Below, one piece after another: positions 1 to 64,000 of a DNA stretch of 64,000 nt. The stretch spans positions 9,355,360 through 9,419,359 of the forward strand of contig CAJINV010000004.1 in the NCBI GenBank assembly GCA_905178155.1, in the 5' to 3' direction. Every line of letters starts with the position of its first letter. Positions within the stretch are counted from its first letter, which is position 1. The notes under the pieces were generated by a model. It was not told the origin of the DNA and made no database searches. It worked only from the letters and a program-made list of their open reading frames with translations. Both the position numbers and the translations under genes were made by a program. Origin of the DNA: Amoebophrya sp. A120 (taxonomy: Eukaryota > Protista > Dinoflagellata).

Positions 1-128
1 TAAATTTGAATTATTCATGAAGTTGAACTATTCAATTTGAACTATTCGCGAAATTGAACTATTCAATTTGAACTATTCACGAAATTGAACTATTCAATTT
101 GAACTATTCACGAAATTGAACTATTCGT
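1..128. repeat. Tandem array of ~15/30-bp units (GAAATTGAACTATTCAATTTGAACTATTCAC-like), probably inside the partial introner at the window edge
   Basis: TGAACTATTC recurs about every 15 nt from 1 to ~128; there are no unique spacers. Confidence 0.9.
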
Positions 129-293
129 GAGTCTTGCGATAAAATTGTAGATATGACTATCAATTTATGCATTACAAATTTTTTTCTTAAGGTAAATCCG
201 CATGACAAATTTTATTTCTCATGCTGGGCTAATTTGTAACGCAATTTATACTAGAACTAGTGTAGTTCTAGTACGATACTTTTGCAGCTCATA
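1..293. mobile_element. Partial introner, family B; left end lies outside the window
   Basis: Right TIR ...CTAGTACGATACTTTTGCAGCTCATA ends at 293. Interior ~167-260 aligns by eye with element 6838-6987. Confidence 0.75.
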
Positions 294-3200
294 TAGTAGC
301 GGGGAAAACAACTCCGGTACAACGGGTAAGAATAAACTTCTTCAGCCGAAAAGTGCCGCTCAAATTTACCCAGATTCGCAAACCGATGAGATCGAAGAAT
401 CGTATCCGAAGCGCGCAGACCCGTCGGCTTTGGAGCCCGGGTCGGTAGGGTCGTCGGAGCAAGGAACGATGGCTGCGGAAGAACGGGAAGAAAAGAAGCG
501 GATGATAAACGAGGCCATGCAGTCGAAATTTGGTCGTGATTTCTACGACAGCGCAAAGTCGATGCAAACCACGAAGAAAGCGAAAGAGACCACGCACGAC
601 GATGTCAGGCCCTCCAGGGGAGAAGACGTGGACGAGGACATCAACATGACTATAGCACCTGGACTGGGAGGACCTCCCGCACCTCCGCTCTCGGCGGCAC
701 AGCAGGCGGAAGTGGAGAAAAGTCAGTACGCAAGTGCCACGAGCTTCGCGTCTGCGGAACAAGAGGACGCACTACAGCTAGCGGGGTCCTCCAAGTACGA
801 AGATGCGCTGGAGAACGACAACGCAGATCCCAGAACGAAGACACTAAAGTCAAAGAAGAAGAAAAAGGTCTGGGTTCCCTACGAGGACGCAAAGAGCGTC
901 GAGTCGTTCCGCGTGCGTAGGAACGAGGACATGGAGGGTGTCAGAACAAAACCGGCCATGACCAAGCAGGTCAGCAAGGAGAAAAAAACGCCACTCGAAG
1001 TCTCGCATCCTGAGCGACAGAAGTACGTACAGGCGCAGGAAGAGGAGAGGGAAAAGAGACGAGCCCGTCCGGTTTCGGAGAAGGAAAAACCGAAGAAAGG
1101 CAAAGAAAAGAAAAAAGACGCTGCACAAGAACTTGGTTCGTGGGATAAACAGTACGCAGACGCGCAGAGCAAGGTCTACGCGGAGGTGGCCCAAATGAGT
1201 CGGAAGCACGTAGAAGCGAAGGGGAGAGAACTGCGGGAAGAGAAGTCCGTGCCTGCTGTTGCGAAAAGTGGCATCAAAGCTGTCACTGACACTGCACAAA
1301 GCCAAAAATACGCGGATGCGCAGAGCAACAAGTACGACGAGCTGCAGAGTGTTCAACAGGAAGAGGACGCTCAGAGACGCACGAGACAAAGCAGCACCGG
1401 CGACTTGTATCAAGACGGAAAGGAAATAAAAAGCCGCGAAAATCGGAGGACGGAGTATGTAGATGCGCGAGAAAACGCGTCGGAGGAAGACGAGCAGAAC
1501 GTAGAAGATGCGGGGTCCTCTCCATCTGTTTCTGCGTCATCTCCCAGCAGTCCAGGGCCTGATCGACGCCAACGGAAGAGTAGTCACGAGGCAGCAAGGA
1601 AGCGCAAAAGCCGAGAGCCACCACGGAAAAGTAGTAAGGAGCCAGCACACCCCCGGAGAAAAAGCCGGGAACCACCAGTACTGCTACCACCAGAAATTGC
1701 TCCTGCTGGAGAACAGCACTCGTCTTCCAGTTCTTCTGAGGAAGAGGAAAACGAGGATGAACAAAACTTCTCCCCCTCCCAGGACCAGGAGCTGCACCAA
1801 ATTACGCAACAGGAGTTGCAGCTGGCGAAGCAGAATGAGGAATTGAAGAAGCAGTTAGCTCAAACACAGAAGGAGATGCAGGAAGATCTCGATCACCTGC
1901 AGAAAGCCCTCGCCGCGGAAGACAAAATCACGGAAAAAGAGCATCAAATGGAACTGGATGACGTGAAGGAATTGTCACAAAAAGCGTTGAAAACGGCGCA
2001 GCAGGCACAGAGGGAGTATGATAAAAGCATTGAAGTAGATGGTGCTGATCCAACATCGAAAATGAAGCAGGTTTTAAAACTCGGGAAAAACATTCTCATC
2101 GAGCACGCAGACGGCGCGGAAGTGACGCAGCTCGAAGACCAGTTTTACTTCCAGCAGCCAATCGGTTTTCAACATTTTCCGTTCGGTACGATGCAAGAAC
2201 TAGTACCTGGTGTTGGTGTTTCGTCGAAAAACAAAATGCTCTACAAGAACAGAGGAAGGCCGAGAGCACGAACAAGACCACCTGGTGGGAACTATCCTAA
2301 GCAGCAGCAGCGAAACATGCAGCAAGTAGATCTTCCGCCGATGATAAATTTCTCCTCCGCGTCTCACTCCCCTACTAGTCAGCGGCAGTTTATTTTCGGC
2401 GCTCCTGATAGTCGGCCAATGTCTTCCTCTGCTTCACCGGCGTCTTACAGCACAAGGGGCAGAGGACGGGGTAGAAATGCAGCTGGACAGCAGCAGCAGC
2501 AGGTCCTGCCACACGAGCAACATCCGATCCGGCACCACGCGACGCACTGGCACCACGGCCTTCGGGAAGACAACCGGTTACCCCACGAGCAAGAATACGA
2601 CGACGAGAAGCCAGCTTGGATACCGCCCGGCCCAGGCAAGAATCATGCTGTTTCAACATCTCCAAGGTCCTCGCCGGGTGCTGCTAGTAGCCCGAAGATG
2701 ATGAAAACGCGGAAAGGAAAACCGCCAGTAAAATCACCTCGTGGTGGTCCTGCCTTTCAAGACTCCGGTGTTGTGACACCGCGGAACGTCGGAAATCTGA
2801 TGTCGCCGTCCACCGGGTTTCTTCTCCCCGCGACGGTGGACATCTTCCACAACTTCGGTTCCCCGGGGAGATTCGTCTACAAGAACGGCAAGCCACATTT
2901 TTTGCAAACGAAAAAGCGGAGCTTCTCCGCTCCTGCGACTGGGAATGCGAAGAAGGTCGGCGAAGCGGGTCGCGGTCGTCCGAGGTCGCGGAGTGGTTCG
3001 CCGTCTCTACAACAACTTCCAGGACAAAACGAAGACCCACCGATGTTGAATCTGTCCGATTTCGAACAAGCGAAGGCTTTGCGGGGCCAACGGTTGCAAA
3101 CGCAAGGCAGCTTCCTGCCCTTTACACCCGGGAGTCGAAGTCCGCAGAAGTTGGGAACATCAACAACAGGACCACCACTTTTGACTCCTGGAGAGGTTGC

Positions 3201-6200
3201 GACCCCGATGCAGCACTCGCGTTCACGACAGCCGGTCTACTCCGGCGGTCGTGGTGTGCCCACTTTGTTCGATTTTTCGAGAAACTGGCATGGCAAGTTG
3301 GCGCAGCTGCACGTCCCCGGGATCGATTTCCACGCGGTGGCCCAAAATGCTCGAGGAGTGGTTGGACGAGATAAAAATCGACAAACTACAGCAACCCCGA
3401 GGTCCAGGTCCGCGTCGGTACAACTACCCGGCGTCTTGTCCAGTGTCGACAACCTTCGGGCGAAGAAAAAGCACAGACAGGACGCGTTTCGTGAACAACA
3501 AACTGAGCATCTGAACGCCTTGCGGGAGGTGCGGCTGCAGGCAAGGTAAGAATTCATGAGTACCTCGTCTTGATGAAAAATGTGCGTCTTCACTGGGATT
3601 GATTCGTGTCCTCGTTCGATTTTTAACTTTGAATTTCGTACCGGCGTCGGCAACAAAAATTGATTCAAACATTTTTCGACTCAAGTGAATTTTTCCATTC
3701 GCACGCAACAGGCGTCAAATAAAAACTACAGATCCGGCCACCTCTCGCAGGAGGGCGCCCGGTTTCTCACGCAGAAGCTGATGGCCAAGCACGACAAGGA
3801 AGTGATTCTGCTGCGCCGGGAGCTAGACGTGTTAGACACGAAGATAATCGAGCAGATGCAACCGAAAAAGCAGGTAGCTTTGTCCACCATGCTAGCGCAC
3901 GACGTGGATTTCTTACCGACCTCGGAGGAAAAATCTGCCCAGGTTCTGGCGGCGCTGCATCTCGGATTAGCGACCCAAGCGCAGGACTTTGATTGTGGTT
4001 TTGTGGACGTTCCGGAGAGTTTGGTGGTAGAGACAGCAGCTGCCGATATAATTGGTGCTGACGACGACAAAGACACTGGCGCAACAGGAACAGCCCAAAT
4101 CACCAACCGGAGAAACAATAAATCCACACTAGACGAGAAGCCCGTGATCATCGATTTAAGGAAACAGAGGGAGGAGCAGGAGAAGCTCGCGAAGATAAAA
4201 GAGGTCGAAAGGTTGGAGCAAGAACGGCTAGACAATTTGGAAAAAGAGAAAAAAATGCTGGAAGAGGAACAGGAATCCATCCGGAAGCAAGAAATGGAAA
4301 ACAAACGGTTGATGAACTTGATGCGCGACTTACCGGAGGAACATAAGGAACTCGTATTAGATTACTTGAATTCCAGGAAGAAACTGCAAAAGGCCCGAGA
4401 CGGGGTCGCGCACATCGTGCAGAATAAAGAAGCAAACCGGTTGTTTCAGGTTTTGTCTATGGTGAAAAAAGAGCAACGGAAATTAACCGAGGAATTCGAT
4501 CAAATCGCGCCGGTGGCGAATATGAACTGCAAATATGTCTGGGTCTGGAAGATTGCAACTTGTCATGCTAAATCTGAAGCATGCAAAAATCTGTGTTGCA
4601 TGAGTGCCAAGAGCTGTCCACTTTTGACCAAGTTGGGCCGGAGTTTCTCATGCAGAATAGGCATGGCAGAGACCTCGCAGAGTGTGTCATGCTAAGTCCC
4701 GCATTCCAGACCTCATGGGTCATGGAAAATCTGCATGACAAGTCTACACCCTTCCAGACCCAGACACTTTTGCACTTGATAGCGAAGGAAGTGGTGAGAC
4801 TGGCGTTAGCGCAGGACCGGTGGGAGGAGTTGCAGAATGACCCGGATACTGGTGAATTGATTGCAGATTTCGACAACCGGTTACAGCATAAAGCACAGGA
4901 GTTGGAGGAAGTGAAACAAATCTTAGACGAGCTTTACGAGCAGAACGAACTGGTCGAGAAGGAAACCTCCGTCGTGAAGCAGGAGCTCGCCGAGAAGGAA
5001 AAACAATTCGAGACGGAAACCGGAGCAGTGCAATTTGACCCGGTGACGCACCACTTGGAGATTCAGAAGTTGAAAGAGGCGCTAAAACCCTGGGCAAGTG
5101 AGATGCAGCGGTTGGAATCTGGCATTGCAGAAGCGAGCGGGGTCAAGGAAAGATTGGAGCTGGAGATGCTGTTGATAGTGAACCCAAACCCACCAACATC
5201 TCCGGGCGTGGCAGAAGATGATGGCGACGTAGGTGAACAAGAAGCCGACCCGATGCAAACCATCAATTACCAAATTGCCGAGGCGTTTCGAAACATGGTG
5301 GATGCGGGGAAACTCAGTCCTGAGGATTTGGAAAGCGCCCAGCGGAATGCGCAGTTTCTGTTGCAAGACAAGCAAGATCTGGAAAAGAGGATAGAAGTGG
5401 TTTCCGCGAAGAGGGAGGAACTAAGACAACAAATGCTGGAAATCGGTGTCACGGAGAAAACGTTTGCAAAGGGGATCGTAGCCTTGCAGTCCAGCGCAAA
5501 CGCGATGCGGCGGGCCCGGGAGGCGTTGGTGCAAAATGGGCTGCGGGCGGAGGACTATTTGCCGAAGAAAGAAGAGGCGGTCGAGAGTGGGGCGCATCAT
5601 CGTGATTCGGAAATGAAAGAGAAGGCACTGCGCGGTGAAACAGGCGTTGATGTCGATGCGGCGACAGGTGCGGGTGCGGAAGAGGCAGTCATCAAAGCAG
5701 GAGAACGTTCCTCAGGCGCAGCTGCAATCTCAAAAAGAGTTTCATCGAGAGCTGCCAGAAGGAGCATTTTCGTACCCAAGAACGCGGAACCGCTGCTGGT
5801 CCGTGGTACGTATCTCAAACCCGCGACCCGTGAGGACGCAAAACACAAAAATGCGGTCGCGGCACCCGGTACCGGTATTGCGGGCCGCGGTGATCCTGGC
5901 ACAGCAGAACAAATGACAACTTTCTACATCGAGCGCGAACCGCTTTTCGAAATCACAGGTCTTAGCGGACTGCACGGTCTTCTACCAAACAGCGGACCGC
6001 CCTGGAAGTACAAGGTGTGGGAGGTGGCGAAGGCCCCAGCCCGTGGTGAAACAGCGAAGTTCAAACCAGGAATTACTGTAGCTGGAGCTGCAAGAACCTC
6101 ACCGATTCGATCGCGATCTGTATCCCCCACAGCAGGTGCACCATCGTCCCCCGGTGCTGGCGGAGGAGCACGCGGGGGTACTAGATCCCCGCCAGGGAAA

Positions 6201-9200
6201 AATGTCATCGGCGCTAGCATTATGAAATGCAAAAGCATCGTACTAGTATAAATCGCATAACAAATTTCCTCAGCATGGGAAAGAAGATTTGTAATGCGGA
6301 TTTTACCTGAGAAAGAAATTTGTAATGCATGAATGCGATTAGTACGAGTACGATAGTTTTGCACAGGATAAGCATTTTCTACCCACCAAGAAGGAACAAG
6401 CAACATGAGATATCCTGAGTAAAAACGTACCCACACCAGAGTTGTAATGCAAATCTGCATGCTGAAAATGTTTCTCATGCGGAGCTCCATGAGAAGCATT
6501 TTCTAGTCGTGTTTTGCAATTTGTCATGCTCCAATCAGCATGGTCTGCTAGATCTGTGATGCTGCTGAGCTAGCTCAAACAGCACTACACTACGAATCCA
6601 AATTTGTCATGCAAAACGGCCAAAACTTGTGGATTTGTCTAGCCGATTCCCCATCTTGACTCTGGTGTGGGTACGTTTTTACTCAGGACATGAGAAGTTT
6701 GTGAGAAAGGATGAGCAATACCAACACGAAGAATCCGAACATTGGAGGGGACAGTTGCGCAATTCTCAAAATTCGAGCAAGCTTTTTTCTTCCGCGAAAA
6801 TGTTTTCCTCTTCCTCTCCGAAACCTTCCAGAGCGAATATCCTGTGCAAAAGTATCGTACTCGTAGTAATCGCAGTCATGCATTACAGATCTCCCTCTTA
6901 ATCTAAATCCGCATTACGAAATCCATTTTTCATGCTGATGGAATTTGTCATGCGATTTATACTAGTACGATGCTTTTGCATTGCATAGCGAAAACTGATA
7001 GCCAAGTCGAAGTGGTGCGGGGTTCGAGTTTGCGGCGCGATGAACAAGAAGAACGGCAAGGAGATGAAGGAGCCCGGCGATCTGCAACGGCTGCTGCAGC
7101 TGCTGCGAAGAAGCAGGTGAGTATCACCAGCAGTGAAAGACAAAGAAGGCTGATTAAAACCTCTGCTAACGAGGACATCACCGTCGACATTCCGCCACCG
7201 GAGGGCTGGGAGAAGATGCGAATGACAGTGTCTCCGCCAAGGGCTTTGCAAGTGAGCAGTGACACCAGCGAACGGGTGGAAATTGCCGGAGCAGCAGCTG
7301 CGCCGAAAAGCTCGTCGCAGCCAGTCGCTACACCCAAAGACTTCGGTCTAGAAGAGTCTTACCTTTCAGAAGACGGTTTCGGTTCGAATCTGACGCCGGA
7401 GGAAAAGAAAGAGAAACGGTTACTCGCCTCCGCCAAGCGTCACCTGCAGCGAAAGAAAACGCAGGACCCCGAGCGGTTCGGCGAGGTAGATATTCGGGAT
7501 GGCCCGAACGACAATTTTCCCGTGATCAAGCCCGCCCGGCCGCAGAGCGACAAGATCAAAGAGTTGCTTAGCAAGTTTGAAGCCAGCCCGGAAGGAGAGC
7601 AGTACGATATGAATGCCAGTCTTCGTGGCGACAGTCTTGGGAGCAGTCCTTCTGCAGTTCTAGCAGAGAAGCTACGCTCTTCTATGGGTGGTGGTGACAA
7701 AGACAAAGACAGCGCTGGCAGAGGGAAATCTCCTTCTTCGTTTCACAACTCAGTGCACAGGAAGTCCATTGAGGAGGTGATGGCGAAAACGGCGAAGCTG
7801 TCGCAGGACAGAGCGGCATCGCGGTCCTTATCACCCACACCGATTCTCGGACAGCATCACGCGTCTCAGGAAAAATGGCGAAGGTCAATCGACAGCGGCA
7901 AATGGAGGTCGCAGTCGTCGCAACAACAAAGTAGTTTTGGAGCACCAGGCTCTTTTGGGCAGTACAACTATCCTCGTAGTGTTGCGAGCGGTACAGGCTC
8001 AGAGGCGTACAAAAATAGTAGTCTCGATTTCCGCGGCAGCGGATCAGTACAAAGATCAAACAAAAGCAGCGGCAATTTCGAGGGCAGTAGGGCGGCGGAT
8101 TCCACAAGCAGTCTCGCAAAGCTTCCTGTCACGGATGCGGGGCACTACGTCAAGGAAGAGGCGGATAATTCAGCTGACGGCGTGCCGAAGTGGGTGCAAA
8201 AAGAGCGTGACGAGCACAGCGTCTTGCAGCGGAATCACGAGTCCATCGAGCGCTTGACGAGACAGAGCAGCAGAGAGCCCCGGGACAGTAGTACTACTAC
8301 GCCAGGGCTGCAAGGACAGAAACAGTCTCCAGCAGCGGAGGGTCCCGCTGTAGTTGCACAACCTTTGCCACCGGGGCCGGGGCGGTCGACCCCGCCACCC
8401 GTAAGCGGTCTCTCGGATCCGGAGAAGGAACAGTCTCAGTCGTTTGAACAAACAGGGTCGATCTCGATAGGTGGTGGTCCGCGTGCAGAAGGGTCAGCGA
8501 AGGCGTCGTCAGCTTCTTCCCCAGTCGTGCCCGAACAAAGTGGACACGACGATGTTCTTGATGAGGGAGAGAGCAGCGCGGTGTACCTAGAGCCGACGGA
8601 TTCCGATGTGCACCAGGAAGTTGAAACCGGTTCTGCAAAAACATCAGCTGGTGCTGCACCAGCAGGTGCTAGCACTGGCATTGCAAAATCCGCCCCAGAA
8701 GATGCGGCGCCAGCAGCACGGTCAGCCGATCTTGCTAAAACGGAAAGGGCAAAATCTCCGGAGGACGGCCACTACACATTAGATCAGACGGCGTCTTCAT
8801 CCTCCTCTTCGTCCGGCAGCGGGTCTAGCAGTAGTTCTTCGGGGAGCGATTCCGCGTCCAAATCTTCGTCGAATTTGAATAACAGGAAAGCTGGAGATCA
8901 TGAGAACAAACTGTACTATCCGAGCCCGGAGCACAGCTCCTCGGAGCCCACGGTGAGTAAAGTTTCGAGCCGTGTTGATGACACAGCACTTGGTGCACAT
9001 GGAGTCGACGTGAGGGCGGGAGAAAAAAATCCTGAAGCAGCCGCAATCGCCAGTTGTGAAGAAAGAAACGCCGCGCAGATAAAGCAGTCGAGGGACAAGA
9101 ACAATTTTTCGTTTTTCCCTGAAAACCCTCCGGAGGGAGGAGCAACTGATTCCCGACAGCAACGCAGTCCTGGTAAAAATGTTGCTGGTGAAAATGTTAG

Positions 9201-12200
9201 TAACCAGTCCTCTCGGTCACAGTCGTGGTTGAAGCGAGTCTTGAAGGGACCACCTGGAGGTACTAGTGTTAAAAGCCCCCGCGGCGGCCAGCTCCAGCAC
9301 GCACAGCAGGAGGGGGAGGCGATGGAGGTGGTTCCGCGACACCCGAATCCGATCCTGCAGCACCAGTACCACATTCCGCCGTACGCGATGCTCTTTCACG
9401 GCAAGATGCAAATGGCACGGCGTCAGGCGAAAAGGGAACAAGTCAAGTCACCCCTTTTGGTGGACACCACGAAGAATCTGGATGAAATGCATGAAAAAGC
9501 GACTGGAATGAAAATTCAAGAAACTTCTACCAGAGACGAGGACCAATCTCCCGGTTGGCGACAGCGGTTGGCAAATAAGTTCGATGGTAGGAAGCCGACT
9601 GAAGCAGACGCTGCTCGTCGCGCAGATCCAAATCACAAATACAGCATGACTGTTGCTAATCGGGAATTTGTTTTCGGAAAGGACGGGCACGGATTTAAGC
9701 CGAAGTCCCAAGACTCCGAGGGAGGTTCGGCAGGAGAAAGAAGAACACGGATCCCGCGGTCGCGCGTAGACCCGGAGGGGTTGAAGTCGCAGATAACCGA
9801 CGCAAGCAACAAAGCCAGCCGCTTGGAGGAAGAAGCAGAGGCAGACCCGATCGAGATCGAGCGCAGCGAGGAAGAAGCGGAAGGAGAAGACGAGGGTCAG
9901 AATGTGAAGTGGCAAAAAGACCGCAAGTCCGGGAAGTGGATACCCGCACTATCAAATGTAAAAATGTCTGGGTCTGGAAGATTGCAACTTGTCGCGCTGT
10001 TTTTGGATTCCACAAAAATTAGTATTGCATGACCAGCAAGTAGAGGGGTGCTCTGTGTGCTACACGGACAGGGCATTTCTCATGCGAAAGGTGCATTAGG
10101 AAGCCCTCTAAAAATATGCGATGCTAGGTCATGCATTAGAGGCATCATGGGTCATGAGAAATATGCATGACAAATCTTGCATTCTTCCAGACCCAGACAT
10201 TTTTGCATTTGATGCGCATTACCAGGTGACATCTTCCCGCAGGAAGACCTGGATTCCAACACGTTCGCAGACGGCTCGCAGCGCGAATTTCGAGGCTTCT
10301 CGCTGGGTTCCACCTCGCGGAACTCGAAGGAGGGAGTTGTTGTCACGTTGGCCAAGTCCGGCCCCGTGGGAAGTGTACATTTAGTGACGTCGGATACTAG
10401 TTTAGACCCAAGGAGGGACAGCCAGGGCGAAGTTGTAGCCGAAGGGACGACCGGAAAAAATGCTTCTTCGTCTCTCCGCGGTAGTGCGGCGGAACAAGCT
10501 GGACTTTTGCAGGACGTGATGCCTCAGAAAAACACCGCGATACGGTTCACGAACCAGTACAGCGAAAACGGTGACGATGGAATTGTAGACGAAGAAGACG
10601 AGGAAAACAATGAAAATTCCGCCCAAACTGCAATCGAGAATCAACTTGTTCCGGACACAAGCGCATTTGAAGATGAGAATCAAGACGACGATACCCCCGC
10701 AAACGCCCCGCGAGGGAGAACCAGCGCACTAGGAGACGAAGTAGTAAAACGCAGTTCCCGCTGGAAGGAAGCGAGCACAAAAAGACCCACAATTCCGGAC
10801 CCCGCGGCGGATGAGCTTCGTCGTGGCAGTGCCGCGGATAAAGATCGCCCTCCTGGTGCGCCAACGGGCGGTGACCGATTGAGCAACAGCAGGAAGTCTT
10901 CCGTTTCTGAGACGCGCAACTCAATGCGCCGGGAAGAGATCAAGCAGGGCATCCAGAACGTGCTCCGCGCCAGCTCGAAGGGGGGCGACGCGAAAGCGTT
11001 GTTTCGGGATTTGCGATCCAGCTACATCTACAAGGGCGGTAACGATGTCGAGGAAAAGGTGATGAATTCGGAATACGAGTTTCAGCCAGAAGACGAAGCG
11101 AGCCAACAGAGCGGAGGTGCATCAAGTAACGGTCTACTTGAGAACCGTACAACTATGCAACCCGCCAGTGGAAAAAGCAAAGTGAAGTCGAAAGGTCTGT
11201 CTCCTGAATCTTCTTCCGCGCAGGAGTTCGCTTCTCACCCGCCGGTCGTGATCCGTGCGACCCGAGCGTCTTCTCTTCGCGACAACTTCCTCTCCTCCGA
11301 ACTCGAAACCAGACCGGACAGCGTGAAAACTTCCCTTCACGAAGAACATTTCCACTGGTTCGTGGGGAATCAGGAACGGAAAAAACAAAAGTCGCCCTAC
11401 GCGTATCATTATGCATTGCAAAAGTATCGTACTAGTGGTAGTATGAATTGCGTCACAAATTCTACATCTACTCTCAAGTACAAAAGTGCATTACAATTTG
11501 TCATGCTACTTCGGGTAGAAAGTTGGGCTTGGGTTTGTAATGTATGACTGCAATCATTACGTACAAGTATGGTATTTTTGCAGTGCATCTCCACCCCCAG
11601 ACGAAGAAGATGCACCAGTACGACGAGTTTTACCGGCATTATTCACAGAAAAAAACCCATCCACATCCAATTTGTCATGCAAAACCCGTATCAAATCATG
11701 TGTTTGTCATGCAAAAAACGGATGTGGATGAGTTTTTTTCTGTGCATACTCATAGTGGCGGTCACATCCTCCACCAGGAAGCGGGGTATTATTACCACAA
11801 GAACGTGGGCGATTCTGGGGTGCTTTTTTCCCCTCGGCGCGGGAGGTCGCCACCGCTATCAAATGTAGAAATGTCTGGGTCTGGAAACTTGTGATGCTGG
11901 GTGGCGTCTCATGATGAGGCCACAAATGCTGGCTCAACATGACAAGTTTCTGAGCTTCTAGGTGTTGCCTATTCTGCATGGCAAACTGCGTTTCTGCATC
12001 ACAGAAAAATGGAGTTCTTGGGTAACGTGCATGACAGGTTTGAGAGTCATGCCAGACAAGCATGACAAACATGCATTCTTCCACCAGACCCAGACATTTT
12101 TGCATTTGATAACCGCCGAAAAGCGACAACTCGGTTCTGAGTAAGGACAACTGGTCTCGGGCGCACGAAACCTTCTACGACGGGGGAAAGGAGCATCAGA

Positions 12201-14104
12201 ACCAACCCTGGAACAAAAGCACGAACGTGTACGGGTCGCTGCACAAGTTTTCCCGGGGGAAAAACAGTCCAAAGACTTTCGCACCGGACTACGTTGTGGC
12301 GAAAGTGGAAAAGAATCTGGAAGAGGAACGGGAGACGGCTATGTTGAGGGAGCAAATGAAGAGCATGATGCTGAAATCTACTTCGGGTAAGGATGATATA
12401 AACGAAGCCGGCTTTCTCGGTAGGGATTCTGCTGCGAAAAGTACAACAGAAGGTGCACTGGGGAGTGTCGGAAATGATGTTCAACATAATGCTGACGGCA
12501 ATGTTGAATTTGAAAAACAGAGGACGGCAAAAGGAACAAAAGGGAACGCAGCCACAACGAAAGCCGTCAACATCAAAGCTCCTTCAAACAAGACTCCGAT
12601 CATATCCCCTTTGAACGACAAAAACTTTACCTTCATCCCGCCGCAACGAACTGAAAAAGACAACCCAGTGCTGGAAAACCCGCCGAGGCTAACGAAACGG
12701 AACGTGAAAACGGGTATTGGCTTCACCGGCGGTATATGGATCGCAAAAATGTCTGGGTCTGGAAGGATGCGAACGCGTGATGCGCATTTCGCAACACGGA
12801 CAGATCTCTCATGCATAGGCAGCAAAAGGTGCCCACTTCCTGTCACCAGAATGGGGGATTTGTCATGCGGATTAAGCAATGCAGAAGCTTCTCGAAATCT
12901 GTGATGCTAGGGCTTCCATGACAGACATTTGGTGTCATGCAAAAACAGCATGACAAAAATCTGCATTCTTCCAGACCCAGACATTTTTACATTTGATACG
13001 GTATCGATATTCACCATTCGCCCGCTTCCAGCAAACGAACCGCGTCACCCCCGGACAAGGAAAAAGTCGTCAGCGCGTCGCCGCCGCACACGTTTTCCGG
13101 GCTTCCGGTGCTGAGGGCAAAGAAGAAAAAGCCGCAGCTGCAGGCACGAAGCAGTATGAAATTTCAGGACTTTGACCACAATTTGCGGAAGCAGGTGAGT
13201 ACCCCTTTGACCGATGAGAAGTTAAGACGGATTGCTGCCTCTTTACCGACGACTCCAATCAACAAACCGAAACTGAAACGCGGCAAGAGCCCTGCTCGCC
13301 CTGTCGCCGTGCAGACCGACTACTCCATGTCGCCGCGGTCCGTGATGATGCGCACGCAGTGGGAGAATTTGGGCGGCATGGACCTGCCCCCGGAGAAAGT
13401 GCTCCCGTTTGATAGAACCGCGTCCATGTTTATCGGCGCAAGGATGATGGAAGCGATGAAACATTACAACGCTGGTGGAGAAGATGGCTCAAGTAGACCG
13501 ACAGAAATCTACACGTCCCAGAGGTTTCTGAAAGGCGCGGCGGGGCCGTCGCCAACGCACATCGCACCGGCGGCCTTCGGGAGGATGAGTCAGAAGCCGC
13601 TGGAGGGGAGGAAGATTATTGAGAGGAGCGAAAATGACGAAGTAGAGAAGGTGCAGGAGTTGGCGAGGATTACGATGCTGGAAAAGGCTCTGCTAGAGAA
13701 GGGGGAGAAGGATAGAGAAGCCGCAAGACTGACCAGCCCATTGTCGTCGGGGCTGCAGCAGCAGCCGACCTCGTTCGCCGACCAAGTCCGCAAGGATAAA
13801 AACGCTGGAGGAGAGCTGCAGGAAAACGAGAAGGCAAAAAAGCCGCCGAAAATCAAGACGGTCTTAGCCCCTTCACATGGCAGAACCTCTGGGGTTAGCG
13901 CGCTGGACGATTTCCTCTCCGACACGAGCGAACGGAGTTTCGGGAAGAAAAGGACCCCCAGGAAGAAACACGTGAAAGCGCCGGCGCACGGCCGGCCGAC
14001 CGGCGTAGACCCCTTTGCGGTATTGGCGGGGGTACCCTCGTCCGGTGGGGGTGGGGAGGGGGAGGCGGCAGAGCATGAGGCCAACCCGTCTCCTGGGCGG
14101 CAAG
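294..14104 (+). CDS. Giant (>3,800 aa in window) charged, low-complexity and coiled-coil protein of unknown function; 5'-partial; may end in exon 15838-16509
   Basis: ORFs 202, 3685, 4581, 6629, 6970, 10348, 11544, 12227 and 13108 join in frame after removing one conventional intron and 9 TIR elements each with one DR copy. Exons ~299-3545, 3732-4520, 4787-6220, 6376-6410, 6696-6837, 6993-9949, 10220-11409, 11595-11639, 11754-11856, 12117-12734, 13004-14104. E/K/Q-rich coiled-coil-like segments; no recognisable domain. Confidence 0.8.
3546..3731 (+). other. Conventional spliceosomal intron (GT-AG; in-frame alternative GC-AG 3541-3711)
   Basis: AG|GTAAG at 3546 and CTACAG| at 3731 join the flanking ORFs in frame. 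AT-rich, with an in-frame stop. Confidence 0.7.
4521..4781. mobile_element. Introner, family A (TCTGGGTCTGGAA TIR), DR GCGAA
   Basis: TATGAACTGCAAATATGTCTGGGTCTGGAA...TTCCAGACCCAGACACTTTTGCACTTGATA; GCGAA at 4516-4520 and 4782-4786. Excision gives ..PVA-K-EVVRL.. Confidence 0.93.
6221..6370. mobile_element. Introner, family B (150 bp), DR AGCAT; opposite orientation to 6838 and 59003
   Basis: TATGAAATGCAAAAGCATCGTACTAGTA...TACGAGTACGATAGTTTTGCACAGGATA. Frame restored (..GAS-I-FYPPR..). Confidence 0.92.
6411..6690. mobile_element. Introner, family C, DR TGAGA
   Basis: TATCCTGAGTAAAAACGTACCCACACCAGAGT...ACTCTGGTGTGGGTACGTTTTTACTCAGGACA, a near-perfect 32-bp TIR. Frame restored (..QHE-K-FVRK..). 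Confidence 0.93.
6838..6987. mobile_element. Introner, family B (150 bp), DR GCGAA
   Basis: TATCCTGTGCAAAAGTATCGTACTCGTA...TACTAGTACGATGCTTTTGCATTGCATA. Frame restored (..SRA-K-TDSQ..). Confidence 0.93.
9950..10214. mobile_element. Introner, family A, DR CGCAC/CGCAT
   Basis: TATCAAATGTAAAAATGTCTGGGTCTGGAAG...CTTCCAGACCCAGACATTTTTGCATTTGATG. Removing 270 nt joins ORF 6970 to ORF 10348. Confidence 0.92.
11410..11589. mobile_element. Introner, family B-like (diverged), degenerate DR ATCAT/TCCAC
   Basis: TATGCATTGCAAAAGTATCGTACTAGT...ACAAGTATGGTATTTTTGCAGTGCATC. Removing the element plus 5 nt gives ..YAYH-PQTKKM.. in frame. Confidence 0.8.
11640..11748. mobile_element. Introner, family D (109 bp), DR GGCAT/CTCAT
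   Basis: TATTCACAGAAAAAAACCCATCCACATCC...GGATGTGGATGAGTTTTTTTCTGTGCATA. The 114-nt removal is frame-neutral. Confidence 0.85.
11857..12111. mobile_element. Introner, family A2, DR ACCGC
   Basis: Family A TIRs; interior nearly the same as 31041 and 49594. Frame restored into ORF 12227. Confidence 0.93.
12735..12998. mobile_element. Introner, family A variant, DR CGGTA
   Basis: TATGGATCGCAAAAATGTCTGGGTCTGGAAG...CTTCCAGACCCAGACATTTTTACATTTGATA. Frame restored into ORF 13108. Confidence 0.92.
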
Positions 14105-14209
14105 GTATACTTGCTTTCTCCTGTAGTGTATTCACAAAAATGCTGTTTCAAAATAAATCTCGTATCAAAATAAATACAGTGATCCAAATTTGTAATAGCT
14201 CTTTTGTGA

Positions 14210-15601
14210 ACCGGACGCGCCCACCGCACTGCCCGCAGTTTTGTTTATGCTCCGCGCTGAACAATCTCGGGGTCCATCACATTAGAGGCCGGGCGGGCCA
14301 TTGTGGCCGCGGCTTGGGCTTGCTCCGTCATGCCTCAACCTGCCTTCAAGGCGGGCCAAGCATGTCGTCTCCACGCCTGGGGCATGCAGTCAGTGGTCGA
14401 CGTACGTTGCTAGTCGCAACTGCGTCGTGGGACGCCGGAACTGCAAGTAGCAGTACGGCGCCCCTGGCGGCCTCGTCCGGTTCCCAAACCGGGCGTGGGA
14501 AAAACGCCAAAGTGGGGGTGCCTTAGTATCCCTGGAGCGGGCGGCCCGTAAACGGGACCCGACCCGGGTAGATCCTCGTGCAGGCCCCGACCTGCCGAGA
14601 AGAATCCCCGGAAGTGCCCGACTGGCACAGGACGTGTGGAAGTCCAACGTAGGCGTCTGACAAACGCCGGCAAAGGCTGACGGGGTCCCCCCTCCCCTCA
14701 CCTGCGCCACTCAGGGTGAGCACAGCTCCCCGAAACCCCATTCCAGTGAGCCCCCACCCGCTCACACCGAGGCGTCTCTCCCTGTTGGAAGGGGAGGGGG
14801 CCTCGCTGTCACTAGAGTCACGCGCTTGGGTTAATCTCAAGATTGCTTCGCGCAACCAGGCGCGTGACTCAAAATTCCACGTGTAAAAGCGCCCCGGGCG
14901 CCGTGCGCCGCACGAAAAAAAGCGGCAAGGTAACGTGGGGCACCTCGCCCCACGGTGTGTGCCGCTCGTAAGAGCGGCTGTGTCTCTCCTCCGCGTAGGA
15001 GAGAAGCGTGGCGCCGACAGGCACCACGCAAGACGCGCGCGCGCACCTCGAGGCCACGATCACGCGTGCGTCTCGAAACGCGCGCGTGCGCCTCGAGGCC
15101 ACGAGGCGCACGAGCACACGCAGTGCGAGGTCACGCGCGCGCGTGCACCTCGAAACCCTGGCCGCGAGGCGGCAGGGGAACGGACTACGAGATGCAGCCG
15201 CACCGTAGTAGCCGCGTGTTCGTTTATGGTTGAAAATCGATCGACAGGACGTTGTGCATCAAGATTCGCTGCCTAAATGTCGGTCGTCGCAAGAAGGCTG
15301 TCGGTCGAGAGGTGACTGAGAATGGACTTTCGTACTTCAGAGACCGTTGCGACACGTACGCGAGCCGTAGAGCCGCAAGGACCTCGACGTCAAAGGATAT
15401 GCGAAAATCGTACAACAGAAGGACGTTCAAAAAATCGTGGGCAGTACAACCCACGCCGATCCCTAGCAGTAAAGTCGTCCAGTAGATACTGATCGATCGT
15501 CGAACGACCATAGACACAAACCGCAGGCAAATAAAATCACATACAGGGCAGGAGCTTAAAGCACATTGCAAACCCACATAGTAGCTAGCACTAGGCACTC
15601 T
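14210..15601. other. GC-rich, structured, repeat-containing block, probably an insertion within a large intron starting at GT 14105; interrupted by the gap
   Basis: Abrupt compositional change; hairpin 14815-14870; imperfect (CG)n-CACCTCGAGGCCACGA repeats ~15030-15160. Confidence 0.45.
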
Positions 15602-15701
15602 NNNNNNNNNNNNNNNNNNNNNNNNNNNNNNNNNNNNNNNNNNNNNNNNNNNNNNNNNNNNNNNNNNNNNNNNNNNNNNNNNNNNNNNNNNNNNNNNNNN
15701 N
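15602..15701. other. Assembly gap (100 N)
   Basis: Run of 100 N. Confidence 1.
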
Positions 15702-15837
15702 CTCGGCGATCCTCCTGCCGCTAAGCTCTTAGTTCCGCCATCGATCAAGGTGGGCGCGAGTAAACCAAAACACTAACACGCTAAACACACAGACATCAAC
15801 GAAACGCAGTCGATCCGTTAGTCGATCCATTTAGCAG

Positions 15838-16509
15838 AAGCTAGATCCTAATGTGTCCAAACCAAAAGTAACAACGTCTGATCTAAAAATGATCTCAGGT
15901 ACCGACCGACCGGGAGACGTGGAGGTTGTTGAAGGGGAAGACGGAACAAGGGAGAGCCGACGAGTACAGGAGAAATTGTCACCGACGGCGGGAGCAGCTG
16001 CTGCCGCAACCTCATCTAGCAGCACCAAAGTCGATTTACTGCACCACAAACCCTCCCTATCCCGCGGTTTGAGCGACGCCGCTTCTTCCTCAAAATTGTC
16101 CGCCCACAGCAAGGACTCAACCGTGCATCACCACTCACGGGGTTCAATCGTGCCGCGCAACCGCCCGGTCGGCACGACGGGGGTGAAACGGGTCGGCACT
16201 CGAGACCTTCACGGTGAGGGGGAGGATGCTCCTGGTACCAGTGAGGAGAGCGTCGAAGAATCCGCGTCGTCAAGTGCCAGAAGCGGGTCCGCGGTGGAAG
16301 TGCAAAACGAAATTTCGTCCTCTTCGAAAGGAAGCAGAAGCGGAAGTGCTGGTAAGACGACCTCGTCCGAAGAAGAAAGTAGGTCCAGGGGTTCGCAAAG
16401 TTTGCAAGACCAACGGGCCAACACGCAGGAGCACTTGGAGCTGCAGGAAGAGCTGCTGGGCCTGTCGACAACACACTCCACGATCCAGCTGCCGCCTGCG
16501 GATTTGTGA
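15838..16509 (+). CDS. Ser-rich coding exon, probably the last exon of the giant gene or of a gene lying partly in the gap
   Basis: Open frame after a TTTAGCAG acceptor, with the same low-complexity style. Its phase does not match the donor at 14105 directly, so linkage is unproven. Confidence 0.5.
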   Translation, partial: KLDPNVSKPKVTTSDLKMISGTDRPGDVEVVEGEDGTRESRRVQEKLSPTAGAAAAATSSSSTKVDLLHHKPSLSRGLSDAASSSKLSAHSKDSTVHHHSRGSIVPRNRPVGTTGVKRVGTRDLHGEGEDAPGTSEESVEESASSSARSGSAVEVQNEISSSSKGSRSGSAGKTTSSEEESRSRGSQSLQDQRANTQEHLELQEELLGLSTTHSTIQLPPADL

Positions 16510-17642
16510 GCGTGAGTGGGGCCGTATAGTCGTGGAAGAACAAGAAGTTGTAGGAGAGATGCAATTCCTAATCGCAAGTGTTTCTGTTTTCCAGGTCATC
16601 AATAGTAAACGAGAACACAACGAGGTTTTAACTCGCTCAAATTTTTTTTGATTTCAATTTGTGAATAGAGAATCGTGGTGGAGTAATTATTTGTTTGCTC
16701 ACTCATACTCAGAGTCAGAACTTTAAGACTAGTCGCAATCTTTTTGACGCTCGTTGTTATCGAGTCCCAGTGGCGCCTTCGTTTATTTGCCGATGTCCAA
16801 GAAGTGTCGAAAATAGCAAGAGCATAAATCGGACACCCATCAAATACAAGATCCGTTATCGCGTTATGCCGATGTGAAAAATTGATGAAGTTGATGAATG
16901 TTTACAGAGAATCAAAATAAATTCCGCTCCCCTTACCTTTGTACAAACGCAACTTGATGATCTTTGAATTAATATCGCCAGCACCTCACCCCCGCCGACC
17001 AGGATCAGGGCACACGTCAGGTTACTTTTGCGCCAATGCTTGCTTGTTATGTATGGTGGAGAAACAGTAGATGGGTTCTATTTAGTGTTGCAATAGGAAA
17101 TTTTATTCAGTCACAACGGTGCTCCTGTTGCCTATGTGCCTACCCGTAGTTGAAGTGACATATCACAGTTTCGTTCTTTCGAATTCCTGATCGTCAAGTC
17201 GTTTTCACTATCGTCTGTCGTGGTCCCGTGTCGTGTCGTTCCGGTGTATATACATACTATTACGCATTTTGTTTTTGTGCCGCAGACTTTCTTCTAGCAG
17301 CTCAGCATGTGATTGCGTCCAGATATGAACACCGTGCTCGTCCTGGTCTTACTCAAATCCAAATCGCTCCGTCCCGCGCATACTCGCTGCCGTATCCGTA
17401 TGGGTCCGTTGCTTTACGACTGTTGATATTGTATTTCTATTTCGATTGAGAAATCCAAATCCCGATTGTATCTTCGCTAATGCCCAGTAAGCACCAGGAC
17501 CAGCAGTTCACATACCGAAGCACGCGGGCCTCCCTAGAGGTAGTTCACGTCTCTCCTCTAAGAAAGTGAAAGCAAGTCCTTCATTCCACTTTTTCAGAGA
17601 AAAAAAACATTCGAAGTAGTGCCCCACTCTTGTATAGGCAAA

Positions 17643-19268
17643 ATGTCGATCTTCCAAAAAACTATGTCCATGTCGATCTTCCACATGCAGCGCTGGTCAC
17701 CACGGGTGGTGTGGGTTTCCTTGCTCCTTCTAGCGTTTGCGGCCATCGTCATCATCACAACCACGCTGCACCATTCGCATGTTTTCCTGGGCTTGCACAA
17801 CTTCGACGTCCCAGTACTGGCGGGCTCGTGGTCTTCATCATCAGAAACAAGCTGGGCGTCATCAAAAACTTCTCAAGGGGTAATACACAAGCACTTTCGC
17901 GGGAACACCAATGACAACTACATTGGGAGGGTGAATAGAAACGTTGATGAACCACGTAAAAACGCCTTAGCAAAAGAACGTAAACGCGACGAGCGGGTGC
18001 CTTCCGCGGTCGTTCGTGGACAACAACCTACAACTCCGAGCAAAGGGCCCCAGATGACCATGCAGCCCCGACCGTGGTCCCCGCTCCCCGCGCTCTGGGA
18101 CACGCAAACCCCGATCGGCCACGACAGGAACGACCGATGCGACTGGAGGCAAATCCGGACCCACCTCCCGGCACCGCACACGAACACGTGGCTCTGTCTC
18201 CGACCGTACAGTGATTTGGTCACCAACGCGGTGCGGCGAAACGGGGAGTGGGGTGATTGTCACCGGTTGCCGCTTTTGCACGACGCGGCGAAAAGGAGTT
18301 TTTTCCCACCCAAGCAAAAACAGTCCTCAGTGGCAGTAAATGGTGCGGCTGTACGGGCACCAGTGCCACCATTGCAAGCGGGTGCAGGAGCTCCAGAACA
18401 GCAGCAGCACCTGCTTCCCTACATGGAGATCGGCGTGAACATCGGTTCGTGCTACGTTCCGATGACCCAGAAGACGGACATCGAATTCGCGCTCGGCTTC
18501 GAACCGTCGCCGAAAAACCTTTTTTACACCAGCAGCTCCCTCGTGCGGGTTTTTCAGGACGCAGACAAGGACAACAAAAGGTTTCAGCTGCAACAGATGA
18601 GCGGCAACTTGAACAAACTACCCCTGGGTAGTAGACAACAGCTGCAACTGAAAACCAACAGCACGACTCTCCGCGAGCGCATTCGCCTCGCGCCGGTCGC
18701 GCTCGGCGAGACGAACACGGACCTCACGCTTTTTTCGGAGCCGGGAAACGCGGGGAATTCGGTGCTCGGGAAGCCGGTGCACGCGAATTTAGTGGAGGGG
18801 AAAGTGCCGGTGGTGCGCCTGGACGATTATTTCCGGGCGGGCGGGGACGTTGCTGCTTTGGTGCCTTCGATTTCTGCGTCGAAAAGTGGTGAGACAAAAG
18901 TTCCACCGGCGTCTTTGCTTCCGCGTCATCAACAGGACCTCCTTGATGTGTACAACGGCAAGAAGAAGTTTGGCGTTTTGAAAATGGACGCGCAGGGGTT
19001 CGAGACCAAGATTTTCCGCGGGGCGAAACACCTGCTAAAAATCCAAGCCTTCAAATTCATCCATTTCGAGCTGGCAACGGAGTGGCTGCGGGGGCAGGGT
19101 ACCTCGGCCGAGGAGTTTTTGAAATTGCTGGAAGATGCCGGGTACCAGATCTGCGGCTACCGAAAAGTGGCAAATTTGGTTGAGCGGCTGCGGGGCAGAA
19201 ACGTTGTTGAAACGCATCTGGCGTACGCCGGGAGGGACGATGCCGGCGGATGCAGAATTGGGGCGTGA
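17643..19268 (+). CDS. FkbM-family SAM-dependent methyltransferase, type II membrane-anchored; intronless
   Basis: N-terminal TM (VVWVSLLLLAFAAIVII). Motifs YMEIGVNIG, FEPSPKN, VALG, VVRLDDY and VLKMDAQGFETKIFRGA are typical of FkbM/Methyltransf_21. Start codon uncertain. Confidence 0.85.
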   Translation: MSIFQKTMSMSIFHMQRWSPRVVWVSLLLLAFAAIVIITTTLHHSHVFLGLHNFDVPVLAGSWSSSSETSWASSKTSQGVIHKHFRGNTNDNYIGRVNRNVDEPRKNALAKERKRDERVPSAVVRGQQPTTPSKGPQMTMQPRPWSPLPALWDTQTPIGHDRNDRCDWRQIRTHLPAPHTNTWLCLRPYSDLVTNAVRRNGEWGDCHRLPLLHDAAKRSFFPPKQKQSSVAVNGAAVRAPVPPLQAGAGAPEQQQHLLPYMEIGVNIGSCYVPMTQKTDIEFALGFEPSPKNLFYTSSSLVRVFQDADKDNKRFQLQQMSGNLNKLPLGSRQQLQLKTNSTTLRERIRLAPVALGETNTDLTLFSEPGNAGNSVLGKPVHANLVEGKVPVVRLDDYFRAGGDVAALVPSISASKSGETKVPPASLLPRHQQDLLDVYNGKKKFGVLKMDAQGFETKIFRGAKHLLKIQAFKFIHFELATEWLRGQGTSAEEFLKLLEDAGYQICGYRKVANLVERLRGRNVVETHLAYAGRDDAGGCRIGA

Positions 19269-20121
19269 GTCACGTTCTTTCTTGTTGAAATCTCATCTTC
19301 TATTGTCTTTTTGAAGAATGAAGATGTAGTCCGTTGCTATTTCTTCGTAGAACTACCATGATTAGTTTCTGTCGTGATAAATATCCATGGTACCATCTTC
19401 ACACTACACAGAAAAGTACTTACATACATTCACGTAAAGGTTTACGTTGCTTTAGGTTTACAATTTCATTTTTCATCATAACATAAGTAAGCTGAGTGGT
19501 TTTTCTTTGCTATAGCAATGTCACACAGGGCTTCACCTCTCCCAGCCAGTCATGCGTGATCGAGGACGAGGACTATAAAGTGGTACTTGAAAACGAAAAT
19601 TACCGCAAAGTTTGTCACTCTTATTTCCTGCCATCTCCTCTGCCAGTAACAGTATCTGCTTACCACAACAGCGGCGTCGAACGCACAAATAGATAAATTT
19701 GAATCGCTGAGGACAAAGTGAAATATCGTTGTTCGCAAGCACTAGCACTACGTGCTTCTCACATGGCCTTTCTTTGGTAACAACAAGCAATAGAGTGACA
19801 TAGACATCATCCGTACCGAGACACAACGACCTGGCTTCCTTCAACAACTTCAATTACCTCAAAAGTAATCGGTTGATGTGTCCTCACTGCAGGTCCTCAT
19901 TCCATAACGGCGCATCGGCGGCCTCGATGATAATTTTTACATATTTATGATCAAAGTTATTTGGTTTTCGATTTCCTAAAACAAAGTTAGGTTTTGACTT
20001 TTGGATTTTCCATTTTCCATTACCACTCGTTTCATCTTCATCACGCTCCATTTTTCCGCAAAAAGCAAATAATGCCGGCTCGTCTTTAAGCAACCCCAGC
20101 GAAGTACATCAAGAGCTCAAC

Positions 20122-22225
20122 ATGAGCCTCGCGGCCGGCGGATCATCCGCATCTTCCACCGCGGTTGCCGCGGTGCCAGCCGCAGCCGGAGGTGCGGCGC
20201 TCTTGTATAACAGCAGCAGCGGCCCAGGAACTACTACATCAAGTTCTTCACCACCATCAAATAGTACATCGCCTGGCACCAGCGGAGGTGGTGGTAGCAG
20301 ACCGTCTTCATCGCCGCCGTCAACATCATCTTCCAGCAGCAATAGCAGCTCTAGCAGTAATACTCTTAAAAGCAACTTCACCGCCACAACGGCCTGGAAC
20401 TTTCTTCCCGGCGCGGCGCACGCCGTCTATGGCGTTCTCAAATGTTACATTCTCAACTGTTACATGATTTGCCATGCAAAATTCGAACCAGAATCGACGC
20501 GATCAAGCTGCTTCGCATGGCAAATTCTCGAAGTGCCAAATAGGCTAAGAATCTGTGCCAAATCTGTCATGCAAAAGGCGCAATCTTTCCCCTTTTAGTT
20601 TTCCCATGCTTGCATCACAAACTCATGTAACAGTTGAGAATGTAACAGTTGAGAACGCCATACCGTCACGTCCATCCTTGTCGGATACCCGTTTGACACG
20701 GTATATGGGAGTGTCAGGATTGAAATCGTCAAAGTTGAGATAGTTTGTGATGCATAAAATGCAGCCCACAAAGTGCCTGTCTTGCAGAATAGGCAAGTGA
20801 GGCAGATTGTAAGCCTGTTGAGGGGTAGAAACTGAACAGCTAAAGTAGCATGACAAAAGGCGTCCTCTTTACCCAAACAGCATGACAAACTGGATTTCGG
20901 TTCTCCCTAAATTTGTGATGCGCCACTTGGAAACTGGGTTACGACTTTCATCCATTTTATGCATTGCAGATTATTTCAACTTTGACGATTTCAATCCTGA
21001 CACACCCATACGGTAAAAACCCGGCTGCAGACCGGGATGTACCACTTGTCGGCTGGCAGCTACAGCCCGGCCAGTTACAGAAGGTATGAAATGCCAGACA
21101 TGCATCACAAATCGGGTTTTCTTCTAGGTGATTCACCATGACAAATTCCAATTCTCAACTTTAGCAGAGTTAGTTGTGTAACTGCAATTTATACCAGCAG
21201 TGCGATGCTTTTCCTTTTTCAATGCATATACCACATCACCTTACAAAACAGTTTCTTCCGTGCCATTGGGCAGAGTTTTCAGCAAGAAGGCCTCTTCTTC
21301 CTCTACCGCGGGTGCGGGGTGCCCATGAGCTCTTTGTTACTGAAACGGCCCTTAGAGTTCTTCGTCTACGAGCGATTGAACGAAACGCAAAACCCCGGGC
21401 ACTACTTCCAAAACGGCGCCTACGCGGCCACCGCGGGGTGCTTGATCGGCTGCCCGTTTAACATTGTGAAGATTCGTGTGCAGAACGCGGCGAAAAAAAC
21501 TGTATTCTTGTCGACGTTTTTCATTTTCCCTTGGCGTAATGGAGGCGAATATGCTATACCACAACTCAATCTCTATTTCGATTGTCTTGTACCAAAAGCG
21601 TCACTTCTGCAAACGCAATGTATACAAATTCCATCTTCAGGTGCGCGACGCCGTCCGTGAAGTGTACCGCGAGGCCCCGTACGGCACCGGCTTCTTCCGC
21701 GGTTTACCGCTCCAGCTTGGCTTCAGCGTTCCATCGGCAAGCATCTACTTGGGTTTGTACGGAAAATTTCGCGAGGCTTTGTTAGTGGAAAACGACGGGC
21801 TGGTTTTGTCGAAGGGGACCGCGGGCGGGATCGCCGGAATAGCGTCCTCCGTGATTATGTGGAGCATACTCATGCCGGTGGACACGCTCAGGACAAAAGT
21901 GCAAGCGGGCGGACTACCGATAGTCGCAGCGGCTGCAAGTAGGGGAACAGCCAGTGGAGGGACCAGTGCTAGTACTGCAAGCAGCGCTGGCTCCGGCTCC
22001 GCAGCGACAACTGCATCAACAGGAGGTGGAGCGACCTCGGCGACCAGGCCTGCAATAGGCATCCTCCAAGCGGCAAAATCCATCTACGAGCAGCGTGGGG
22101 CCCGCGGATTTTGGTCTGGGCTGTTGCCAATGTACTTGCGAGCATTCGCGATTACTGCTCCTGCGATGTTTGCGTATGAGACCGCAAGAGATTGGGTCAA
22201 TACAGCAGGAGGTGGAAGAACATGA
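20122..22225 (+). CDS. Mitochondrial carrier family (SLC25) protein, ~414 aa
   Basis: Exons 20122-20427, 20668-20703, 21016-21083, 21252-21501, 21641-22225. Three carrier signatures (PFDTVKTRLQ, PFNIVKIRVQ, PVDTLRTKVQ), plus EGLFFLYRG, GFFRG and GARGFWSG. Confidence 0.92.
20428..20662. mobile_element. Introner, family E (40-bp TIR), DR CCGTC
   Basis: TATGGCGTTCTCAAATGTTACATTCTCAACTGTTACATGA and its reverse complement (one mismatch). Excision gives GAAHAV-TSILVGYPFDTV. Confidence 0.95.
20704..21010. mobile_element. Introner, family F, DR CGGTA; opposite orientation to 30670 and 33463
   Basis: TATGGGAGTGTCAGGATTGAAATCGTCAAAGTTGA...TCAACTTTGACGATTTCAATCCTGACACACCCATA. Excision rebuilds PFDTV-KTRLQ. 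Confidence 0.95.
21084..21251 (+). other. GT-AG intron (alternative in-frame acceptor at 21197) containing a candidate decayed introner at 21085-21193
   Basis: AG|GTATGAAATGC...AAAACAG|TTTC gives YRS-FFRAIGQSFQQEG. Confidence 0.7.
21502..21640 (+). other. GT-AG intron
   Basis: ACT|GTATTC...CTTCAG|GTG joins NAAKKT to VRDAVREVYRE in frame. Confidence 0.8.
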
Positions 22226-22369
22226 AAGCATTCGATGAGTGGGAGAAGTTGCGCCTATCTTATTTATCTCTATGTCATTGTCATTGAGAATTTCTTTGAA
22301 TACTAAGTGAGCGACATTAAAGATTCGGCATTGCCGTTTGTGTGATTTCTGACGTAACTACGTGGCCAA

Positions 22370-23720
22370 GGCCTACCTTTGTTCTGTAATCACTGATTGC
22401 GTGTTCTTCATCCTTCGCTGATGCAGTTGGGCTGCCAACGGTACAAGCCGAAGCCGAGTCGTTCGAGTTCTTCCGATTCCCGACCAGAGCGCAGCTGCGA
22501 CATTACGCAGCAGCAAGGGCGCAAAGGGGTGCACCCCGCGCACGGTGTTCCCGGACCGGGCGGCATTGTGGAGAAGGCCCGCGGGGGGCAGCAGCGCCAG
22601 CTCGTCCGCCTCCTCCGCCGCCGCGATGTGCGGCGCCGTCTGCGCGATGTGCAAAACCATGCACAACGCGGACAAGAAGGCGAGGCCGCCAGTGTCTGGC
22701 GACCGATGCGCGGCCGCCTTTTCGGCGCGCCTGGCTCGAGCCAGGGCGGGCCTGGCATGATGAACAGGCGCCCCAGGAGCAGGGGGAAAGCCCGCAGGAC
22801 CGGGCCCGATGTCGGGCATGTCCTTCAGTGTGCTTCGCTGTTTTCCCGGATTCAAATAACAACCCCGCTCGCAAATGGCCGGAGGTTTTTGTGGGATCTC
22901 TCTCGCGCCGATGTGCTCGCCGACAGACAGGTTTCGGAAGCCGGGCCACTACCCTGCGTACTGAGCGAGCCGCGGCGCGAAGGCGTCAACTACTAAGCCG
23001 GCGCGCGGGGGGGGCTTGTCGGCCCCCTTATGCGCCCCGAAACGCGACGCCGCAGTGGGCTGCCCGCTCTCATGTGAGGCACCGGCGTGGCCGATGGGGC
23101 TAGCAAGGCGCGCGCGCCTCGCCACGGGGCGGCTTTTTCGCGCATGGGCACCCATAGGGATGGATGCCCCGGGAGCCGTAGCCCGCGCCGGTTCGTTGTG
23201 GCGCGACCTACGTAGTGGCCCGGGCGCGATTCTGAGGCCGCCGCGGACGAAAACCCACCAAACGGCTTGGCAACAAGCTCCAGGCCGGGCCCGCCGCCTC
23301 TTAGTTACCCTGCTAGCTAGCGTTCGTAGCTGCGTTTGATTGTGCGCGTGCTTCGATCGTTGCCCGCGCGCGAGCGTGCGCCGCCTTTCGGCTTGTGAGC
23401 CCTTTTGTCGCTGTGGTTCGTGGCAGGCTCGCCCCCGCCGCTGCTCTGCCCGCCTGGCTGCCGGCCTTTCTGTGTGGCCGGCCGGCAGCGGGCCAAGCGG
23501 GCCCGCCTGGGCCGTGGTCTGTCGCGTGGGGCGGCGCCTCGGCCGGCCGTGCCAGCTAGCTCGTTGCGCCTCAGCTGGCGCATGGACATTTCCATCAGCG
23601 TGGAGGCCTCGTGGCGCCGGCGCCCTTTCATCTCTCTGGCTGCGCCCGCCGGCCGCACGCGCTCAGTCTCTCTGTTCCTACATGGTGCACCGCTGCAGAC
23701 ATAGTCCTGGTTCTGGGGCC
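22370..23720. other. Very GC-rich intergenic block of unknown origin (possible decayed mobile element)
   Basis: Composition differs sharply from the AT-rich intergenic DNA; only short ORFs without motifs. Confidence 0.35.
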
Positions 23721-24525
23721 GAAGCTCTTTTCAGAAGCAAAAACGAAGACGAATCCAACGGGGCCACGCACCTACCACGGCGTCGCGTGTTGCTTGGCGC
23801 TTCTGGCTATGTTTCGGAAGTATGGCTTGAAACCCAATTCAACGCAGGGCCATTAGCATTGTTCTTTGTCTCTTTTACGTCTGGTTGTGTCATGTGGTTT
23901 CCAGGATCCAGGCCGAGCTTTGATGTCCGACGCTTTTTTGCTGAAAGAATATCTGTCAATGTGAAAGAATGCCCGTTATGCGAATGACTCGGCAGCATTG
24001 CCTGCGTGCAAACAGGATCAAGTATGTAAGTTCGAGCTCAAACAAGCAGCTCACCTTACGCACAATGACCGCGGTCTTGTCTTCTGACCTATGCCTATCG
24101 CAGTCCCCTTGTTATATTTTTTTGTCGCCCAATGCACCACTTGCTTCGCTGGGCACGGGCTGCAGGGTCTTTGCATCAGTGCTCTTACATTCATGGACCG
24201 AATGTTCACACACCAGAGACAGAACGTAGAGGTCTTTCGTTGAAATATGAATATTTGTTTCTTTTTATTTCTGCCAAATAATCAAGAAAGTAACATCAAT
24301 TGCATGATATGAAGCCTCTTCATGTAAGTAGTTTTTTCACAAGATTTGACCTAGAGCTAGACTCCTGTATGGGATTAAAAAAGTACAGCCTTTATGATTT
24401 TCGAAACGGCTCTCAGAGTTCCAAATCGGAACCTGTTCTTACCAACATGTTCTTATTCGCGGCTCCGAGCCATACACACGTACCCACTCTTATTCTACGC
24501 CTAAAGTTACGCTAGTAAGTAGATC

Positions 24526-27500
24526 ATGATGAACAACAACGCAAATTTCCATCCAGACGGCCGCGTCCAGCAGACGATCCACTTGCTGGATGAGATTCTG
24601 CAGAAGCTGCAAACGACCGGCAACGCCGCCTCCAAATGCCGCGAGGAGGGGTGGAAGCTGCTCGAGGGAGGGCCAGGCGTACCTATGCCTTTCAGCAAGC
24701 GCAGTTCGGACTTGCGGCAGAAGAGCCTCTACGCGATACACAAGCCGGGCGAAACGTACTTTTACGCTTTATTGAAATCATTGCTGCACTCCATCGCGGA
24801 GGATCTCGTCGGGACTGGGGCGAAAAAACGAAAATCTTTTCGCGGGAACGGATGTGTTGCTCTGGCCACGCTCGTGACGAACTTTCTGCAGGCGAAGAGT
24901 TGTGAGGATTTGGACGGCTTTGTCCAGAACAAGCTGTATACCCACGCCGGGAGTTCAAGTTCTTCCTCTTCATCGTCTTCAAAGTCCTCGCAACATCCTT
25001 TTGTCAAAGAAACGCTCGGCTCCTCGGAGAATGTTCGGGAGCTGTTTTACATCATTGGAGAAAGAGTGCTCCGGACGTTCAGTCAAACGAGATTCGGCGA
25101 CCCGCTATCGCCAATACCTTTGACCGATTACACCGGAAGTTTGATCCTGGTCATCAACCGGCTGACGCCATTTATCTTTTTCGTTGACCCCGAATGCGTC
25201 CCTGCGGAAGACATCATCGGGATCTTGAACTACTTTCCCCTAGCCGGGCCATCCGACAAGCACTTCACGAATGTCGCAGCAAATTTGATCAAGTATTTCC
25301 GGGGGGATTTTCCAGCGAGCTCAGTGCGCGGACTGATTGTCGATGACAATTTTCGCAAGTACTCGGAAGCCTTTTACCTGCTGTTGCTACGCTACCCGTA
25401 CCACTTTCGGTTCTTCAGGCGAATAGCGCCTGCGACAGCGGCGCGACAGAACGTCGGTCCGGGTGGTCAGCCAAACCTCCCCGGCCCGGGCTACTTGCGA
25501 CAAGCAGAGAACCAGAGGCAAGAAGAGAATCTCAATCTTCAGCAAAATCGGGATTTGGGCCGACTGGAGCTTGTCAGCCCGTTGGAGTATGTGCAGAAGC
25601 TTCTCCCGACGGCGAGCTCGCTCCTGAGCGGCCCCCGGGCAAAATTACTGATGCTGTGCTGCACTTTAGTTGCGTTGGAATCGCATCAGCGGCACGAGCG
25701 GAGAAGGTCGAAGAACTTTGACAAGGTTGTGAGCTTACGGAAAATGCTCTTGGCAGAGGTAAACCAGAACGAAGACCAGGAGTTGCTCGTGGGGCTGATG
25801 TTTCTCCACTGGCTGTACCCAAACCTCGTGCCGAAGGACCACAGTGGTGGGCCAGACCAGCGTCCCATGGACGCAATCCAACTCGCGGGTGAAAGTAGCA
25901 GGTCAACCTACGGAGGAGCAGCTGCTGGTAATCTTGGGAGAGGTTCGTCGATGAATTTCAATCAGCCAAGTTCTGGCAGCTCTGCCTGGATGCGGCCCAC
26001 CCCGGCTTCTGCATCGTCTTCTTCCGCAAACTTCCAGACGGGAACGTCCAGAGGAACTGTGGCAGGCCAAAACCAAAATGCCGGCGCTGCTTCCTCCTCT
26101 TCATTCAGCTCCGACCGAGTCGACGACCTAGAAGATCTCCCCATCGGATCCTCCCTTCCGCCAGACTTACGAACGAAGCCGCACATTTTGAAACTGCTCC
26201 CCATGGACATCGTGGAGAGGCTGCTGGTTTACGACGAGGATTTTTTCACCACAGAGCTCGCAGAGGATTTCTTATTCGGGCGGCAATTGCAATTCAGAAC
26301 CGTCGTGTCCGCAGCGGCAAACAGCGGATCATCTTCTGGGAACAATGGTAGCTCGTCGTCCCAGAATTATCAGAGCCAAAGATTTCTCCCACTAGCGAAC
26401 TCCACGTCGCAGAATAAGCTGCTGGGAAAGATGCTGGAAAATCCGCCCATCGGGCAGCTGAGCAAGAGTAGTCTGCGTAACGCGTCGAAATCGGGGGGCA
26501 GCGGGAAGAAACAAGCCTTGGACGACGATTACTTTGGACCGACGCCGGGAGCTACGCCAGGGACGATGCGCGATAATGGACAAGACGAAGACCAGCAGGC
26601 TGTCCCGCAAGAAGACCCAATTATCCGCGAGCGCAGGCGCCGCCAGTTCACCAGCGTTGAAAGCTACTACTACCAGCTGGAAGAAGTCTTGCCCAAGCCG
26701 ACACAAGGTGCTGGGAAAGCTGCAGGTCGCGGCGGTCAAGGGGCCTCATCGAGTGCGCAGCAGATGAACTTCCAGCAGAGCATGGTCGTTGATAATGACG
26801 TTGCGAGGACCTCCGCTTCTGGCGCAGCTATTGGTGACGACGCACCGGATCTGTGGTGGTCCACAGAAGCGGTATTTGACCGGCTAGTGGAAATCGTGAG
26901 GCTGCCGTTGCTCTCGACATCAAGTGGAAATAGTGGTGGAAGTAGTAGTTCTAGTTCCAGACCTCCCCGCTCCGGCTCGTCTAAAATGCGTCACTTCCTC
27001 CGTGACCGAGCGGACTCTATTCTTCGCTTGGCGTTGGTCAACAAAGACCGACTGTCAGTTGCAGCTTCAACTACGTCGAGGAACAATAATAACAGTGGCT
27101 CCGAGCAGATATCATCGAAGAACGGTGTTGAGGAGGATGCAGCTTGGCAGAAAAATACCTTGACGGTTGCGAGATTTCTACTACTCGCCCGCTACTTCCT
27201 CGACGACCAAGTTTTGCTTGCGAAAGTCCGTGCTTTTTACCACAATCCGCTGGTGAAATTCTCCGACGAGCATTTGCTCTTCGCCGAGACGTTCTTCTTC
27301 GCTGCTACGGACAACAACCACCGGTTCTACGCGCAGATGGACAGTAGTAGCTCGAGGAACTATAGTGTGATGAGGGGCAACGTGAATTATGAACAACAAC
27401 ATGGTAGTACCAATAAATCATCCACCGCCCGGCTCTCCATCCTCGACTCTCACGTTCTTTTCGACTACATCCAAGCGGCGATCGTGCATCGCGATCGGGT

Positions 27501-30500
27501 CTCACCGCTGATCAGCCGACTCTACGCCTTGCTTGTCGCGAAACGAGTGCGCGCGAACGCCGCGTCGCAGTTCGATCTTAACGCATTGGAACTCGGGTTT
27601 GGGGAGTGGTGTGCTGGAGGCCATGCAGCGGGGGCATTGCTTTTGATAAAGCAGCCAACGCACCAGTCAAAGAGGACTTTACTGTACAACACGCATTTCC
27701 TCGCTCATGCGGCGTTGAAACTACTCGTCAAGCAACCAGCAAACTTGAGGCAAGCGAGCCCTGCCACTTTTCTACTGGAGTGGCTAACTGCGTTTTGCAC
27801 CCAGGACAACTGCAATTCGAATGACGCAACCCCAGCGGCAAGGGCCCCTGCGAGAGCTTTTGGCTCGTCTGCAGCAATAAGCGCTGCTCTCATCCTGAAA
27901 CTCATTCCCTACGAGGAAGGGGGAGAAGATGATGACGAAGATGCCATGAGCTTGGACGGGGGAGACGATGATTTATTTGAAAACAACAGCCGCCGCAGCG
28001 TGAACAACAACCCTCTACTCGCCAGCTCCAGCTCTGTCCGAAGCAACATGTCACAAATGCAGCCACGGGAAAGGAATTTGCTGATGTCGCAATTAAAAAG
28101 CAGCATCAAGCAGGTGCGAGGTGGAACAGCACAGGCAGCTGCGCTAGGAAGTAGAAACAGACGGTCTTCTTCTGGCGCCGCTCACCTTGGTGGGTCCGGG
28201 CGTTTTGCCGGCGGGGGCATGCACAATCCACCCAACTTCGATCAAGTCAGGATCCAGCTTTTGTCTGAGCTTCTTCAAGTCCCAGCGACCACTAGTACGC
28301 ACACCAACGCCGCAGGATCTTCCACTAGCGCACTTTCAGGGAATCTCAACGATTTCCAGACGCAGACGGCTGGCGGGATGTTATTGCAGTGGTTGCAGAC
28401 GACCATGCAAAAGATCTTAACCGTGAAACGCGACGCAGTATCGAATCGGGGACCGCCGCCTGGGGTTCTTTCCTCGCAGTTTGGTGGGAGGAGCAATGCT
28501 AGAAATAACAACAATAACGATAATTTTCAGATGCACGACCTCGACCTGCTGGACGATCATCTCGCAATCATGGACGGGGATGTCGATATGATGAGCCAAA
28601 ATGTAGTTCCGCCGCACAACTACAACATCCCGGGAGCGGCTTCTGCTCGAAGTCAACACAACTCGTCCCAGAACCAGAACAACCGGAATGAAAACCAAAA
28701 CCAGGAAATAGATAGCGCACGACCACCAGTAGACTTTGTCTACGTCCCAGCTGGGCAATTCACCACCCGATTCCTCACCCTCTGCGAGTTCATCCTCACT
28801 ATCGGTTGCTGTTTTGACACCTTCACAGCGAGGATGGAAGAGCAGGAACAGCAGGAGTGGCTGGTTGTCATCGAAGTCGCAATCAATCGGTTGATAAAAC
28901 CGATCCTAACCGAACCGTTCGCGAAAGGGATAATGACAGAAGAAGGGGACGAGACCAATTACCAGGGTAGCTTCCAGTTTCACAACGAGCTGCGAGTGAA
29001 AGCGGTTGGGAGATTGTTGCCGCTGTTATTGCAGATGCGGAACTCTTCTTCATCCTCGCGCAGCGGTATAAAAATCTCTTCGTCTGAAAACCTCGCCGCA
29101 ACTCTCGCCAACCTGGAGGACGACGTCGCAGACGCCCTTCCCTGGCCGATAACCGCCGCTGAGACGGCGGACGAGGAGGAGAAGTCGGGGCAGTTGTGGT
29201 TGGATAGGAACGACTGCACGCCCTGGGCGGCGTTGACCTGTCTAGTTCTCCACGGGTCTGGGCCCGGAAGAATACGGTGTCTCGCCAGCATGCTGATTGT
29301 GGCCGATAAGTTCCACCAGTGGTCCCGGTGGTACCAAGTCTGCGATGCGATCAGGAATGCTGTCATTGGTCCTCCGGTTGGACCTGGATCAGGGCCAATA
29401 AAATCGAATGATAGCGACGCGGCTTGTAGTTTGCTGGACCTCCCGCCTTCAGCGACCACTGCAGAAGCGGTGCGGCTAGGAAGCGCCTTTGTGCACAGGC
29501 AGCAGGCGGAGCTAAATGAAGCAGGGTCTACATCCACTTCTGCGTTCGGAGGTAGAAATAATATCAGAAGCGCAGCATCCTGGCTCACGGCTCAACACGT
29601 AATCGAGCTCTACAGCTACTGGCGGGCGATGATGCCCGACAAGCCGTTTCCGTTTGAGAAGCTAAGGGCGACGGGTTTCATTCCAGATTTCTACATTGCA
29701 AAATACCTATGTTTGTACAACGACCAGAGCATCGTTGGGTACGGTAAGACACTTTTTGACATGTGCAGCGGAACAAATGATCAAGATACGGGGCTCCTGC
29801 AAGGAGATGAAGACGTCACAACACGCCTGCGAAATCGGGAAAACCTTGCTGGCCCAGCGGTGTGCTTGCTGCAGGAAGATAATGATGGAAATCAAGATCA
29901 AAAAGCGCCAGCCGCGTCCGCGGGAGCAGCTGCAATCCCCACTTCGCTTCTGAACCCGGGTTGGCACGTGTTAAGCCCAGCAGAAATGGAGGAATTGCAA
30001 TTGCACGAAACACAAGCAAAACCACACAACCCAAGTACGAGTACCCACAAAAGAAAAAGAATCACAACTTTCCAGGAATCCTTCGGCCGCTACGTGGCCG
30101 CGGCACTCACGCTTCTCGGCGGAACAGGCGGCCTCGCGAGGCAACATCTTGCACACTTTGCGACCAAAATTACCAAAAAGCGGCTCGACGACTTTTTCGC
30201 AAAACTGGCAGATTGCAGTAAATCAAGTTTCGTGAAAAACGTGCTCGCCCCTTTCTCGACGCTGGCGTGTCGGCCGGTAGTTTTTGCCTGGTATTTCCGC
30301 TTAAAGCTCTTCTACCACCGAGACAGCGAGGTAGCCCAGATGCTGCCGCCGGTGGATTGTGTTTTTGTCAACACAGCAACTGCGGAGGAAATAAGCAGTG
30401 CAACTTCTACCGGCGGCGGAGGAGGTGCAGAAGCAGCAGCAGCAGTAGGAGCAGCGAAAAGTAGAAAAAGCTGGTCTGCGTCCAAGAACAAGCGATTCTC

Positions 30501-33500
30501 AAATGCGGGGCCGCAAGGATATGCACCAGCCTCTGGAGCACGAAGAAGAAGAACCCGAAAAGAAAAGCTTTCAGATCTCTTGTCGATCGAGAGTATCGGA
30601 AAGGACTTGATTTGCTACTTACCCTTTGTTCTAGAGCTGCTTGTCACAGCTTATGCTGATGAAGAGACTTATGGAAGTGTCAGAATCGAAATTGACAAAA
30701 TCGAAAAATTTGTGATGCACAAAATTGATGCCAGTTGGAGCCTCAGTTTCCAAGCGGCACATGACAAATTTCGGAAGCACCCAAATCCAGTCTGTCATGC
30801 TGTTTGGGCAAGGAAGATTGCTCCTGTCATGCTACTCTGGCAGCACATTGCATACCCCTAAACAGCCTTGCAATCGGTCTCATTTGCCTGCTCCCCAATA
30901 CAGGCCTCACGTGCCCTACATTTTATGCATTGCAAATTTTTCGATTTTGTCGATTTCGATTCTGACGCTTCCATAAGACCAAGACAGCAGATTCGTTGCC
31001 TGTGAACTTCAAGAGGGGCTTCGGAAGCTTCCAGTCCTTGTATCAAAAGTAAAAGTGTCTGGGTCTGGAAACTAACTTGTGATGCTGGGTGGCGTCTCAT
31101 GACGAGGCTACAAATGCTGGCTCAGCATGACAAGTTTCTGAGCTCCTAGCTGTTGCCTATTCTGCATGACAAACTGCGCTTCAGCATCACAGAAAAACGG
31201 AGCTCTTGGGTAACGTGCATGACAGATTTAAGAGTCATGCCAGACAAGCATGACAAACGTGAATTCTTCCAGACCGAGACATTTTTACAGTTGATATCTT
31301 GCCGGCCAAGTTGAAAGACGATCCGCAGGCGGTCAGGCAATGGCGGACAGTGTGGGGGGCAATGTTGTTGACCGATTTCCGCTTGTTGGTGGAGTTTTTG
31401 GAACCCGTGTTTGGACTGCCAGCGTTGCCACTGTATCACCTTGAAGATGAGATGCATCGGGGTCCTCGTGCCCCCGCAAGTAGCAGCTCTACTGACGACC
31501 ACAGGAGCACCAGCGGCGCGACAACCTTTAGCAACACCAGATTTCGTTCCTTTCACCTCGAAGTTGTCGACGTGTGCTGCGCAGCGCTCTTGCAACACAA
31601 TACCATTACCGTCGAAGAGCAAGCCGTCCGCTCTCTTGTCGGGATGCTACTCCGGACCACGGGGCTGATTCCACCGAATAAAACGACGTCTGGCAGCACA
31701 ACGAAAGTGAAATTCAAAAAATGCTTCCCAGCGGTTCATCAATTGATCAAATCGCGCCCTGAAATTTTTCTCCAGCCCACCGGGGTCGCGATCAGGAATG
31801 TGGTTAGTTTGTTAGGCAATGGTGCTAGTACAGACGGTGGTGGTGGGACAAAACAACCTGCGGCTTCTTTTGAAACGAAAAAGGTGAAGGAGCTGCTTGG
31901 AACAATTCGGGAAAACTTCTCGTCTGCACTTGACGACGTGCAAGTAGTTGCAGCTTCAACAACATCCGGCGCTCGAGTTGGTGTTGGAGGCTCCTCGTCT
32001 TCCTCGATGAACAACGATGTTGGCAACATCTTCGTACCCAGCAACAGCAAGCGGTACCAGAAGTTTCGGCTGAAGACAGAAATTACCCGTCGTTTATTGG
32101 ACTTTGTCCCCGCGTCCCAACAGGTCATCGAGAGTGTCCAAGATCACTTGGCACCCAACGCGTGGGCGTACACGAGTATCTTGGGCCTTTGCGCCTCAGA
32201 ACTTCACGACTTCGACTATTGCAAGCAGATCAACGACCGGGGCACAATCGAGCAGTTGTTACCGCATCTCGGGGACAGCTGGCGGATTGAGCACGAAGCG
32301 ATTGAGCGGGAAAAAAGGCGAAGAAGCAGTATGCTCGGTGGAAATGGAAATCGAAATGAAGGCGGTGACAACAATATGGACGTAGAAATGATGGAAAACA
32401 ACAACAGCACTGCCAGTGGCGTGAAAAAACGGTTGAACTTTGAAGACTCCGAGTCGGCGGGTGGATTTGGTCATCAACAACATCCGCAAAAGTTGCGGAA
32501 ACTGTCAACCGAGAGCAGCGGAATAAATGCCGCAGCTGTGGCCATGTCTCAATCGGTGCATGTCGTCGACCCGCTTAGGAGTTTTATTCACGAACAGGAA
32601 AGCCGGATGCAGACGCAGAGCTATTCCGGTGGGCCTGCTTCGCCGCCGATGGCTGGAATGTCGTCGGGTGACCTCCAAGGAATGGTTGGTGTTGGAGGAG
32701 CTGCTCGTGGCAGGGTTGGAAGTTCCGGGGAAGAAGTCAACAATCCACATGGCGAAGAGCAGGACCCCTACCAGCCCCTCGTTCCTTGCGAGAAGCTTCT
32801 GCAGCTCGCGAAGGAAACCGGGCGGCCGCAGTGCTTGAGGTTCATTGACGTAGCCGACTGGAGCAACTTATGTGGAGAGTTGGAAGTAGATCAAGCCAGG
32901 GACGACGAAAGTCCATCTGGATCTGGAGCAGGTACTACCCAAGCAGCTACGTTCGCCGAATATCTCTCCGAAGGGCCTATCGCAATCTCGAAAGGATACA
33001 AATCCGGTATGCGTATGCTTCAGGACGATTATACCAGAAAACGCAATAGAATGAATCGGTACGAGTTCCTTTGGGATCCAGCGATTCTGCGGCAATACGA
33101 CGAACTTTTGCCTTATTTGGAGCACGACTGGTCCACGCGGACCGACGAAAGCAAAAATCGCCTTACCGTGCAGAACAACCAAATCCTGAGCGCAAGCAAC
33201 CTCGGAAAGCGCCGCTTCCTCGTGTTTCAGCTTTTGCACCTCCAAACCCTCGTTGCCCACCCAGTCCGCGAGCTGCGGATGCTGGCACTGCAGGTGGAAA
33301 GCGCCTTACGAAGTAGGGGTGTATCAAATATTAAACCAACATCGTCCGACTTCGATCACGCGTCGGTTTTTCTGCACAAGAAGCTGCTGCGATTCGGAGA
33401 CGCGAAAGCCGACCCAGCGGTCTACGTTCGGCACAAGAAGGGAATAACTCCGACAACTGCGGTATGGGAGTGTCAGGATTGAAATCAACAAAATCGAAAC

Positions 33501-36500
33501 AATTTGTGATGCATAAAATCGATACCAGTTTGAGCTTCAGTTTTCAAGCGGCGCATGACAAATTTCGGGAGCACCAAAATAGAGTCTGTGATGCTGTTTG
33601 GGCAAAGAAGACTGCGCCTGTCATGCTACTCTGGCAGCACATCGTCTTCCCATAAACAGGCTTGCAATCAGTCTCGTTTGCCTGCTCCCCAACACAGACC
33701 ATACGTGCCCTACATCTTATGCATTACAAGTTTTTCGAATTTCGATTTTGTCGATTTCGATTCTGACACTTTCATATGCGGGCTGCTTCGAGCCCCTGGA
33801 CTGTTACTTTCCTGTAGAGGGAAAGGTTGCTGCTGAAGCAGGTACTGTGCCGGCGCTGATGGCCGCACCTCTTCATCAGAGTGGAAACAATAAAAAGGCC
33901 ATAGTAGCGGCAAGAAGGAACTCGATTTCGGCCATGACAACGCGCGCGAAAGATTTCGTTTCAGCTTTTGTAAACGAAGAAAACGAAGATCACGACTTGC
34001 TTTCCGACGAGACGCTCGAATTGTGCCTCGACGATAGCAAAAAACTGGAGTCCAGAACTATTCCGCAGTGGGCGAGTGCGACTTTACCGGGTTTTTTCCC
34101 AGCCGCTTTTTCAGCGAAGAACAGCCCGGCCGTGCGGATGGCAATGGGAAATGCGACACTGCGGGCATTGTTGGAAGAACAGAAGCTGTTTGGCGTAGAC
34201 GGTTCAGGAGGAGAAGGTGACAACCTGCATCAAAATCGAGTTGATGTCCGTGCACCTCGCAGCGGCTTGTTCCCGTCAGGAAAAGAAAGCCAGTCGCTGG
34301 AGACTGCAGGGAACAAAGGCAGGGCAGTGCCGAAAGCAGCGGTCGCAGACCCCACCGGTAGCTCCTCTGCGCAATTTGAGGCCACTGTAGCGAGCATGAG
34401 TTGTGGCGAAGGCATGAGTGGCGAAATGGAAAGGTTGTTTGGGTCCAGTTCGATGCCGCCAGTGGAAACAAACCAAGAATCGGCAAGAAGTGCAAACTCT
34501 TCTAGCGCGGCATCATATGACTCGGTGTCCCAGCATGGTGCCAACGCGCAGGCATCCTCACCCCTGTACTCCCACTTGCTCGAGCGGTTACTTCAGCTCT
34601 GGGAGGGTTTCTTAGATCCAGATGTTTTGGCCGCTTGTTGTTCCTGTGGAGATGACAGTACCTCTGAGGAACCACGGCATGAAGAGGACAGTTTTTCGCT
34701 CTGGGTACGGCTCTTCGTTGGCGCCGCGCTGCACGAAATCGGTAAGGCCCAGGCGCAGAGCGCCACGCAGATGAACAAAAAGCAGGAGCAACCAAACCTG
34801 AGCATCTTGCCCGGAGCTGAGCACGCCTATCTCCTAGCGCTTCACGATTGCGACTTCGCGTTAGGAGCTTTTCCGTTTGTTTTCAGTTCGTGTCGCGAGA
34901 GGTTGTGGGCGGGGATTTTCCAGAGATTGTGCGAAGCGATGGAGCATGTTTCGGCTACAGTACCTGCAGCGAATTTTCACGCTAGCTTCGATACTCACGC
35001 AGCAGAAAGAGCGCCAAAAACAACGTCTAGTTTTTCACAGGGTGGCAAAAACGGGTTGTTTCTGCGAAAAGATTTTCTCGAGGCGCTGACTGATCTCGTT
35101 GTTTCTGCGATGAAGGACGTGCGCAGAATGCTTACCGAAGAAGATATTGGTTCCGACGTCATGAAACCTCCAGGGGCTGGCGCGCTTGCGAACTCGGGCA
35201 TCTTTCTCAGCCTTCTGGTGCAGAAGCCAGATCTACCGTGGAAAGGAAACAAATCGTCAGCAGCAGCCCGCCGAGGTTCTGGAAGTGCGTTTCTCAACCT
35301 GGCCGAACTGTGCTTGTACATCGACGAGGCGGAGGAAGCTTTGGGCTATGTTGAATTGGAGGTGTTGCTGTGCGAAAAGGCTCACGACCGGGCCTCTTTA
35401 CGTCCGGACATGAGCAGTCCGGATGACGAAGAAGAGGAGATGACCATGAAGAAAGAGCAGGCAAAGCTACACTTGGCCTCAACGAGCGCAAAGAGGCTTG
35501 CTGTTTTCGCAAAAGTCAGCAAGAAGTTGGACATGCCCTTAACTCATCTGCACCAAATAGGCACCGGGTCCATCGCATCTGTACTGCAGACCAGAGCCTT
35601 GGTTTTACCACACTGTGGAAGCTTAGAGCAGATTCTGACCAGCGCGATTTCCAGTGCGGCTGCAGGGGGATCAACGTCATCTTTTTCGTCGGTATTAAAT
35701 CGCCCGGACATCTTTGGCTCGTCAGGAAGCAGTGGCGCTGATTTCCAGAGTAACAATTTTCTTGCGAGCCTGCGAAACGCAACGGAAGCGGCATTGACAA
35801 ACGCTGGACTTGGAGCTTGTGCGCTTCTCTTGCAGAATGAAGACCAACATCTAGATCCTAATCGTGGCGTCAGATCAGGCGCGCTGACAAACCACGGTAC
35901 TAGCACAAATACTTTTCTCTCAGATTACAAAGAGCGGCAGGCAAAGACGTTTCTCGAGCTTGGTCAATGGCAAGATTTGGGAGAATTCGGCGTTTCTGAT
36001 TTCTCGCATCGAGAACAAATAAACTCGCCACTTTTGCCCGACTCTCCCGCAGAGATGACATCACACCTCGACGTCAGCTTGTCGATGAACCAGAGCAATT
36101 TAAAAGCAGAAGGCGGTGGTGGACCACATCATCAGCCGCGAAAAATAAAAGCCGCATCCAGAATTGTCGGTTTCCACACAGCATTGCTTTCCGCTTTGCA
36201 AGAAGGGTCCGATGAGTGCGTCAAAACAGCGCTGCGCTTCACGCACACGGAGTTGGCTCGCGGCAGCGCTTCGTTTCCGCAGGGTGCTGTGCAGGCACAG
36301 ATTGCTGCAGACGTCCGATCATATATGGCGTCCGGCCCATCTACGGGTGCAGCAGGGCGCCAGGGTCCTCGTGGACCTCCCAACAAGCAAGCACAGACAC
36401 AAAAGCAAGTAGCTGCAGCTGCAAACTATGCCGATTACATTCTGCGAGACTCAGAGAACGTGGAGGTGCTCTCCTCCACATCTGCAGCCGCGAGCTTTAG

Positions 36501-39500
36501 TGCGAAGTTGACATCGTCTTCGGAGAACAGTGCGCCTACTGCCCCGTCGTTTACTACTTCCTCTTCAGTTAATTTTCCGGGCTCAACTACAACACCCGAT
36601 GAATTCATCTCGTCGAATATCAAATACCCACATTCCATCTGGTCCAGCGGCACCATCGAGCCGCTGCTGGAGGTCCGCCGCGCTCTGACGCTGAAGTCGC
36701 GGAACAAAGCGTACTTGTCCGCAGGTTGTGGCGACACCTCGCACGTGCTCGACCTGAAAACCCTCTTTGGCGGCGCGGCGGAATATGGGGTGCGTGTGGA
36801 AGACAAAAGAGCCTTCGCTACCGCGGAGAAAAAGCGCAGTGGTCTGAAGATTCTCCAAAAGACGTGGGAGGCCGCGAACAAATCCGCGTTGCTGCATGGA
36901 AAATTTCTACGATCCGTCAGGAGAAAGCCTGAGTCGGCGATTAATGTGTTAGCAAGTGTCAGCACGGCTTCGAGTTGTAGTTTGATACACGTCGGCGGTC
37001 CTGCGACATCAGCGTCGGCGCTCGACACAGCCGAGGCGAATCTGGAAAATGTGAAATACCTGAACCAAACGATCAGCAGGATAAGCAGGATTCTGAAGCA
37101 GGACGCACAAGAAAGGCAAACAGCTTCATCTTCATCCCGAGGTGGCGCGGCAGCGGGGCATAACTCCGCCTTATCAAGCAGTAACTTGCGCCCGCCCCTA
37201 GACCTCCCGCCCTTTCGTGAGATGGTGGACCTGGTGCGCTCGAACTTCGAGCGTGAGTACCAAATTGCCTCTTGTCTGTGGCACGAGAACTCCCGTTCGC
37301 AGGCGGTGGGGTGCTTAAAACACATTACGGAGTCCGTGGAGCACGTTTGCAGCTTCGCGAATTTGGTGCAGGAAAGAGTGGTGGGCCCCTCGGAGGGAAA
37401 GGTAGACGTGTCAATGGTTTCCTTGACAGGAGGGGGCACCAGTTTTGCTTCTGCTCCTTCTGTAGCGCACAAAGTGCAAAAGATGAATTCGTACCTCCGC
37501 TTGCAGATCTTTGCCGCGAAGGTGACGATGCGACTTGGTGAATGGCAGTACAAGATATCCGCAAAAAACAACCATCCTTGCCATCCAATTTGTCATGCTA
37601 AAGAACTTGCATAAAGATAAAACTAAAAGTAAAAGTTCGAGTTGCACGCAAAATTTGCCATGCAAGAAATGGATGGGGATGGTTGTTTTTTTGTGGATAC
37701 AAGACCGGCAAGACGCAAGACGGCCAGGCTTTGCTGCAAAGGGCGACGCAAAAGGTGGAAGAATCACTGAGGGTCCAGGAAGCGCACAACCAAAAAAGCC
37801 CGGAAACGTTTTTCGACGCCCAATTTCTGTACCTGAAGCCGTTCATCCAGTACGCAACCTGTTTAGATGAAACGTTGAAGACGTTGGAAAGCAACGCCGT
37901 CATGATGAAGAAGCAGAAGGAGCAGCTGCAGCGGATTCTCAGCGACGAGCGCAACAACTACGATGTACATGGAAACCTTGTGACCCCTATGCACGCACAA
38001 GATTCGCTGAGGGGAACGCAAACTTTCGACGAGACGATAAAAGCGTACGTGGAGCACACGGTGGAAGCGTTGTTGAAAGTTCTGTGTTTGTACGACGACG
38101 GGTACGCCGTCAAGCGAACGCCTTTCTACAACAGTGCGCCGTCGGCCAGTAAGTCACCAGGAACATCTTCAAGGGAAAACATTTCGAAAAGAAATCGGGA
38201 TCCGCACTCTGCCAGCCGGAACAAGTACCTGCAACGGCTGACTCTAATCACCTCGCGGCTGCTCGTCCTCTGGTTCAATTATCCGAGCATTGCCACCCCT
38301 TGCATCAGACGAGCCATGGCCATGCCGCCCTCCCGCGCAGCAGACCGACTCGTGAAAAGCCCGCGCTCGATTGAATATGAGAAGCCTGAAAACCGTCTGA
38401 AATTGAAACCGTTCGTCCCCTTTCTCCGCCAGCTCGCTTGTCGTTTGAGCTTTTTACACAAGACGGACGACGGAGACGTCAAGATGGAGCGGAATATCAG
38501 CAACAAGAGCCACAGCAGCGAGGCGAGCGGATCGAGCAGCAAAAACGGAGCAGTATCTTCGTCCTCCGGGAACAATTCTTCGCAAAACAGCACCCCTGGA
38601 GGCAGCTCGCTGGACCGGAACGCGAACTTTCAAGAAACGCTTTGGGAGCTGCTCACGCGGCTTCTGCTCAACTACCCTTTCGAGGCCACTCCGGTTCTCT
38701 TGTTGCACAAGAACGCCGAACTAATTGTCCACACTAAAAGATCGCAGCAGCGCAAACTGCAGCTAAACGCCGGAACGTCGTTTACCAAAGTGCCGCAGGC
38801 GGTCCAGGAAATCTTCAACGAAGCCCGGCGCCGGGCGGCAGCATTGGTGGTTGGGGACGCGAAGAGATCGAACGCGTTTCTGTCCATGATGTCAAAGTGG
38901 AGAGCAGAAAAGTTGTCTACTATTGCACCGATAGTACCGCAAGGCCAAGGGGTGAATAACAACAAGCTACTACTTTCCGGAGCCTCCAGCGGACAGCAGC
39001 AGCCATCCGGTGGATCCGCTTCTTCAATGAATTCGCTGGCTCCGCAGATAAATTTCGAACTCGGAACATCAAGGGGGAAGAACATTATTAGCGGACCCAA
39101 CAGCATGGATCATGCTCATGGGGTTCTAGACCAAGAACTACCGGGCGGTAGCTTTTCTTCTGGTGCAGGAACAACCTCCTCAAGTCTGAACCCCATCGTA
39201 GGTGCGCTGCGAAATTTGCTCGGCAAAGCAGCTACGGCAAAGAACAAAACGAGCCCACCGGATCATGAAAGTGGCTCTAGTAATAGCAGTAGTGAAAGCT
39301 GCGATGAACAAGATGGTTCGGGCAACATCGAGAACCTTCTCTTCAAGCTGCTCGAGCTGTACCAGCAGAAAAAATCCGACTCCTCGGTCGGTCGCCGCGA
39401 GTGGCAGGACCAGCTGGACTTTTTCCGCACCGAGCACAACTTTTCGGACGTGCGCAACCTGAGCCACTTTTTCGTGTTTCCGAAAAAGAGTAAAGCGGTG

Positions 39501-41693
39501 GAACACAGAAAGCTCGAGAAATACGTGTTTGATGCGAGAAAGGCGAAGCAGCTCCCGGTAAAAGCGACTAAAGCAGACTGCAAGGAAACCGCGCTTTCCC
39601 ACCGCGTCACCGCGTTGGAGAAAATCTTTTCCTGGTGCATCGAGCTGTGTCACGAGCTGCCTCCACACCCAAATGGCATAGACTGGAAGGACGAAAAACG
39701 GGTCATGCCCATCACCAAGTCGGCGGTACAGGCGGAGACGCACAAGCAGTGCAAGCAGTGGGCGACGTGGTGGCCGAGCCTGACCGCTTACTCGGACATT
39801 CACTACCAGTACCGTGAAGCGGACCTGCTCACGGGGTGGTCCGACACCTTTCAAATGGTGGGCAGCGGGGTCTCCGTGCCGCGCAGCATCATCGTGGTGG
39901 CGGAAAGCGGGAAGGCGTACAAGCTGCTGGTCAAGGGCGACGACGATGCCCGACAAGACTGCATTTTCGAGCAGATTTTCATGCATTTGAAGTCCGTCGC
40001 CGGAAGAGCCGCGCCGGGGGGCGGGGGAAAAACCAACAAAAACGTGTTCGAGCACCTGGTCACCTACAAAGTGATACCGCTCGCACCGCAACAGGCCGTG
40101 ATAGAGTGGGTCGACCCAACAATGCCCGTCGGAAGTTGGCTGCAGGTATTGCTTCAGTTTATTGTCAGAAGTTGTTAGTTTAGTTGAGCAACACGTATTT
40201 TTATTTCAATTGCAGCTCATGGCCATGGATATTTCATAAAGATGAGCATGGAACACCAAAAAGTTTTCGTCCAAATTTTTCAACAAAGAAACCCTCGATT
40301 CCGAAGAAGAAAATGCATTCGAACAACAGGACGCTGGCGGCGGGCATGCGCGCTATAATCCACAGGATTGGGCAAATGCCCGATGTCGCGCGGTCATGAA
40401 CGAAGGCCACTTTACGGGTTTTGTGCAAGACCCGGCCTTGCGAGACAAGAAAATCGCGGCGTTCAGGAAGTGTTGCGAGAACTTCCAGCCCGCGCTATTG
40501 TGAGGAAAAATCCCCCCTCCCCATATCGAAAAGATACGTCGCCGAAAATTTGCAATGCTGATTTGCGACCACAAATCATCTCTGTCTTGCAAGAAGGCAA
40601 GTCCACAGGCTCCGCCGCATTCTGCAGGCGGTTTGTGATGCTGTTGGGCCTACAGCGCAGACGTTTCTCATGCTAAGAGCCTAGCCCAAGACCTCTCTAC
40701 TCAGGCTTAGTATGGACCTGCAGTCCTCTCCAGCAAGACAAATCCGATTTGTGTACGCAAATCCAGCATCACAGACTTCGTTTTGATGTGGGGTGGGGGC
40801 TTTTTTCACTTTGATACGCGCTGAAGTACTTCTTTCTCGAGAAATTTGGGCACAACGCGGTCAAACACCACGAGGCGCTGTATCAAGTGTAAAAATGTCT
40901 GGGTCTGGAAGATTCTGAGATTTGTCATGCATGTTTTACATGACCTAGGATGTCTGTAATGCGCGACCTGACATCACAGATTTTTAGAGTGCTTGCTGAT
41001 GCCTACTCCGCATGACAAACGCCCTCCCCGCGTAGCGCAACCTAGACTCCTCTTGCTGGTCATGCAATACAGATTTTTTTAGATGAGTCCAAAGCTAGCG
41101 TCACAAGTTCCATCCTCCCAGACCCAGACATTTTTACAGTTGATACGCTGACGGCGTATGCGAAATCGTTGGCGGTGACCTCGATGGTCGGGTATGTTCT
41201 GGGCGTGGGCGACCGGCACGTGAACAACATCATGATGAATTTGAAAACCGGCGAGATCCTCCACATCGACTTTGGCATGGTCTTTGACTTTGCGAAAAAT
41301 CTCCCCGTTCCCGAGGAGGTGCCCTTCCGGATGACGCGCGACTTGGTGCACCCGCTCGGGTGGCAGGGGTTGCAGAACGGGGTCTTTCGGAAAGGATGTG
41401 AGTACGCGTTCGAACTGCTGCAGCAGCACGAGGAATTGCTGTTAAACCTGTGCGAAGTCTTTCTCTACGACCCCATCACGCGGTGGAACGCGCGCCAGGA
41501 GTGCGAAACGGCGGCCGGCGGGGAGCAGGCACTGCAGAGCATACGGAGCAAGTTGAGCTTGACCGACTGTCACAGCAAGTCCGGGCTGAGCCAGTTCAAG
41601 GACGTGCCGGCTTTCCTGGACTACTTGTTGACGAAAGCAACGGACCCAGTGAACCAGGCAGTGATGTTTGCCGGGTGGAGCTCGTGGTGTTAG
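24526..41693 (+). CDS. ATM: ATM/Tel1-like PI3K-related protein kinase, ~5,115 aa
   Basis: Exons 24526-30669, 30981-31040, 31302-33462, 33782-37555, 37705-40145, 40330-40495, 40822-40880, 41151-41693 (15,348 nt, in frame). Motifs LVKGDDDARQD, TYKVIPL, IEWV, HARYNPQDW..CENFQPALKYFFLEKF (ATM-type), VGYVLGVGDRHVNNI, HIDFG, PEEVPFRMTRD, and FATC ATDPVNQAVMFAGWSSWC. Confidence 0.88.
30670..30975. mobile_element. Introner, family F, DR AGACT/AGACC
   Basis: TATGGAAGTGTCAGAATCGAAATTGACAAAATCGAAAAATTTG...CAAATTTTTCGATTTTGTCGATTTCGATTCTGACGCTTCCATA. Frame restored. Confidence 0.93.
31041..31296. mobile_element. Introner, family A2, DR CCTTG/TCTTG
   Basis: Family A TIRs. Excision gives SFQSL-PAKLKD. 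Confidence 0.92.
33463..33776. mobile_element. Introner, family F, DR TGCGG
   Basis: TATGGGAGTGTCAGGATTGAAATC...GATTTCGATTCTGACACTTTCATA; interior similar to 30670. Excision gives TTA-G-CFEPL. Confidence 0.93.
37556..37699. mobile_element. Introner, family D-like, DR CAAGA
   Basis: TATCCGCAAAAAACAACCATCC...GGATGGTTGTTTTTTTGTGGATA. Excision gives EWQYK-T-GKTQDG. Confidence 0.92.
40146..40329 (+). other. GT-AG intron in the kinase domain
   Basis: CAG|GTATTG...CAACAG|GAC gives GSWLQ-DAGGGHARY. Confidence 0.85.
40496..40816. mobile_element. Introner, family G, DR CGCGC
   Basis: TATTGTGAGGAAAAATCCCCCTCCCCATATC...GATGTGGGGTGGGGGCTTTTTTCACTTTGATA. Excision gives NFQPA-L-KYFFLEKF. Confidence 0.92.
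40881..41145. mobile_element. Introner, family A, DR CGCTG; opposite orientation to 4521, 9950 and 61298
   Basis: Family A TIRs; interior matches the reverse complement of 61298. Excision gives HHEAL-TAYAKSLAVTSM. Confidence 0.94.
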
Positions 41694-42239
41694 TGACGGG
41701 GTCGTTGTGTACGTAGAACCATCAGAAGTGAATTATTCATTTCTGATTGTTTTACTCACTTTTGTAGAAATTGGATGAAATCCTCAAGATGCAAATGCTT
41801 ATACTTTTACTTTGTGAGAAAGGCTCAAGGAACCTCGCACTGCTCGGACCCCGGTGCGGGGGGAGAGTTTTTAATGTGTCCGTCAGTACTCCTCCCCAAA
41901 GTGATGTTCCCGATTTACCCGACTTAAAAGTAAATGATTGTGATTGTCTTCGAGTAGGTCTCTCTCTCATCAGTAAGGACAGACAGCAGTACTTGCGCAC
42001 TAGAGTGACAATGAGTGAAAATCTAAATCGTCTGATCGTTCAGCTTTTTCGCTCACCGCCAAATAATCGAAAATCGCAAATCGTTGATCGTACTAAGTCG
42101 TGCTACAAATTCACCTTCGCACCACCACAAGTCCTTTATCACCGCACTAACAGGGGAGTCGTATGCAAAATATTAAGATTTGATTCGCGTTCCAGTATTG
42201 ATTTTTCAGACTGTATAGCAAACTGCAAAAACACTAACC

Positions 42240-43568
42240 ATGCCGAATCCTAATCCCGGTGGTGGCGCCGCAGAGCCGAAGGAACCAAAGAAGTCGCAGA
42301 AGGCGAAAGACGACGAGTCGAACGGGGAAGCGGCACAAAAAAGCAAGCGTGGAAGGAAGAAGGGGAGTACGAAAAACACGCCGAAGATTGCTGCCACGAC
42401 GCCTACAGCCACGCCTGGAAACCGCTTGCTCGCGATTGAAAAACAAGTGTCCGAGTTGCGCTCGCTGAACATTATATCCATCAAGGGATTTGGTCTTCGT
42501 CCTTTCTCCATATGGTGTCAGGAGGCACAGGAGGAGCACGACAAGATGACCAAGGCGGGGAGCGAAGTCGGCGCGGGGGAACAGCAGGAGGAGATGCTGC
42601 AAGATGAGGATGGAGACGAAAAAATGAACACCGCTCGGCAAGTAACATTCCCGGAAGACGAAGATGAGGACGTCAACATGTACTCAAGCAATAAGCGGGC
42701 GAACCAGGACGACGAGGAGGAACCCAGCAAGCCATCTCCTATGCTTGAGGCCCAGTATGTTGCAGATCGGAAGGTGTTCGTAGCCAATTTCGCTGATCAC
42801 AAGCACCCGGAAAAGCTCAAGTTTTGGAAACGGGAGTGCATACACGAGATCATTGCGGTACTCAAGGCGAACATCGTAAAGTCGGGGGAGTCGGGACTGC
42901 AGGTGCTGAAGGATGAAGCCACCGGAAAAATAACTATTGCAGAGGATCCCGAACTCAAGTATAGCGAGACGCAGGCAGAGGTTTGCCGGCGCCTCGCGCT
43001 CAAGATGGTGAGAGCTTTCAGGGGGATAGAACCTTGTTACATCAGGTTCTTATCAGTAAATGCAAGCACGGACTGGGCAGATTTGATCTTGCGGCCAAAC
43101 TCGCAGACTATGGCGCTTAATTCGATAGTACAGTCTGAAGAAAAGAATTGGTGCAAGATTTACGTCCTACCGATCCTGGTTCGGGAGAACTACCCGCGGT
43201 CCCCCGCGGAAGCGAAGAAAACGGCGGCAAAAATCCAGGCGGCAGCGGAAAAGGACCAGAAGGATCCGACCGCGGGCACACAGGCGGTGAACACCGAGGA
43301 CAAGAAGGGCGGCAAGGGAGGCGCGAACCCAAACTCAAAAAAGCAGAAAACTGACAGTACGGCGGGAAGCAGCAGTAGCAGTAGTGCTAAGGGAAGTCAG
43401 AAGAACCGCGCCGGAACCGGGGCCGCGGCCAGCGCGTCCTCGTCCTCGACAACGGCGCGAGAGGAAAAACCATCCCAGCCGCAGGTGGTAAAGAAGTCGG
43501 GCGTCAATGTGGATCGCCTTCTGAGGACCGGGATTTTGGTGAAGGGGAAAAAGTTGACGTTCACCTAG
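42240..43568 (+). CDS. ORF1-like protein (or captured mRNA ORF) inside the retroelement, 442 aa
   Basis: Basic N- and C-termini and a short coiled-coil (RLLAIEKQVSELR); lies between the TSDs; no recognised domain. Confidence 0.7.
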   Translation: MPNPNPGGGAAEPKEPKKSQKAKDDESNGEAAQKSKRGRKKGSTKNTPKIAATTPTATPGNRLLAIEKQVSELRSLNIISIKGFGLRPFSIWCQEAQEEHDKMTKAGSEVGAGEQQEEMLQDEDGDEKMNTARQVTFPEDEDEDVNMYSSNKRANQDDEEEPSKPSPMLEAQYVADRKVFVANFADHKHPEKLKFWKRECIHEIIAVLKANIVKSGESGLQVLKDEATGKITIAEDPELKYSETQAEVCRRLALKMVRAFRGIEPCYIRFLSVNASTDWADLILRPNSQTMALNSIVQSEEKNWCKIYVLPILVRENYPRSPAEAKKTAAKIQAAAEKDQKDPTAGTQAVNTEDKKGGKGGANPNSKKQKTDSTAGSSSSSSAKGSQKNRAGTGAAASASSSSTTAREEKPSQPQVVKKSGVNVDRLLRTGILVKGKKLTFT

Positions 43569-44260
43569 GTGTGGAGAGGCAAGTAGTTTGTAGTCGATGA
43601 CTAGCGGTGCGCGTACATGCTGGTCTACCTTACTGATGAGAGGGTTGGAGTATCATGAAGTAGTTTTTACTTTTGCTCGCCGAACTGAAAACGAGGACTT
43701 AATTCGAACCGGAGGTGAAGCTGCGTCGCAAGTCTCGCCGTGTATGATAAAAAGCTAGAAAGGTGTTTTTGGAGATATTGCAGCGCGGATTCGCCATCGG
43801 GGGCTCACTTGAAGACGATCATATCTAAAAAGTAATATCGAGGAACGGACAGCCGATCGCTGAACACGGAGGCGCAGACTGGCCGATACGAAGCAGGAGC
43901 TGTTGATTGCAAGACAGCTACGAGACCTCTCCAGCGATCGACCCCGCCGTATCCTGAAATATCGAAAACGGTGTGCAGTTGTGACAAGTTCTTTGTTTTC
44001 CATATCGAAAACGGAGGCACTTGAAAAGATATCAGGAGGCGGTAGTTTGGATTTGGAAGGAGTGCTGATGTCTTAGAAAGTTGAATTGTGGTTCGATCGA
44101 CGTGCTGCTGCCAATCGCGACGACATCCTGCAGTAAGTGTGCGTGCAGGTGTAGTCTGATCGGGTGGTTTACAAGATCGAATTTGTGACGGTCACGAGGA
44201 CCTGATCGGGCCCGCGGTTTGCCAGCCGCGGTGCTTTTTGAAGGCACAAGCACTACTATC

Positions 44261-44289
<29 letters not shown>
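44261..44289 (+). repeat. Internal poly(A) tract (29 A) between ORF1 and ORF2
   Basis: Direct reading. Confidence 0.95.
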
Positions 44290-44294
<5 letters not shown>

Positions 44295-44475
44295 AGAAGA
44301 AGTTCCTGCTGCGTTTGTTCCCCCTGAGCAAAGCGCCTTTTATAAGGCTGACGAACGTTACAGGAGCAGACGAGTCCTTGAGTGTGTTCGCGACCAGAAG
44401 CCGAGACTTCAGGGCACCCGTGAAGAGTTTTGAGAGAGTTTCTTTTTACCGAGCCAAACACACCCCTACCCCGCG

Positions 44476-47400
44476 ATGAGCGCACAAGCTTTAGCCCCCG
44501 CAGCAGGGAGGAACCCGGCTGCAGGCGACAGCAGACTTCATGCCGGGCGGGAGGAACCTGCCCGAGAGCGGCGCAGGGTTAGAGTGCTGAAGAGCTTACG
44601 AGTTGGCACCTTCAATGTACGTACGTTGGGGGTGCAAGAGGACGATGGGACCAGAACGGTGGAGAGGGAGTGCTTGTTGAGAGATGCTAGAGAGCGGAAG
44701 TTGGATGTGCTGGCAACACAAGAATCTCGGGTGACGGAATGGATCAATGGAGAAAAGCTTGATGAGTACGTGCTTTATGGAGGCGGAGCTTGGAAAAACG
44801 CCGCAGGTGCTGCTGTTGGCGGAGTTCTATTCTTGATACGATCAAGCTTAGAAGTGGTGGGTTATGAGGATGAGCAGTGGGGCCGCCACGCGCGTATTTC
44901 ATTACGAACGCCACAGGGCCAGAGAGTGCATGTGCACGGATGTTACGCCCCGACCAACGCCGCAGACCGGGAAACAAAAGACCTCTTTTGGAACCGGGTC
45001 GCGCAGAAGGTGGCCGCGCACAGTAGTAGGGATGTTGTAGTGGCGGTGGGCGACTTCAACGCGGAGTTTACTGGCGGCCCACAGTGGGAGTTGATAGAAG
45101 CTGGGCTTCCGTTTACCGTCGGGCCGTGTGGCCTAACCTCCAAGTTTGCGCACGAGTCGGACAACGCGACCAGACTCCAGAGCTTCGCCGCGGAGGCAGA
45201 GTTGGTCGACGTTTCTTCGATGTGTAAAAAACCATGGTCCCGACGCTTCACCTTCCAGGGGGAGTGGAAGGGGGCGCGCAACAAGCGGGAGTACGACCAT
45301 ATCCTCATAAGCTGGAAACACCGTGCCCGGGCGCACGGTTTCAGGGTACATGGCGACACGAATACCTTCAGCGACCACCGACTGGTGGTGGTTGAAATCG
45401 CAATGTGGATTGCCAAAAAAGAAAAGGCCCCCACGACAGGAGCTGCATGGGTCAGAACCAAGCAAGCAGCGGAGCAGGTCAGCAGGGAGCTGGAAAAAGT
45501 TTATAACATCGAGGCAACTCCGCACGCCATTGAGACGGGGGATAGGAGCACAGACCAGTGGTGGGGGGAGTTCGAAGAAGTCCTCGTAGCCACCATAGAC
45601 AAGCTCAGCAGAAAAGCAGCGACAAAGAAAGGCCCCCGCAAGCCCTGGATAAGTACAGCAACATGGGAAAAAATCGAAGAACGTAAGCGACTGATGACAA
45701 AGGAGGGGCGGACAAACAAGCTGAGGCGCAGCAGGCTTGGCCGGGTCATCCGGATGTGCATCAAGGAAGACAAAAAGGCCTGGGTGGTCGACAAGCTGGA
45801 AGAGCTCCGCCGGGCCGACAACGCCGGAAATTCCCGGGAGGTGTTTGAAGTTGTGCGGCAGCTTGCGGGGAAATCAAGAAAACCGGCACAGGAATTGCCA
45901 GGGAGCCCGGAAATCTGGACCAGTTTCTGGGGGCAGATCCTGGGCGAGCCCCGGCCGGAGCCCCCCGAGGAGACAAAAAGCACAAAGAGCTACGCAAAGT
46001 GCACCGAGGCACTAGCGGAAGACGACAAACCAGCATGGTGCCACGGTTTGGAAGGGGTCCCAAGCGAGTCCGAGGTGGTCGAGGCCTTGCGCGGGCTAAA
46101 AGCGGGAAAAGCTTACGCGGGAGCAGCGCCTGCAGAACTAATACGCGACTGCGCGCTGGCGCGTGCCGTCGTAGTTTCACTAGTCCGGCGGGTCTTCCGG
46201 GGAGAGGAAGTCCCCGAAGCCTGGGGCCGGGCGGTGTTGGCAATGCTCCACAAGAAAGGGGACAAGAGCCAGGCAAAAAACTACCGGCCGATTGCCTTGC
46301 TGACGTTTGGCGAAAAACTTCTTGGACTTATAATTTTGAAGCGAATCGAAAAAGAAGCAGCGGCAACGATCGACAAAAGGCAAAAAGGGTGCACGCGCGG
46401 ACTGAGCTGCCGGCATGGCGTCTTCCAGATCCTGCGCGACATGGAAAAATGCAAACGGGAAGGGCGCCGGGCGTATCTTATCTTTGCGGACTTCCTCAAA
46501 GCCTTCGACAGCTTGGGGTGGGACGTGATGCACAAGATCCTGAAACACCAAGGCCTCCCGGAGTACATCGGTCGAGTAGTGCGCAGCATGTACGATAGCA
46601 ACGCAAAAATCTGCATTAGACTGGCGCGGGATCGGTGGACAAAGGACATCAAGCAACGGGCAGGAATCAGGCAGGGGAGCTCTCTTTCCCCCTTGATTTT
46701 CGCTATTGTCCTGGACTTTGCAATTACCCAGTTCGCGCGGGTAATGGAGGCCGAAAAGAAGTGGAGTCTTGCTCAGGCTAGGGGCATGGCGATGAGCCTG
46801 CTGGGTTTTGTTGATGACTTGGTGGTCAAGGCCAATGACGAAGAAGACGCGCAGTTCGCAGTGCGCGAACTGGCAGGGGCGTGCCGGTTTGTGGGGCTGG
46901 AACTGAACCCAGACAAGGGAAAAACGGAGGTCATGGTCGTAAACCAGCAGAGCAGGGAGAGGAAAAACGAATTTGCGATGACAGAGCGGTGCATGATCAG
47001 CGAAGAAGAGGGGGTCAAGGCAGTCCATGGGTTCCTCGTGGAATGGGACGGCATCGACCTGGTTCGAGAATACCGCGCTGCCGCGGCAGCGGTGTCAACG
47101 AAGCTGATGGGGGACTTGGTCCCCACCCACCTTGCCGTGTGGGACAACGGACTCCTCAACATCATCAAGATGAAGGCATCCGGGTGGGCCACGCTCGACA
47201 ACGGCAGGGCCATGCGGATCACGAGGCTAGGCCGCCGGGAGTACATCCTCGAGAAACACAACCAGCACCGTTGCCCGAGGTGCGGCGATGTGTTGGAGGA
47301 TGCCACCGCGCTGAAGTACCACCTGGCCACCGGGTTCTGCCGCAAGGACAAAACCATACAGGAACAGAGAACCCTACGGGTGGCCAGACAGGTAGAGGGA

Positions 47401-48372
47401 AAGAAGAAAAGCGAAAAGGCGGCAGCGGTGGCGGAGCCTGTTCACGTATGGCATGGTGGGAAGCAAATAGCCACGGTGGAGCGTTTTGTGTACTTGGGCA
47501 CAGAAATCGACCGGAATGCAACGACTACGTCCGAAACGAAAAGGCGATGCGCGATGGCGCTGAGCACAGTTAAGTCGTTGACAAAAATCTGGCGCGACAA
47601 AGAAGTACCGAAACACCTCAAGGCAGGGCTCTACCGCGCGTTGTCGCTAAGCGTCGCCCTGTACAACGCCGAAACCTGGGCGACTTCGGAAGAAGACGAG
47701 AAGATCCTTCGGAGCTTTCAGACCCAGGCGCTGCGCCACATCCTCGGTTATTGGGATTGGCAGGGCGCGCCTTCCCGCGACCAGATGTGCCGCATGCTTG
47801 GGGTCCAGGCTATCGAAGTAGAGCTTCGGGAAAAACGGATATCCTGGATCGCACACACAGCACGGGACACAACCGGGGAGGGTTCTTTGTCCCGTGTCAG
47901 GACAGAAATCCAGGAAAAAACGCCATGGGGCCGCAAAGCCGCAGAAGACCTCGAGTTTTACAACTTCAGCCTCGACGACTTGGTGGCACAAAAGCCAACG
48001 GGCGCGGCCACAAGGGAAACGCTGACACGGCGACGGCCCTACGCCACTGGGAGAAGGGAGCAAAAGAAGAAAGGGCCCGAGCGGGGAAAGCGGTCGAAAA
48101 AGGCGGAGAAAATGCTTGAGGAGAGGCGCCTTCGGCTCGAACAACAGAAAGCTGAACAAGCTGAAGCTGCTGCAGCTCTTGTAGAAAAACTTTCAGGAAA
48201 AAAGTGGAGAGCTTCAACGAGTAGGCCGGGGCAGTGGGAGGTGGAAGGGGACCCAGAGGTGGCTTTCGAAGTCAGTGACGTCTATTTCTGCGAAAACTCA
48301 GGAAAGGAAGAAATGAACGTAGCAGGGGTGTGGTTCGTACGGGAAAACGACGGAACTTTTGTGTTGCGATAG
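44476..48372 (+). CDS. ORF2: APE-like endonuclease plus reverse transcriptase, 1298 aa
   Basis: EN motifs VGTFNVRTL, LATQE, GDFNA, YDHIL and SDHRLV. RT motifs NYRPIALL, FADFLKAFDSL, GIRQGSSLSPLIF, FVDDL and FVYLG. Confidence 0.97.
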   Translation: MSAQALAPAAGRNPAAGDSRLHAGREEPARERRRVRVLKSLRVGTFNVRTLGVQEDDGTRTVERECLLRDARERKLDVLATQESRVTEWINGEKLDEYVLYGGGAWKNAAGAAVGGVLFLIRSSLEVVGYEDEQWGRHARISLRTPQGQRVHVHGCYAPTNAADRETKDLFWNRVAQKVAAHSSRDVVVAVGDFNAEFTGGPQWELIEAGLPFTVGPCGLTSKFAHESDNATRLQSFAAEAELVDVSSMCKKPWSRRFTFQGEWKGARNKREYDHILISWKHRARAHGFRVHGDTNTFSDHRLVVVEIAMWIAKKEKAPTTGAAWVRTKQAAEQVSRELEKVYNIEATPHAIETGDRSTDQWWGEFEEVLVATIDKLSRKAATKKGPRKPWISTATWEKIEERKRLMTKEGRTNKLRRSRLGRVIRMCIKEDKKAWVVDKLEELRRADNAGNSREVFEVVRQLAGKSRKPAQELPGSPEIWTSFWGQILGEPRPEPPEETKSTKSYAKCTEALAEDDKPAWCHGLEGVPSESEVVEALRGLKAGKAYAGAAPAELIRDCALARAVVVSLVRRVFRGEEVPEAWGRAVLAMLHKKGDKSQAKNYRPIALLTFGEKLLGLIILKRIEKEAAATIDKRQKGCTRGLSCRHGVFQILRDMEKCKREGRRAYLIFADFLKAFDSLGWDVMHKILKHQGLPEYIGRVVRSMYDSNAKICIRLARDRWTKDIKQRAGIRQGSSLSPLIFAIVLDFAITQFARVMEAEKKWSLAQARGMAMSLLGFVDDLVVKANDEEDAQFAVRELAGACRFVGLELNPDKGKTEVMVVNQQSRERKNEFAMTERCMISEEEGVKAVHGFLVEWDGIDLVREYRAAAAAVSTKLMGDLVPTHLAVWDNGLLNIIKMKASGWATLDNGRAMRITRLGRREYILEKHNQHRCPRCGDVLEDATALKYHLATGFCRKDKTIQEQRTLRVARQVEGKKKSEKAAAVAEPVHVWHGGKQIATVERFVYLGTEIDRNATTTSETKRRCAMALSTVKSLTKIWRDKEVPKHLKAGLYRALSLSVALYNAETWATSEEDEKILRSFQTQALRHILGYWDWQGAPSRDQMCRMLGVQAIEVELREKRISWIAHTARDTTGEGSLSRVRTEIQEKTPWGRKAAEDLEFYNFSLDDLVAQKPTGAATRETLTRRRPYATGRREQKKKGPERGKRSKKAEKMLEERRLRLEQQKAEQAEAAAALVEKLSGKKWRASTSRPGQWEVEGDPEVAFEVSDVYFCENSGKEEMNVAGVWFVRENDGTFVLR

Positions 48373-49146
48373 ACGAGCCTTACACCCCTGGAAGGAAAAG
48401 AAGATGATAGTAGTGCACGCACATCCACGATTCAATCGATTAATTTCAGAGCGGTTAACTGAAACAGGATAATGCGTCGAACTGAACTGAACTGAACTTT
48501 GTGAGAAAGAAGGAGAAGGATGTCCTCAGAGATACAGAAGAACATGAATCGCAAGAGTAACGAGAACGAACCTAACGCAAATCGAAATCCCCAACTGAAT
48601 TACACGAGCATGAACCTGTTTTCTCGACGTAGCAGCTTCAAGAGCATGCGTGAGATAAAGTAAAAGCATATGTGTTAATACGACCTATCACCAGACGCCA
48701 GCAGGCGCTTCGTCACGTTCGTATTTTCTCGTGAATCTGCTTCTTCCTTGGGTCGATCGTCTTCATCATCGTGGGTCGTAGCTTTCATCGATCTATCGTT
48801 GTCGTAATATAGTCGTAACTTTTCTTCTTCTTGGACGAAGAACAGTCAGCCAGATCGATAGCATGGTGAGGTTCTTGATGTCGTGGTCGTATCTAAAATG
48901 TTGTTGTATTGCTATTGGCGACAAAAGAAAATGAAAAATTTTGATGGTGCTTCGATTCAAGTTTTCTTTTTCATTTCTGCAAGGGCTCCTAGCAATTCCT
49001 GGTCCTACTGTGAAACAGAAATGTGTCCGTCAAGGCAAATAGGGAAGGAGTTGTAGACCACCGATATTGCATTTTCTGTTTCATCAGCCGGGGGATCTAT
49101 ACTTGGTCTGCATCTTTTAGGTCGAAGTACTGCACCAAGTGAGAAA

Positions 49147-50352
49147 ATGTCGTTCTGCAGTTCTTGTCCATGCTTCGCCAGCAGCGAAGGAGACGACGAG
49201 AACACCTCCGCCACGGATTTAAAGCAAGTTGTCGTCGATAAGAAAAAAAAGAAGACAACATCTCAGAACCGCAAAAAGTCGACCGACAGTGCAGGAGATG
49301 CCGACCAGTCGGAAGCCGCGCCGCTATTGAAGAACGACAGCAAGAAACGGGACAGCAAGGGGACCACGACGTCGTCGACCAAGGGGGAAGGCAAGAATAA
49401 ACGGTCCTCCAGACCATCAAAAGGCAAGGGCAAGGACCAGCCCCCCGATGAAGAACCAGAGGACATCAACGACGAGAGCAACGCAGACACGACAAAAAGA
49501 GCCTCTCGCACTTCGTCTTCCGCCAAAACAGCTACACGGTCGTCGAAGAACGACCGCAGGAGCAGCAGAAAGAAATCGCAAGACGAAGCGGAGTATCAAA
49601 TGCAAAAATGTCTGGGTCTGGAAACTTGTGATGCTGGGTGGCGTATCATGGGGAGGCCACAAGTGCTGGGTCAGCATGACAAGTTTCTGAGCTTCTAGGT
49701 GTTGCCTACCCTGCATGACAGACTGCGTTTCTGCATGACAGATCAATGGGGCCCTTAGGTAACGTGCATGACAGATTTAAGAGCCATGCCAGACATGCAT
49801 GACAAACATGCACTCTTCCAGACCCAGACATATTTGCAATCCATACGGAGTACTATGGTGCAACAGAAGAACAGGGAGAGCAAAACGGCAGCGCGGGCAC
49901 TACTTCTGCGAAGTTGACGAAACACGAAGGATCTTTTTCCGGAAATGACGAGGAAGGCTGGGACAAGGAGGGGCACGACAAGGAGTACAGTGCGGAGAAC
50001 AAGAAGGGCGACGAGGATGACTGGGAGGAAGAAGATGATGAATCCTGGCCGGCCTGGACCCTGCGTTATCCAATGTCAAATCTTAATCTAAATCTTTTTC
50101 ACCACCACGAGTACGGCCCTCAATTTGTAAGAATGCAGATTTTCAATGCTCTGTCTATCACCACCTAAGCCTAGTAAGGCTAACATGTGCGCATTACAAA
50201 TTGAGGGTGGACATCGAGGAGACCAACATGGTGGTGATTTTACACTGCATATGCGGCGGCAAGCCACCTTGGCACGGGACAAGAGCCTGAAAAAGATAAA
50301 GCGGCAGGAGACGGCTTTGCAAAACGCGTTCGCGAAAATTATGGAGGACTAG
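49147..50352 (+). CDS. Hypothetical charged protein (~252 aa) with a Cys-rich N-terminus
   Basis: Exons 49147-49593, 49851-50066 and 50257-50352 join in frame after removal of two introners; starts MSFCSSCPC. Confidence 0.75.
49594..49845. mobile_element. Introner, family A2, DR CGGAG
   Basis: TATCAAATGCAAAAATGTCTGGGTCTGGAA...TTCCAGACCCAGACATATTTGCAATCCATA. Frame restored. Confidence 0.93.
50067..50251. mobile_element. Introner, family H (diverged TIR), DR TGCGT/TGCGG
   Basis: TATCCAATGTCAAATC...GATTTTACACTGCATA; GCATTACAAA at 50191. Excision gives WTLR-RQATL in frame. Confidence 0.75.
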
Positions 50353-51471
50353 TACAACTAGAAGATAGAGATACAGGAGTTACGTACTTCTACACAAAAT
50401 TAAAAGGTCACAGTAGCGATCGCTTTTTTACTTCTCGTGTATAACTATGATCGTCACGACTCTGTCTCCTGCGCTTATCGTACTTGGAGAAACGACGCTG
50501 ATAGCGCTGCCTGGGCGGATGCAGAGCGACACTAAGATCGCTTCACTGTTTCTTTGGTTTTTCGTATTTGCAGTAGCAGTAAGTTCTTCAATATGTTTGT
50601 TTACTTATTACCGAATTTGAGTTTGGCAAAACAAAATTATCGGCAGCTCCACCTTACTAAACTTATCTGAACGAAATGGAAATTAATCATCGGTAGCGTC
50701 TTTGCCTTCGGAGGAGGTGCGCCTTGTGATGGACGTGATTGATCACTCACAGCACTCAAATACAATATCATCTAAAATTGATTCTGTTTGACTTAGTTTC
50801 TTGTACTAGAGTTCTTGTTTGCGTTGATAGATCATTGGATGACCAGTGCCTGTGTACAGTTGGTTTTCATCGCTGGATGTTTATACGGATGAATATTGGA
50901 AAAATATATACGAAATAAAAAGCCGCCATTCCTTGTTGTAATGTATGGCAGAAAGAGCCATGCCCATCCGTATTGTTTCGTCGATTTTGTGGCCTTATTT
51001 GTCATCGTCTCACATAAAAAGCAATCGTTTTCTTGAAACTCGAACTCGTTGCTAGGACTCGTCTTGGTTTCTGTGTCCAAGACGGTTCCCTGTCGATCGT
51101 ATCATGCTCTGCTCCTGCTCGGGTCGTTGCTTATGTGTCAGAAGCTCTCCGTCGTAAAAAGGGTACTTATGTCGTGTCATTGTCGTCAGCATCATGCTCT
51201 TTGGCGTATCTGTTTGCGCACTTTCGCCATCAAATGACAGCACTCAGCACGACCGAAATATAATGAACTTGGGAGGTGGATCTTCCTGAGCACTTAGACC
51301 GATGAATGATATAATGGAAAATTACAGCTGCGAAGCTCGACAGTAGATGATGAAGATGAACAGCCCAGCACTTCGACAAACAAATAAAGCATGACGATGA
51401 AAAAGCGTATACTAAACACTCGCTTCTCGAGGTTTCATCAACCATGAACGCAAGATAAATAAACTGAAAGA

Positions 51472-54154
51472 ATGGTGTGTTGCGGTTGGTGTTGCGGTGA
51501 CGACACCGAGCTTCTAGTCGATGCCGATACCCCGGCGAAGGACCAATTGCGCCAGGTCGTCGTAGACCATTCGAAGGCGGCTGTAGTTGCGGTCGACGTC
51601 GACGACAGCACCACGGCATTGGAAAATGTCCCACTGATGGCAGCATCCACAGCTTTTGAGGAAGCAAGCGCAGCACAGGAAAATCTTACCCCCGACGATG
51701 TAGACCCAGGCGGTGTTCTTCCAGCAGCTCCCAAGAAAGAAGATCAAGAGCGCAAGTCAAAACTGATTCCACCCTTGACTTTTTTACCGACGCCCGCCAT
51801 CAAAAGCAGTATTCGGACCAGTGCAGGGTCGTCTGTTGCTGCTCCTAATGCAGCATCTCGAAGATCGTCTACCAACTCCAACACCACAACAGCATCGACC
51901 CAAATAAATCTCCAACCTTCCGGAGATCAGGCGCAGCGCAACAGTGCGGCGGCCCGTCGGCCTTCCGGGTCGAGTTTTCAGTTGAAGCCGCGGATTTCGG
52001 GGTTTAATTTTGTCGGAACTACGCAGAAAAAACCGCTGGGAGGTGAAGCCACCACAAGTACCTCAACGATCATCCCCCGGCCCAGTGAGGACGATGAAGA
52101 TGGTGCAGCTCCTGCTGGTGTTGATCCACGACCTCGAGGAACTACATCCTCAAATGCGGGCAGCAAAAAATCTTCCATAACGAGCTACTCGGAGCGAACT
52201 ACAGGTGGAACAGCTTCGCCACTTAATCTCTCACCCACCGGTGCGAAAAGAACGGTTACGCAAACGAAGTCGCAATTTTCCTTTGGTGAGGAGGGGGTGT
52301 ACGGCGAACTCCGCACGACAACCGATGAGCACCACGACAACAACGATCACGAGCAATTGCACGACGAAGTGCGGGAACAGATCGCGAACATCGATAAGGT
52401 TTTGAAACACGAGGAATCTACGTTGAACAGTCGCGACTTCCGCAGCCTGATTCGGCGCGAGGAGGAGGACCATTTACGCGGCCTGCCCTCGTTCGTCCAC
52501 AAAGCGAAAGCGGGGCTGAAAACCGCGGTGACTGGTCTGTCTGAAGTCGGCGACAGTAGTACAACGACCCGGGATGGTACTAGCTTAACCGACGCATCAT
52601 CAGTCGGAAGGAGGACCGGCGACGGGGAGAAAATGTTTCGCGACGCGGCGGAAGGTGTGAAACTGAAAAGTGAGGAAAGCGTTGTTCCACCCAGGAGTGC
52701 GAGTGCCAATAGCAGTGGTGGACGTTCTGGTCCGTCTCAGCAAACTACTACACAAGCATCTTCTATCCCAAGATTGTCCTCAAGGCCGGAAAGTGAAAGA
52801 GTTCCCTCGATCCCCAGCGCCGAAGATCGCTCGTTTATCAAATTTCCGTCCGCATTGCGGAATGTCAGCGGCGCTTCCGGATCCCGAGCTACGGGTGGTG
52901 TCCCGAGTGCGTTCAAGGACTACAGCTCGGCCGGGGATTCGATACTGCGCTCGGACGACAGTACTATGATCCCCTCCTCGGGAGTAGCTGCACCTGGTGC
53001 ACAGCCGACCAGCAGCGGGATGTCGTCCAATATCAGCAGTTATGCCTCGCAGAACAGTGTTGACTCGCGAATCACAGAACAAGTATCGCAGATGAACAAA
53101 GACAACAAACGGGGTGGAAACATCAATACGAATACGTCGAATAGGCCTAGCTCCTCGGCCGCCAGCATTCTCGACGACTCCCGCGTGACGGAGCAAACGC
53201 AGAACTATCATGCGCAAAATTGATATCTTCGTGCCCGTACTGATTGCACTCGTGCGTGACAGGTGTGTCTTTTTACTAGTCAGCGACATACTCTTGTTCG
53301 TTGATTCTGGAAAACGAAAAGCTTGTGGTGTAATTAGTACAAACTCACACGATATTATTTTTGAACTGCATAAGAACAAGCGAGGCACCACCACCACTGC
53401 GGCTACATTCACGTTCGGCACTACCGTTCTCTCCGCCCCAGGAACTGCAGCTGGACAAAGGGACAAGGAGGGGGGTGCGACGGTAGTACACGGTGTAAAA
53501 CAAGGAGAACTACACCCGGCAGGGCACACGCATACAGCTACCTTCGGGGATAGCGATGTTGAGGCTGCTGCTGAACAACAGCAAAACCGTCAAACCAATA
53601 ACAGTAAGTCGGAGATGAATTACGTGGAAGGCGAGCACCATCGGGAAAGGGATGGCTCAACATCAGGGTTCCAGTGGTCATCCTCCTCCTCATCCGCTTC
53701 GGGGAATGATTCTAGCAACGGGGTGGACGACGACGTGGCAGCTCCCGTGGGCGTCGTGAGGAACAAGGAAGCGTCGAATCGCAGGGCAACTCCTGATTTC
53801 GGTACAACCACGACTGCTTCGCCTGCTCTCATTCCGTCACCGTCGATACCAACCAGAACCATCGTCTCGACCAGCCCGAACAGCCGAAAACCCGGTGCAG
53901 TTGATGCGCAGGAACGACCCAGAAGTAGAGGAATGACAGCCCCGAAAGGTGTTAGCATTCCCAGTAATACCATCACATCTATCTCGCCCCACATGTCCGC
54001 GGCAGCGCGTCTAGCGGCACGGCGGTCGGCGGCTAGAGCGAAAGCGACTGCAGCTTCGGGCACTGGGAGAGGAGGTAATGTTCCTACTTCTTCATCTTCT
54101 ACCGGTGTGGTAGATCATGCTAAGAAGACGTCGGCGGGGGATGATGTTATGTAG
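51472..54154 (+). CDS. Hypothetical Ser/Thr-rich protein (~836 aa), N-terminus MVCCGWCCG
   Basis: Exons 51472-53205 and 53378-54154 join in frame after removal of one introner. Confidence 0.8.
53206..53372. mobile_element. Introner, family I, DR AGAAC
   Basis: TATCATGCGCAAAATTGATATC...GATATTATTTTTGAACTGCATA, with inner IR GTACTGATTGCAC/GTGTAATTAGTAC. Excision gives QTQN-KRGT. Confidence 0.85.
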
Positions 54155-55878
54155 GGAGCGGTCGGAGTGAACCTGAAAACCAGGAGCCTGTTACCTCCAA
54201 AATACACAGCTTCGAAATTGACTTCGTTTTAGGCTTTACAGAAACAATTGACATGAACTAATCACAGCTAACACTAACGTAAACTAATTTTTGGCTTGCT
54301 CCTTATTATACACAGTTTCTTGAAAATACACCTTCTGGTAGAAGTTGGCAGTTACTTGCTACAGAAGTTTGAAATTGAAAAATGCGGACTTGAAACCTTT
54401 CTTGACTGATTTGAAAACCTGTATCTGAAGTTGATATTGACAGCTATTTCGCTTCTCCTGAAAAATTTGCACATCGATCGATCGTCGCCGTGGTTACGAC
54501 CAGCACCAGCAGTCTTGCGGAGATCGAAATTCAAATTGACATCTACGTTTGGCTTTGGACAACTACTACTACATTGAAATCGAAAATTAGTTTTGGATGA
54601 TTGATGAAAAGATATGACACGGTGGAGCCATGGACATGGTCATGGACATCGTGTTGGTCGACTGCGCCTGCCACGTCATACGCAAGTACAACGGGTTTCG
54701 CTCCGGCATTGCTCAGTAAGTCGGCTCTATTTCGTTCTACTTGCTCTATCGTAGACTCGTTTTCGCGCTGCGTCATCGTTATTTCGATATTGTTGAGCTC
54801 TTATTTCGTGGGTAAAGCTTTCGTGTCTTTTCAGCAGCGGAGGGCTGGTCGAGCTCGAGGGTGACAACATAATCGTTCTTCACATTTCGTGAATCGTGGT
54901 CATCTTCACGTAGCGACGCTGGTTTTGTGTAAACGTGCTTGTCATAAACATCATCTCATCAATTTTCCTCTGCAGCAACACGACCACAGGCGTTTGGCCG
55001 ATTTAGTTTTTGATTCTGCTGCTGAAAGAGAAAATCGAAGAAAAAGACTGTAGTGTACGAATAGAAAACCGCAGTCAACTACAGGAACAATGGCCTCCGC
55101 CTTGATGATCTGCGGCGGTGGCGTGCTGACGCTGCTTTTTTTGAAATTCCTGGGCCAGTCAGTGAAGAAAAAGCGGAAAGCGACGGGTTCGAAGTACCAA
55201 GCAGGTGGCGGTGCTGCACGGGGGAAGAAAAAATGAACAGGAGGATATTGCTGTAGTTGCTGGCCGTCGTGAATTTCTCAAACAGAAGATAATTTTTCAA
55301 GAAAGCTAGTTATCGAGCTAGTCGTGTTAACCAGTATCGTCAGTCCGATCTCGAACAGGTAAAGCTCAAAAGTGTGGCTTTGATTTGACCCTTGTTCATC
55401 TCTTGATGACTTCGAGTGTCGTCTTAAAGTAAGATTGTTCTTCGAGTATCGGCGTACCCAGGCCACGACACTACCGAGGCGACGTCATGCATGTATACGA
55501 GTGCGATACTTTTGCAATTCATAGGGCAACAACCGTGGCGAAAAAAGCTTTAGTACAACAACATCGGTGTACTTACTATGGTGAGCTTCGGATTCGGTTA
55601 TATGTACAACTAGTCGGTATCATTTCAGTTGTCGTGCGCGCGGTGCCATCATATTTGACAATCTATGAAAATAAGCTATACCTAAAGCAAATACTAGGCA
55701 AATTAATATAACTCCCAGGCCGCTGCTCCTCGCATGAAGTGTTGCTAATACCAACATTATTTCTTGTTATCTTGAAGAACAACTAACTTACTTTTTCGCT
55801 TCTTCACCTGTACTTGAGTATTTACTTAATTTATCTTTCCATTATAAAGTGCAACTTCTATCGCGTGCTCGCATAATC

Positions 55879-57426
55879 ATGTTGCGCATCACAGGGCTCG
55901 CCGCGCTTCATTTTTTCAACGGCCTCTCAACAACATTTGGGGTCGGGATGAAGTTGTACGGCCAAGGCATTAGCACCTTCAAGGAGCCTACTTTCCTGCA
56001 GCAGGAAGAACAAGAAGCACAAGGTCAGCTACACATGCACCAGCGTCATGAGTTATTTCTTGCTGATCCTTCTACTCCTTCTTGCCCAGACCAAGCACCG
56101 AGAGTGTTCGTGTATGGCTTTCCGGATAAGGAGTTACTAAGTCACGGGACACGTGACATCGTTTGGCGGGAGGATGCGTACTGCGAAAGAGAATTCCCGT
56201 CTGGCTCGGCCGAGGAGCGCGATTGCGTCTTCGGTCCGGAGTTCTCCGTTAGGATCGACTCGCCGCCAGCCAACGTGACGCTCCGTGCCACTGACCAGTT
56301 TCGAAATGGCCGCATCTTCCAATCCCGCCTGGTGCGCTCGGCTTGCAAAGTCACAGATCCCATACGCGCCGATGTGTTTTTCGTGCCCATTTGGCGCGAG
56401 AATTACAAACCGAACCGCATCGAGTGCCCGACGGCAGACGAAGTTTTGGCTGCTCTTCCCTACTTGTCCGACGAAACGGCGAGCAAGCACTTTCTGATGT
56501 CTCCGCGTGTCGGGGGATTGTGGGACGACGTGTGCCCTTTTTGGAATAGCGAGAACCCGCTGCTCCAGAAAATCCGAAAGATGGCCCTGGAAGACACAGC
56601 CTGCGGCAAGTACGGAGGCCCTGGAAGAAACCGCCCGGAGCGTTCTATTCCGTATCCGACCCTTGGTGGCGGTTTGAGCAGTACGCAACTCGCCCACCTG
56701 TTTGCCGTCGCCGATAAAGCGCAGGAAACCGGCCGCGAGTTCCTGGTCATGGCCGCTCTGGGGAAACGCATTGGCATTGCCTCTGCGCGCGTGCGCGACG
56801 TTTGGAATCAACACTGCCACGACAGCGACCATTGTATTGCGGTGGACCCCACGGTGGAGGGCATGCTCCCTGGGTTGGTCCAAGCCATGATGAAGTCCAC
56901 CTTTTGCTTGCAGCCGGAAGGAGACACTCCGTCTCGCAAGGGGATGCTGGACAGCTTGGCGCTGGGATGCATACCGGTGCTTTCGCACCGGAAACAGCAC
57001 ACGCTGTGGCGGTGGCATCTGGGAGACCACGACTGGGAAGATTTCTCTGTGCTGGCGCCAGATTCCACGCAGGCGGCACACGCAACCACTAGGGGCCATA
57101 CATCCCCGGGGGAAAACCACCCAGCCGGCGAGGACGGGGGGCAAGAGCAAGACCAAGCAACTGTCGGCGAGGCAACATCCCAACGTTCGTGGTGCTGTGG
57201 CGATGGCGAGAAGAAATCCCCTCCAGCAGTGGCGCAGACGCTGATGGAAACTGGATCCGGCGTTAACAATATCGTAGAGTTCCTGAAGACCATCAACGCG
57301 ACCACGATCGCCAAACTGCAGGCCGGCGTGCGGAGTGCGCGGACGAAAATCATCACGCACTGGACCGACACCGACTTGAACGACGCAATTACGGTCACGC
57401 TGAAAGCCATACAGGATGGCAAATGA
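55879..57426 (+). CDS. Exostosin-family (GT47) glycosyltransferase; intronless
   Basis: PRVFVYGFP, ADVFFVP and MMKSTFCLQPEGDTPSRKGMLDSLALGCIPV (GT47 signature); hydrophobic N-terminus. Confidence 0.9.
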   Translation: MLRITGLAALHFFNGLSTTFGVGMKLYGQGISTFKEPTFLQQEEQEAQGQLHMHQRHELFLADPSTPSCPDQAPRVFVYGFPDKELLSHGTRDIVWREDAYCEREFPSGSAEERDCVFGPEFSVRIDSPPANVTLRATDQFRNGRIFQSRLVRSACKVTDPIRADVFFVPIWRENYKPNRIECPTADEVLAALPYLSDETASKHFLMSPRVGGLWDDVCPFWNSENPLLQKIRKMALEDTACGKYGGPGRNRPERSIPYPTLGGGLSSTQLAHLFAVADKAQETGREFLVMAALGKRIGIASARVRDVWNQHCHDSDHCIAVDPTVEGMLPGLVQAMMKSTFCLQPEGDTPSRKGMLDSLALGCIPVLSHRKQHTLWRWHLGDHDWEDFSVLAPDSTQAAHATTRGHTSPGENHPAGEDGGQEQDQATVGEATSQRSWCCGDGEKKSPPAVAQTLMETGSGVNNIVEFLKTINATTIAKLQAGVRSARTKIITHWTDTDLNDAITVTLKAIQDGK

Positions 57427-57771
57427 AGAGCAGAAAATGTTTTAAATGGCAAATACGGCTCATCAACATCATGATTGCGTTGCTGAGGATCTTAAGGCGT
57501 TGGATATCTATCACTGTCATCTGTTGGTTTTATTATTATTGACGCATTTTAATTTTTTTTTTCTCTTCTGTTGAGCACTTGCGCCTTCGATCCGAATTTT
57601 TTGCACACCATCTTCGGAGCAACTCCCGCCGCATCTAGATAGGCGCTAGCGCGCGAAGTTTTGCAAAAAGTGGGTCGCGCTGTCTCCGGGGGGCGTGCCC
57701 TGGTCTCACTATAATAAACTTAGCAGGGAAAGGATCCAATGCGCCGCATTCAAAAGGTTGGGACGAGCTTT

Positions 57772-57855
57772 GCCTTGCTTAGCTCGCCAAGGCGTAACGC
57801 TTGACCTGTGGAACTTCATTCAACGAGCGGAGTGGTTCGAGCCCACTCAAGCGTG
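57772..57855 (+). ncRNA. tRNA-like / Pol III element (possible tRNA-derived SINE head); not a canonical tRNA
   Basis: A-box-like TAGCTCGCCAAGG (57780); B-box GGTTCGAGCCC in the T-arm AGTGG-TTCGAGC-CCACT; 7-bp stem ACGCTTG/CAAGCGT; no clean anticodon arm. Confidence 0.45.
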
Positions 57856-58545
57856 ATTACTGCGCAATCAGTATGGGTCGGAGGTCAGAGCGTTAGTATT
57901 GCGAGCCTTAAGCGTGATCGCGTGGCCGATCCTTGACCTCCAGGCCAAAGAATAGGACAAACAAGTCCCGGCTCCTGTGTGCGTGCTGGTAGTTCCGCCC
58001 TGTTCCTCGGAATGTGCGAAACATGCCAGCCCCCGAATGAAGCAAGGCCCAATGATCCCGAGCGAGGGCTTTCCACACTTGAATGACGAAAAAACCTGGC
58101 CTCAGTCAACGACGTTACCACTAGGGTATCAGGGCAGGCTATTCCTGCCGCGCGTTGGAGGAGGGAGCTGTCCCGAGCCCCGCTCGAACTAATGCTAATC
58201 ATCATTGTTCTTTTGTTCGGTGATTTTTCATCTTCTGGAAAACCAACAAAGCGATTGAGATTCGATGACGACGAGAGCAGGCTTGATGTAGAGTGTGGTC
58301 TTGTGAATGTTGTTGCACGTGAACCTTCGGAGAACTTGGATTTTTGGTTTTCGTCGTGGTCCTTGTCGTGCAGAGATAGCAGAGCTGCATCCTTGTACTA
58401 GTTGAAGTTGTCACGGTTTGATTCACTCACGACTGAGAGAAGCCAGCACTCAAGTAGTGTCGATGCTCCTCTGCTAGGACCAGGACGGCGAGAAGTGATG
58501 TCTGAGTAAGATATTAATCAGACGAATCATCGCCCTTTCTTCAAG

Positions 58546-61500
58546 ATGCCACCACTCAGCTGCTGCCACGACCGAGGGCCGGACTTATCCGAGACCACCT
58601 TCAGGAGCACAGCTCCGTGTAATTCGTCATCTTCGCCCAGCTCTACTAGTTCGTCGAGCAGTGCGAAAGCAAGATATCGACATGGAGAAATGAGGTTTCG
58701 AGCAAGAAGAACCCCCGCCGTTTTAGGTGCAGCAGCCTGTTGGACAACCGCACTCCTTCCCAACATCCAGGAAATCTTGTTTCAGGCAAATTTGAATTTC
58801 CACCAAAATCTTGTCGCCGCAAAGCAGCACAGGAGCACAAGGAAGAGCAGCGAGCACCACCAACAGGGACGAGAAAAGCAAGAGTCTCTCCTCGATGCTG
58901 CGTTAAGCTCCGTGAAGAAGAGCGCAGAAGACCTTCTCCACTGGCGCGGCGAGGGACAAAACTTTCGAGTACACAAAAAAATGATCGTCAAAGTGAAGAA
59001 GCTATCCTGTGCAAAAGTATCGTACTCGTAGTAATTGCAATCATGCATGACAAATTGCCCATCTTAGGCAAATCAGCATTACAAATTGCACTTTTCTCTT
59101 TGAAAAAATTTGTAATGCAATCTATACTAGTACGATACTTTTGTAATGCATAGAAGCGGAAGAGGAGCAAAAAACGGAGTGGTGCAAGAACCGCCGCGGC
59201 TGGTCGAAAATCATCATCCTCTTCCACCTCTGCCGGCAGAGTCTACTCGTCCACCTCGAGTAGTAGTAGAAGTGGCCGATTGCAAGATGGGCATCGTCAA
59301 GATGAACGCCAGCAGCTTCGAAAGATGAACAAGAAACAGAGAAGGAAAGCCGCGAAAGGAGCTGCTGCAGCAGCAGCAGCAACAGCTGCTGCACAGATGA
59401 GAGGTCTTCAGAAGAAGACCTTGAGAAGCGAAAAACTACTAGTACGCGAAGACGAGAAAGATGGTAGTGGGAGTGAAGAGGAGATTCCGGATGAAGAAGT
59501 AGACAAAATGATGAACGAGAATAGCGAAACATTGCATCCGGACGAGCCCGTGGGGCTGGACGCCACGACAAGCACAACGAGCACTTCCACGACAAGCACA
59601 AGCACGACTTCTACTACGACGACGAAAGCCGGAACGTCTACAGGAAGTTTTTCTGGCGCGTCAATCCGGATGCCGGGCCCTGCCCCTGCGCCAGCTCCGA
59701 CCTCCTCGTCTTTGGTGCAGCACGATTGGGACGATGGGGACAACTCGACCGAAGCACCGCAAAGGACCACTGCAGGAGCAGTACAAATACAAGACGCGGA
59801 TGACACAAACTCGACAACGATGTCGCCCCCAAAGGATGCTGCTGGACAACATCAAGGAAGCTCCTCGTCAGCCTACCTCACAACCGCACAAAATAACGTC
59901 TTCCACAACCTGACCAACCGGAGCAGCGAGCAGATTGGCGAGTCCATCAGCACAACATCAAGTTCTACTACTTCCACAACCGCTGCGACAACGACGACAT
60001 TAGCTGGCGGCGATTTTTACACGCCTGAGGCGATGGTGCTGGCAAGGAATAATAAGGCGGGTGACGATGAAGACGATGAAATAAATCGGACACAATCCTA
60101 CCTGCAGAAGCAAGACGTGGTGATTCGCCGGAGGATTCCGGTGAGTCAATACGGGCAGAACAACCTCCAAGGGGCTCCTGTGGCGGGTGGACAGCAAGTG
60201 CTGCAAGCAGGTGCAGGGCCAAGCTATCCGCAGCCGGCGCTAGTAGTGCAAGGAGGTAATGGCTACGCTGCGCAGCCACCGCCGGCGCTATACGAAGATC
60301 CGCAGTTTCTCGCAACGGCCTCAGACGGGCAGCAGTTGGTGCAGTCGAACCTCCTCCAGGGAACAGTGAATGGCATGGTCAAAAATGATGTTGTCCCGCA
60401 GCAAAATAATCAAGTCCCGCAAGAACAGCAGCAGCTACAATCCCGTCAGCGTGTTTTCGCCACGGTGAGTACTACCGGAACGCCAAATGGACCGCAGATT
60501 CAAGTCCCGCAAATGTACAACAACCCAACGACAACTAAGCAGTTTGCAATCAACCAAGACGGATTGGAAGATGAGGAACAGCTTGACGACTGGCCAGCAA
60601 CTACGAACAGCTACGAAGAGGATGGGGAGTACGAGGACAGCTACGATAGCGGGGAGGACGATTACGATTCCGGTGAAGACGCAGCTTATCTAGAAGAGCA
60701 AGGCGATGACAGCGACGAAGACGATAGCACGAATAGTACCACGACGGGGTTTGTCGACACGAACACGTTTCGGGAAGAATGTACTTGTGTTTTTCTCGAC
60801 TTTTTTCGGAAGTGAAAAATGGCCATGGCGATTAAGAAGTTGTACGGAACTTCCGGTATCGCTTTTCGAAGCGGCCTCACCGAGATGAGAAATAAAAAAT
60901 CGTGCATGATGCGCATGCCATATTACCCATTCTTGATTTGGAATCACAACATACAACAGGTGATGCCGCGACACTGGTGGCCGCCTGGAAAGCTTGTGGG
61001 ATCAAGGACAGTTCGCTGAAAGATTACAAAGCGGGCGAAAACACCAGCGATTTGGTGTGGGAAGTGAAACAAAGTACTGCTACTGTGTTGAAAAAGTCTG
61101 CTCAGATGATTTGCGATTCTGCCAAACCATTTTGACGTGCTCGGAGTCCATTGTGATGCCAAGCACACTTTCCTTCTGCAGCCCTAATATTTCTGAATCC
61201 AAAAGAAAAAACACATTCTTATCAAATACAGCCCACCTCTGCAACACCATCTGCATGTTGGCCTCCGAGATCTGCGCAGACCTCACCGGCCTAGCCGTAT
61301 CAAATGTAAAAATGTCTGGGTCTGGAAGAATGCAACTTGTGATGCTCATGCTGCATTTGGATGTCTAAAACTAAAAAATTTGTGTTGCATGAGCAGCAAA
61401 AGGAATCTAATTTCTGCTACGCGGAGAGGGCATTTGTCATGCAGAATAGGCATCAAGAACCCCTCAAAAAACCTGTGATGCTAGGTCATGCATCACAGAG

Positions 61501-61993
61501 ACCACGGCTCATGCAAATCGTGCATCACAAGTCTCAGAACCTTCCAGACCCAGACATTTTTACACTTGAGAAGCCGCCCGGCGGTACGACGAAGTTACCT
61601 GCTCGCGTTACTGGAACCGGGTGTCGGAGGAATCCATAGTGGTCACGGAAACCAACGACTATCGAATAAAAGAGTGTTAACTTTAACGGTTTTCACAGAT
61701 GGCAGTCATGCATTACAAATTTTGCCTTCCGTGCATGGTACGCAATACAAATTTGCGCGCCTCTTCAGATGCATCCCTGCATCACAAATTCCGTTAACGT
61801 TAGCACTTTTTCTTGTGATAGCGACGCGTCGTCCAAAGCCATGTTCTTCGGGTGGAGACTGCAGCTGCTGTTCACCTTTGTGTTCCTGCTGTTTTCGGTC
61901 AGCGGCTTCGGGGATCATGATCATGGAGGGTTCCTCGGTACTACAGCAGCCTCGTCGGTCGGAAGGAGCAGGCAAGTGCAGGGGGTGTGGTGA
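58546..61993 (+). CDS. Putative secreted/membrane mucin-like protein with a Cys-containing C-terminal domain and hydrophobic tail (~836 aa; start may be 58690)
   Basis: Exons 58546-59002, 59158-60780, 60960-61073, 61232-61297, 61577-61659, 61826-61993 are in frame (3 introners; GT-AG introns 60781-60959 and 61074-61231). Thr/Ser runs; tail LQLLFTFVFLLFSV. Confidence 0.75.
59003..59152. mobile_element. Introner, family B (150 bp), DR GAAGC
   Basis: TATCCTGTGCAAAAGTATCGTACTCGTAGTAAT...TATACTAGTACGATACTTTTGTAATGCATA. Frame restored. Confidence 0.93.
61298..61571. mobile_element. Introner, family A, DR AGCCG
   Basis: Family A TIRs (right end ...TTGAGA). Excision gives TGLA-A-RRYDEV. Confidence 0.92.
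61660..61820. mobile_element. Introner, family J, DR ACGAC/GCGAC
   Basis: TATCGAATAAAAGAGTGTTAACTTTAACGG...CCGTTAACGTTAGCACTTTTTCTTGTGATA. Excision gives ETND-ASSKAM. Confidence 0.88.
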
Positions 61994-62839
61994 TCAACAT
62001 GGTGACAACTGTCATCGAAGAGCTCGAAGATCATCGAACATTTACAGGCGAGCCGCGAACAAATTCTAAAGTGAAAGATTGTTTTGTTATGACGATTTGT
62101 TGAACTAGTACCCAGTAAAGGCTTTTCTTGCTGCTTGAGCTTTCAACTCTTGTACGATTACACCAGATTTTAATGAATTTCAATTTTCCGAGAAACCAAT
62201 ACTAACCGATAATTTAACAAACTAGTCACAGAAGCAACAAATGCACCAAGAAATGTAGAATTTCGATTCATCGGAATCAAAGAACGGGTCCGCGGTCCTG
62301 CTCCTGCGGGCTCGACACTAGAAATGAACTTGTATCAACGCGTTAAGTCGAGAAACAAATGAAAAAAGATCCAGGTTTATAATTTGCGACGAGCTTGTTC
62401 TGCCAACACGTCGGAGATGAAGTGGCAATACGCTTCGAGCGCCGTCACAGCGATTGGTGTCTACTCCGCTTGTTCACAAGAAAGAATGACAGACTGCCTA
62501 GAACATCAGAGGCCGTATGCGTGAGCGCGGAGCCGGACTACAACGCATATTCGGAGCAGCAATGAGGGAGAGTCCCGTCTGCTTGTGAAAAAAAAGAGCA
62601 TCGTTTTTTGGACGAGCGGAAGCTGCTTGGGAACGTCGCTTTTTCGCAAAAATGTGCAAAAACCATTTTCTTTATTGAATGAGTGCGCATTTTCGTCCAC
62701 GGACGTTGAGCAAGCCTTTATCATTATCTTGACGGCCAAACCTTCAGCGTAGGTGCTGTTGACCCTATGATGATGATCATGCACGCGATATTATAACATC
62801 AGTGCCCAACGCGAGCGCCAGGCAGGGGGAATTCTTGAA

Positions 62840-64000
62840 ATGACGACGAGTTGTGTAGCCAAATCGGCGCGAGGTGTCTTGCTGCTCTTCCTCACCTCAT
62901 TTGCTCTAATACCGGGCGGTGTAGTTTACGGGATAGAGAGCAGCCGCAGCGCAGGAGATCTTCCAGCAAGTTCAGGTGGAACAACTACCATTTACAACAT
63001 TCCTCCACCAGAGCTCGATGTTGGCGGTCACGTCAGATTCACTGCGGACGAAATCGAGGGGGAGCTTCCCGCAATACCAAGCTTTCTCATCACAAAAGCA
63101 GGAGAAAAAGCAAGCAGAAGCACCAAAGAAGAAGTTGGCATCCGTGGTGACGGGCGACTGTTGCGCGCGGAAAGCAAGACGTCTAGGACCACATCTTTTT
63201 CACAAGTGCAACGGGAAGGCGGCCAGACGGTGCTCCTTCAGGAAAACAACCAAAACGAAAACAAGAACCCTCCAATAGCAATAGCAAACGCAAAGGGCAC
63301 GTCCGAAAAGAAACTCTTCGAAGAAACGAACGCAGCCGCATCGAAACAGGCACGGCACGACTTCTCTCGTCGGCCCGCCGCGGGTCACTCTTCATCCCCA
63401 AACCAACATGGCATAACAGCTCAAAATGAAACTGAGGCATCGCTCGTTGTCGCCAGCAGGACGAGTAGTAGAAAAACTAAACAATCACACAGAAGTAGTA
63501 TAACAAGGAACAGCATCGACCCCGAAAACCCGAAAAACCCGACCTGGTGGCAGTGGCAGCTCGTTTGGGTCGAAACCCTCGGCGGGCACAACAGCGAGGA
63601 CAAGTGCCGACTCCAAGTCCCATTAGCACAGGATCAAACCAACCAGTGGTACACGGATTTCAAGACCGCAGAGCAACACTGCAGCTCCAGTCTCCTCTGC
63701 ACCTACGTCCACGACCACGATGGGAATGCATTGCACGCTGCCCGCCTGGACCTCGACGCGGACCCGGTGAAGTTCCAGACGACGCCAGCAAACGACCACT
63801 ATCGCATCTGCGACATGTCCGTGATGTCGACACAGTACGAACACGCGTGGAGCCCGAGCCACAATCAGCCGGCCGCCAGTGTGGAAAACACGCTGTCGAA
63901 TCAGGGGCAGGGAAACGCGAACAACTACGATCTCGCTCTGAAGAAAACCAATGTGCAGCTCCCCTTTGACCAGTTTTTCCCGATCATGCACGAAGAAAAG
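62840..64000 (+). CDS. Putative secreted protein, 3'-partial (absent from the ORF track because it has no stop in the window)
   Basis: Hand translation from ATG 62840 is open to the window end (387 codons); signal-peptide-like MTTSCVAKSARGVLLLFLTSFALIPGGVVYG. Confidence 0.8.
   Translation, partial: MTTSCVAKSARGVLLLFLTSFALIPGGVVYGIESSRSAGDLPASSGGTTTIYNIPPPELDVGGHVRFTADEIEGELPAIPSFLITKAGEKASRSTKEEVGIRGDGRLLRAESKTSRTTSFSQVQREGGQTVLLQENNQNENKNPPIAIANAKGTSEKKLFEETNAAASKQARHDFSRRPAAGHSSSPNQHGITAQNETEASLVVASRTSSRKTKQSHRSSITRNSIDPENPKNPTWWQWQLVWVETLGGHNSEDKCRLQVPLAQDQTNQWYTDFKTAEQHCSSSLLCTYVHDHDGNALHAARLDLDADPVKFQTTPANDHYRICDMSVMSTQYEHAWSPSHNQPAASVENTLSNQGQGNANNYDLALKKTNVQLPFDQFFPIMHEEK

What the first reader, a model, noticed from the sequence alone, without database searches (positions are those of the whole stretch)
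4521..61820. A system of TAT...ATA inverted-repeat elements acting as non-GT-AG introns in six genes
Seen: 23 complete 109-321-bp elements with TIRs and a 5-bp DR lie inside coding sequence. Deleting each element plus one DR copy restores the frame in all 23 cases and rebuilds conserved motifs (carrier PFDTV|KTRLQ; ATM NFQPA|LKYFFLEKF and HEAL|TAYAKSL). They outnumber conventional introns (~6-7) about 3:1. Known: non-canonical introner elements with inverted and direct repeats have been reported in Amoebophrya, and to my knowledge their excision mechanism is unresolved. Inference: these are non-autonomous DNA-transposon derivatives removed precisely from RNA (or DNA) by machinery that does not need GT-AG.
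Basis: partly seen in the sequence, partly recalled or inferred. Interest (0 to 1): 0.9.

Follow-up and report, generated by a model that had tools for sequence, protein, structure and literature searches.

The report
Published Amoebophrya introner elements, confirmed

Summary
All 23 elements exist at the stated places. They have TAT...ATA ends, inverted terminal repeats and a 5-bp direct repeat.

- **Frames:** removing each element plus one repeat copy builds long + strand ORFs of 2969, 471, 5116, 839, 716, 282 and 194 aa.
- **RNA:** contigs from one study skip four elements exactly, with 5-6 ambiguous letters at the repeat, and two more by length accounting.
- **DNA:** contigs keep the elements at single-copy depth.

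The system is already in print. An exon is 100% identical to a protein of Amoebophrya sp. A120. Farhat et al. 2021 describe A120 introner elements whose inverted repeats start with TAT, then 7 nt, then a run of A. They report 3-5-nt direct repeats, RNA-seq support and 29,850 copies. Gozashti et al. 2025 list matching family sizes.

- The duplication is exactly 5 bp in 170 of 255 paired ends in environmental copies.
- Both orientations occur relative to the coding strand.
- 21 of 22 repeats here allow no GT-AG.
- A spliced copy has a mismatched repeat.
- A 14-nt internal motif is shared across families.

The excision enzyme remains unknown.

The parts
4521..4781 (.). Introner element, family A (261 bp), DR GCGAA
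   Evidence: in frame after removal; no RNA laid
6221..6370 (.). Introner element, family B (150 bp), DR AGCAT
6411..6690 (.). Introner element (280 bp), 3' end ACA instead of ATA, DR TGAGA; 96% identical copies in metagenome loci
6838..6987 (.). Introner element, family B (150 bp, opposite orientation to 6221), DR GCGAA
9950..10214 (.). Introner element, family A (265 bp), 3' end ATG, DR CGCAC/CGCAT
11410..11588 (.). Degenerate family-B-like element; frame needs removal of 179 (or 176) nt; 3' end and DR unclear
11640..11748 (.). Introner element, family D (109 bp), DR GGCAT/CTCAT (3/5)
11857..12111 (.). Introner element, family A (255 bp), DR ACCGC
12735..12998 (.). Introner element, family A (264 bp), DR CGGTA
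20428..20662 (.). Introner element (235 bp), DR CCGTC, in the mitochondrial-carrier gene
   Evidence: absent from RNA contigs by length accounting (X4 record 9, X6 record 16)
20704..21010 (.). Introner element, family C (307 bp), DR CGGTA; splits the carrier signature PFDTV|KTRLQ
30670..30975 (.). Introner element, family C (306 bp, opposite orientation to 20704), DR AGACT/AGACC
31041..31296 (.). Introner element, family A (256 bp), DR CCTTG/TCTTG
33463..33776 (.). Introner element, family C (314 bp), DR TGCGG
37556..37699 (.). Introner element, family D (144 bp), DR CAAGA; whole element lies in one DNA contig
   Evidence: (X1 record 7)
40496..40816 (.). Introner element (321 bp), DR CGCGC, inside the PI3/PI4-kinase domain
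   Evidence: RNA joint 40490>40817 in 4 of 4 RNA runs; P0001 reads across it
40881..41145 (.). Introner element, family A (265 bp), DR CGCTG, inside the kinase domain
   Evidence: RNA joint 40875>41146 in 4 of 4 RNA runs; P0001
49594..49845 (.). Introner element, family A (252 bp), DR CGGAG
50067..50251 (.). Introner element (185 bp), mismatched DR TGCGT/TGCGG; the mRNA keeps the downstream G
   Evidence: RNA joint 50061>50252, both=4, X4 only, depth 4.1
53206..53372 (.). Introner element (167 bp), DR AGAAC; the only element without the internal motif
59003..59152 (.). Introner element, family B (150 bp), DR GAAGC
   Evidence: RNA joint 58996>59152, skips 155, X4 only
61298..61571 (.). Introner element, family A (274 bp), 3' end AGA, DR AGCCG
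61660..61820 (.). Introner element (161 bp, B-related), DR ACGAC/GCGAC
24523..41690 (+). PIKK (ATM-like) gene: 5116-aa ORF after removal of 6 elements and one GT-AG intron; PI3_PI4_kinase and FATC at the end
19951..22222 (+). Mitochondrial carrier gene (471-aa ORF after removal of 2 elements and 2 GT-AG introns)
3664..14523 (+). 2969-aa ORF with no Pfam match, interrupted by 9 elements
40146..40329 (+). Conventional GT-AG intron, skipped in 4 of 4 RNA runs

Best explanation
These are the published introner elements of Amoebophrya sp. A120: short, non-autonomous, hairpin-forming TIR transposon copies with a 5-bp target-site duplication that sit in coding exons, stay in genomic DNA and are absent from RNA contigs as exactly element plus one duplication copy; they are likely cut out of the pre-mRNA by a machinery that measures its two cuts from the element's paired ends rather than reading GT-AG.

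Shown here: the anatomy, the copy families, the exact 5-bp duplication, removal at the RNA level for 6 elements, and retention in DNA.

Inferred: the terminal stem brings the two repeat copies together, and the two cuts lie at offsets that sum to 5 nt outside the stem. The duplication itself is a by-product of insertion, not a signal.

Enzyme (open): I lean to a spliceosome-independent endonuclease-ligase route like that proposed for euglenid nonconventional introns (about 0.45). A remodelled spliceosome is the alternative (about 0.4). My reason is that in every possible register at least one intron end is a random target-site letter.
For: Identity
- Exon 41151-41690 is 100% identical to an 809-aa protein of Amoebophrya sp. 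A120, which reads across both kinase-domain elements.
- Element ends are T 43/44, A 42/44, T 44/44, with A in at least 35/44 at positions 11-14. The paper gives 'TAT, seven nt, at least three A' for A120 IRs (PMC7789003, section 11).

RNA and DNA
- Four exact joints and two by length accounting.
- DNA contigs at depth 42-44 cross exon-element borders.

Transposon nature
- Repeat words reach depths of 5,470 to 118,028 against about 44 for single-copy DNA.
- At least 145 metagenome loci hold a 20-nt family A word.
- Among 255 paired ends there, the flanking repeat is exactly 5 bp in 170 and 4/5 in 26.
- The repeat shows no sequence preference.

No canonical sites
- 21 of 22 DRs in the window and 156 of 170 metagenome DRs allow no GT-AG, GC-AG or AT-AC.

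Frame test in environmental copies
- Removing element +5 matches frames in 33 of 38 informative junctions. The controls give 3 of 36 (+4) and 2 of 38 (+6).

Symmetry
- Both orientations occur within families A, B and C.
- Of the 33 in-frame metagenome copies, 17 were not alignable to family A. The 16 that aligned split 8 sense and 8 antisense.

Structure
- 21 of 21 elements fold far below shuffles (z -3.4 to -12.2).
- In 20 of 21, at least 11 of the first 20 nt pair with the 3' end.
Against: - The 50067 element is spliced (one contig, depth 4.1), yet its ends do not pair in the MFE fold and its z is only -3.4. A strong terminal stem is therefore not strictly needed.
- Three elements have a changed terminal triplet (6411, 9950, 61298) but sit in intact ORFs.
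- Only 6 of 23 elements have RNA evidence, all from one sample. The tool labels those runs 'RNA?' as a guess.
- No read-level data exist for this strain. The one raw RNA run that I laid (X9, of three listed) gave 1 read. Cut register, lariat versus circle, and end chemistry are therefore all untested.
- Nearly the whole spliceosome is present in A120 according to PMC7789003 (section 10 passages). A U1-70K homologue is reported in strain A25 (PMC12787238, passage). Both speak for a spliceosomal route.
Confidence: 0.8

Rival explanations
1. A remodelled major spliceosome removes the elements. Its 5' splice-site reading would be relaxed (no U1 snRNA was detected), and the hairpin would only help by bringing the ends close. 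This is what is reported for MITE-derived non-canonical introns of the tunicate Fritillaria.
For: - PMC7789003 (section 10 passages) reports all but 6 of 89 spliceosome proteins, and U2, U4, U5 and U6 in A120.
- The same RNA contigs carry a GT-AG joint and element joints, so both kinds are removed from one transcript.
- The Mob DNA review (PMC11282704, passages) says tunicate non-canonical introns are spliced by the spliceosome.
- One GT-AG intron here (21084-21251) carries the element-type internal motif.
Against: - Because the duplication is random, at least one intron end is a random dinucleotide in each of the six registers.
- The mismatched-repeat case puts the 5' cut inside the random repeat (one contig).
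- From my own knowledge, no known spliceosome accepts any first nucleotide.
- Both orientations are tolerated.
Confidence: 0.4
2. The elements are removed from DNA, like ciliate internal eliminated sequences. Staggered 5-nt cuts would be rejoined on the duplication, and the mRNA would be copied from rearranged templates.
For: - Removal of element plus one duplication copy is what precise transposase-type excision gives.
- The organism is an alveolate.
Against: - DNA contigs at the same depth as the flanks (42-44) run across exon-element borders at 20428, 21010, 30670, 31296, 33463, 33776 and both ends of 37556.
- None of the 15 listed X1 joints is an exon-exon joint at an element (18 further rows were hidden).
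- RNA runs hold element sequence from other copies (tables 7 and 8), so elements are transcribed.
Confidence: 0.03
3. The pattern is an artefact: chance inverted repeats, mis-assembly, or insertions that simply break dead genes.
For: - Some flanks are too short for the frame test (4 of 21).
- One element has unclear ends.
Against: - 15 perfect elements against 0-1 in shuffles.
- Exact RNA joints.
- A conserved kinase domain and FATC are rebuilt.
- An independent metagenome assembly holds the same families.
Confidence: 0.01

Closest known systems
Introner elements (IEs) of Amoebophrya sp. A120 (Farhat et al. 2021, PMC7789003; re-catalogued by Gozashti et al. 2025, PMC12130899)
   Same: Everything that defines them matches:
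- the organism
- IRs starting with TAT, then 7 nt, then an A run
- 5-bp DRs (supplement legend Fig. S19)
- non-canonical borders
- RNA-level removal
- many families

Family sizes in the 2025 table match families A, C, B, D and the 40496 element here: 252-260, 305, 149, 106 and 319-321 bp, listed as 'TIR DNA, superfamily unknown', with TSD 4-5 where detected (19 of 58 rows seen).
   Different: Nothing in kind. The points added here are not in the passages I read:
- a fixed 5-bp duplication in a second assembly
- no orientation bias relative to the coding strand
- splicing of a copy with a mismatched repeat
- a shared internal motif

Figures and most supplementary figures were not visible to me, so some of this may already be shown there.
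Nonconventional introns of euglenids (PMC12501133 abstract; PMC11282704 passages)
   Same: - Variable non-GT-AG borders.
- Intron ends that base-pair and bring the exons together.
- TSD-like repeats at the junctions.
- Suspected MITE origin.
- Unknown excision machinery.
   Different: - Euglenid signature is CAG/CTG at +4..6 and -8..-6. Here it is TAT/ATA at the very ends, with S-A-A at +4..6.
- Euglenid introns are excised as circles. That is untested here.
Spliceosomal introners of Micromonas, Aureococcus and Polarella (Huff 2016 and Roy 2023, as cited in PMC11282704 and PMC7789003; not read)
   Same: Short non-autonomous TIR transposons with TSDs that create introns on insertion.
   Different: Those carry one splice site and build the other from the TSD, giving GT-AG. 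Here the TSD is random, and 21 of 22 copies cannot give any canonical pair.
MITE-derived non-canonical introns of Fritillaria borealis (PMC11282704 passages; PMC13326754 abstract)
   Same: Transposon-derived introns that escape the GT-AG rule on a genomic scale.
   Different: Fritillaria introns share a border pattern (AG-A[N]) and are spliced by an adapted spliceosome. Here there is no border consensus.

Membership tests
Amoebophrya A120 introner elements (Farhat 2021) | Host genome is Amoebophrya sp. A120 | tested here: met
   Exon 41151-41690 is 100% identical over 100% of the query to an A120 protein. tblastn of that protein back on the window gives 100% over aa 1-610.
Amoebophrya A120 introner elements (Farhat 2021) | Inverted repeats at both intron ends that start with TAT, then about 7 variable nt, then at least 3 A | tested here: met
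   44 ends: T 43, A 42, T 44; A in 35-43 of 44 at positions 11-14.
Amoebophrya A120 introner elements (Farhat 2021) | Direct repeat of 3-5 nt across the exon/intron borders | tested here: met
   5/5 in 17 elements, 4/5 in 5, 3/5 in 1 (11640) and unclear in 1 (11410).
Amoebophrya A120 introner elements (Farhat 2021) | Removed from RNA at non-canonical borders | tested here: met
   6 of 23 elements.
Amoebophrya A120 introner elements (Farhat 2021) | Repeated in families across the genome | tested here: met
   Word depth up to 118,028 against about 44. Four multi-copy families in the window.
MITE / non-autonomous TIR DNA transposon | TIRs, a target-site duplication of fixed length, and no coding capacity | tested here: met
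   The DR is exactly 5 bp in 170 of 255 paired ends. Elements are 109-321 bp.
MITE / non-autonomous TIR DNA transposon | A cognate autonomous element with a transposase | not tested
   No whole genome is held. Pfam on 22 ORF pieces of the window found only a LINE-type RT/endonuclease.
MITE / non-autonomous TIR DNA transposon | Empty sites or insertion polymorphism | not tested
   None of the 145 metagenome loci is orthologous to the window. The protein-based metagenome scan found nothing.
Euglenid nonconventional introns | CAG at +4..6 and CTG at -8..-6 that pair | tested here: not met
   Positions 4-6 are C/G, A/C/G and A. The ends are TAT/ATA.
Euglenid nonconventional introns | Excised as full-length circular RNA | not testable with these tools
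   Only contigs exist for this strain. The one raw RNA run laid (X9, of three listed) gave 1 read.
Spliceosomal introners (Micromonas/Aureococcus type) | GT-AG borders, one site carried by the element and one built from the TSD | tested here: not met
   21 of 22 window DRs and 156 of 170 metagenome DRs allow no canonical pair in any register.
Ciliate-type internal eliminated sequences | The element is absent from the DNA that is transcribed | tested here: not met
   DNA contigs at flank depth cross the borders. Rare excised molecules are not excluded.

The most novel reading that the evidence does not exclude
The elements carry their own excision code: the TAT...ATA paired ends plus a pan-family internal 14-nt motif (WGCAT[G/C/T]ACARRTTT).

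Motif counts:
- The 8-nt core occurs 68 times in 22 of 23 elements.
- It occurs 5 times in the other 58,750 nt of the window.
- It is present in 193 of 196 environmental copies.

Under this reading a dedicated, spliceosome-independent factor, possibly a domesticated relative of the transposase that once bound the same sites, cuts the RNA at a fixed distance from the stem base. The 5' cut would lie inside the upstream duplication, and the exons would then be ligated. That would be a second nuclear mRNA splicing system, evolved independently of the euglenid one.
Probability: 0.15. Interest if true: 0.85.

Novelty: already known. Interest (0 to 1): 0.3.

Why it matters
Why the system is remarkable: over 60% of this parasite's introns ignore GT-AG, and tens of thousands are transposon copies that are removed precisely (PMC7789003). 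How a cell excises an intron whose border letters are random is an open question about the limits of splicing and the origin of introns.

This window adds no new kind of thing. It does supply a compact test bed:
- A conserved kinase domain with one GT-AG intron and two elements within 1 kb.
- A spliced copy with a mismatched repeat.
- A near-universal internal motif that could be mutated in reporters.

Tried and rejected
- **Whole genome:** none is held for the window.
- **Raw RNA run X9** (same species label): 1 read laid, so no read-level data. I draw no conclusion from it.
- **RNA holders:** no listed holder is on record as RNA. X4, X6, X7 and X8 are 'RNA?' by guess. I treat them as RNA because they skip a GT-AG intron and cover only parts of the window.
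- **Elements with no RNA result:** in the two stretches laid, no bridging RNA contig was listed for 30670, 31041, 33463, 37556, 49594 and 53206.
- **Frame controls that failed to discriminate:** the first control with short flanks (17-20 of 21 for every phase) and the 150-nt version on metagenome copies. Both were replaced by the dominant-frame tests.
- **Annotated proteins for the other genes:** two 'longer' searches found nothing. The representative search never ran because the queue was full on 7 tries. So the register test on the mismatched repeats at 30670, 31041, 9950 and 61660 could not be made.
- **Metagenome scan with P0001:** no relative found.
- **Rfam on the window:** 0 matches.
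- **Earlier scan notes:** none for this genome.
- **Long elements with the same ends (700-9000 bp):** none in the window. Two cases appear in metagenome loci, and they look like chance or compound pairings without a long ORF.
- **Mismatch positions in 4/5 repeats:** 10, 5, 4, 3 and 4 at positions 1 to 5. This is too weak to interpret.
- **Circular-intron joints:** none among the listed rows. Contigs cannot show this.
- **Literature:** a search for the motif letters together with 'Amoebophrya' found only one unrelated paper. Figures and logos are not searchable.
Full report
**Observation**

The sequence shows the anatomy directly. At 20423-20667 it reads CCGTC|TATGGCGTTCTCAA...TTGAGAACGCCATA|CCGTC, and 20704, 40496 and 40881 look alike.

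A scan for TAT...ATA with at least 12/20 TIR matches and a perfect 5-bp direct repeat finds 15 elements. Five shuffles give 0, 0, 0, 0 and 1. Self-BLAST and a relaxed scan add copies with a 4/5 repeat or one changed terminal letter, namely 6411, 9950 and 61298, and a degenerate copy at 11410.

They fall into families:

| Family | Size | Copies |
|---|---|---|
| A | about 255-274 bp | 8 |
| B | 150 bp | 4-5 |
| C | about 307-314 bp | 3 |
| D | 109-144 bp | 2 |
| singles | various | the rest |

**Frames and genes**

Removing 22 elements plus 5 nt fuses + strand ORFs into 3664-11544 (2250 aa) and 24523-40175 (4871 aa). Adding the ambiguous element (179 nt) and three RNA-supported GT-AG introns gives ORFs of 2969, 471 and 5116 aa.

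In the dominant-frame test made on 21 elements (6411 was not yet in the list), the upstream and downstream frames agree in 17 of 21. The other four flanks are too short to judge. A first, looser control did not discriminate.

Pfam results:
- PI3_PI4_kinase is split, with profile positions 2-60 in the exon ending at 40175 and positions 129-240 in the exon from 41151.
- FATC follows the kinase domain.
- Mito_carr lies at 21470-22222.
- Also found: an FkbM methyltransferase, an exostosin domain and a LINE-type ORF.

The elements lie in seven ORFs, not six.

**Organism and prior annotation**

Exon 41151-41690 is 100% identical to an 809-aa 'unnamed protein product [Amoebophrya sp. A120]'. That protein maps to 38484-40145, 40327-40497 and 41142-41690. 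It reads ...NFQPA-LKYFFLEKF...HEAL-TAYAKSL.... The public gene model therefore already splices elements 40496 and 40881.

**RNA and DNA**

Four RNA-type contig sets from one sample gave these joints:

| Joint | Skipped | Reading | Runs |
|---|---|---|---|
| 40142>40327 | 184 | GT..AG intron | 4 of 4 |
| 40490>40817 | 326 | 321+5, 6 ambiguous letters | 4 of 4 |
| 40875>41146 | 270 | 265+5 | 4 of 4 |
| 50061>50252 | 190 | 185+5 | X4 only |
| 58996>59152 | 155 | 150+5 | X4 only |

In 20001-22324, X6 record 16 has 107 nt between 20422 and 21250. That equals 41 + 66 nt of exon once elements 20428 and 20704 and a GT-AG intron are removed. X4 record 9 agrees.

The DNA run X1 covers all 30 bins at depth 42-47 outside repeats. 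Its contigs run from exons into the elements, and record 7 holds all of 37556-37699. No exon-exon DNA joint is among the 15 rows shown, but 18 rows were hidden.

So removal is at the RNA level for 6 of 23 elements. The rest have no RNA data here.

**Literature**

I read sections 10-12 and 16 of PMC7789003 and searched its supplement legends. It reports:
- more than 60% non-canonical introns in A25 and A120
- A120 introner elements with 8-20-nt IRs that start with TAT, then seven nt, then at least three A
- DRs of 3-5 nt (legend S19 shows 5 bp)
- 29,850 repeated introns in 1,954 families
- U1 snRNA not detected
- mechanism unresolved

In PMC12130899 (passages, and 19 of 58 A120 rows of one table) the listed A120 families are 252-260, 305, 149, 106 and 319-321 bp. 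They are classed 'TIR DNA, superfamily unknown'.

Reviews from 2024 and 2026 add no mechanism. The finding is therefore already known.

1. A 20-nt family A word hits at least 145 loci of one metagenome assembly. None is orthologous to the window.
2. Among 255 paired ends there, the flanking repeat is exactly 5 bp in 170 and 4/5 in 26. The remainder look like mispaired neighbours.
3. The repeat has no sequence preference. 156 of 170 allow no GT-AG, GC-AG or AT-AC in any of the six equivalent registers, and neither do 21 of 22 in the window.
4. In those copies, removal of element +5 matches the dominant frames in 33 of 38 informative junctions. The controls give 3 of 36 (+4) and 2 of 38 (+6).
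5. Orientation relative to the coding strand is 8 sense and 8 antisense among 16 classifiable family A copies. The other 17 of the 33 were not alignable. Both orientations also occur within families A, B and C in the window.
6. 21 of 21 elements tested fold well below shuffles (z -3.4 to -12.2). The ends close the structure in 20 of 21.
7. At 50067 the repeats differ (TGCGT/TGCGG), and the RNA joint has only 4 ambiguous letters. The mRNA therefore keeps the downstream G. Repeat identity is not needed, and the 5' cut lies upstream of TAT. This rests on one contig at depth 4.1.
8. A shared internal motif, WGCAT[G/C/T]ACARRTTT:
   - The core 8-mer occurs 68 times in 22 of 23 elements and 5 times in the other 58,750 nt. 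Shuffles give a mean of 0.5.
   - It occurs in both orientations, 36 forward and 33 reverse.
   - In metagenome copies it reaches 13.0 per kb against 2.47 per kb outside, and is present in 193 of 196.

**Mechanism**

Shown: insertion-type anatomy, exact RNA-level loss and retention in DNA.

Inferred: the cuts are placed relative to the paired element ends. The reasons are that the border letters are random, both orientations are tolerated, and the excised length is always element + 5.

Against a strict hairpin rule:
- 50067 splices with a weak terminal stem.
- Three copies have a changed terminal triplet but sit in intact ORFs.

The enzyme is open. I put a spliceosome-independent route at about 0.45, a remodelled spliceosome at about 0.4 and DNA excision at about 0.03.

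The internal motif is as likely a transposase-binding subterminal repeat as an RNA signal. Its lack of strand bias favours the former.

**Verdict**

The system is published, so interest is low for novelty, even though the biology stays unsolved.

Noticed in passing
inside 22 of the 23 elements; also 169, 200, 21102, 55886, 61152: Pan-family internal motif WGCAT[G/C/T]ACARRTTT in both orientations. The core 8-mer occurs 68 times in 5,250 element bases and 5 times in the other 58,750 bases. One outside copy lies in the GT-AG intron 21084-21251.
   Followed up: partly
44434-48369 (+): Intact 1312-aa ORF with Exo_endo_phos and RVT_1 domains, a LINE-type non-LTR retrotransposon. Only short RNA contigs were listed on it.
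   Followed up: partly
24523-41690 (+): The public protein (809 aa) starts at 38484. The frame stays open upstream to 24523 once four elements are removed, giving a 5116-aa PIKK-like ORF. The deposited gene model may be truncated.
   Followed up: partly
50062-50066 and 50252-50256: The two repeat copies differ (TGCGT/TGCGG), and the single RNA contig keeps the downstream G. This gives a handle on the cut register.
   Followed up: partly
about 105-296: A family-B-like element copy with an intact 3' end but no recognisable TAT 5' end. It lies next to short tandem repeats at the window start.
   Followed up: no
15602-15701: A run of 100 N (assembly gap).
   Followed up: no
55484-55523: A 40-nt 3' fragment of a family B element without a matching 5' end.
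   Followed up: no
L057:1490-2520 and L065:1490-2461: In metagenome loci, family A ends with a perfect 5-bp repeat lie 1031 and 972 bp apart with no long ORF. In L057 the span holds other element copies. These are compound or chance pairings.
   Followed up: partly
metagenome loci, 26 copies with a 4/5 repeat: Mismatches fall at repeat positions 1 to 5 in 10, 5, 4, 3 and 4 copies. The excess at position 1 is unexplained.
   Followed up: no

Follow-up and report, generated by a model that had tools for sequence, protein, structure and literature searches.

The window analysed here, a 64-kb stretch of the Amoebophrya sp. A120 genome, carries plus-strand genes interrupted by short elements that begin with TAT, end with ATA and measure 144 to 321 nt. 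The elements have terminal inverted repeats (TIRs) of ~25 to 75 nt per arm, contain no open reading frame and are flanked by a 5-bp target duplication (TSD), which is exact in 14 of 19 elements, matches at 4 of 5 positions in four and at 2 of 5 in one. They combine the features by which MITEs (non-autonomous TIR DNA transposons) are recognized, namely TIRs, a fixed-length TSD, multiple copies and no coding capacity. A strict scan for TAT..ATA ends with an arm and a TSD returned 9 elements in the window versus 0 in each of 20 shuffles, and a repeat search together with interior alignments across the 64 kb shows that A, B and F are genuine repeat families. Each of the ten coordinates named in the first-pass annotation is the start of an element. 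This class has already been published as the introner elements of Amoebophrya sp. A120, and the point on orientation made below is a modest addition to it.

The unrelated families A, B, D1, I and J share a TAT followed by 7 nt and an A-run, together with the mirror image of this arrangement, and K does so approximately; F and H start with TAT without an A-run after it. The mirror of the A-run is a U-run that lies 10 to 14 nt before the element's 3' end. In addition, TTGTNATGC occurs 52 times versus 2.27 expected and is present in all families. The elements are as follows (window coordinates and strand, with a point where no strand is given).

4521..4781, +, A copy in the majority orientation, 261 nt, TSD GCGAA/GCGAA, gene 1
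6221..6370, -, B copy, reversed, 150 nt, TSD AGCAT/AGCAT, gene 1
6411..6691,., single-copy element G, 3' end decayed (ACA for ATA), 8-nt direct repeat ACATGAGA at a spacing of 285 nt
6838..6987, +, B copy, forward, 150 nt, TSD GCGAA/GCGAA, same gene as 6221
9950..10214, +, A copy, forward, 265 nt, imperfect TSD CGCAC/CGCAT
11410..11589,., B-like element (B3), decayed, TSD 2 of 5
11857..12111, -, D1 (subfamily of A), 255 nt, TSD ACCGC, interior weakly matching the A 40881 orientation
12735..12998, +, A copy, forward, 264 nt, TSD CGGTA
20428..20662,., element H, 235 nt, TSD CCGTC, mitochondrial-carrier gene
20704..21010, -, F copy, reversed, 307 nt, TSD CGGTA, splitting the first carrier signature
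30670..30975, +, F copy, forward, 306 nt, TSD AGACT/AGACC
31041..31296, -, D1 copy, 256 nt, TSD CCTTG/TCTTG
33463..33776, +, F copy, forward, 314 nt, TSD TGCGG
37556..37699,., TAT..ATA element, 144 nt, TSD CAAGA
40496..40816,., TAT..ATA element, 321 nt, TSD CGCGC, PIKK kinase gene
40881..41145, -, A copy, reversed, 265 nt, TSD CGCTG, inside the PI3/PI4-kinase domain
49594..49845, -, D1 copy, 252 nt, TSD CGGAG
50067..50251,., TAT..ATA element, 185 nt, imperfect TSD TGCGT/TGCGG
59003..59152, +, B copy, forward, 150 nt, TSD GAAGC
61298..61571, +, A copy, forward, 274 nt, TSD AGCCG, 3' end decayed to AGA

Two of the host genes resemble known families.

20200..22346, +, mitochondrial-carrier gene, poly(A) tail after 22346, downstream exons matching Mito_carr
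38754..41690, +, 3' part of a PIKK-type kinase gene, exons 38754-40142, 40327-40490, 40817-40875 and 41146-41690

The exon after A 40881 matches positions 128 to 240 of the PI3_PI4_kinase profile, and FATC. Slightly more than 20 kb separates F 20704 from A 40881, the copies that interrupt these two genes. Five large exons of three host genes matched no family in a Pfam search, and an Rfam search of the whole window gave 0 matches, with no snRNA or spliced-leader gene here. As the first-pass annotation had claimed, the host genes are all on the plus strand and the junctions restore frame: a single open plus-strand frame runs across each of the ten named copies once the element and 5 nt are taken out, and retention of any element brings stops into all frames. 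With its element junctions, including those of 6221, 6411 and 6838, gene 1 reads through 1920 codons with 0 stops, and excision of A 4521 leaves an open frame that extends 857 nt upstream and 1462 nt downstream. Once 30670, 31041 and 33463 are out, 0 stops remain over 5709 nt of the gene that carries F 30670 and F 33463; excision of B 59003 gives 0 stops in 2148 nt, and that of A 61298 an open frame over 587 nt. In the carrier gene, excision of F 20704 (312 nt) rebuilds the carrier signature ...LVGYPFDTV/KTRLQTG (junction at the slash); with H 20428 also out, the signature is restored and the frame stays open.

Inverted copies within families

Alignment of family members, the check proposed alongside the original claim, confirmed inversion in all three families, with A 40881 reversed relative to 4521, 9950 and 61298, B 6221 relative to 6838 and 59003, and F 20704 relative to 30670 and 33463. 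Inverted matches cross the interiors of A (40867-41079 versus 61373-61585, 213 nt, 80%) and F (20744-20936 versus 30744-30936, 193 nt, 76%; F 20704 versus 33538-33729, 192 nt, 75%), and in B extend over the whole element (6221-6370 versus 6838-6987, 150 nt, 84%). With 45 nt cut from each end before scoring, interiors of A 40881 and 4521, 9950, 12735 and 61298 aligned as reverse complements at 58, 86, 43 and 86 versus 3, 7, -4 and 4 in the forward sense. The corresponding scores were 109 and 96 versus 17 and 14 for F 20704 against 30670 and 33463, and 26 and 20 versus -6 and 0 for B 6221 against 6838 and 59003. The reverse-complement score was matched by 0 of 300 shuffles in each of the six pairs tested. 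Interiors scored -8 to 24 against their own reverse complements; they are not self-palindromic and their orientation is therefore meaningful. The proposal that the reversed copies are unrelated or palindromic was rejected on these interior scores and shuffles.

A reversed copy could also have arisen without insertion the other way round, if the two long arms of one element recombined with each other and flipped the interior alone; the removal mechanism would be unchanged. The F arms point this way, as their asymmetry (5' TTGTGATGC versus 3' GCATTGCA, G.U/U.G on the plus strand) is the same in 20704 as in 30670 and is not mirrored; this is, however, one tandem site in copies that are ~25% diverged. 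In B 6221, by contrast, the asymmetric terminal positions 4 to 7 and the G.U positions 7 and 16 invert along with the interior, and the end variants of A 40881 correspond to those found at the other end in related copies, making an interior flip quite improbable.

Absence from transcripts and position of the cuts

Transcript contigs were taken from runs X3 to X6, whose classification as RNA is only a guess, and DNA contigs from run X1. The X3 to X6 contigs are RNA-like in that a GT..AG intron is skipped and 3 of 30 bins are uncovered, and X1 covers 30 of 30 bins at a depth of ~42 to 57 in unique bins. Transcript contigs lack exactly the element plus 5 nt at B 6221, B 6838, A 9950, A 12735 and A 40881. 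Both B 6221 and B 6838 are gone from a single X3 contig (record 9), in which 176 nt bridge 6215 to 6987, equal to the loss of 155, 285 and 155 nt for 6221, 6411 and 6838; the 285-nt removal of G 6411 is drawn from this arithmetic and the open frame. Across the reversed A 40881, record 24 of the X6 contigs passes straight from 40875 to 41146, a skip of 270 nt that slides by 5, and also skips the GT..AG intron from 40142 to 40327. At the forward A copies, 9944 abuts 10215 (skip 270 nt, 0 other letters) and 12729 is joined to 12999 (skip 269 nt). Further joints connect 40490 to 40817 (element 40496, skip 326 nt), 49588 to 49846 (D1 49594, skip 257 nt, in X4, X5 and X6) and 50061 to 50252 (element 50067, skip 190 nt, sliding by only 4, in X3 to X6). 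Contig pieces begin at 4782 after A 4521 and restart at 12112 after D1 11857, and B3 11410 lies inside a 705-nt stretch spanned by 146 nt of transcript contig, for which the arithmetic fits intron sizes of 179 and 120 nt or of 185 and 114 nt. Among the joints listed, none falls at F 20704, F 30670, F 33463, B 59003 and A 61298, and no transcript contig covers the gene that carries F 30670 and F 33463; raw RNA runs X9 and X10, which bear the same species label, have 5 and 187 reads over 20 kb, at a repeat and at the carrier gene's 3' end, and thus yield no information on splicing.

The claim that removal is independent of orientation is upheld by the reversed and forward B copies missing from one transcript, by the skipping of the reversed A 40881 and by the motif rebuilt on excision of the reversed F 20704. 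Removal regardless of orientation thus has direct or strong support, for A and B from transcript contigs, which show the presence of joints and not splicing efficiency per orientation, and for F from the restored PFDTV/KTRLQ.

Since the classification of X3 to X6 as RNA was guessed, the element-free contigs might in principle represent rearranged DNA from which elements had been excised like ciliate internal eliminated sequences, a process that the TA-containing ends and precise, scarless loss resemble. However, X1 contigs (records 1 to 5) pass from unique exon into elements at a flank depth of ~44, so that elements are not missing from expressed DNA as in ciliates; a GT..AG intron is missing from the element-free contigs too, and their cover is patchy like that of transcripts; the published introns were defined from RNA-seq (Farhat 2021). 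DNA-level excision is largely refuted and can be given almost no credence.

The element borders are non-canonical, with no cut position in any register giving GY..AG in any of the elements (0 of 19). Imperfect TSDs locate the cuts more closely at 9950 and 50067, where the last base of the downstream copy is kept in 2 of 2 informative cases: the joint at A 9950 keeps the downstream T, meaning that the base immediately 5' of TAT goes with the element, and at 50067 the T just 5' of TAT is lost from the transcript. As the cut falls in a variable 5-nt TSD, there is no fixed splice-site sequence. The hairpin base may be the reference point from which the cuts are measured; their offsets would then add up to 5 nt, and the 5' cut would lie beyond the element by at least 1 nt.

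Location of the removal signal

In all 16 elements folded, the first base is predicted to pair with the last on both strands (z -5.4 to -15), the sense strand being more stable than the antisense in 10 of 16, too even a split to be informative. The terminal stem of family A is almost invariant (two-sided change in 4 of 41 predicted pairs, covariation term +2.7), which renders covariation uninformative on pairing, and because transposases also require matching ends, complementary arms are no proof of RNA pairing. Arm positions 7 and 16 are A.C in B 6221 where B 6838 has G.U, and removal of B 6221 despite A.C indicates that a perfect stem is not needed. On the transcribed strand, arm mismatches comprise 28 G.U versus 10 A.C, a count in which inherited mismatches are not collapsed.

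The first-pass annotation had reasoned that a strand-specific internal branch point or polypyrimidine tract could not be the sole signal and that the information must be symmetric. This logic is sound, but it excludes only signals in the asymmetric interior: the mirrored terminal part includes the U-run, so that a near-terminal pyrimidine tract or branch site could still act. With TIRs this long, both ends of the RNA (the first and last tens of bases) are the same in either orientation, and orientation independence is therefore an expected corollary that does not separate a hairpin from a linear end motif.

The explanation we favour as a whole, and consider reasonably probable, is that of introner elements in both orientations whose removal is guided by their symmetric ends and performed by a spliceosome independent of GT..AG. 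Miniature transposon-like introner elements would sit in plus-strand genes in both orientations, and the mRNA would lose the element together with one copy of the 5-bp target duplication. Removal is likely to be guided solely by the mirror-image terminal part, which may fold into the predicted hairpin and draw the two exon ends together, and the cutting is likely to be the work of a spliceosome, assumed here, without need for GT..AG. What is read would then be the hairpin and not a linear motif at the ends.

A spliceosome that reads linear motifs within the terminal repeats, with RNA structure irrelevant, would also treat both orientations alike, since the candidate motifs (5' UAU, the U-run before the terminal AUA, perhaps TTGTNATGC) are mirrored. 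The TAT and A-run arrangement common to unrelated families, the excess of TTGTNATGC in all of them and the removal of B 6221 with its A.C mismatches are in keeping with this, yet we think it rather unlikely: excision of F and H, which have no A-run, restores the carrier signature and open frame, the cut lies in the variable TSD, and, according to Farhat 2021, A25 elements start with TTA and many singleton introns share only an inverted and a direct repeat.

Alternatively, removal could be non-spliceosomal, with a hairpin endonuclease whose cuts lie a fixed distance away from the stem base and exons that are then sealed by an RNA ligase, as happens in tRNA or HAC1/XBP1-type splicing. Borders without a splice consensus in any register, the indifference of removal to interior orientation, long near-perfect predicted stems that suit a structure-specific nuclease, and a U1 snRNA not found in the published genomes (Farhat 2021) would all fit such an enzyme. 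It is nevertheless improbable given ordinary GT..AG introns in the same transcripts and, from Farhat 2021, the presence of nearly all spliceosomal proteins and a repeat organisation shared by 15% of canonical A120 introns, which suggests one machinery; nor was bulge-helix-bulge geometry evident in an informal look at the folds. We likewise place little weight on a ruler anchored at a symmetric RNA hairpin's base, in which the 5-nt offset would equal the target stagger of the transposase and a dedicated hairpin-reading endonuclease and ligase, not the spliceosome, would act; if true, any such element would be erased scar-free from any frame in either orientation.

How the cell recognizes the borders of introns without splice-site sequence is posed as an open question by Farhat 2021. 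Removal in both orientations, loss of exactly one 5-nt duplication and a 5' cut outside the element (two informative cases) narrow where the signal lies and together supply a natural experiment for genome-wide study. For annotation, such genes would be misread by any gene finder that insists on GT-AG borders or on a single orientation for each intron family.

Comparison with known systems

As described, A120 introners comprise many families of 150 to 300 nt with inverted repeats that start with TAT, 7 variable bases and at least 3 As, direct repeats of 3 to 5 nt across the borders, borders other than GT-AG and a predicted hairpin, in genes arranged in co-oriented blocks (Farhat 2021, BMC Biol 19:1, PMC7789003). 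TAT-N7-A-run repeats, 5-bp direct repeats, non-GT-AG borders, predicted hairpin, many families of this size and co-oriented gene blocks are all found here too, and there is no structural difference from the window elements. The latter are likewise absent from RNA with non-GT-AG borders, by joints at 9950, 12735, 40496, 40881, 49594 and 50067 and by arithmetic at 6221, 6411 and 6838, and have a predicted end-to-end hairpin in 16 of 16 folds, a 5-nt direct repeat and TAT-N7-A-run ends (F and H without the A-run). The same authors propose that the hairpin joins exon boundaries, and report most spliceosomal proteins as present, U1 snRNA as undetected and no transposase as found in A120 (PMC7789003); TIR-flanked integrase-like elements in A120 are described by Gozashti 2025. 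The main text and one supplement file of Farhat 2021 give orientation only of genes and do not state removal of a family both ways, and we found no statement in the literature of either-orientation removal for non-canonical introners. For canonical introners it has been described in Polarella glacialis and in Aureococcus anophagefferens, according to Roy et al. (10.1101/2020.10.14.339549, citing Huff et al. 2016). Those introners are removed in either orientation, as here, but they use GY-AG sites formed from the element end and TSD, which 0 of 19 window elements have.

Two further systems are comparable. Nonconventional introns of euglenids have variable borders, and base pairing of the intron ends brings the exons together. 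They are not known to form multi-copy TIR/TSD families; in their variable borders and end pairing they resemble the window elements, in which the pairing is predicted. The non-canonical introns of Fritillaria borealis are reportedly of transposon and hairpin origin. In that species, as summarized in a review, abundant recently gained introns lack GT-AG and a few canonical ones are kept (Henriet et al. 2019, via PMC11282704). The preferred border dinucleotides given there are AG-AC and AG-AT, whereas in the window the border is whatever the 5-bp target was.

Anatomy and orientation of the elements

The window (about 50% G+C, with an N-run at 15602-15701) is a run of plus-strand genes densely dotted with short repeats. 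Nineteen elements of 144-321 nt were delimited, with TAT at the 5' end and ATA or a decayed ATA at the 3' end, and surrounded by a 5-bp direct repeat that is exact in 14, matches at four of five positions in four and at two of five in one. A strict scan (TAT..ATA, a 5-bp repeat and at least 13 of 16 end bases complementary) found nine elements in the window and none in each of 20 shuffles. A long end-to-end hairpin is predicted on either strand for all 16 elements folded, with z-scores of -5.4 to -15 relative to mononucleotide shuffles. Judged from sequence, these elements, too short to hold a gene, have the anatomy of non-autonomous terminal-inverted-repeat transposons. Their terminal inverted repeats (arms) measure about 25-37 nt in families A and B and in D1, a three-copy subfamily of A, 39 nt in element H and 34-73 nt in family F. 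Unrelated families share a 5' end with TAT and, after seven variable bases, an A-run, which is mirrored at the 3' end by a U-run 10-14 nt ahead of the terminal AUA. The word TTGTNATGC (complement GCATNACAA) occurs at 52 sites in the window against 2.27 expected, nearly all inside elements and in the subterminal parts of almost every family. It could be a transposase-binding or splicing signal, and no mention of it was found in the introner literature consulted.

Example sites of TTGTNATGC
4560-4568
6289-6297
20745-20753
40922-40930

Elsewhere in the window, a tandem repeat at 3-126 (31-nt unit, four copies, 94% matches) adjoins the remnant of a B-like element, which ends at 293. Two stretches rich in G+C (up to 0.62) lie at 14000-15700 and 22000-24000; the former includes the 100-base N-run and a DNA contig whose depth is roughly threefold the usual (152 versus about 45).

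The first-pass annotation had placed families A, B and F in both orientations within co-oriented genes, an observation that we confirm. Each of the ten copy positions it named is an element start, the families are real, and the copies starting at 40881 (A), 20704 (F) and 6221 (B) are reversed. With 45 nt cut off each element end and the four other A copies as partners, the interior of A 40881 scored 58, 86, 43 and 86 in reverse complement and 3, 7, -4 and 4 forward; corresponding scores were 109 and 96 versus 17 and 14 for F 20704 against the two other F copies, and 26 and 20 versus -6 and 0 for B 6221 against the two other B copies. None of 300 shuffles attained the reverse-complement score (six pairs), so the reversed copies are not unrelated sequences, and the alignments of all three families confirm the reversal by eye too. 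Self-palindromic interiors were ruled out by comparing interiors with their own reverse complements. The long inverted matches extend through the interiors, beyond the terminal repeats; these interiors (60-220 nt) are orientation-dependent, as are end positions 4-7 in family B, and flipping of the interior as the source of reversed copies is very improbable.

Copies of subfamily D1
11857-12111
31041-31296
49594-49845

The D1 interiors are 84-90% alike and the ends are as in family A. Reverse complements scored higher in 11 of 12 comparisons with forward A copies, by small margins, and by sequence the D1 copies seem to lie the same way round as A 40881. If family A is taken broadly, its orientations may thus be divided 4:4, the D1 interior match to A 40881 being weak.

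Removal from transcripts in both orientations

Transcript joints, kinase and carrier matches and open frames after excision bear out that the host genes lie on the plus strand and that removal restores frame. Removal in both orientations is seen for B in one transcript and for A across contigs, and removal of the reversed F copy is supported by a restored carrier signature. Runs X3-X6 were assigned as RNA by presumption, and their contigs behave like transcripts, omitting a canonical intron and leaving the region partly uncovered. The DNA run X1 covers 30 of 30 bins at a depth of 42-57 in unique sequence. Excision of the elements at the DNA level is barely conceivable, since X1 contigs pass from exons into elements and cover their first 25-30 bases.

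Contigs of X3 and X6 provide joints or arithmetic for the copies at 6221 (reversed), 6838, 9950 and 40881 (reversed); contig sequence also resumes exactly after A 4521. One X3 contig (record 9, 8393 nt) consists of 4782-6215, 176 nt, 6987-9944, directly 10215-11406, 146 nt, 12112-12729 and directly 12999-14042. The 176 nt are what remains after removing 155 nt (B 6221 plus 5), 285 nt (element G with its repeat) and 155 nt (B 6838 plus 5). Across these junctions one frame has no stops in 1920 codons, versus 64 and 85 in the remaining frames; retention of B 6221 introduces stops in all frames. An X6 contig (record 24, 2265 nt) omits three stretches: 40143-40326 (GT..AG), 40491-40816 (326 nt, a further TAT..ATA element) and 40876-41145, whose 270 nt are the reversed A 40881 plus 5 nt. 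The exon after A 40881 hits FATC and positions 128-240 of the PI3_PI4_kinase profile, and the exon ahead of the canonical intron gives a weak hit to positions 2-60 (E 0.003, below the Pfam cut-off); because exons on both sides match PI3_PI4_kinase, the reversed copy lies within a plus-strand kinase-domain coding stretch.

The reversed F 20704 splits PFDTV/KTRLQ, the first-repeat signature of a mitochondrial carrier, and excising 312 nt rejoins it, on the basis of signature and frame. Later exons of this gene match Mito_carr, and raw RNA reads carry a terminal poly(A) tail after 22346 on the plus strand. Support for F 30670, F 33463, B 59003 and A 61298 is from reading frame: retention gives stops in all frames, and removal leaves none in 5709 nt (both F copies), 2148 nt (B 59003) and 587 nt (A 61298). 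The carrier gene has further interruptions at 21084-21236 (TAT..ATA ends, no recognisable duplication) and at 21500-21640, where the intron ends at 21640 and a contig piece resumes. Elements are packed as densely as two in 600 nt of gene, and some exons are very short (39 nt at 6371-6409, between B 6221 and G; about 36 nt at 20663-20703, between H and F 20704).

Cut position and symmetry of the signal

A GY..AG pair was found in none of the 19 elements, at any of the six cut positions allowed by the duplication. Identical flanking repeats leave the cut ambiguous in most elements; two imperfect repeats constrain it.

Imperfect flanking repeats
9945-9949 / 10215-10219, CGCAC/CGCAT, element 9950; contig pieces with no other letters between
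50062-50066 / 50252-50256, TGCGT/TGCGG, element 50067; joint sliding by 4, four runs

In both, the mRNA retains the final base of the downstream copy, so that the base immediately before TAT goes with the intron, the 5' cut falls outside the element and the 3' cut is at most 4 nt past ATA. In every case the removed length exceeds the element by 5 nt. This excess is the amount required to undo the 5-bp target duplication and no multiple of three; cutting only at the element ends would cause a frameshift.

As the arms are mirror images, the first and last tens of RNA bases are alike in either orientation. The earlier reading, that orientation-independent removal requires a symmetric signal, is sound in that interior signals are excluded, but a pyrimidine tract or branch site within the 3' arm is possible, because the mirror design supplies both in either orientation. 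We infer that recognition would probably proceed via the element ends only and, leaning on Farhat 2021 (PMC7789003), that the terminal hairpin would draw the two exon ends together, with cuts positioned relative to the hairpin base, and that the executor would most likely be the spliceosome with relaxed splice-site reading. That study reports most spliceosomal proteins as present and U1 snRNA as undetected, and the same repeat layout in 15% of canonical A120 introns; a non-spliceosomal nuclease plus ligase is a rather improbable executor.

At arm positions 7 and 16, B 6838 has G.U and B 6221 has A.C, yet B 6221 is removed, which counts against a strict structural requirement. That linear end motifs are what is read is unlikely. 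Counted on the transcribed strand over the arms of all 19 elements (of which two gave 0-2 arm positions), transition mismatches comprise 28 G.U versus 10 A.C (naive binomial p = 0.005, family copies not being independent). F 20704 keeps G.U on the plus strand, whereas B 6221 turns the G.U of B 6838 into A.C. The G.U excess hints at RNA pairing and is a lead only, as mismatches are shared within families and a transcription-linked mutation bias could mimic it.

Comparison with known introners

The element class itself is already described: the anatomy agrees point for point with that reported for introner elements of Amoebophrya sp. A120 (Farhat 2021; PMC7789003), namely repeats beginning TAT followed by seven less conserved bases and three or more As, direct repeats 3-5 nt long (5 bp according to an example figure legend), non-canonical borders, co-oriented gene blocks and a hairpin proposed to link exon boundaries. 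By this match the window probably belongs to that strain or a near relative. In its main text and one supplement file, 'orientation' is applied to genes only and 'lariat' is absent. Our literature search found no statement of both-orientation removal for non-canonical Amoebophrya elements, which is not proof of absence. A 2022 introner survey used a method admitting opposite-orientation insertions, and a 2025 survey (Gozashti 2025) required 5'-with-5' alignment. Orientation independence is almost automatic given such long mirror-image ends; of use beyond it are the removal of both B orientations in one transcript, the cut position constrained by imperfect duplications and the subterminal word common to families. 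Introners of Polarella likewise form introns in either orientation, with GY-AG derived from element end and target duplication (10.1101/2020.10.14.339549), and the same is reported, by citation therein, for Aureococcus.

Follow-up and report, generated by a model that had tools for sequence, protein, structure and literature searches.

Amoebophrya carries tens of thousands of non-canonical introns, and the literature leaves two questions about them open: what mobilizes them, no transposase having been found in strain A120, and what takes them out of RNA without a splice-site consensus or U1. In the 64,000-nt stretch of A120 DNA analyzed here (the window), families of such elements share a short internal motif, which a first-pass annotation had read as the binding site of one trans-acting factor, either a shared transposase or a splicing-recruitment protein. 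We asked which kind of reader, if any, the motif points to.

Elements of the window and their removal from RNA

The window holds 23 structurally defined elements and two degenerate F-type copies (Table 1). The elements fall into ten groups (A, B, C, D, E/E2, F, G, H, I, and J). All 23 carry TIRs, their predicted hairpins are strong, and their 5-bp TSDs are perfect in 16 cases and agree at four or five positions in 21. A duplication length fixed at 5 bp suggests that the DNA is cut in a staggered manner. The elements thus display the hallmarks of MITEs, namely TIRs, a TSD of fixed length, multiple copies, no coding capacity, and lengths of 109–321 bp. Copies of one family are only ~70–90% identical, and recent mobility is therefore not supported.

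Table 1. Elements of the window, with TSDs (left/right copy where they differ), RNA joints, and motif copies (strand in brackets).
Element	Position	Length (bp)	TSD	RNA joint (nt skipped)	Motif copies	Remarks
Introner element A2	4521–4781	261	GCGAA, perfect	4515>4782 (266)	3 core	TAT...ATA; TIR
Introner element F	6221–6370	150	AGCAT	6215>6371 (155)	6255(-), 6288(+), 6319(+); spacings 33 and 31 bp
Introner element D	6411–6690	280	TGAGA	6402>6688 (285 = 280 + 5)	four, all +	right end ACA, not ATA
Introner element F	6838–6987	150	GCGAA	6831>6987 (155)		inverted relative to 6221–6370
Introner element A2	9950–10214	265	CGCAC/CGCAT	9944>10215 (270)	strict 10165(-)	right end ATG
Introner element, diverged F	11410–11589	180	decayed	11406>11592 (185)	11497(+)
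Introner element E	11640–11748	109	GGCAT/CTCAT	11636>11751 (114)	11671(+), 11703(+), 32 bp apart; none on - strand
Introner element A1	11857–12111	255	ACCGC	11851>12112 (260)	4 core
Introner element A2	12735–12998	264	CGGTA	12729>12999 (269)	4 core
Element C	20428–20662	235	CCGTC		20612(-), inward, 41 nt from right end	terminus without A-run
Element B	20704–21010	307	CGGTA		4 strict; spacings 104, 32, 32 bp	terminus without A-run
Element B	30670–30975	306	AGACT/AGACC		3 core, all +	interrupts long ORF of PIKK-like gene
Element A1	31041–31296	256	CCTTG/TCTTG		6 core
Element B	33463–33776	314	TGCGG		5 core
Element E2 (weakly related to E)	37556–37699	144	CAAGA		one strict, 37589(+), 33 nt from left end
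Element I	40496–40816	321	CGCGC		40632(+), 40766(-)	TAT-N7-AAAA at both ends
Introner element A2	40881–41145	265	CGCTG			opposite orientation to other A2 copies
Introner element A1	49594–49845	252	CGGAG	49588>49846 (257 = 252 + 5)	6 core
Element G	50067–50251	185	TGCGT/TGCGG		one strict, 50191(-)
Element J	53206–53372	167	AGAAC, perfect		0 strict, 0 core	TAT-N7-AAAA at both ends; hairpin -51.9 kcal/mol
Element F	59003–59152	150	GAAGC		strict 59045(-), 59076(-), 59109(+), 59140(+); spacings 31, 33, 31 bp
Element A2	61298–61571	274	AGCCG		5 core	right end AGA
Element H	61660–61820	161	ACGAC/GCGAC		strict 61710(-), 61779(-)
Partial F-type element	130–293				strict 169(-), 200(-), 31 bp apart	right TIR kept, left end lost beside tandem repeat
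Degenerate F-like element	21085–21228		no match		strict 21102(-)

One RNA contig of 8,393 nt lacks nine of the elements, each together with exactly one TSD copy, and also lacks the GT..AG intron at 3544–3729. A tenth joint, that of the A1 element at 49594–49845, was obtained from a second RNA run. At all ten junctions, exactly the element and a single TSD copy are missing, so that the sequence is again uninterrupted. The joints cover 10 of the 23 elements; RNA coverage does not extend to 20428–21010, 30670–37699, 53206, and 59003–61820. Contig pieces that start at 50252 suggest that the G element is excised from RNA as well, and another piece begins at 41146, the first base past the A2 element at 40881–41145. 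RNA runs of 2026 with the same species label yielded 5, 34, and 413 aligned reads, all of them partial and over repeat elements; they are unsuited to reading splicing, and these runs probably derive from another strain.

Introners of Micromonas and Aureococcus, reported by Huff and coworkers in 2016, are said to be DNA-transposon-like, to carry TIRs and TSDs, and to multiply inside genes. According to the text of Farhat et al. (2021; BMC Biol 19:1, PMC7789003), these introners have canonical splice motifs, whereas nine of the ten junctions in our window have borders other than GT..AG. Because ten of the window elements are missing from RNA together with one TSD copy at non-GT/AG borders, they are the published introner elements of Amoebophrya sp. 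A120. The same text describes A120 introners as having inverted repeats of 8–20 nt or more at their ends, direct repeats of 3–5 nt across the borders, hairpin folding, non-GT/AG borders, and no internal transposase; the inverted repeats start with TAT, followed by seven variable bases and at least AAA. Inverted repeats, direct repeats, borders, hairpins, and TAT-N7-AAA were all found in the window elements, which are thus the same objects, and the terminus is already in print (PMC7789003). Euglenid nonconventional introns likewise have hairpin-forming inverted ends, non-canonical borders, and TSD-like junction repeats, and a MITE origin has been proposed for them, with the removal mechanism unresolved, in the parts of the review consulted (PMC11282704). 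They belong to another lineage, have another end consensus, and are described there with no shared internal motif.

A motif confined to element sequence

The strict form of the motif, TTTGTNATGC, occurs 39 times on the two strands of the whole window against an expectation of 0.70, a count that none of 100 dinucleotide shuffles reached. Thirty-six of these matches lie inside the 23 defined elements, which make up 5,251 bp or 8.2% of the window, and the other three in the two degenerate F-type copies. None of the 39 lies outside element sequence, that is, in the exons, the intergenic DNA, or the one canonical intron of the window. The 8-mer core, TGTNATGC, is found 75 times: 69 times in the defined elements, three times in the degenerate F-type copies, and three times elsewhere. 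All strict and 72 of the 75 core matches are thus held by under 9% of the window. Of all words in the whole window, GTCATGC and TGTCATGC show the strongest over-representation. The same distribution was seen between 3730 and 12999, where exons and introns are set by the one RNA contig: the nine excised elements, 1,959 of 9,270 bp, contain 13 of 13 strict and 25 of 25 core matches. The first-pass annotation had not noticed the motif in exons or intergenic DNA, and the strict counts agree; its eight example positions (6255, 6288, 11671, 11703, 37589, 40632, 50191, and 61710) are all among the 39 strict matches. Rfam returned no family above the gathering thresholds anywhere in the window.

The enrichment is not confined to a few families. 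We shuffled one representative per family (12 representatives, 300 dinucleotide shuffles each), and in eight of them the core count was never reached. It was reached in 1/300 shuffles for C, 12/300 for E2, and 13/300 for G, while J has no match. The motif is present in nine of the ten groups, which cannot otherwise be aligned with one another, in line with the earlier observation that it occurs in families with different TIR cores. Nor are these families a single diverged one: cross-family BLAST matches span just 19–24 bp, over a motif copy in the pairs inspected, and with the motif masked and the termini trimmed, clear similarity was left only for A1–A2 and E–E2 (comparison with 60 shuffles). 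Some cross-family matches run a few bases past the motif, as between D and E (22 bp, 95%). This might indicate a passive legacy of an ancestral module, or recombination between families, with no present sequence-specific reader; long hairpins also tend to retain matching sequence on both arms. We return to this reading below, once the makeup and spacing of the motif have been described.

The termini are a second shared feature. Among the 42 ends of 21 elements, 38 have TAT, 27 TAT-N7-AAA, and 24 the full TAT-N7-AAAA, which confirms that the latter is common; over the whole window, only 55 of 853 TAT sites are followed by the N7-AAA pattern. Families B and C have TAT-N7-AAA at none of their eight ends and are probably the two deviating families that the first-pass annotation had labeled E and F. 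The counter-example on the side of the motif is family J, which combines the usual ends and TSD with not a single core match, so that the motif, previously called weak in this element, is missing from it.

Makeup, spacing, and orientation of the motif

The motif comprises 13 bases, (A)AATTTGTNATGC, in which two fixed half-sites flank a central base that is free to vary. Weighted by family, the central base is C in 0.47, G in 0.31, A in 0.21, and T in 0.01 of cases, while the nine positions neighboring it are fixed. In family A1, the central base is non-complementary between the two hairpin arms; hairpin pairing thus does not explain the conservation of the motif. An alignment of eight family A copies gave identities of 93% in motif columns, 88% in TIR columns, and 63% in other columns, a contrast that is partly circular because the motif columns were defined by the presence of the motif. 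A GGCA patch that appeared in the unweighted logo as a second conserved box within the ~32-bp unit vanished when families were weighted equally.

Neighboring copies are regularly spaced. Over all elements, 21 of 47 spacings are 31–33 bp, and with one representative per family the figure is 10 of 23; in 20,000 random placements, the maxima were 9 and 7, respectively. This phasing recurs across six families and corresponds to roughly three turns of B-DNA. The distance between the outermost copy and the element end is usually 30–46 nt. At this distance from an end, the copy faces inward in families A, B, C, D, E, E2, and H; in family G, it does so at 51 nt. In family I, an inward copy was read from the sequence ~41 nt from the right end, and in family F, the motif lies 34–42 nt from the end, some copies overlapping an opposite-facing partial copy. 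Near the right end of family D, no inward copy is present.

These properties bear on the passive legacy considered above. The surroundings of the motif have diverged beyond alignment while the motif itself is intact, and a neutral legacy or structural by-product predicts neither this nor a free base amid nine fixed neighbors, the mismatch between the A1 arms, or the 31–33-bp phasing. We therefore regard it as improbable.

A reader could act on DNA or on RNA. The branch-point consensus is yUnAy, and the reverse complement of the motif, GCAUNACAAA, contains UNAC with the free base at the n position; by our estimate, a 3′-proximal inward copy would place a branch-point-like A ~35–50 nt from the 3′ border. 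More generally, the motif might be an RNA-level signal, bound on the pre-mRNA by a protein or small RNA that marks the hairpin for non-GT-AG excision. The exact removal of ten elements with one TSD copy is consistent with this, as is the fact that the motif is the only internal feature common across families. The conserved motif islands of family A are also as expected if genic copies must stay spliceable. Motif islands inside families are as compatible with such a splicing requirement as with a transposase site, and a sample of ~95 copies does not separate mutations that follow insertion from divergence of the source copies. In addition, the text of Farhat et al. treats the mechanism of splicing as open, and it reports no U1 snRNA (PMC7789003).

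If the motif were a splicing signal read on a single strand, every spliced intron should carry it in the same orientation with respect to transcription, and this is not what we found. The strict matches are distributed as 20 on the plus and 19 on the minus strand, while the long ORFs are all on the plus strand. The D element at 6411–6690 and the E element at 11640–11748 carry TGTNATGC on the coding (+) strand only, even when it is shortened to a 7-mer, and both are spliced; family G has the motif in the opposite orientation only. The orientation of whole elements relative to the inferred host strand is unbiased too (5:6 for family A and 5:6 for family F). Moreover, the 3′-proximal copy is not preferentially kept: judged by eye, the subterminal motif remains on the 5′ arm alone in about six elements and on the 3′ arm alone in five. 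Family J, which lies outside the RNA coverage, lacks the motif altogether. On strand grounds, GCAUNACAAA as a required branch point is ruled out, and we consider an RNA-level signal in general unlikely. The missing transcribed-strand bias and the splicing of D and E with a single orientation favor recognition on double-stranded DNA over a single-stranded RNA signal.

The proposal of one shared factor thus fits the confined enrichment, the presence in nine of ten families, the free central base, the end distance, and the phasing; of the two candidates put forward initially, the strand data favor the transposase over the splicing-recruitment protein.

A putative docking site on double-stranded DNA

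We lean, at slightly better than even, toward the view that (A)AATTTGTNATGC is a double-stranded DNA docking site of a putative transposase that moves all TAT...ATA elements with 5-bp TSDs in this genome. The terminal TAT-N7-AAAA would then be the site of cleavage and end recognition, and the transposition complex would be assembled from several protomers that the phased internal copies place on the same face of the DNA, as with the subterminal repeats of Ac/Ds, En/Spm, P, Mu, and Tn7. Any sequence that keeps both signals would be mobilized, and this would account for their presence in families whose interiors are unrelated. For removal from RNA, the elements would depend on their hairpin and ends and not on the motif.

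Subterminal binding repeats are well known from the transposons named above: AAACGG hexamers in Ac/Ds, 12-bp motifs in En/Spm, internal 10-bp sites in P elements, and end arrays in Mu and Tn7. There as here, a short motif is present in multiple copies and both orientations within the first tens to hundreds of bases of the ends, lies apart from the terminal sequence that is cleaved, and persists in non-autonomous derivatives with unrelated interiors. The pattern of several copies near both ends, across families with the same termini and TSD, was found in our window with J as the exception. The window elements differ in their TAT...ATA ends with a 5-bp TSD and in that they also act as introns, and the regular ~32-bp spacing is tighter than the spacing known for those transposons. 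The elements were also compared with two superfamilies. Ginger transposons have a TSD of 4–5 bp, an integrase-like DDE transposase, and TG...CA-type termini; the 5-bp TSD fits, but the termini here are TAT...ATA and none of 122 ORFs yielded an rve-type domain. The hAT superfamily has an 8-bp TSD and YARNG termini, whereas the TSD here is 5 bp and the ends are TATSN.

Several observations weaken the transposase reading: family J lacks the motif, family D lacks an inward copy near its right end, within-family identity is only ~70–90%, conserved motif islands are expected on the splicing reading too, and a transposase domain is absent from all ORFs scanned. The first-pass annotation had seen no transposase in the window, and our Pfam scan found none in 60 ORFs of the window or in 62 ORFs of related loci (122 in total). 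Only one mobile-element protein came up among the window ORFs scanned, namely a LINE-type endonuclease plus reverse transcriptase. By protein, the window matches A120 best, and its exostosin ORF is 87% identical to a protein of this strain. In the text of Farhat et al., putative transposases are reported for strain A25 only and none for A120, and transposase-mediated mobilization was argued against for this reason (PMC7789003). Introners of A25 have other termini (TTA...). For a coding partner, the literature offers a single lead, fam38 of Amoebophrya, whose ORFs resemble Copia/Gypsy proteins in the text of Gozashti (2025; PNAS, PMC12130899). Its copies measure 808–810 bp in the supplementary Dataset, and the text describes it as lacking the termini and TSDs of Ginger. 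Compared by description, fam38 shares with the window elements the genome, the 5-bp TSD, TA...TA termini, and TIRs.

Related loci extend the picture beyond the window. Among the matches listed, 47 loci on JACKZZ01 contigs carry the same element families, and the I element is 76% identical to one related locus (L034:1009–1334). A purely structural search of these 47 loci yielded 74 unique elements, which cluster with 21 window elements into 15 families, all 15 with the core motif. Four families are new; no member of them contains the search pattern, and three of the four still have the strict motif. Our metagenome scan for phased motif pairs returned at least 122 loci, of which 75 among those listed lie off JACKZZ01 contigs. 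These 75 contained no structural element in 128,881 bp, and the 12 that we inspected were unrelated tandem repeats or isolated matches. Among the matches listed, the scan thus gave no evidence for motif arrays in other organisms.

A further reading assigns both tasks to one element-derived protein, which would read the motif on DNA for transposition and recognize the elements in the transcript for excision. Such dual use would explain why RNA removal, at ten of ten junctions, mimics precise transposon excision, and beyond the termini and the motif, no feature is common to every spliced family. Such a protein is, however, hypothetical, and few proteins recognize both double-stranded DNA and structured RNA in a sequence-specific way; the strand arguments against an RNA signal apply here too, unless a duplex form is recognized. 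We give dual use little credence. The more specific version is equally speculative: a protein descended from a transposase would recognize the phased (A)AATTTGTNATGC sites and the TAT...ATA base of the hairpin and excise the whole element with one TSD copy from the pre-mRNA, with no need for GT-AG borders or U1. If it were true, the same cis-signals would drive the spread of the elements and their harmless removal, and a second intron-removal system would have been built from a transposon.

The introner system is known, and the internal motif, which was not found in the papers searched, is a new, testable detail of it. The searchable text of Farhat et al. mentions no cross-family internal motif, end distance, or 31–33-bp phasing; TTTGT, ACAAA, ATGC, and GCAT are absent from its main text, and TTTGT and ATGC from the text of one supplement (PMC7789003). 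Among the matches listed, literature occurrences of the motif 10-mers were apparently unrelated by title and abstract. The motif is useful for being near-universal across families, usually at a set distance from the end, and phased at about three helical turns. Because it is shared, end-positioned, and phased, it can serve as bait for DNA and RNA pull-downs and as a search key for autonomous copies. If it is the site of a transposase, as we favor, many ‘families’ would collapse into one mobilization group, which would change how introner diversity is counted in this genome.

Introner elements, their host genes and their removal from RNA

The window is eukaryotic and carries very long plus-strand ORFs interrupted by short inserts. 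Host genes and one retrotransposon were recognized among the ORFs (see table); the next two protein matches of the exostosin-like ORF are also from Amoebophrya sp. A120. The reading frame of the PIKK-like gene is broken by at least six introner elements, at 30670, 31041, 33463, 37556, 40496 and 40881. Two further features are an unusually G+C-rich segment (22001–24000, 61.8%) and a run of 100 N (15602–15701), probably an assembly gap.

Coding features recognized in the window
Feature	Position	Strand	Evidence
Exostosin-like ORF (exostosin GT47)	55738–57426	+	Pfam match; 87% identity over 92% of the length to an Amoebophrya sp. A120 protein
FkbM-type methyltransferase host gene	17562–19268		Pfam match
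Mitochondrial carrier host gene	21142–22225		Pfam match
Non-LTR retrotransposon ORF	44434–48372	+	Exo_endo_phos endonuclease and RVT_1 reverse transcriptase domains
Giant PIKK-like gene	24523–41693	+	ORFs end in PI3_PI4_kinase and FATC domains

Elements were searched for as TAT...ATA units with identical 5-bp direct repeats and matching inverted ends, and the candidates were refined by eye and with a gapped score. This yielded two degenerate copies and 23 elements of 109–321 bp, the latter together amounting to 5,251 bp or 8.2% of the window. With the same criteria, the reversed window gave nothing down to a score of 10 and one match at score 9, and 128,881 bp of unrelated metagenome DNA gave no element. 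The target duplications were perfect in 16 of 23 elements, and 21 of 23 matched at 4 or 5 positions.

A contig of 8,393 nt from sequencing run X1, which is labelled only 'RNA?' and whose contig is also free of the GT..AG intron 3544–3729, spans positions 3730 to about 13000 and joins the sequence across nine elements. The joints skip 266, 155, 285, 155, 270, 185, 114, 260 and 269 nt. Each of these lengths exceeds the element by exactly 5 nt, and none of the nine skipped segments has GT..AG as its border dinucleotides. A tenth element joint (49588>49846) was found in run X2, and a contig piece begins at 41146, directly after another element. On the evidence of these ten joints, the elements of the window are introns. 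RNA-run contigs also cover the retrotransposon region (44305–48497). Three RNA-seq runs from 2026 under this species label (X7–X9) matched repeat elements only (6004–7337 and 10006–12006), with 5, 34 and 413 reads, each only partly on the window; their source is probably another strain with some element families in common.

The elements match the repeated non-canonical introns of A120 in Farhat et al. 2021 (PMC7789003), the accessible text of which describes such introns with inverted and 3–5-nt direct repeats in A25 and A120. In A120, according to the same text, the inverted repeats begin with TAT, followed by seven less-conserved bases and at least three A. Across 21 of the 58 rows given by Gozashti et al. 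2025 (PMC12130899), most A120 families are classed as 'TIR DNA, Unknown', and fam38 is annotated 'Ginger, 5-bp TSD, TA/TA termini'. Among the element ends of the window, 38 of 42 read TAT, 27 of 42 TAT-N7-AAA and 24 of 42 TAT-N7-AAAA; families B and C have TAT-N7-AAA(A) at none of their eight ends. The TAT-N7-AAAA terminus listed in the first-pass annotation is therefore real but not new, as it is printed in Farhat et al. 2021, and it does not extend to families B and C. Introners of strain A25 end differently, and those of A120 form roughly 2,000 families.

An internal motif shared by unrelated families

By BLAST, family A has 8 copies, F has 4 and B has 3; the other families are C, D, E (to which E2 is weakly related), G, H, I and J. 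Matches between families were 19–24 bp long and lay over a motif copy in the pairs inspected. We also compared the families with the motif masked, 14 nt trimmed from each end and 60 mononucleotide shuffles. Clear similarity was left only between the two subgroups of family A, A1 and A2 (z 18.3), and between E and E2 (z 5.6); the other pairs mostly had z < 3, with four at z 4.0–5.3. Therefore, the families do not align end to end as one diverged family, in agreement with their earlier treatment as unrelated groups. In DNA run X5 (window 4003–13340 and 30400–50399), contig depth summed over family A elements was thousands of times the value of ~45 on unique sequence, which hints at a very high copy number, although the depth figure is not itself a copy number. 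At positions 1–130, a short tandem repeat with units containing GAACTATTC adjoins and truncates an F-type element.

The pattern TTTGTNATGC (strict motif) has 39 matches on both strands of the window versus 0.70 expected; 100 shuffles gave no count near 39. An unbiased word count over the whole window returned GTCATGC and TGTCATGC as the most over-represented 7- and 8-mers, ahead of every family-specific repeat word. All 39 strict matches and 72 of the 75 matches to the core motif TGTNATGC lie inside elements or the two degenerate copies; the three core matches elsewhere stay below the chance estimate of ~8 (seven fixed bases, both strands). In the RNA-defined stretch, all strict (13/13) and core (25/25) matches are inside the nine excised segments, although these make up 21% of it. 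The retrotransposon ORF has no motif match. These counts bear out the shared internal motif proposed from the sequence, and all eight positions quoted for it recur among the strict matches.

The motif is present in nine of the ten families; family J (53206–53372) is without it despite typical ends, duplication and hairpin. The family-weighted 13-base logo reads (A)AATTTGT-N-ATGC, then A or T, with C (0.47), G (0.31), A (0.21) or T (0.01) as the central base, and shows no second conserved box in the 25 bases beyond the motif. At 6875–6893, 61485–61503 and 61705–61723, two copies overlap head to head via ATGCAT and form the composite palindrome GTNATGCATNAC, a hint that the reader of the motif may bind as a dimer.

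The main text of Farhat et al. 2021 (figures apart) contains none of the words TTTGT, ACAAA, ATGC and GCAT, and one of its supplement files has neither TTTGT nor ATGC. A limited search of the literature on Amoebophrya introners and non-canonical introns, judged by titles, abstracts and text passages, found no paper on an internal motif, and the listed full-text matches to its 10-mers were in papers that, from title and abstract, appear unrelated. On this limited search, the motif and its phasing appear to be unreported. The elements and their terminus had been described before; the internal motif that the families share, with its phasing, appears to be a new detail.

Phasing of the motif and further copies on metagenome contigs

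In families A, B, C, D, E, E2 and H, the outermost motif copy faces inward and lies 30–46 nt from an end; in family G it faces inward at 51 nt, and family I also has an inward-facing copy ~41 nt from its right end. In family F the copy is 34–42 nt from the end and faces outward; some members of this family have it overlapping with a partial copy that faces the other way, the pair resembling a degenerate palindrome around ATGCAT. Neighbouring copies are spaced 31–33 bp start to start in 21 of 47 cases, from six families; reducing each family to a single representative leaves 10 of 23. Random placement, repeated 20,000 times, attained neither count (maxima 9 and 7). Of the 21 pairs, 17 share a strand and four are divergent. 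These regularities of end distance and spacing are additions to what the first-pass annotation had listed.

A metagenome scan for two strict motifs 21–23 bases apart returned at least 122 loci. Among the matches listed, 47 loci are on JACKZZ01 contigs and carry the window's families at 77–90% identity; they stem from this organism or a closely related one. Twelve of the other 75 listed loci were inspected and were unrelated tandem repeats or isolated matches. The listed JACKZZ01 loci (96,017 bp) contain 74 unique elements by structural search, which cluster with 21 window elements into 15 families, all with core matches (15/15). Four of these families are new and have no member with the search pattern, and so are free of ascertainment bias; all four have core matches and three have strict ones. 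Motif spacing on these loci was left out of the counts because it is biased by the search pattern.

One locus (L028:400–1608) holds an element of 1,209 bp whose ends are F-type, with a perfect 5-bp TSD and ~1 kb of unrelated internal sequence (longest ORF 157 aa). Instead of being an autonomous copy, this element may have arisen by capture or nested insertion. Outside annotated elements, window positions 57712–58205 are 95% identical over 494 bp to L034:1–494 on a JACKZZ01 contig. The match could reflect a further repeat family, or orthology with a closely related organism.

Candidate readers of the motif

Across the eight aligned copies of family A, the A1 and A2 interiors are barely alignable, with islands kept at the motif copies. 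Column identity is 93% for the motif, 88% for the TIR and 63% for the rest, a partly circular comparison in that motif columns were picked by motif presence. At the free position, A1 has G in the left-arm copy and C in the right-arm copy. The arms would thus mismatch at this base in the hairpin, so pairing does not explain the conservation, which may reflect selection after insertion or selection on source copies.

The motif could be read in single-stranded RNA or in the duplex. Strict matches are balanced between the strands (20 plus, 19 minus), whereas all long ORFs are on the plus strand. Families D and E, both spliced, have only the TGTNATGC orientation on the coding (plus) strand, even as a 7-mer; G has only the opposite one. 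Orientation relative to the inferred host strand is 5:6 in family A (11 of 23 callable) and likewise 5:6 in family F (11 of 34 callable). Given this strand balance, the single-orientation spliced families and the unbiased orientation, a single-stranded RNA reader is not required for splicing, and predicted duplex recognition fits better.

The duplex fit and the constant 5-bp length of the duplication jointly point to subterminal transposase-binding sites. We lean slightly towards regarding the motif copies as such putative sites, on which a putative transposase would dock, and liken the shared phased motif to familiar subterminal binding sites. One weak point of this reading is that Pfam scans of 122 ORFs found no transposase; the accessible text of Farhat et al. 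2021 likewise reports none in A120. The motif-free family J is another weak point, and so is the conservation, which may stem from selection after insertion as well as from selection on source copies. The shared phased motif bears on who moves, and who removes, these introns, and this is directly testable.

Follow-up and report, generated by a model that had tools for sequence, protein, structure and literature searches.

Mismatched Direct Repeats Place the Removal Junction of Introner Elements Inside the Repeat in Amoebophrya sp. A120

Introduction

The closest described system to the sequences treated here is the set of introner elements (IEs) of Amoebophrya sp. A120. According to the main passages of Farhat 2021 (PMC7789003), these IEs have inverted repeats of 8-20 nt with the motif TAT, about seven variable bases and at least three A, they are flanked by direct repeats of 3-5 nt that lie over the exon/intron border, and they fall into 1,954 families. 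The same passages report nearly all spliceosomal proteins along with U2, U4, U5 and U6, find no U1, and state that the mechanism of IE removal "should be distinct" from ordinary splicing. The position of the intron border "remains unknown" in the legend of Fig. 3.

The passages on class 12 introners of Polarella glacialis (bioRxiv 10.1101/2020.10.14.339549) describe a donor made of the last base of the target duplication (TSD) and the first base of the element, with an acceptor AG at TSD positions 3-4. Both these and the A120 IEs are introns derived from DNA transposons with a 5-nt target duplication. As described there, the Polarella class requires a G donor and an AG acceptor supplied by the TSD, whereas the A120 repeats are without such composition, which gives non-canonical ends. 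Fritillaria borealis (Henriet et al. 2019, as cited in PMC7789003) has many non-canonical introns that are attributed to a modified U2 spliceosome. It is a precedent for the relaxed spliceosomal reading proposed here for A120 IEs, but its introns, as summarized in that citing source, are mostly AG-A(N) with defined ends and so differ from the IE ends in A120.

Identical flanking repeats hide the border between exon and intron. Mismatched repeats are natural markers of it. A sequence-only reading of a 64,000-nt stretch of DNA (the window) used such mismatches to propose that the introns run N-TAT...ATA-NNNN, with the cut between positions 4 and 5 of the 5-nt direct repeat (DR). Here we follow up that proposal with annotated proteins and public contigs. 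The bound that we obtain adds a small step to what has been published on these elements, which are not of a new kind.

Materials and Methods

Window exons are 100% identical to two proteins, P0001 (4277 aa) and P0002 (836 aa), which NCBI and EukProt list under Amoebophrya sp. A120. The host is therefore Amoebophrya sp. A120. Contigs from runs X3-X6 were treated as RNA-like, their RNA nature being presumed, and those from run X1 (about 44x) as DNA-like. The annotation of P0001 and P0002 derives from transcriptomes, possibly the same data as the RNA-like contigs, so the two lines of evidence are not independent. Contigs also lose rare variants, and minor alternative registers may be hidden as a result. 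With the DNA-like X1 included, the list of joints was swamped by cross-joints among repeat copies, and junctions were read from contig pieces instead. A further run labelled with this species, X9, consists of raw RNA reads, of which only 91 were placed, all of them on the element end at 9950-9993. These reads carry other flanks and are thus uninformative on the window genes.

We define the register as the number of left-copy DR bases kept upstream of the junction. Reading frames came from P0001 and P0002 for sites 9950, 11410, 11640 and 61660. At sites 30670, 31041 and 50067 just one open frame was consistent, and that frame was used. All coordinates are those of the window.

Results and Discussion

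Introner Elements in the Window

The window holds 24 catalogued elements with lengths of 92-321 nt (Table 1). All 24 begin with TAT and 20 end in ATA, the other ends being ACA, ATG, ATC and AGA. Complementarity between the termini runs from 13 to 23 of 24 bases, and the termini fit the published A120 motif. The DRs are perfect in 17 elements and imperfect in seven. A search of the whole window for TAT...ATA pairs with perfect 5-nt flanks returned 20 pairs, 15 with 13-23/24 complementary terminal bases and five with 4-9, which is the chance level. Several element families occur 2-8 times each in the window, and other public contigs contain 98 further copies of one family and 18 of other families. 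An Rfam scan of the window at gathering scores gave no match.

Table 1. Introner elements and conventional introns in the window, in order of position (DR: direct repeat, left/right copy where the two differ, with the differing positions in brackets).
Feature	Start	End	Strand	Length (nt)	DR	Family, ends, structure	Evidence
Conventional intron	3546	3731	+			GTAAGA...ACAG	P0001 mapping
IE	4521	4781	+	261	GCGAA, perfect	outside 9945-61825	P0001 intron 266
IE	6221	6370	+	150	AGCAT	outside 9945-61825; inner part reversed relative to 6838	P0001 intron 155
IE	6411	6690	+	280	TGAGA	end ...ACA; outside 9945-61825	P0001 intron 285
IE	6838	6987	+	150	GCGAA	outside 9945-61825	P0001 intron 155
IE	9950	10214	+	265	CGCAC/CGCAT (5)	TATCAAATG family; end ...ATG	P0001 intron 270 (265+5)
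IE	11410	11589	+	180	ATCAT/TCCAC (1, 2, 5)	TATGCATTGCAAAAGTATCG family; end ...ATC	contigs, P0001
IE	11640	11748	+	109	GGCAT/CTCAT (1, 2)		P0001 intron 114 (109+5)
IE	11857	12111	+	255	ACCGC, perfect		contig resumes 12112; P0001 intron 260
IE	12735	12998	+	264	CGGTA, perfect		contig pieces 12112-12729 and 12999-14042; P0001 intron 269
IE	20428	20662	+	235	CCGTC, perfect		contig piece stops at 20422 in X3 and X6
IE	20704	21010	+	307	CGGTA, perfect		sequence, contig-letter count
Conventional intron	21084	21251	+			GTATGA...ACAG	contig pieces, sequence
Conventional intron	21502	21640	+			GTATTC...TCAG	contig pieces 21250-21501 and 21641-22328
IE	30670	30975	+	306	AGACT/AGACC (5)	TATGGRAGTGTCAG family	sequence
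IE	31041	31296	+	256	CCTTG/TCTTG (1)	TATCAAATG family	sequence
IE	33463	33776	+	314	TGCGG, perfect		sequence
IE	37556	37699	+	144	CAAGA, perfect		sequence
Conventional intron	40143	40326	+			GTATTG...ACAG	joint 40142->40327, GT..AG, X6 only
IE	40496	40816	+	321	CGCGC, perfect	weaker inverted ends (15/24)	sequence
IE	40881	41145	+	265	CGCTG, perfect	inner part reversed relative to 9950
IE	49594	49845	+	252	CGGAG, perfect		RNA-like joint
IE	50067	50251	+	185	TGCGT/TGCGG (5)		RNA-like joint
IE	53206	53372	+	167	AGAAC, perfect		sequence
Possible IE	54780	54871	+	92	ATCGT, perfect	weak inverted ends (13/24); weakest catalogue member
IE	59003	59152	+	150	GAAGC, perfect		P0002 intron 155 (150+5)
Conventional intron	60781	60959	+			GTACTT...ACAG	P0002 mapping
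Conventional intron	61074	61231	+			GTACTG...ACAG; unique solution	P0002 mapping
IE	61298	61571	+	274	AGCCG, perfect	end ...AGA	P0002 intron 279 (274+5)
IE	61660	61820	+	161	ACGAC/GCGAC (1)		P0002 intron 166 (161+5)

These elements are the published MITE-like IEs of A120 and are already known (Farhat 2021, PMC7789003). The organism is the same, as are the inverted ends, the DRs, the hairpin, the strain-specific repeated families, the non-canonical ends and the lack of an internal transposase. We found no difference from the elements as the main passages of that paper describe them. What is added here is that the border is bounded to after DR position 2-4. The main passages, section 11 and the supplement legends contain no border analysis by mismatched repeats; Figures S19-S23 of the same paper may bear on it.

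The elements at 6221 and 6838 are mutually reversed and both are spliced out in P0001, which means that removal works in either orientation. Excision at the DNA level was ruled out, as DNA-like contigs of single-copy depth contain the elements. The RNA-like contigs lack them. The same genes also contain six conventional introns (Table 1). All six start with GTA, as the sequence-only reading had noted, and end in CAG, and three start with GTAT.

Mismatches Between Repeat Copies

There are 20 DR pairs between 9945 and 61825, 13 perfect and seven mismatched. The sequence-only reading had counted seven differing pairs of 23; all seven were recovered, but the total is 20. The ten mismatches in these pairs fall 4, 2, 0, 0 and 4 times on DR positions 1-5. 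The position-5 differences are synonymous in all four cases (CTA/TTA Leu, CAT/CAC His, ACT/ACC Thr, CGT/CGG Arg), and those at positions 1-2 alter the residue (Tyr/Phe, Arg/Pro, Ser/Phe, Asn/Ser), both as originally described. By a rough estimate, four synonymous differences out of four would arise by chance with a probability of about 0.1-0.2. A position-5 mismatch in another copy, L102 on another public contig, alters the residue.

The empty positions 3 and 4 had been part of the argument for the cut register. The chance that two positions fixed in advance stay empty is (3/5)^10 = 0.006; with a free choice of the pair among the five it rises to about 0.06. The gap was read off the same data, and the mismatches inside sites 11410 and 11640 are not independent of one another. 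The gap is not beyond chance; it is a small-sample effect. On other public contigs, 95 additional complete members of the TATCAAATG family have 80 perfect DRs and 15 mismatched pairs. The 17 mismatches in these pairs fall 4, 3, 3, 5 and 2 times on positions 1-5 (chi-square p 0.82), and at least six of the 17 are at position 3 or 4 in gene orientation. Repeats that differ at position 3 are CCCCC/CCTCC, TTATG/TTGTG and ATCCT/ATTTT; those that differ at position 4 are AATCC/AATTC and, with the gene on the minus strand, CGCGC/CCCGC and TGTCT/TCTCT. At four more such loci the gene strand is ambiguous. The statement that mismatches never fall at positions 3-4 is therefore true of the seven window pairs but does not extend to the further copies. 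These copies also contradict what would follow from it, an intron whose last two bases always repeat those of the upstream exon. A uniform spread of mismatches had been named beforehand as counting against the proposal. At the 15 mismatched loci, none of the registers creates a stop codon.

Position of the Junction

P0001 and P0002 together map 12 IE introns, and every one of these is as long as its element plus five. Joints in the RNA-like contigs give the same figure at two more elements. The joint 49588->49846 skips 257 nt (252+5) in three of four RNA-like runs, and 50061->50252 skips 190 nt (185+5; "both" = 4) in all four runs and two samples. For the remaining 10 of the 24 elements, removal is supported by sequence alone or by indirect contig evidence. 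By arithmetic, for example, loss of IEs 20428 and 20704 plus a GT-AG intron would account for the 107 contig letters left between positions 20422 and 21250. Spliced cover of sites 30670 and 31041 was not found in RNA-like contigs of the four runs. The exon at 31299-33462 had one weak match among representative proteins (P0003, 559 aa, E 1.2e-4) and no annotated giant-gene form there.

Five of the seven mismatched sites have evidence on which copy enters the mRNA. At site 9950, the RNA-like contigs (X3, X6) restart at 10215 with 0 other letters, thus the mRNA has the right-copy T at DR position 5. Similarly, the joint 50061->50252 with "both" = 4 gives the right-copy G at site 50067. At site 11410, the left contig pieces (X3, X6) stop at 11406, after the left-copy AT, and not at 11409, and P0001 reads AYH with the Tyr of the left copy; together these give an mRNA with ATCAC. 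Two further sites are read from the proteins. P0001 reads YRHSGG at site 11640, where Arg requires the left-copy G at position 1 and the right copy would give Pro. P0002 reads TETNDASS at site 61660, where Asn is specified by the left-copy A and the right copy would give Ser. The prediction that cDNAs would carry the left copy at positions 1-2 and the right copy at position 5 was thus borne out at all five of these sites.

Between positions 11406 and 12112 the contigs have 146 letters, which is what remains once three segments of element plus five are taken out. A single intron spanning 11410-11748, with flanks ATCAT/CTCAT that match at 4/5 bases, was considered and rejected, as its loss would leave 101 letters.

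The register is at most 4, because of the right-copy position 5 at sites 9950 and 50067 and the stop at 11406 at site 11410. It is at least 1 because of the Tyr, Arg and Asn at sites 11410, 11640 and 61660, and at least 2 because of the contig piece that ends at 11406. This lower bound of 2 comes from one site and depends on ambiguous letters going to the right-hand piece, and the 48-nt exon piece is not listed. The junction lies inside the DR, after position 2, 3 or 4, and registers 0, 1 and 5 are excluded. A junction between positions 4 and 5, as first proposed, is compatible with this, but registers 2 and 3 fit the data equally well and register 4 is not singled out.

These readings take the DR mismatches as real genomic differences. 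They could instead be assembly errors, allelic differences or products of RNA editing, which would make them uninformative on the cut, and the main passages of Farhat 2021 (PMC7789003) allow that editing may affect 2-4% of intron boundaries. We regard this as most improbable. The DNA-like X1 contigs (about 44x) contain the elements and repeat the mismatched DRs of sites 9950 and 11410 and the left DR of 11640 with 0 other letters, the RNA contigs equal one of the two genomic DR copies exactly, and the direction of the mismatches is consistent at 5/5 sites.

The agreement among the five sites might also be coincidental, with each element, family or transcript cut at its own place in the repeat. 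Both sides are bounded at one site only, the other four sites bound one side each, and contigs conceal minor forms. Against this, all five sites, from at least four element families, share one interval. Registers 0 and 5 occur at no site, though free choice would often give them. We consider separate registers quite improbable.

What Removes the Elements

Read at register 4, each of the 24 elements starts with A, C, G or T followed by TAT and ends in any four bases, and an AG end with a G start is found in none. No register from 2 to 4 yields a 3′ AG end. A normal spliceosome would reject such non-AG ends. The elements likewise do not have the GT or GC start and AG end of U2-type introns.

We give a probability of roughly 70% to the reading that IEs are removed with exactly five extra bases at a junction after DR position 2-4, likely by an end-tolerant spliceosome and possibly one base before TAT. 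The spliceosome would do the cutting and would tolerate any first or last intron base. One register would be common to all families. The symmetric termini or the hairpin, rather than inner signals, would mark the cut sites, and the register would be 4 rather than 2 or 3. In favor of a spliceosome, the same genes contain the six conventional GTA...CAG introns, and nearly all spliceosomal proteins and U2, U4, U5 and U6 are reported from A120 (Farhat 2021, PMC7789003).

A different possibility is excision without the spliceosome, in which an endonuclease would take the hairpin base as its reference point and cut the flanks at fixed offsets of 3+2, 2+3 or 1+4 bases, and a ligase would join the exons. 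The hairpin of element 9950 has an energy of -131.2 kcal/mol (z -9.7) and a stem that takes in the whole element from its first T through its final base, and that of element 11640 has a z-score of -8.5; the stems of these two folded elements begin exactly at the termini. A secondary structure that joins the intron ends is likewise described for the nonconventional introns of euglenids (PMC3935182, PMC4770533), which belong to a different lineage from Amoebophrya. Removal in both orientations and intron ends that vary under every register are also consistent with a structure-guided cut, and Farhat 2021 (PMC7789003), whose main passages find no U1, proposes that something other than the usual machinery is at work. 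The enzyme is purely hypothetical, however, and the GTA...CAG introns and the elements share TA at +2/+3 under register 4. The right end is decayed at 11410 (...ATC) and reads ...ATG at 9950, yet both elements are still removed at element plus five. Structure-guided excision by such an enzyme appears unlikely.

A special case of the spliceosomal reading is the model first proposed, in which a relaxed spliceosome would always cut between DR positions 4 and 5 and read TAT as bases +2 to +4 of a donor of the GTA type in which +1 is free. It fits 5/5 tested sites, and among registers 2-4 it is the only one under which one of the first two intron bases (T) is conserved. Its premise of mismatch-free positions 3-4 fails in the 95 further copies, and the same data match registers 2 and 3 equally well. 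Register 4 would be favored by analogy alone, with the GTA donors of the conventional introns here and with the Polarella 5-nt TSD class. As presented in the class 12 passages of the Polarella preprint (bioRxiv 10.1101/2020.10.14.339549), the NNAGG frame has the same geometry as register 4. When a Polarella-type TSD (NNAGG or NAGGH) was looked for in the 95 A120 copies, the length of 5 fitted but the composition did not. Of these copies, 24 have A at position 3, 33 have G at position 4 and 27 have G at position 5, with neither a G excess at position 5 nor an AG signal at positions 3-4 in these copies. We hold the fixed cut at register 4 as tentative, at somewhat less than even odds.

The broadest form of this idea is that the A120 machinery cuts every introner one base before TAT and four after ATA, ignoring both base +1 of the intron and a terminal AG, with sites set by the terminus or hairpin. 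We are rather doubtful of it in this general form. If the register were fixed and the ends unread, any insertion, in either orientation and at any 5-base target, would be a working intron from birth. A cut inside the duplication, away from both the transposon ends and the outer DR ends, constrains recognition models for introns without fixed end bases.

One of the conventional introns resembles an element at its start. Bases 2-11 of the intron at 21084 are identical to TATGAAATGC, the IE terminus of element 6221, so that this intron begins with G plus an IE terminus, a point in favor of the register-4 model.

Introner elements and host genes

Two annotated A120 proteins align to exons of the window with 100% identity: P0001 (4277 aa), from the window start to ~14.1 kb, and P0002 (836 aa), at 58546-61993. 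The coding sequence is broken by short inserts that start with TAT, end with ATA, have inverted ends and carry a 5-nt direct repeat (DR) on their flanks. These inserts are the introner elements (IEs) described for A120 by Farhat et al. (2021; PMC7789003). Our catalogue holds 24 IEs in the window, 20 of them within 9945-61825 (13 with perfect and seven with mismatched DRs); the 23 DR pairs counted in the sequence-only reading were not reproduced. Among all TAT...ATA pairs of the window whose 5-nt flanks are perfect, terminal complementarity is 13-23 of 24 bases in 15/20 and 4-9 of 24 in 5/20, and the elements are beyond chance. Two IEs fold into hairpins with z of -9.7 and -8.5, the stem running from the element's first base.

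What looks like one giant gene occupies 24523-40142: its open frames (2112, 739, 1340 and 858 aa) are linked by IEs alone. The RNA-like contigs give it almost no cover in runs X3-X5 and a trace in X6, and a protein search found no annotated protein for it. A 100-N assembly gap lies at 15602-15701. Nearby, at 14219-15537, the contig from the DNA-like run X1 has a depth of 152 vs ~44 elsewhere, with seven base differences and one 1-base gap; this is probably a collapsed repeat or paralogous copy. The window's GC peak (0.618 vs ~0.52) is at 22001-24000, where open frames overlap on both strands and RNA-contig cover is nil.

The splice junction lies within the direct repeat

All seven mismatched DR pairs named in the sequence-only reading were found (table). 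Their ten mismatches are distributed 4, 2, 0, 0, 4 across positions 1-5. As that reading had stated, the position-5 differences are synonymous (Leu, His, Thr and Arg all unchanged), and those at positions 1-2 alter the residue (Tyr/Phe, Arg/Pro, Ser/Phe, Asn/Ser).

Introner elements with mismatched direct repeats and the mRNA or protein evidence at each junction
IE	DR (left/right copy)	Evidence	Copy retained
9950-10214	CGCAC/CGCAT	contig restarts at 10215 with 0 other letters (X3, X6); mRNA CGCAT	right at position 5
11410-11589	ATCAT/TCCAC	left contig piece stops at 11406, two bases into left copy (X3, X6); mRNA ATCAC	left at positions 1-2, right at position 5
11640-11748	GGCAT/CTCAT	P0001 YRH, Arg not Pro	left at position 1
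30670-30975	AGACT/AGACC		
31041-31296	CCTTG/TCTTG		
50067-50251	TGCGT/TGCGG	joint 50061->50252, 190 skipped, 4 letters fitting both sides, 4/4 runs, two samples	right at position 5
61660-61820	ACGAC/GCGAC	P0002 TETND, Asn not Ser	left at position 1

Runs X3-X6, sets of Logan contigs whose RNA origin is a guess, lack both IEs and GT-AG introns; in X1 the IEs are present at a depth of ~44x. Letters fitting either side of a joint are assigned to the right-hand piece, as at the perfect-DR site 12735, where the pieces are 12112-12729 and 12999-14042 and the right one holds the ambiguous letters. At site 11410, the 146 contig letters before 12112 correspond to two small exons minus three lengths of element + 5, and P0001 reads AYH (Tyr, not Phe). 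The removed length is element + 5 in 12/12 IE introns mapped by P0001 and P0002, and at both IE joints seen in contigs. Neither spliced contig cover nor an annotated protein was found for sites 30670 and 31041. The predicted cDNA pattern, positions 1-2 from the left copy and position 5 from the right, held at 5/5 sites with evidence (of seven), where the annotated proteins are transcript-based models that may depend on the same data as the contigs, and the contigs are blind to minor splice forms.

Let register k be the count of DR bases retained from the left copy. The evidence sets k ≤4 at three sites, k ≥1 at three and k ≥2 at site 11410, this last bound relying on that single site and one contig-piece end. 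Registers 0, 1 and 5 are thereby ruled out, while each of 2, 3 and 4 agrees with the data. The sequence-only reading had placed the junction between DR positions 4 and 5; the cut is indeed inside the DR and register 4 is compatible, but so are 2 and 3. Register 4 is the likeliest single register (probability about 0.35). A variable register is conceivable alongside the three that fit; we consider it quite improbable.

Mismatches in further copies

We scanned metagenome_contigs with a 16-base core of the commonest IE terminus and obtained 156 loci (L001-L156), none overlapping the window, mostly on JACKZZ01... contigs. These contigs also hold at least three other IE families of the window, and thus belong to the same organism or one very close to it. 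The loci include 98 complete copies of the commonest family, and the contigs carry a further 18 copies of other window families. Three complete copies with undefinable ends or repeats (L061, L136, L139) were left out. The DR is perfect in 80 of the 95 kept, with one mismatch in 13 and two in 2. The 17 mismatches fall 4, 3, 3, 5, 2 across positions 1-5 (chi-square p 0.82), where locus orientation may differ from gene orientation, turning position p into 6-p. Position 3 is the same on either strand and is mismatched at L089, L113 and L150; position-4 mismatches persist at L030, L003:700-969 and L088 on the sole strand open across the junction.

The sequence-only reading held that mismatches never fall at positions 3-4, and had named a uniform spread as evidence against itself. 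Because these copies mismatch there too, the empty positions in the window are a small-sample effect. Its corollary, that the intron always ends in two bases identical to the final pair of the upstream exon, would fail with them.

Mechanism of removal

IEs 6221-6370 and 6838-6987 belong to one family and are mutually reversed, with 6411-6690 between them and mini-exons of ~35 and ~142 nt in the intervals. All three are absent from P0001, so IEs are removed in either orientation. The signals must accordingly reside in the structure or the symmetric termini rather than in an inner branch or pyrimidine tract that has a direction. The 95 copies show no G excess at DR position 5 (27/95) and no AG signal at positions 3-4; IEs are canonical under no register. 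All six conventional introns in the window start with GTA (GTAA x1, GTAC x2, GTAT x3) and end with CAG; if register 4 holds, IEs would have TA at +2 and +3 in common with these donors. The conventional GT-AG intron 21084-21251 starts G+TATGAAATGC, bases 2-11 being the terminus of IE 6221, and has no inverted repeat at its 3' end. It may be a decayed introner turned conventional intron.

Excision by a relaxed spliceosome is the most likely mechanism. Alternatively, a hairpin-measuring endonuclease and a ligase could remove the IEs; we regard this as unlikely. The hairpin stem base coincides exactly with the element termini. In A120, Farhat et al. (2021; PMC7789003) found an almost full set of spliceosomal proteins together with U2, U4, U5 and U6, but no U1, and they suggest a distinct mechanism. 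Overall, the earlier interpretation is partly supported and its observations partly confirmed.

IEs, DRs and hairpins are already published for A120. In the parts covered, the inverted repeats comprise TAT, seven less conserved bases and at least three A; DRs of 3-5 nt span the exon/intron border; and hairpins and 1,954 strain-specific families are described (PMC7789003). The intron border position 'remains unknown' (Fig. 3 legend), and the inverted repeats lie 1-5 nt from called splice sites (Fig. S23 legend). A junction analysis using mismatched repeats was not found in the literature searched, its papers covered in part. What is added here is the placing of the mRNA junction within the duplication (after position 2-4), plus a set of loci that could resolve it to a single base. 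The geometry of register 4 is also that of one class of Polarella introners, whose 5-nt duplication is NNAGG, but there G and AG are required.

Raw RNA reads from another study under the same species label (X9) match the IE end at 9950-9993 only (95-99%) and continue on either side into different flanking sequence (67 and 86 reads). Transcripts from another sample contain a related IE end.

What the first reader, a model, noticed from the sequence alone, without database searches (positions are those of the whole stretch)
41809..41830. Retroelement 5' junction begins with the 3' end of the dinoflagellate spliced leader
Seen: GGCTCAAG at 41822-41829, overlapping the last TSD base and starting exactly at the insertion boundary. 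Known: DinoSL ends ...TTTTGGCTCAAG, and SL relics mark recycled mRNAs in dinoflagellates. Inference: the template RNA was SL trans-spliced, so the element or captured mRNA can be capped by host trans-splicing, which suits a co-oriented gene block and removes the need for an internal promoter. The match is only 8 nt, but its position is exact.
Basis: partly seen in the sequence, partly recalled or inferred. Interest (0 to 1): 0.7.

Follow-up and report, generated by a model that had tools for sequence, protein, structure and literature searches.

The report
Intact LINE headed by spliced-leader remnant
An intact two-gene jumping element (a LINE), in what is likely a parasitic dinoflagellate genome, begins with the last seven letters of the leader that dinoflagellates splice onto messenger RNAs, so it was likely copied from an RNA processed like a host message.

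Summary
Observation confirmed, with one correction. A 6,673-bp insertion (41823-48495) lies between exact 14-bp target-site duplications. It begins GCTCAAG, the last 7 nt of DinoSL; the eighth G belongs to the TSD. Chance at a fixed start is about 1e-4. The insert is an APE-type LINE: ORF1 (442 aa), an internal A29 tract, an open EN-RT ORF2 (1298 aa) and an (AACTG)n tail. Its closest RT relatives are from Amoebophrya AT5, where 2 of 4 ORF1 homologues are numbered next to an EN-RT gene, so ORF1 likely belongs to the element and is not a captured host mRNA. One DNA-like run shows four internal junctions, read as 5'-truncated copies, none SL-like, and no second full-length copy, so the test across copies could not be run. 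Contigs of one other sample cover the element from 41824/41825. A contig of a spliced-RNA run starts at an internal CTAAC-AG site (42153) with 3 unaligned letters, a possible second SL acceptor. Best reading: the copy derives from SL-trans-spliced LINE RNA (0.8). Independence from a promoter is not shown. Verdict: a new variant of known SL-relic retroposition; similar cases recur in this scan's notes.

The parts
41809..41822 (+). 5' target-site duplication (14 bp)
   Evidence: exact repeat of 48496-48509, not extendable
41823..41829 (+). SL remnant GCTCAAG, the first 7 nt of the insert (G 41822 of the TSD also fits the SL); ends in AG
   Evidence: DinoSL text
41823..48495 (+). whole LINE insertion, 6,673 bp
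   Evidence: TSD boundaries; no second copy in the window
41830..42239 (+). 5' untranslated region with five upstream ATGs (uORFs of 17, 7, 7, 80 and 6 aa)
42147..42153 (+). CTAACAG, branch-point-like motif plus AG; candidate second trans-splice acceptor ahead of ORF1 (inferred)
   Evidence: motif; X3 contig laid from 42152 with 3 unaligned letters beyond, letters not printed; 63% pyrimidine upstream, top 7% of 4,562 AGs
42240..43568 (+). ORF1, 442 aa, no Pfam family; 7 homologues, 4 named from Amoebophrya AT5
44261..44289 (+). internal A29 tract between the ORF1 3' region and ORF2
   Evidence: X1, X5 and X6 contigs run from the tract into the ORF2 side (record offsets)
44476..48372 (+). ORF2, 1298 aa, open; APE endonuclease plus reverse transcriptase, catalytic motifs present, CCHC finger at aa 933-955
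   Evidence: Pfam PF03372 and PF00078; motifs; nearest relatives AT5 g19784, g20327
48480..48495 (+). 3' tail (AACTG)3 plus A; the first TSD letters continue the repeat phase
48496..48509 (+). 3' target-site duplication
41046..41693 (+). last coding stretch of the upstream co-oriented host gene (PI3/PI4-kinase domain plus FATC-like end); its spliced contigs reach 41797-41799

Best explanation
[quoted passage not shown] Shown: TSD, tail, open ORF1 and ORF2, SL heptamer at the boundary. Inferred steps: (1) a source copy was transcribed, from its own or a host promoter (unknown); (2) SL was spliced onto an AG just before GAACC; (3) ORF2p nicked the T-rich target and primed on the (AACTG)n tail using about 3 nt of microhomology; (4) reverse transcription ran 6.7 kb and ended 7-8 nt into the leader, joining the target at a shared G; (5) the remnant's own AG could accept a new SL in the next round, restoring the same 5' end.
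For: Exact junction position with about 1e-4 chance. Closest RT and ORF1 relatives are from Amoebophrya AT5; Amoebophrya transcripts are reported with a truncated DinoSL or CTCAAG at the 5' end (passages of PMC7789003; PMC6394959). In run X1, 0 of 4 listed internal 5' junctions (46174, 46973, 48243, 48407) end in an SL-like sequence, so the motif is not a general feature of this element's junctions. ORF1 and EN-RT neighbours by gene number in 2 of 4 AT5 cases: g19785/g19784 and g4854/g4853. Short relics such as CTCAAG are reported in dinoflagellate retrogenes (PMC12014239 passage). An X3 contig, from a run that splices out the 40876-41145 introner, is laid from the AG at 42152-3 with 3 unaligned letters beyond it, as a 5-nt SL end would give (letters not printed, so weak).
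Against: Only 7 nt are element-borne and there is one junction. No second full-length copy or SL-free source locus was seen, so the decisive comparison is missing. This organism's own SL was not read directly: Fig. S5 of PMC7789003 is a picture, and the one raw-read run laid gave 1 read of 3,295,382. SL relics beside gene models are rare in AT5 (five of 19,925 models), and none of the five is one of the four ORF1 homologues (that table lists hits of 13 nt or more). The pyrimidine tract before 41829 is unremarkable (57%; 28% of AGs reach 53%, 12% reach 60%) and two other AGs lie between tract and remnant. 2 of 4 AT5 ORF1 homologues have no RT among the neighbours seen.
Confidence: 0.8

Rival explanations
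1. The remnant is a real SL relic but a fossil: it entered the family once and is now the fixed +1 sequence of an element with an internal promoter, as Pr77 is for L1Tc; present full-length RNA is not trans-spliced there. This is compatible with the best explanation on origin and differs on the present cycle.
For: A 410-nt 5' UTR could hold a promoter. Trypanosome L1Tc makes unspliced +1 transcripts in an SL-using host (PMC1874656 abstract). X5 and X6 contigs are laid from 41825 and 41824 with no unaligned letters, which an RNA starting near +1 would also give.
Against: It needs the relic to be kept exactly. The contig starts are equally what 5-6 nt of fresh SL would give, since those letters equal the genome.
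Confidence: 0.35
2. The insert is a template-switch chimera: an SL-capped, polyadenylated mRNA (41823-44289) joined to a 4.2-kb EN-RT element. The mRNA is either a host message or the element's own separately processed ORF1 message.
For: SL remnant, ORF, long 3' region and A29 is the anatomy of a processed mRNA. X3 and X4 give ~2.1-kb contigs over ORF1 that end at the tract. 2 of 4 AT5 ORF1 homologues have no RT among the neighbours seen.
Against: ORF1 homologues neighbour EN-RT genes in 2 of 4 AT5 cases. No parent at 90% identity or more was laid over ORF1 in X1 (contigs show presence, not absence). No SL remnant follows the A tract. Contig ends at an A tract can be assembly or priming effects.
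Confidence: 0.12
3. The heptamer is chance: it is the element's own 5' end.
For: 7 nt only; the motif is not enriched in the window; it was noticed post hoc.
Against: About 1e-4 at a fixed position, in a lineage where SL-capped RNA is a usual template.
Confidence: 0.07

Closest known systems
[quoted passage not shown]
   Same: A DNA copy starts with the 3' part of DinoSL, marking a trans-spliced RNA template; short remnants are reported.
   Different: Here the copied RNA encodes its own endonuclease and RT, the TSD and tail are intact, no tandem second relic is present, and the host lineage is reported to have few relics (PMC6482013, section 6 read).
L1Tc / ingi of trypanosomes (PMC1874656, abstract only)
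   Same: LINE in an SL-trans-splicing host with co-oriented gene blocks.
   Different: L1Tc starts with the Pr77 internal promoter and its RNA is unspliced; this copy starts with SL sequence.
R2, NeSL-1 and BLAG elements, said or proposed to rely on host promoters (PMC7650587, passages)
   Same: The 5' end would be set by processing of a host-driven co-transcript, if the novel case holds.
   Different: R2 uses a ribozyme in rDNA and NeSL-1 inserts into SL1 genes; this element has an APE endonuclease, lies beside a kinase gene, and promoter-lessness is untested.
RTE-clade LINEs (tail feature from PMC3747384 passages; other features recalled)
   Same: APE plus RT, short tandem-repeat tail, RTE-associated names and domains among distant hits.
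   Different: A 442-aa ORF1 and an A29 spacer; the RT tree leaves the Amoebophrya group unplaced on a long branch.
Amoebophrya AT5 gene pairs g19785/g19784 and g4854/g4853 (PMC6482013 supplements, rows seen)
   Same: Same ORF1 family (18-22% over the alignment) next to an EN-RT gene (g19784 39% to ORF2).
   Different: Their DNA, order, strand and 5' ends were not available, so SL status is unknown.

Membership tests
APE-type non-LTR retrotransposon (LINE) | APE endonuclease plus RT in one ORF | tested here: met
   PF03372 E 4.5e-7, PF00078 E 2.9e-24; motifs
APE-type non-LTR retrotransposon (LINE) | TSD and 3' simple-repeat or poly(A) tail, no LTR | tested here: met
   14-bp TSD and (AACTG)3; no internal repeat in self-BLAST
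APE-type non-LTR retrotransposon (LINE) | 5'-truncated sibling copies | tested here: met
   X1 contigs with foreign sequence before 46174, 46973, 48243, 48407 and behind 48498
APE-type non-LTR retrotransposon (LINE) | ORF1 with an RNA-binding (RRM-type) domain | tested here: inconclusive
   model core mostly pLDDT 75-93 by block; RRM chains only at Z 3.5-4.1, among unrelated rows; no Foldseek match at E 0.001
DinoSL-relic retrocopy | SL 3' sequence at the exact 5' boundary | tested here: met
   7 nt plus 1 shared base, about 1e-4
DinoSL-relic retrocopy | host leader ends in GGCTCAAG | tested here: inconclusive
   reported for the genus; not read from this organism's reads
DinoSL-relic retrocopy | SL-free parent locus, or sibling copies with remnants of varying length | tested here: inconclusive
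   no second copy of the 5' end laid in X1; 0 exact hits in metagenome contigs; no genome held
DinoSL retrogene in the strict sense | copied RNA is a host gene without its own EN/RT | tested here: not met
   insert encodes EN-RT; definition in PMC5585692 passage
RTE clade | RT groups with RTE elements | tested here: inconclusive
   quick tree of 21 of 91 proteins then held, no curated clade references, long branch
RTE clade | short tandem-repeat 3' tail | tested here: met
   feature per PMC3747384 passage
RTE clade | no or very short ORF1 (recalled) | tested here: not met
   442-aa ORF1 with homologues beside RT genes
SL-gene-targeting elements (NeSL-1; CRE/SLACS recalled) | inserted in an SL RNA gene | tested here: not met
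   flank is the 3' end of a kinase gene, SL match stops at 8 nt; one Rfam hit only, E 0.67 over the A tract
L1Tc/ingi-type internal-promoter LINE | promoter in the first ~77 bp, unspliced RNA from +1 | not testable with these tools
   needs a reporter assay or 5' RACE
template-switch chimeric retrogene (recalled) | 5' part has a separate host parent gene | tested here: inconclusive
   no parent laid in X1; homologues beside RT genes in 2 of 4 AT5 cases

The most novel reading that the evidence does not exclude
This LINE family has handed its RNA ends to the host trans-splicing machinery. It inserts in sense just behind host genes, is transcribed by read-through without its own promoter, and the AG of its SL remnant accepts a new SL each cycle, so the 5' end cannot erode. 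A second acceptor at 42153 plus the A29 tract yields a separate SL-capped ORF1 mRNA, making it a retrotransposon run like a trans-spliced operon.
Probability: 0.22. Interest if true: 0.78.

Novelty: new variant of a known kind. Interest (0 to 1): 0.48.

Why it matters
Dinoflagellate retrogenes carry SL relics, but the reverse transcriptase behind them is unidentified in the passages read (PMC5585692, PMC3942190). An intact LINE copied from SL-capped RNA into the leader is a direct candidate. If trans-splicing sets the element's 5' end each cycle, it is another solution to the LINE promoter problem, beside internal promoters and ribozymes. This copy is useful because both ORFs are open and contigs of an RNA-guess sample cover it, so one 5' RACE experiment can decide.

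Tried and rejected
No whole genome is held. The run search listed no holder on record as RNA. Uncovered parts are not used as evidence: the flank before 41824 in X5/X6 and most of ORF2 in X3/X4 have no contig cover; X5 and X6 are one sample, X3 and X4 another, all one study. Contig depth was not used as copy number. Exact search for the 25 nt after the remnant in metagenome contigs: 0 hits. The RT alignment fetched 80 loci, all distant (21-34% identity); 0 of 80 matched the ORF1 profile and 1 of 80 had a 10-nt SL suffix, on the opposite strand. ORF1-alignment scans of viral and prokaryote contigs could not run. Relaxed SL search in the window: 6 hits against 8.6 expected. ORF1: word-index searches found only itself or input members; Atlas gave no usable hit; the single-sequence model (pLDDT 47) and its fold search were uninformative. 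The five AT5 genes listed with SL remnants do not include the ORF1 homologues. PMC5890265 had no passage on SL in LINEs. A jump of RT onto free SL RNA was rejected by argument: it would not join exactly at the SL exon end. The 161-codon open frame across the junction spans host and element DNA and is treated as chance. Eight paper searches listed no title or abstract start describing SL-headed LINEs; the library lacks most subscription papers.

Full report
Observation. GGCTCAAG is at 41822-41829. The 14-mer ACTTTGTGAGAAAG is exact at 41809-41822 and 48496-48509, cannot be extended, and is the only 14-mer shared by the two junction regions. The insert therefore starts at 41823 with GCTCAAG, the last 7 nt of DinoSL as printed in PMC5585692 (passages); the eighth letter is the last TSD base. 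The 8-mer is not enriched in the window (2 seen, 3.19 expected), but only 8 of 128,000 strand positions begin with an SL suffix of 7 nt or more, and Markov models give 8e-5 to 1.4e-4. This is one junction, noticed post hoc.

Anatomy. The insert is 6,673 bp: 5' region with five upstream ATGs, ORF1 42240-43568 (442 aa), an A29 tract 44261-44289, ORF2 44476-48372 (1298 aa), and an (AACTG)3 tail. ORF2 has PF03372 and PF00078 and its catalytic motifs. The first TSD letters continue the tail repeat, which suggests priming by microhomology (inference). The element is on the same strand as 15 of the 16 window ORFs of 400 aa or more and sits 24-26 nt behind the end of the upstream kinase gene's contigs.

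Host. The window has many inverted-repeat elements inside genes, one of which (40876-41145) is absent from an X3 contig, i.e. spliced. The two best RT relatives (39% and 43%) are Amoebophrya AT5 proteins and group with ORF2 at SH-aLRT 100 in a quick tree of 21 rows. The host is thus likely an Amoebophrya (inference). Papers report a truncated DinoSL on at least 18.5% and 37.8% of transcripts in two strains and no evidence of polycistronic co-regulation (PMC7789003 passages; its SL figure is a picture that I could not see), CTCAAG near the 5' end of 1,573 parasite contigs (PMC6394959 passage), and few genomic relics beside genes in AT5 (PMC6482013 section 6).

Is ORF1 a captured host mRNA? The 5' 2.5 kb looks like a processed message (SL, ORF, A tract). 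A full scan found 7 ORF1 homologues, with conserved blocks; 4 are AT5 genes. g19785 is numbered next to g19784, the best RT hit, and g4854 next to g4853, whose printed N-terminal part resembles g19784 (judged by eye). g7125 and g14981 have no RT among the neighbours seen. So 2 of 4 are paired, by gene number only; DNA, order and strand were not seen. This favours an old two-ORF LINE. ORF1's fold is unresolved: confident core, weak RRM-type matches at Z 3.5-4.1 among unrelated rows, no Foldseek match.

Other copies. In X1 one contig runs through the junction from 41121 to 44248 with no other letters, and no second contig was laid at the 5' end. Four listed loose ends lie before internal positions 46174, 46973, 48243 and 48407, read as 5'-truncated siblings; 0 of 4 end in SL-like sequence (5 further loose-end rows were not shown and 5 at repeats were dropped). 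One X1 left flank and one X6 right flank share 14 letters, likely a second 14-bp TSD. Contigs show presence, not absence. The exact 25-mer after the remnant had 0 hits in metagenome contigs, and 80 RT-related loci were all distant.

RNA-type contigs (leads only; contigs cannot fix an RNA start). In one sample, X5 and X6 contigs cover the element from 41825 and 41824 with no unaligned letters, continue from the A tract into ORF2, and link the tail to this locus's flank up to 48603-48605; these runs are only guessed to be RNA. Those starts fit 5-6 nt of fresh SL or a start near +1 equally. In another sample of the same study, X3 has a 2,105-nt contig laid from 42152, the AG of a CTAACAG motif, with 3 unaligned letters beyond it; X4 starts at 42160. 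Five SL letters spliced at 42153 would give exactly this, but the letters were not printed. That AG has a pyrimidine-rich upstream stretch (63%, top 7%); the junction AG does not stand out (57%).

Mechanism. Most likely (0.8) the copy came from SL-trans-spliced full-length LINE RNA by target-primed reverse transcription that ended 7-8 nt into the leader. Whether trans-splicing is repeated every cycle, or the relic is a fossil on an internal-promoter element (0.35, compatible with the same origin), is open. A template-switch chimera (0.12) and chance (0.07) are less likely.

Comparison. It works like DinoSL-relic retroposition (passages of PMC5585692, PMC3229502, PMC12014239, PMC3942190, PMC9651163) but is not a retrogene, since it encodes its own EN-RT. 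It contrasts with L1Tc, which makes unspliced RNA from an internal promoter (PMC1874656 abstract). R2, NeSL-1 and BLAG are precedents for host-driven transcription (PMC7650587 passages). It is not filed as RTE: the tail fits (PMC3747384 passages) but ORF1 is long and the tree is unresolved. Eight paper searches listed nothing on SL-headed LINEs. This scan's notes hold 32 findings with those words, 8 of them shown, from other dinoflagellate and Perkinsus genomes; they are unchecked AI notes, not support, but they suggest the pattern is not unique. None matched this genome or sequence.

Verdict. Real feature; new variant of a known kind; interest 0.48. The bold reading, a promoter-less LINE run as a trans-spliced operon, has probability about 0.22 and would merit 0.78.

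Noticed in passing
window 44261-44289: A templated A29 tract lies between ORF1 and ORF2; X3 and X4 contigs over ORF1 end at it, X5 and X6 continue from it into ORF2. Role unexplained.
   Followed up: partly
window 42147-42153: CTAACAG before ORF1; splicing there would remove four of five upstream ATGs.
   Followed up: partly
window about 47270-47340 (ORF2 aa 933-955): A CCHC zinc-finger-like motif sits inside ORF2 after the RT core; both AT5 relatives show it too.
   Followed up: no
window 40876-41145 and repeat families D1-D20: Several families of inverted-repeat intronic elements; one is spliced out at a 4-nt direct repeat in an X3 contig.
   Followed up: partly
window 41797-41809: The insertion site is about 10 nt behind the end of the upstream kinase gene's contigs in X3 and X4.
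   Followed up: no
window 48960-48983: Pyrimidine-rich tract (73%) plus CAAG before the next host gene; an X5 contig ends at 48983; likely a host SL acceptor.
   Followed up: partly
AT5 g7125, g14981 (P0095, P0098): ORF1 homologues without an RT among the neighbours seen; possibly solo ORF1 retrocopies or domesticated genes.
   Followed up: partly
window 3-126: Tandem 31-bp repeat at the window start.
   Followed up: no
window 17562-19268 and 55738-57426: FkbM-type methyltransferase and GT47 exostosin-type genes.
   Followed up: no
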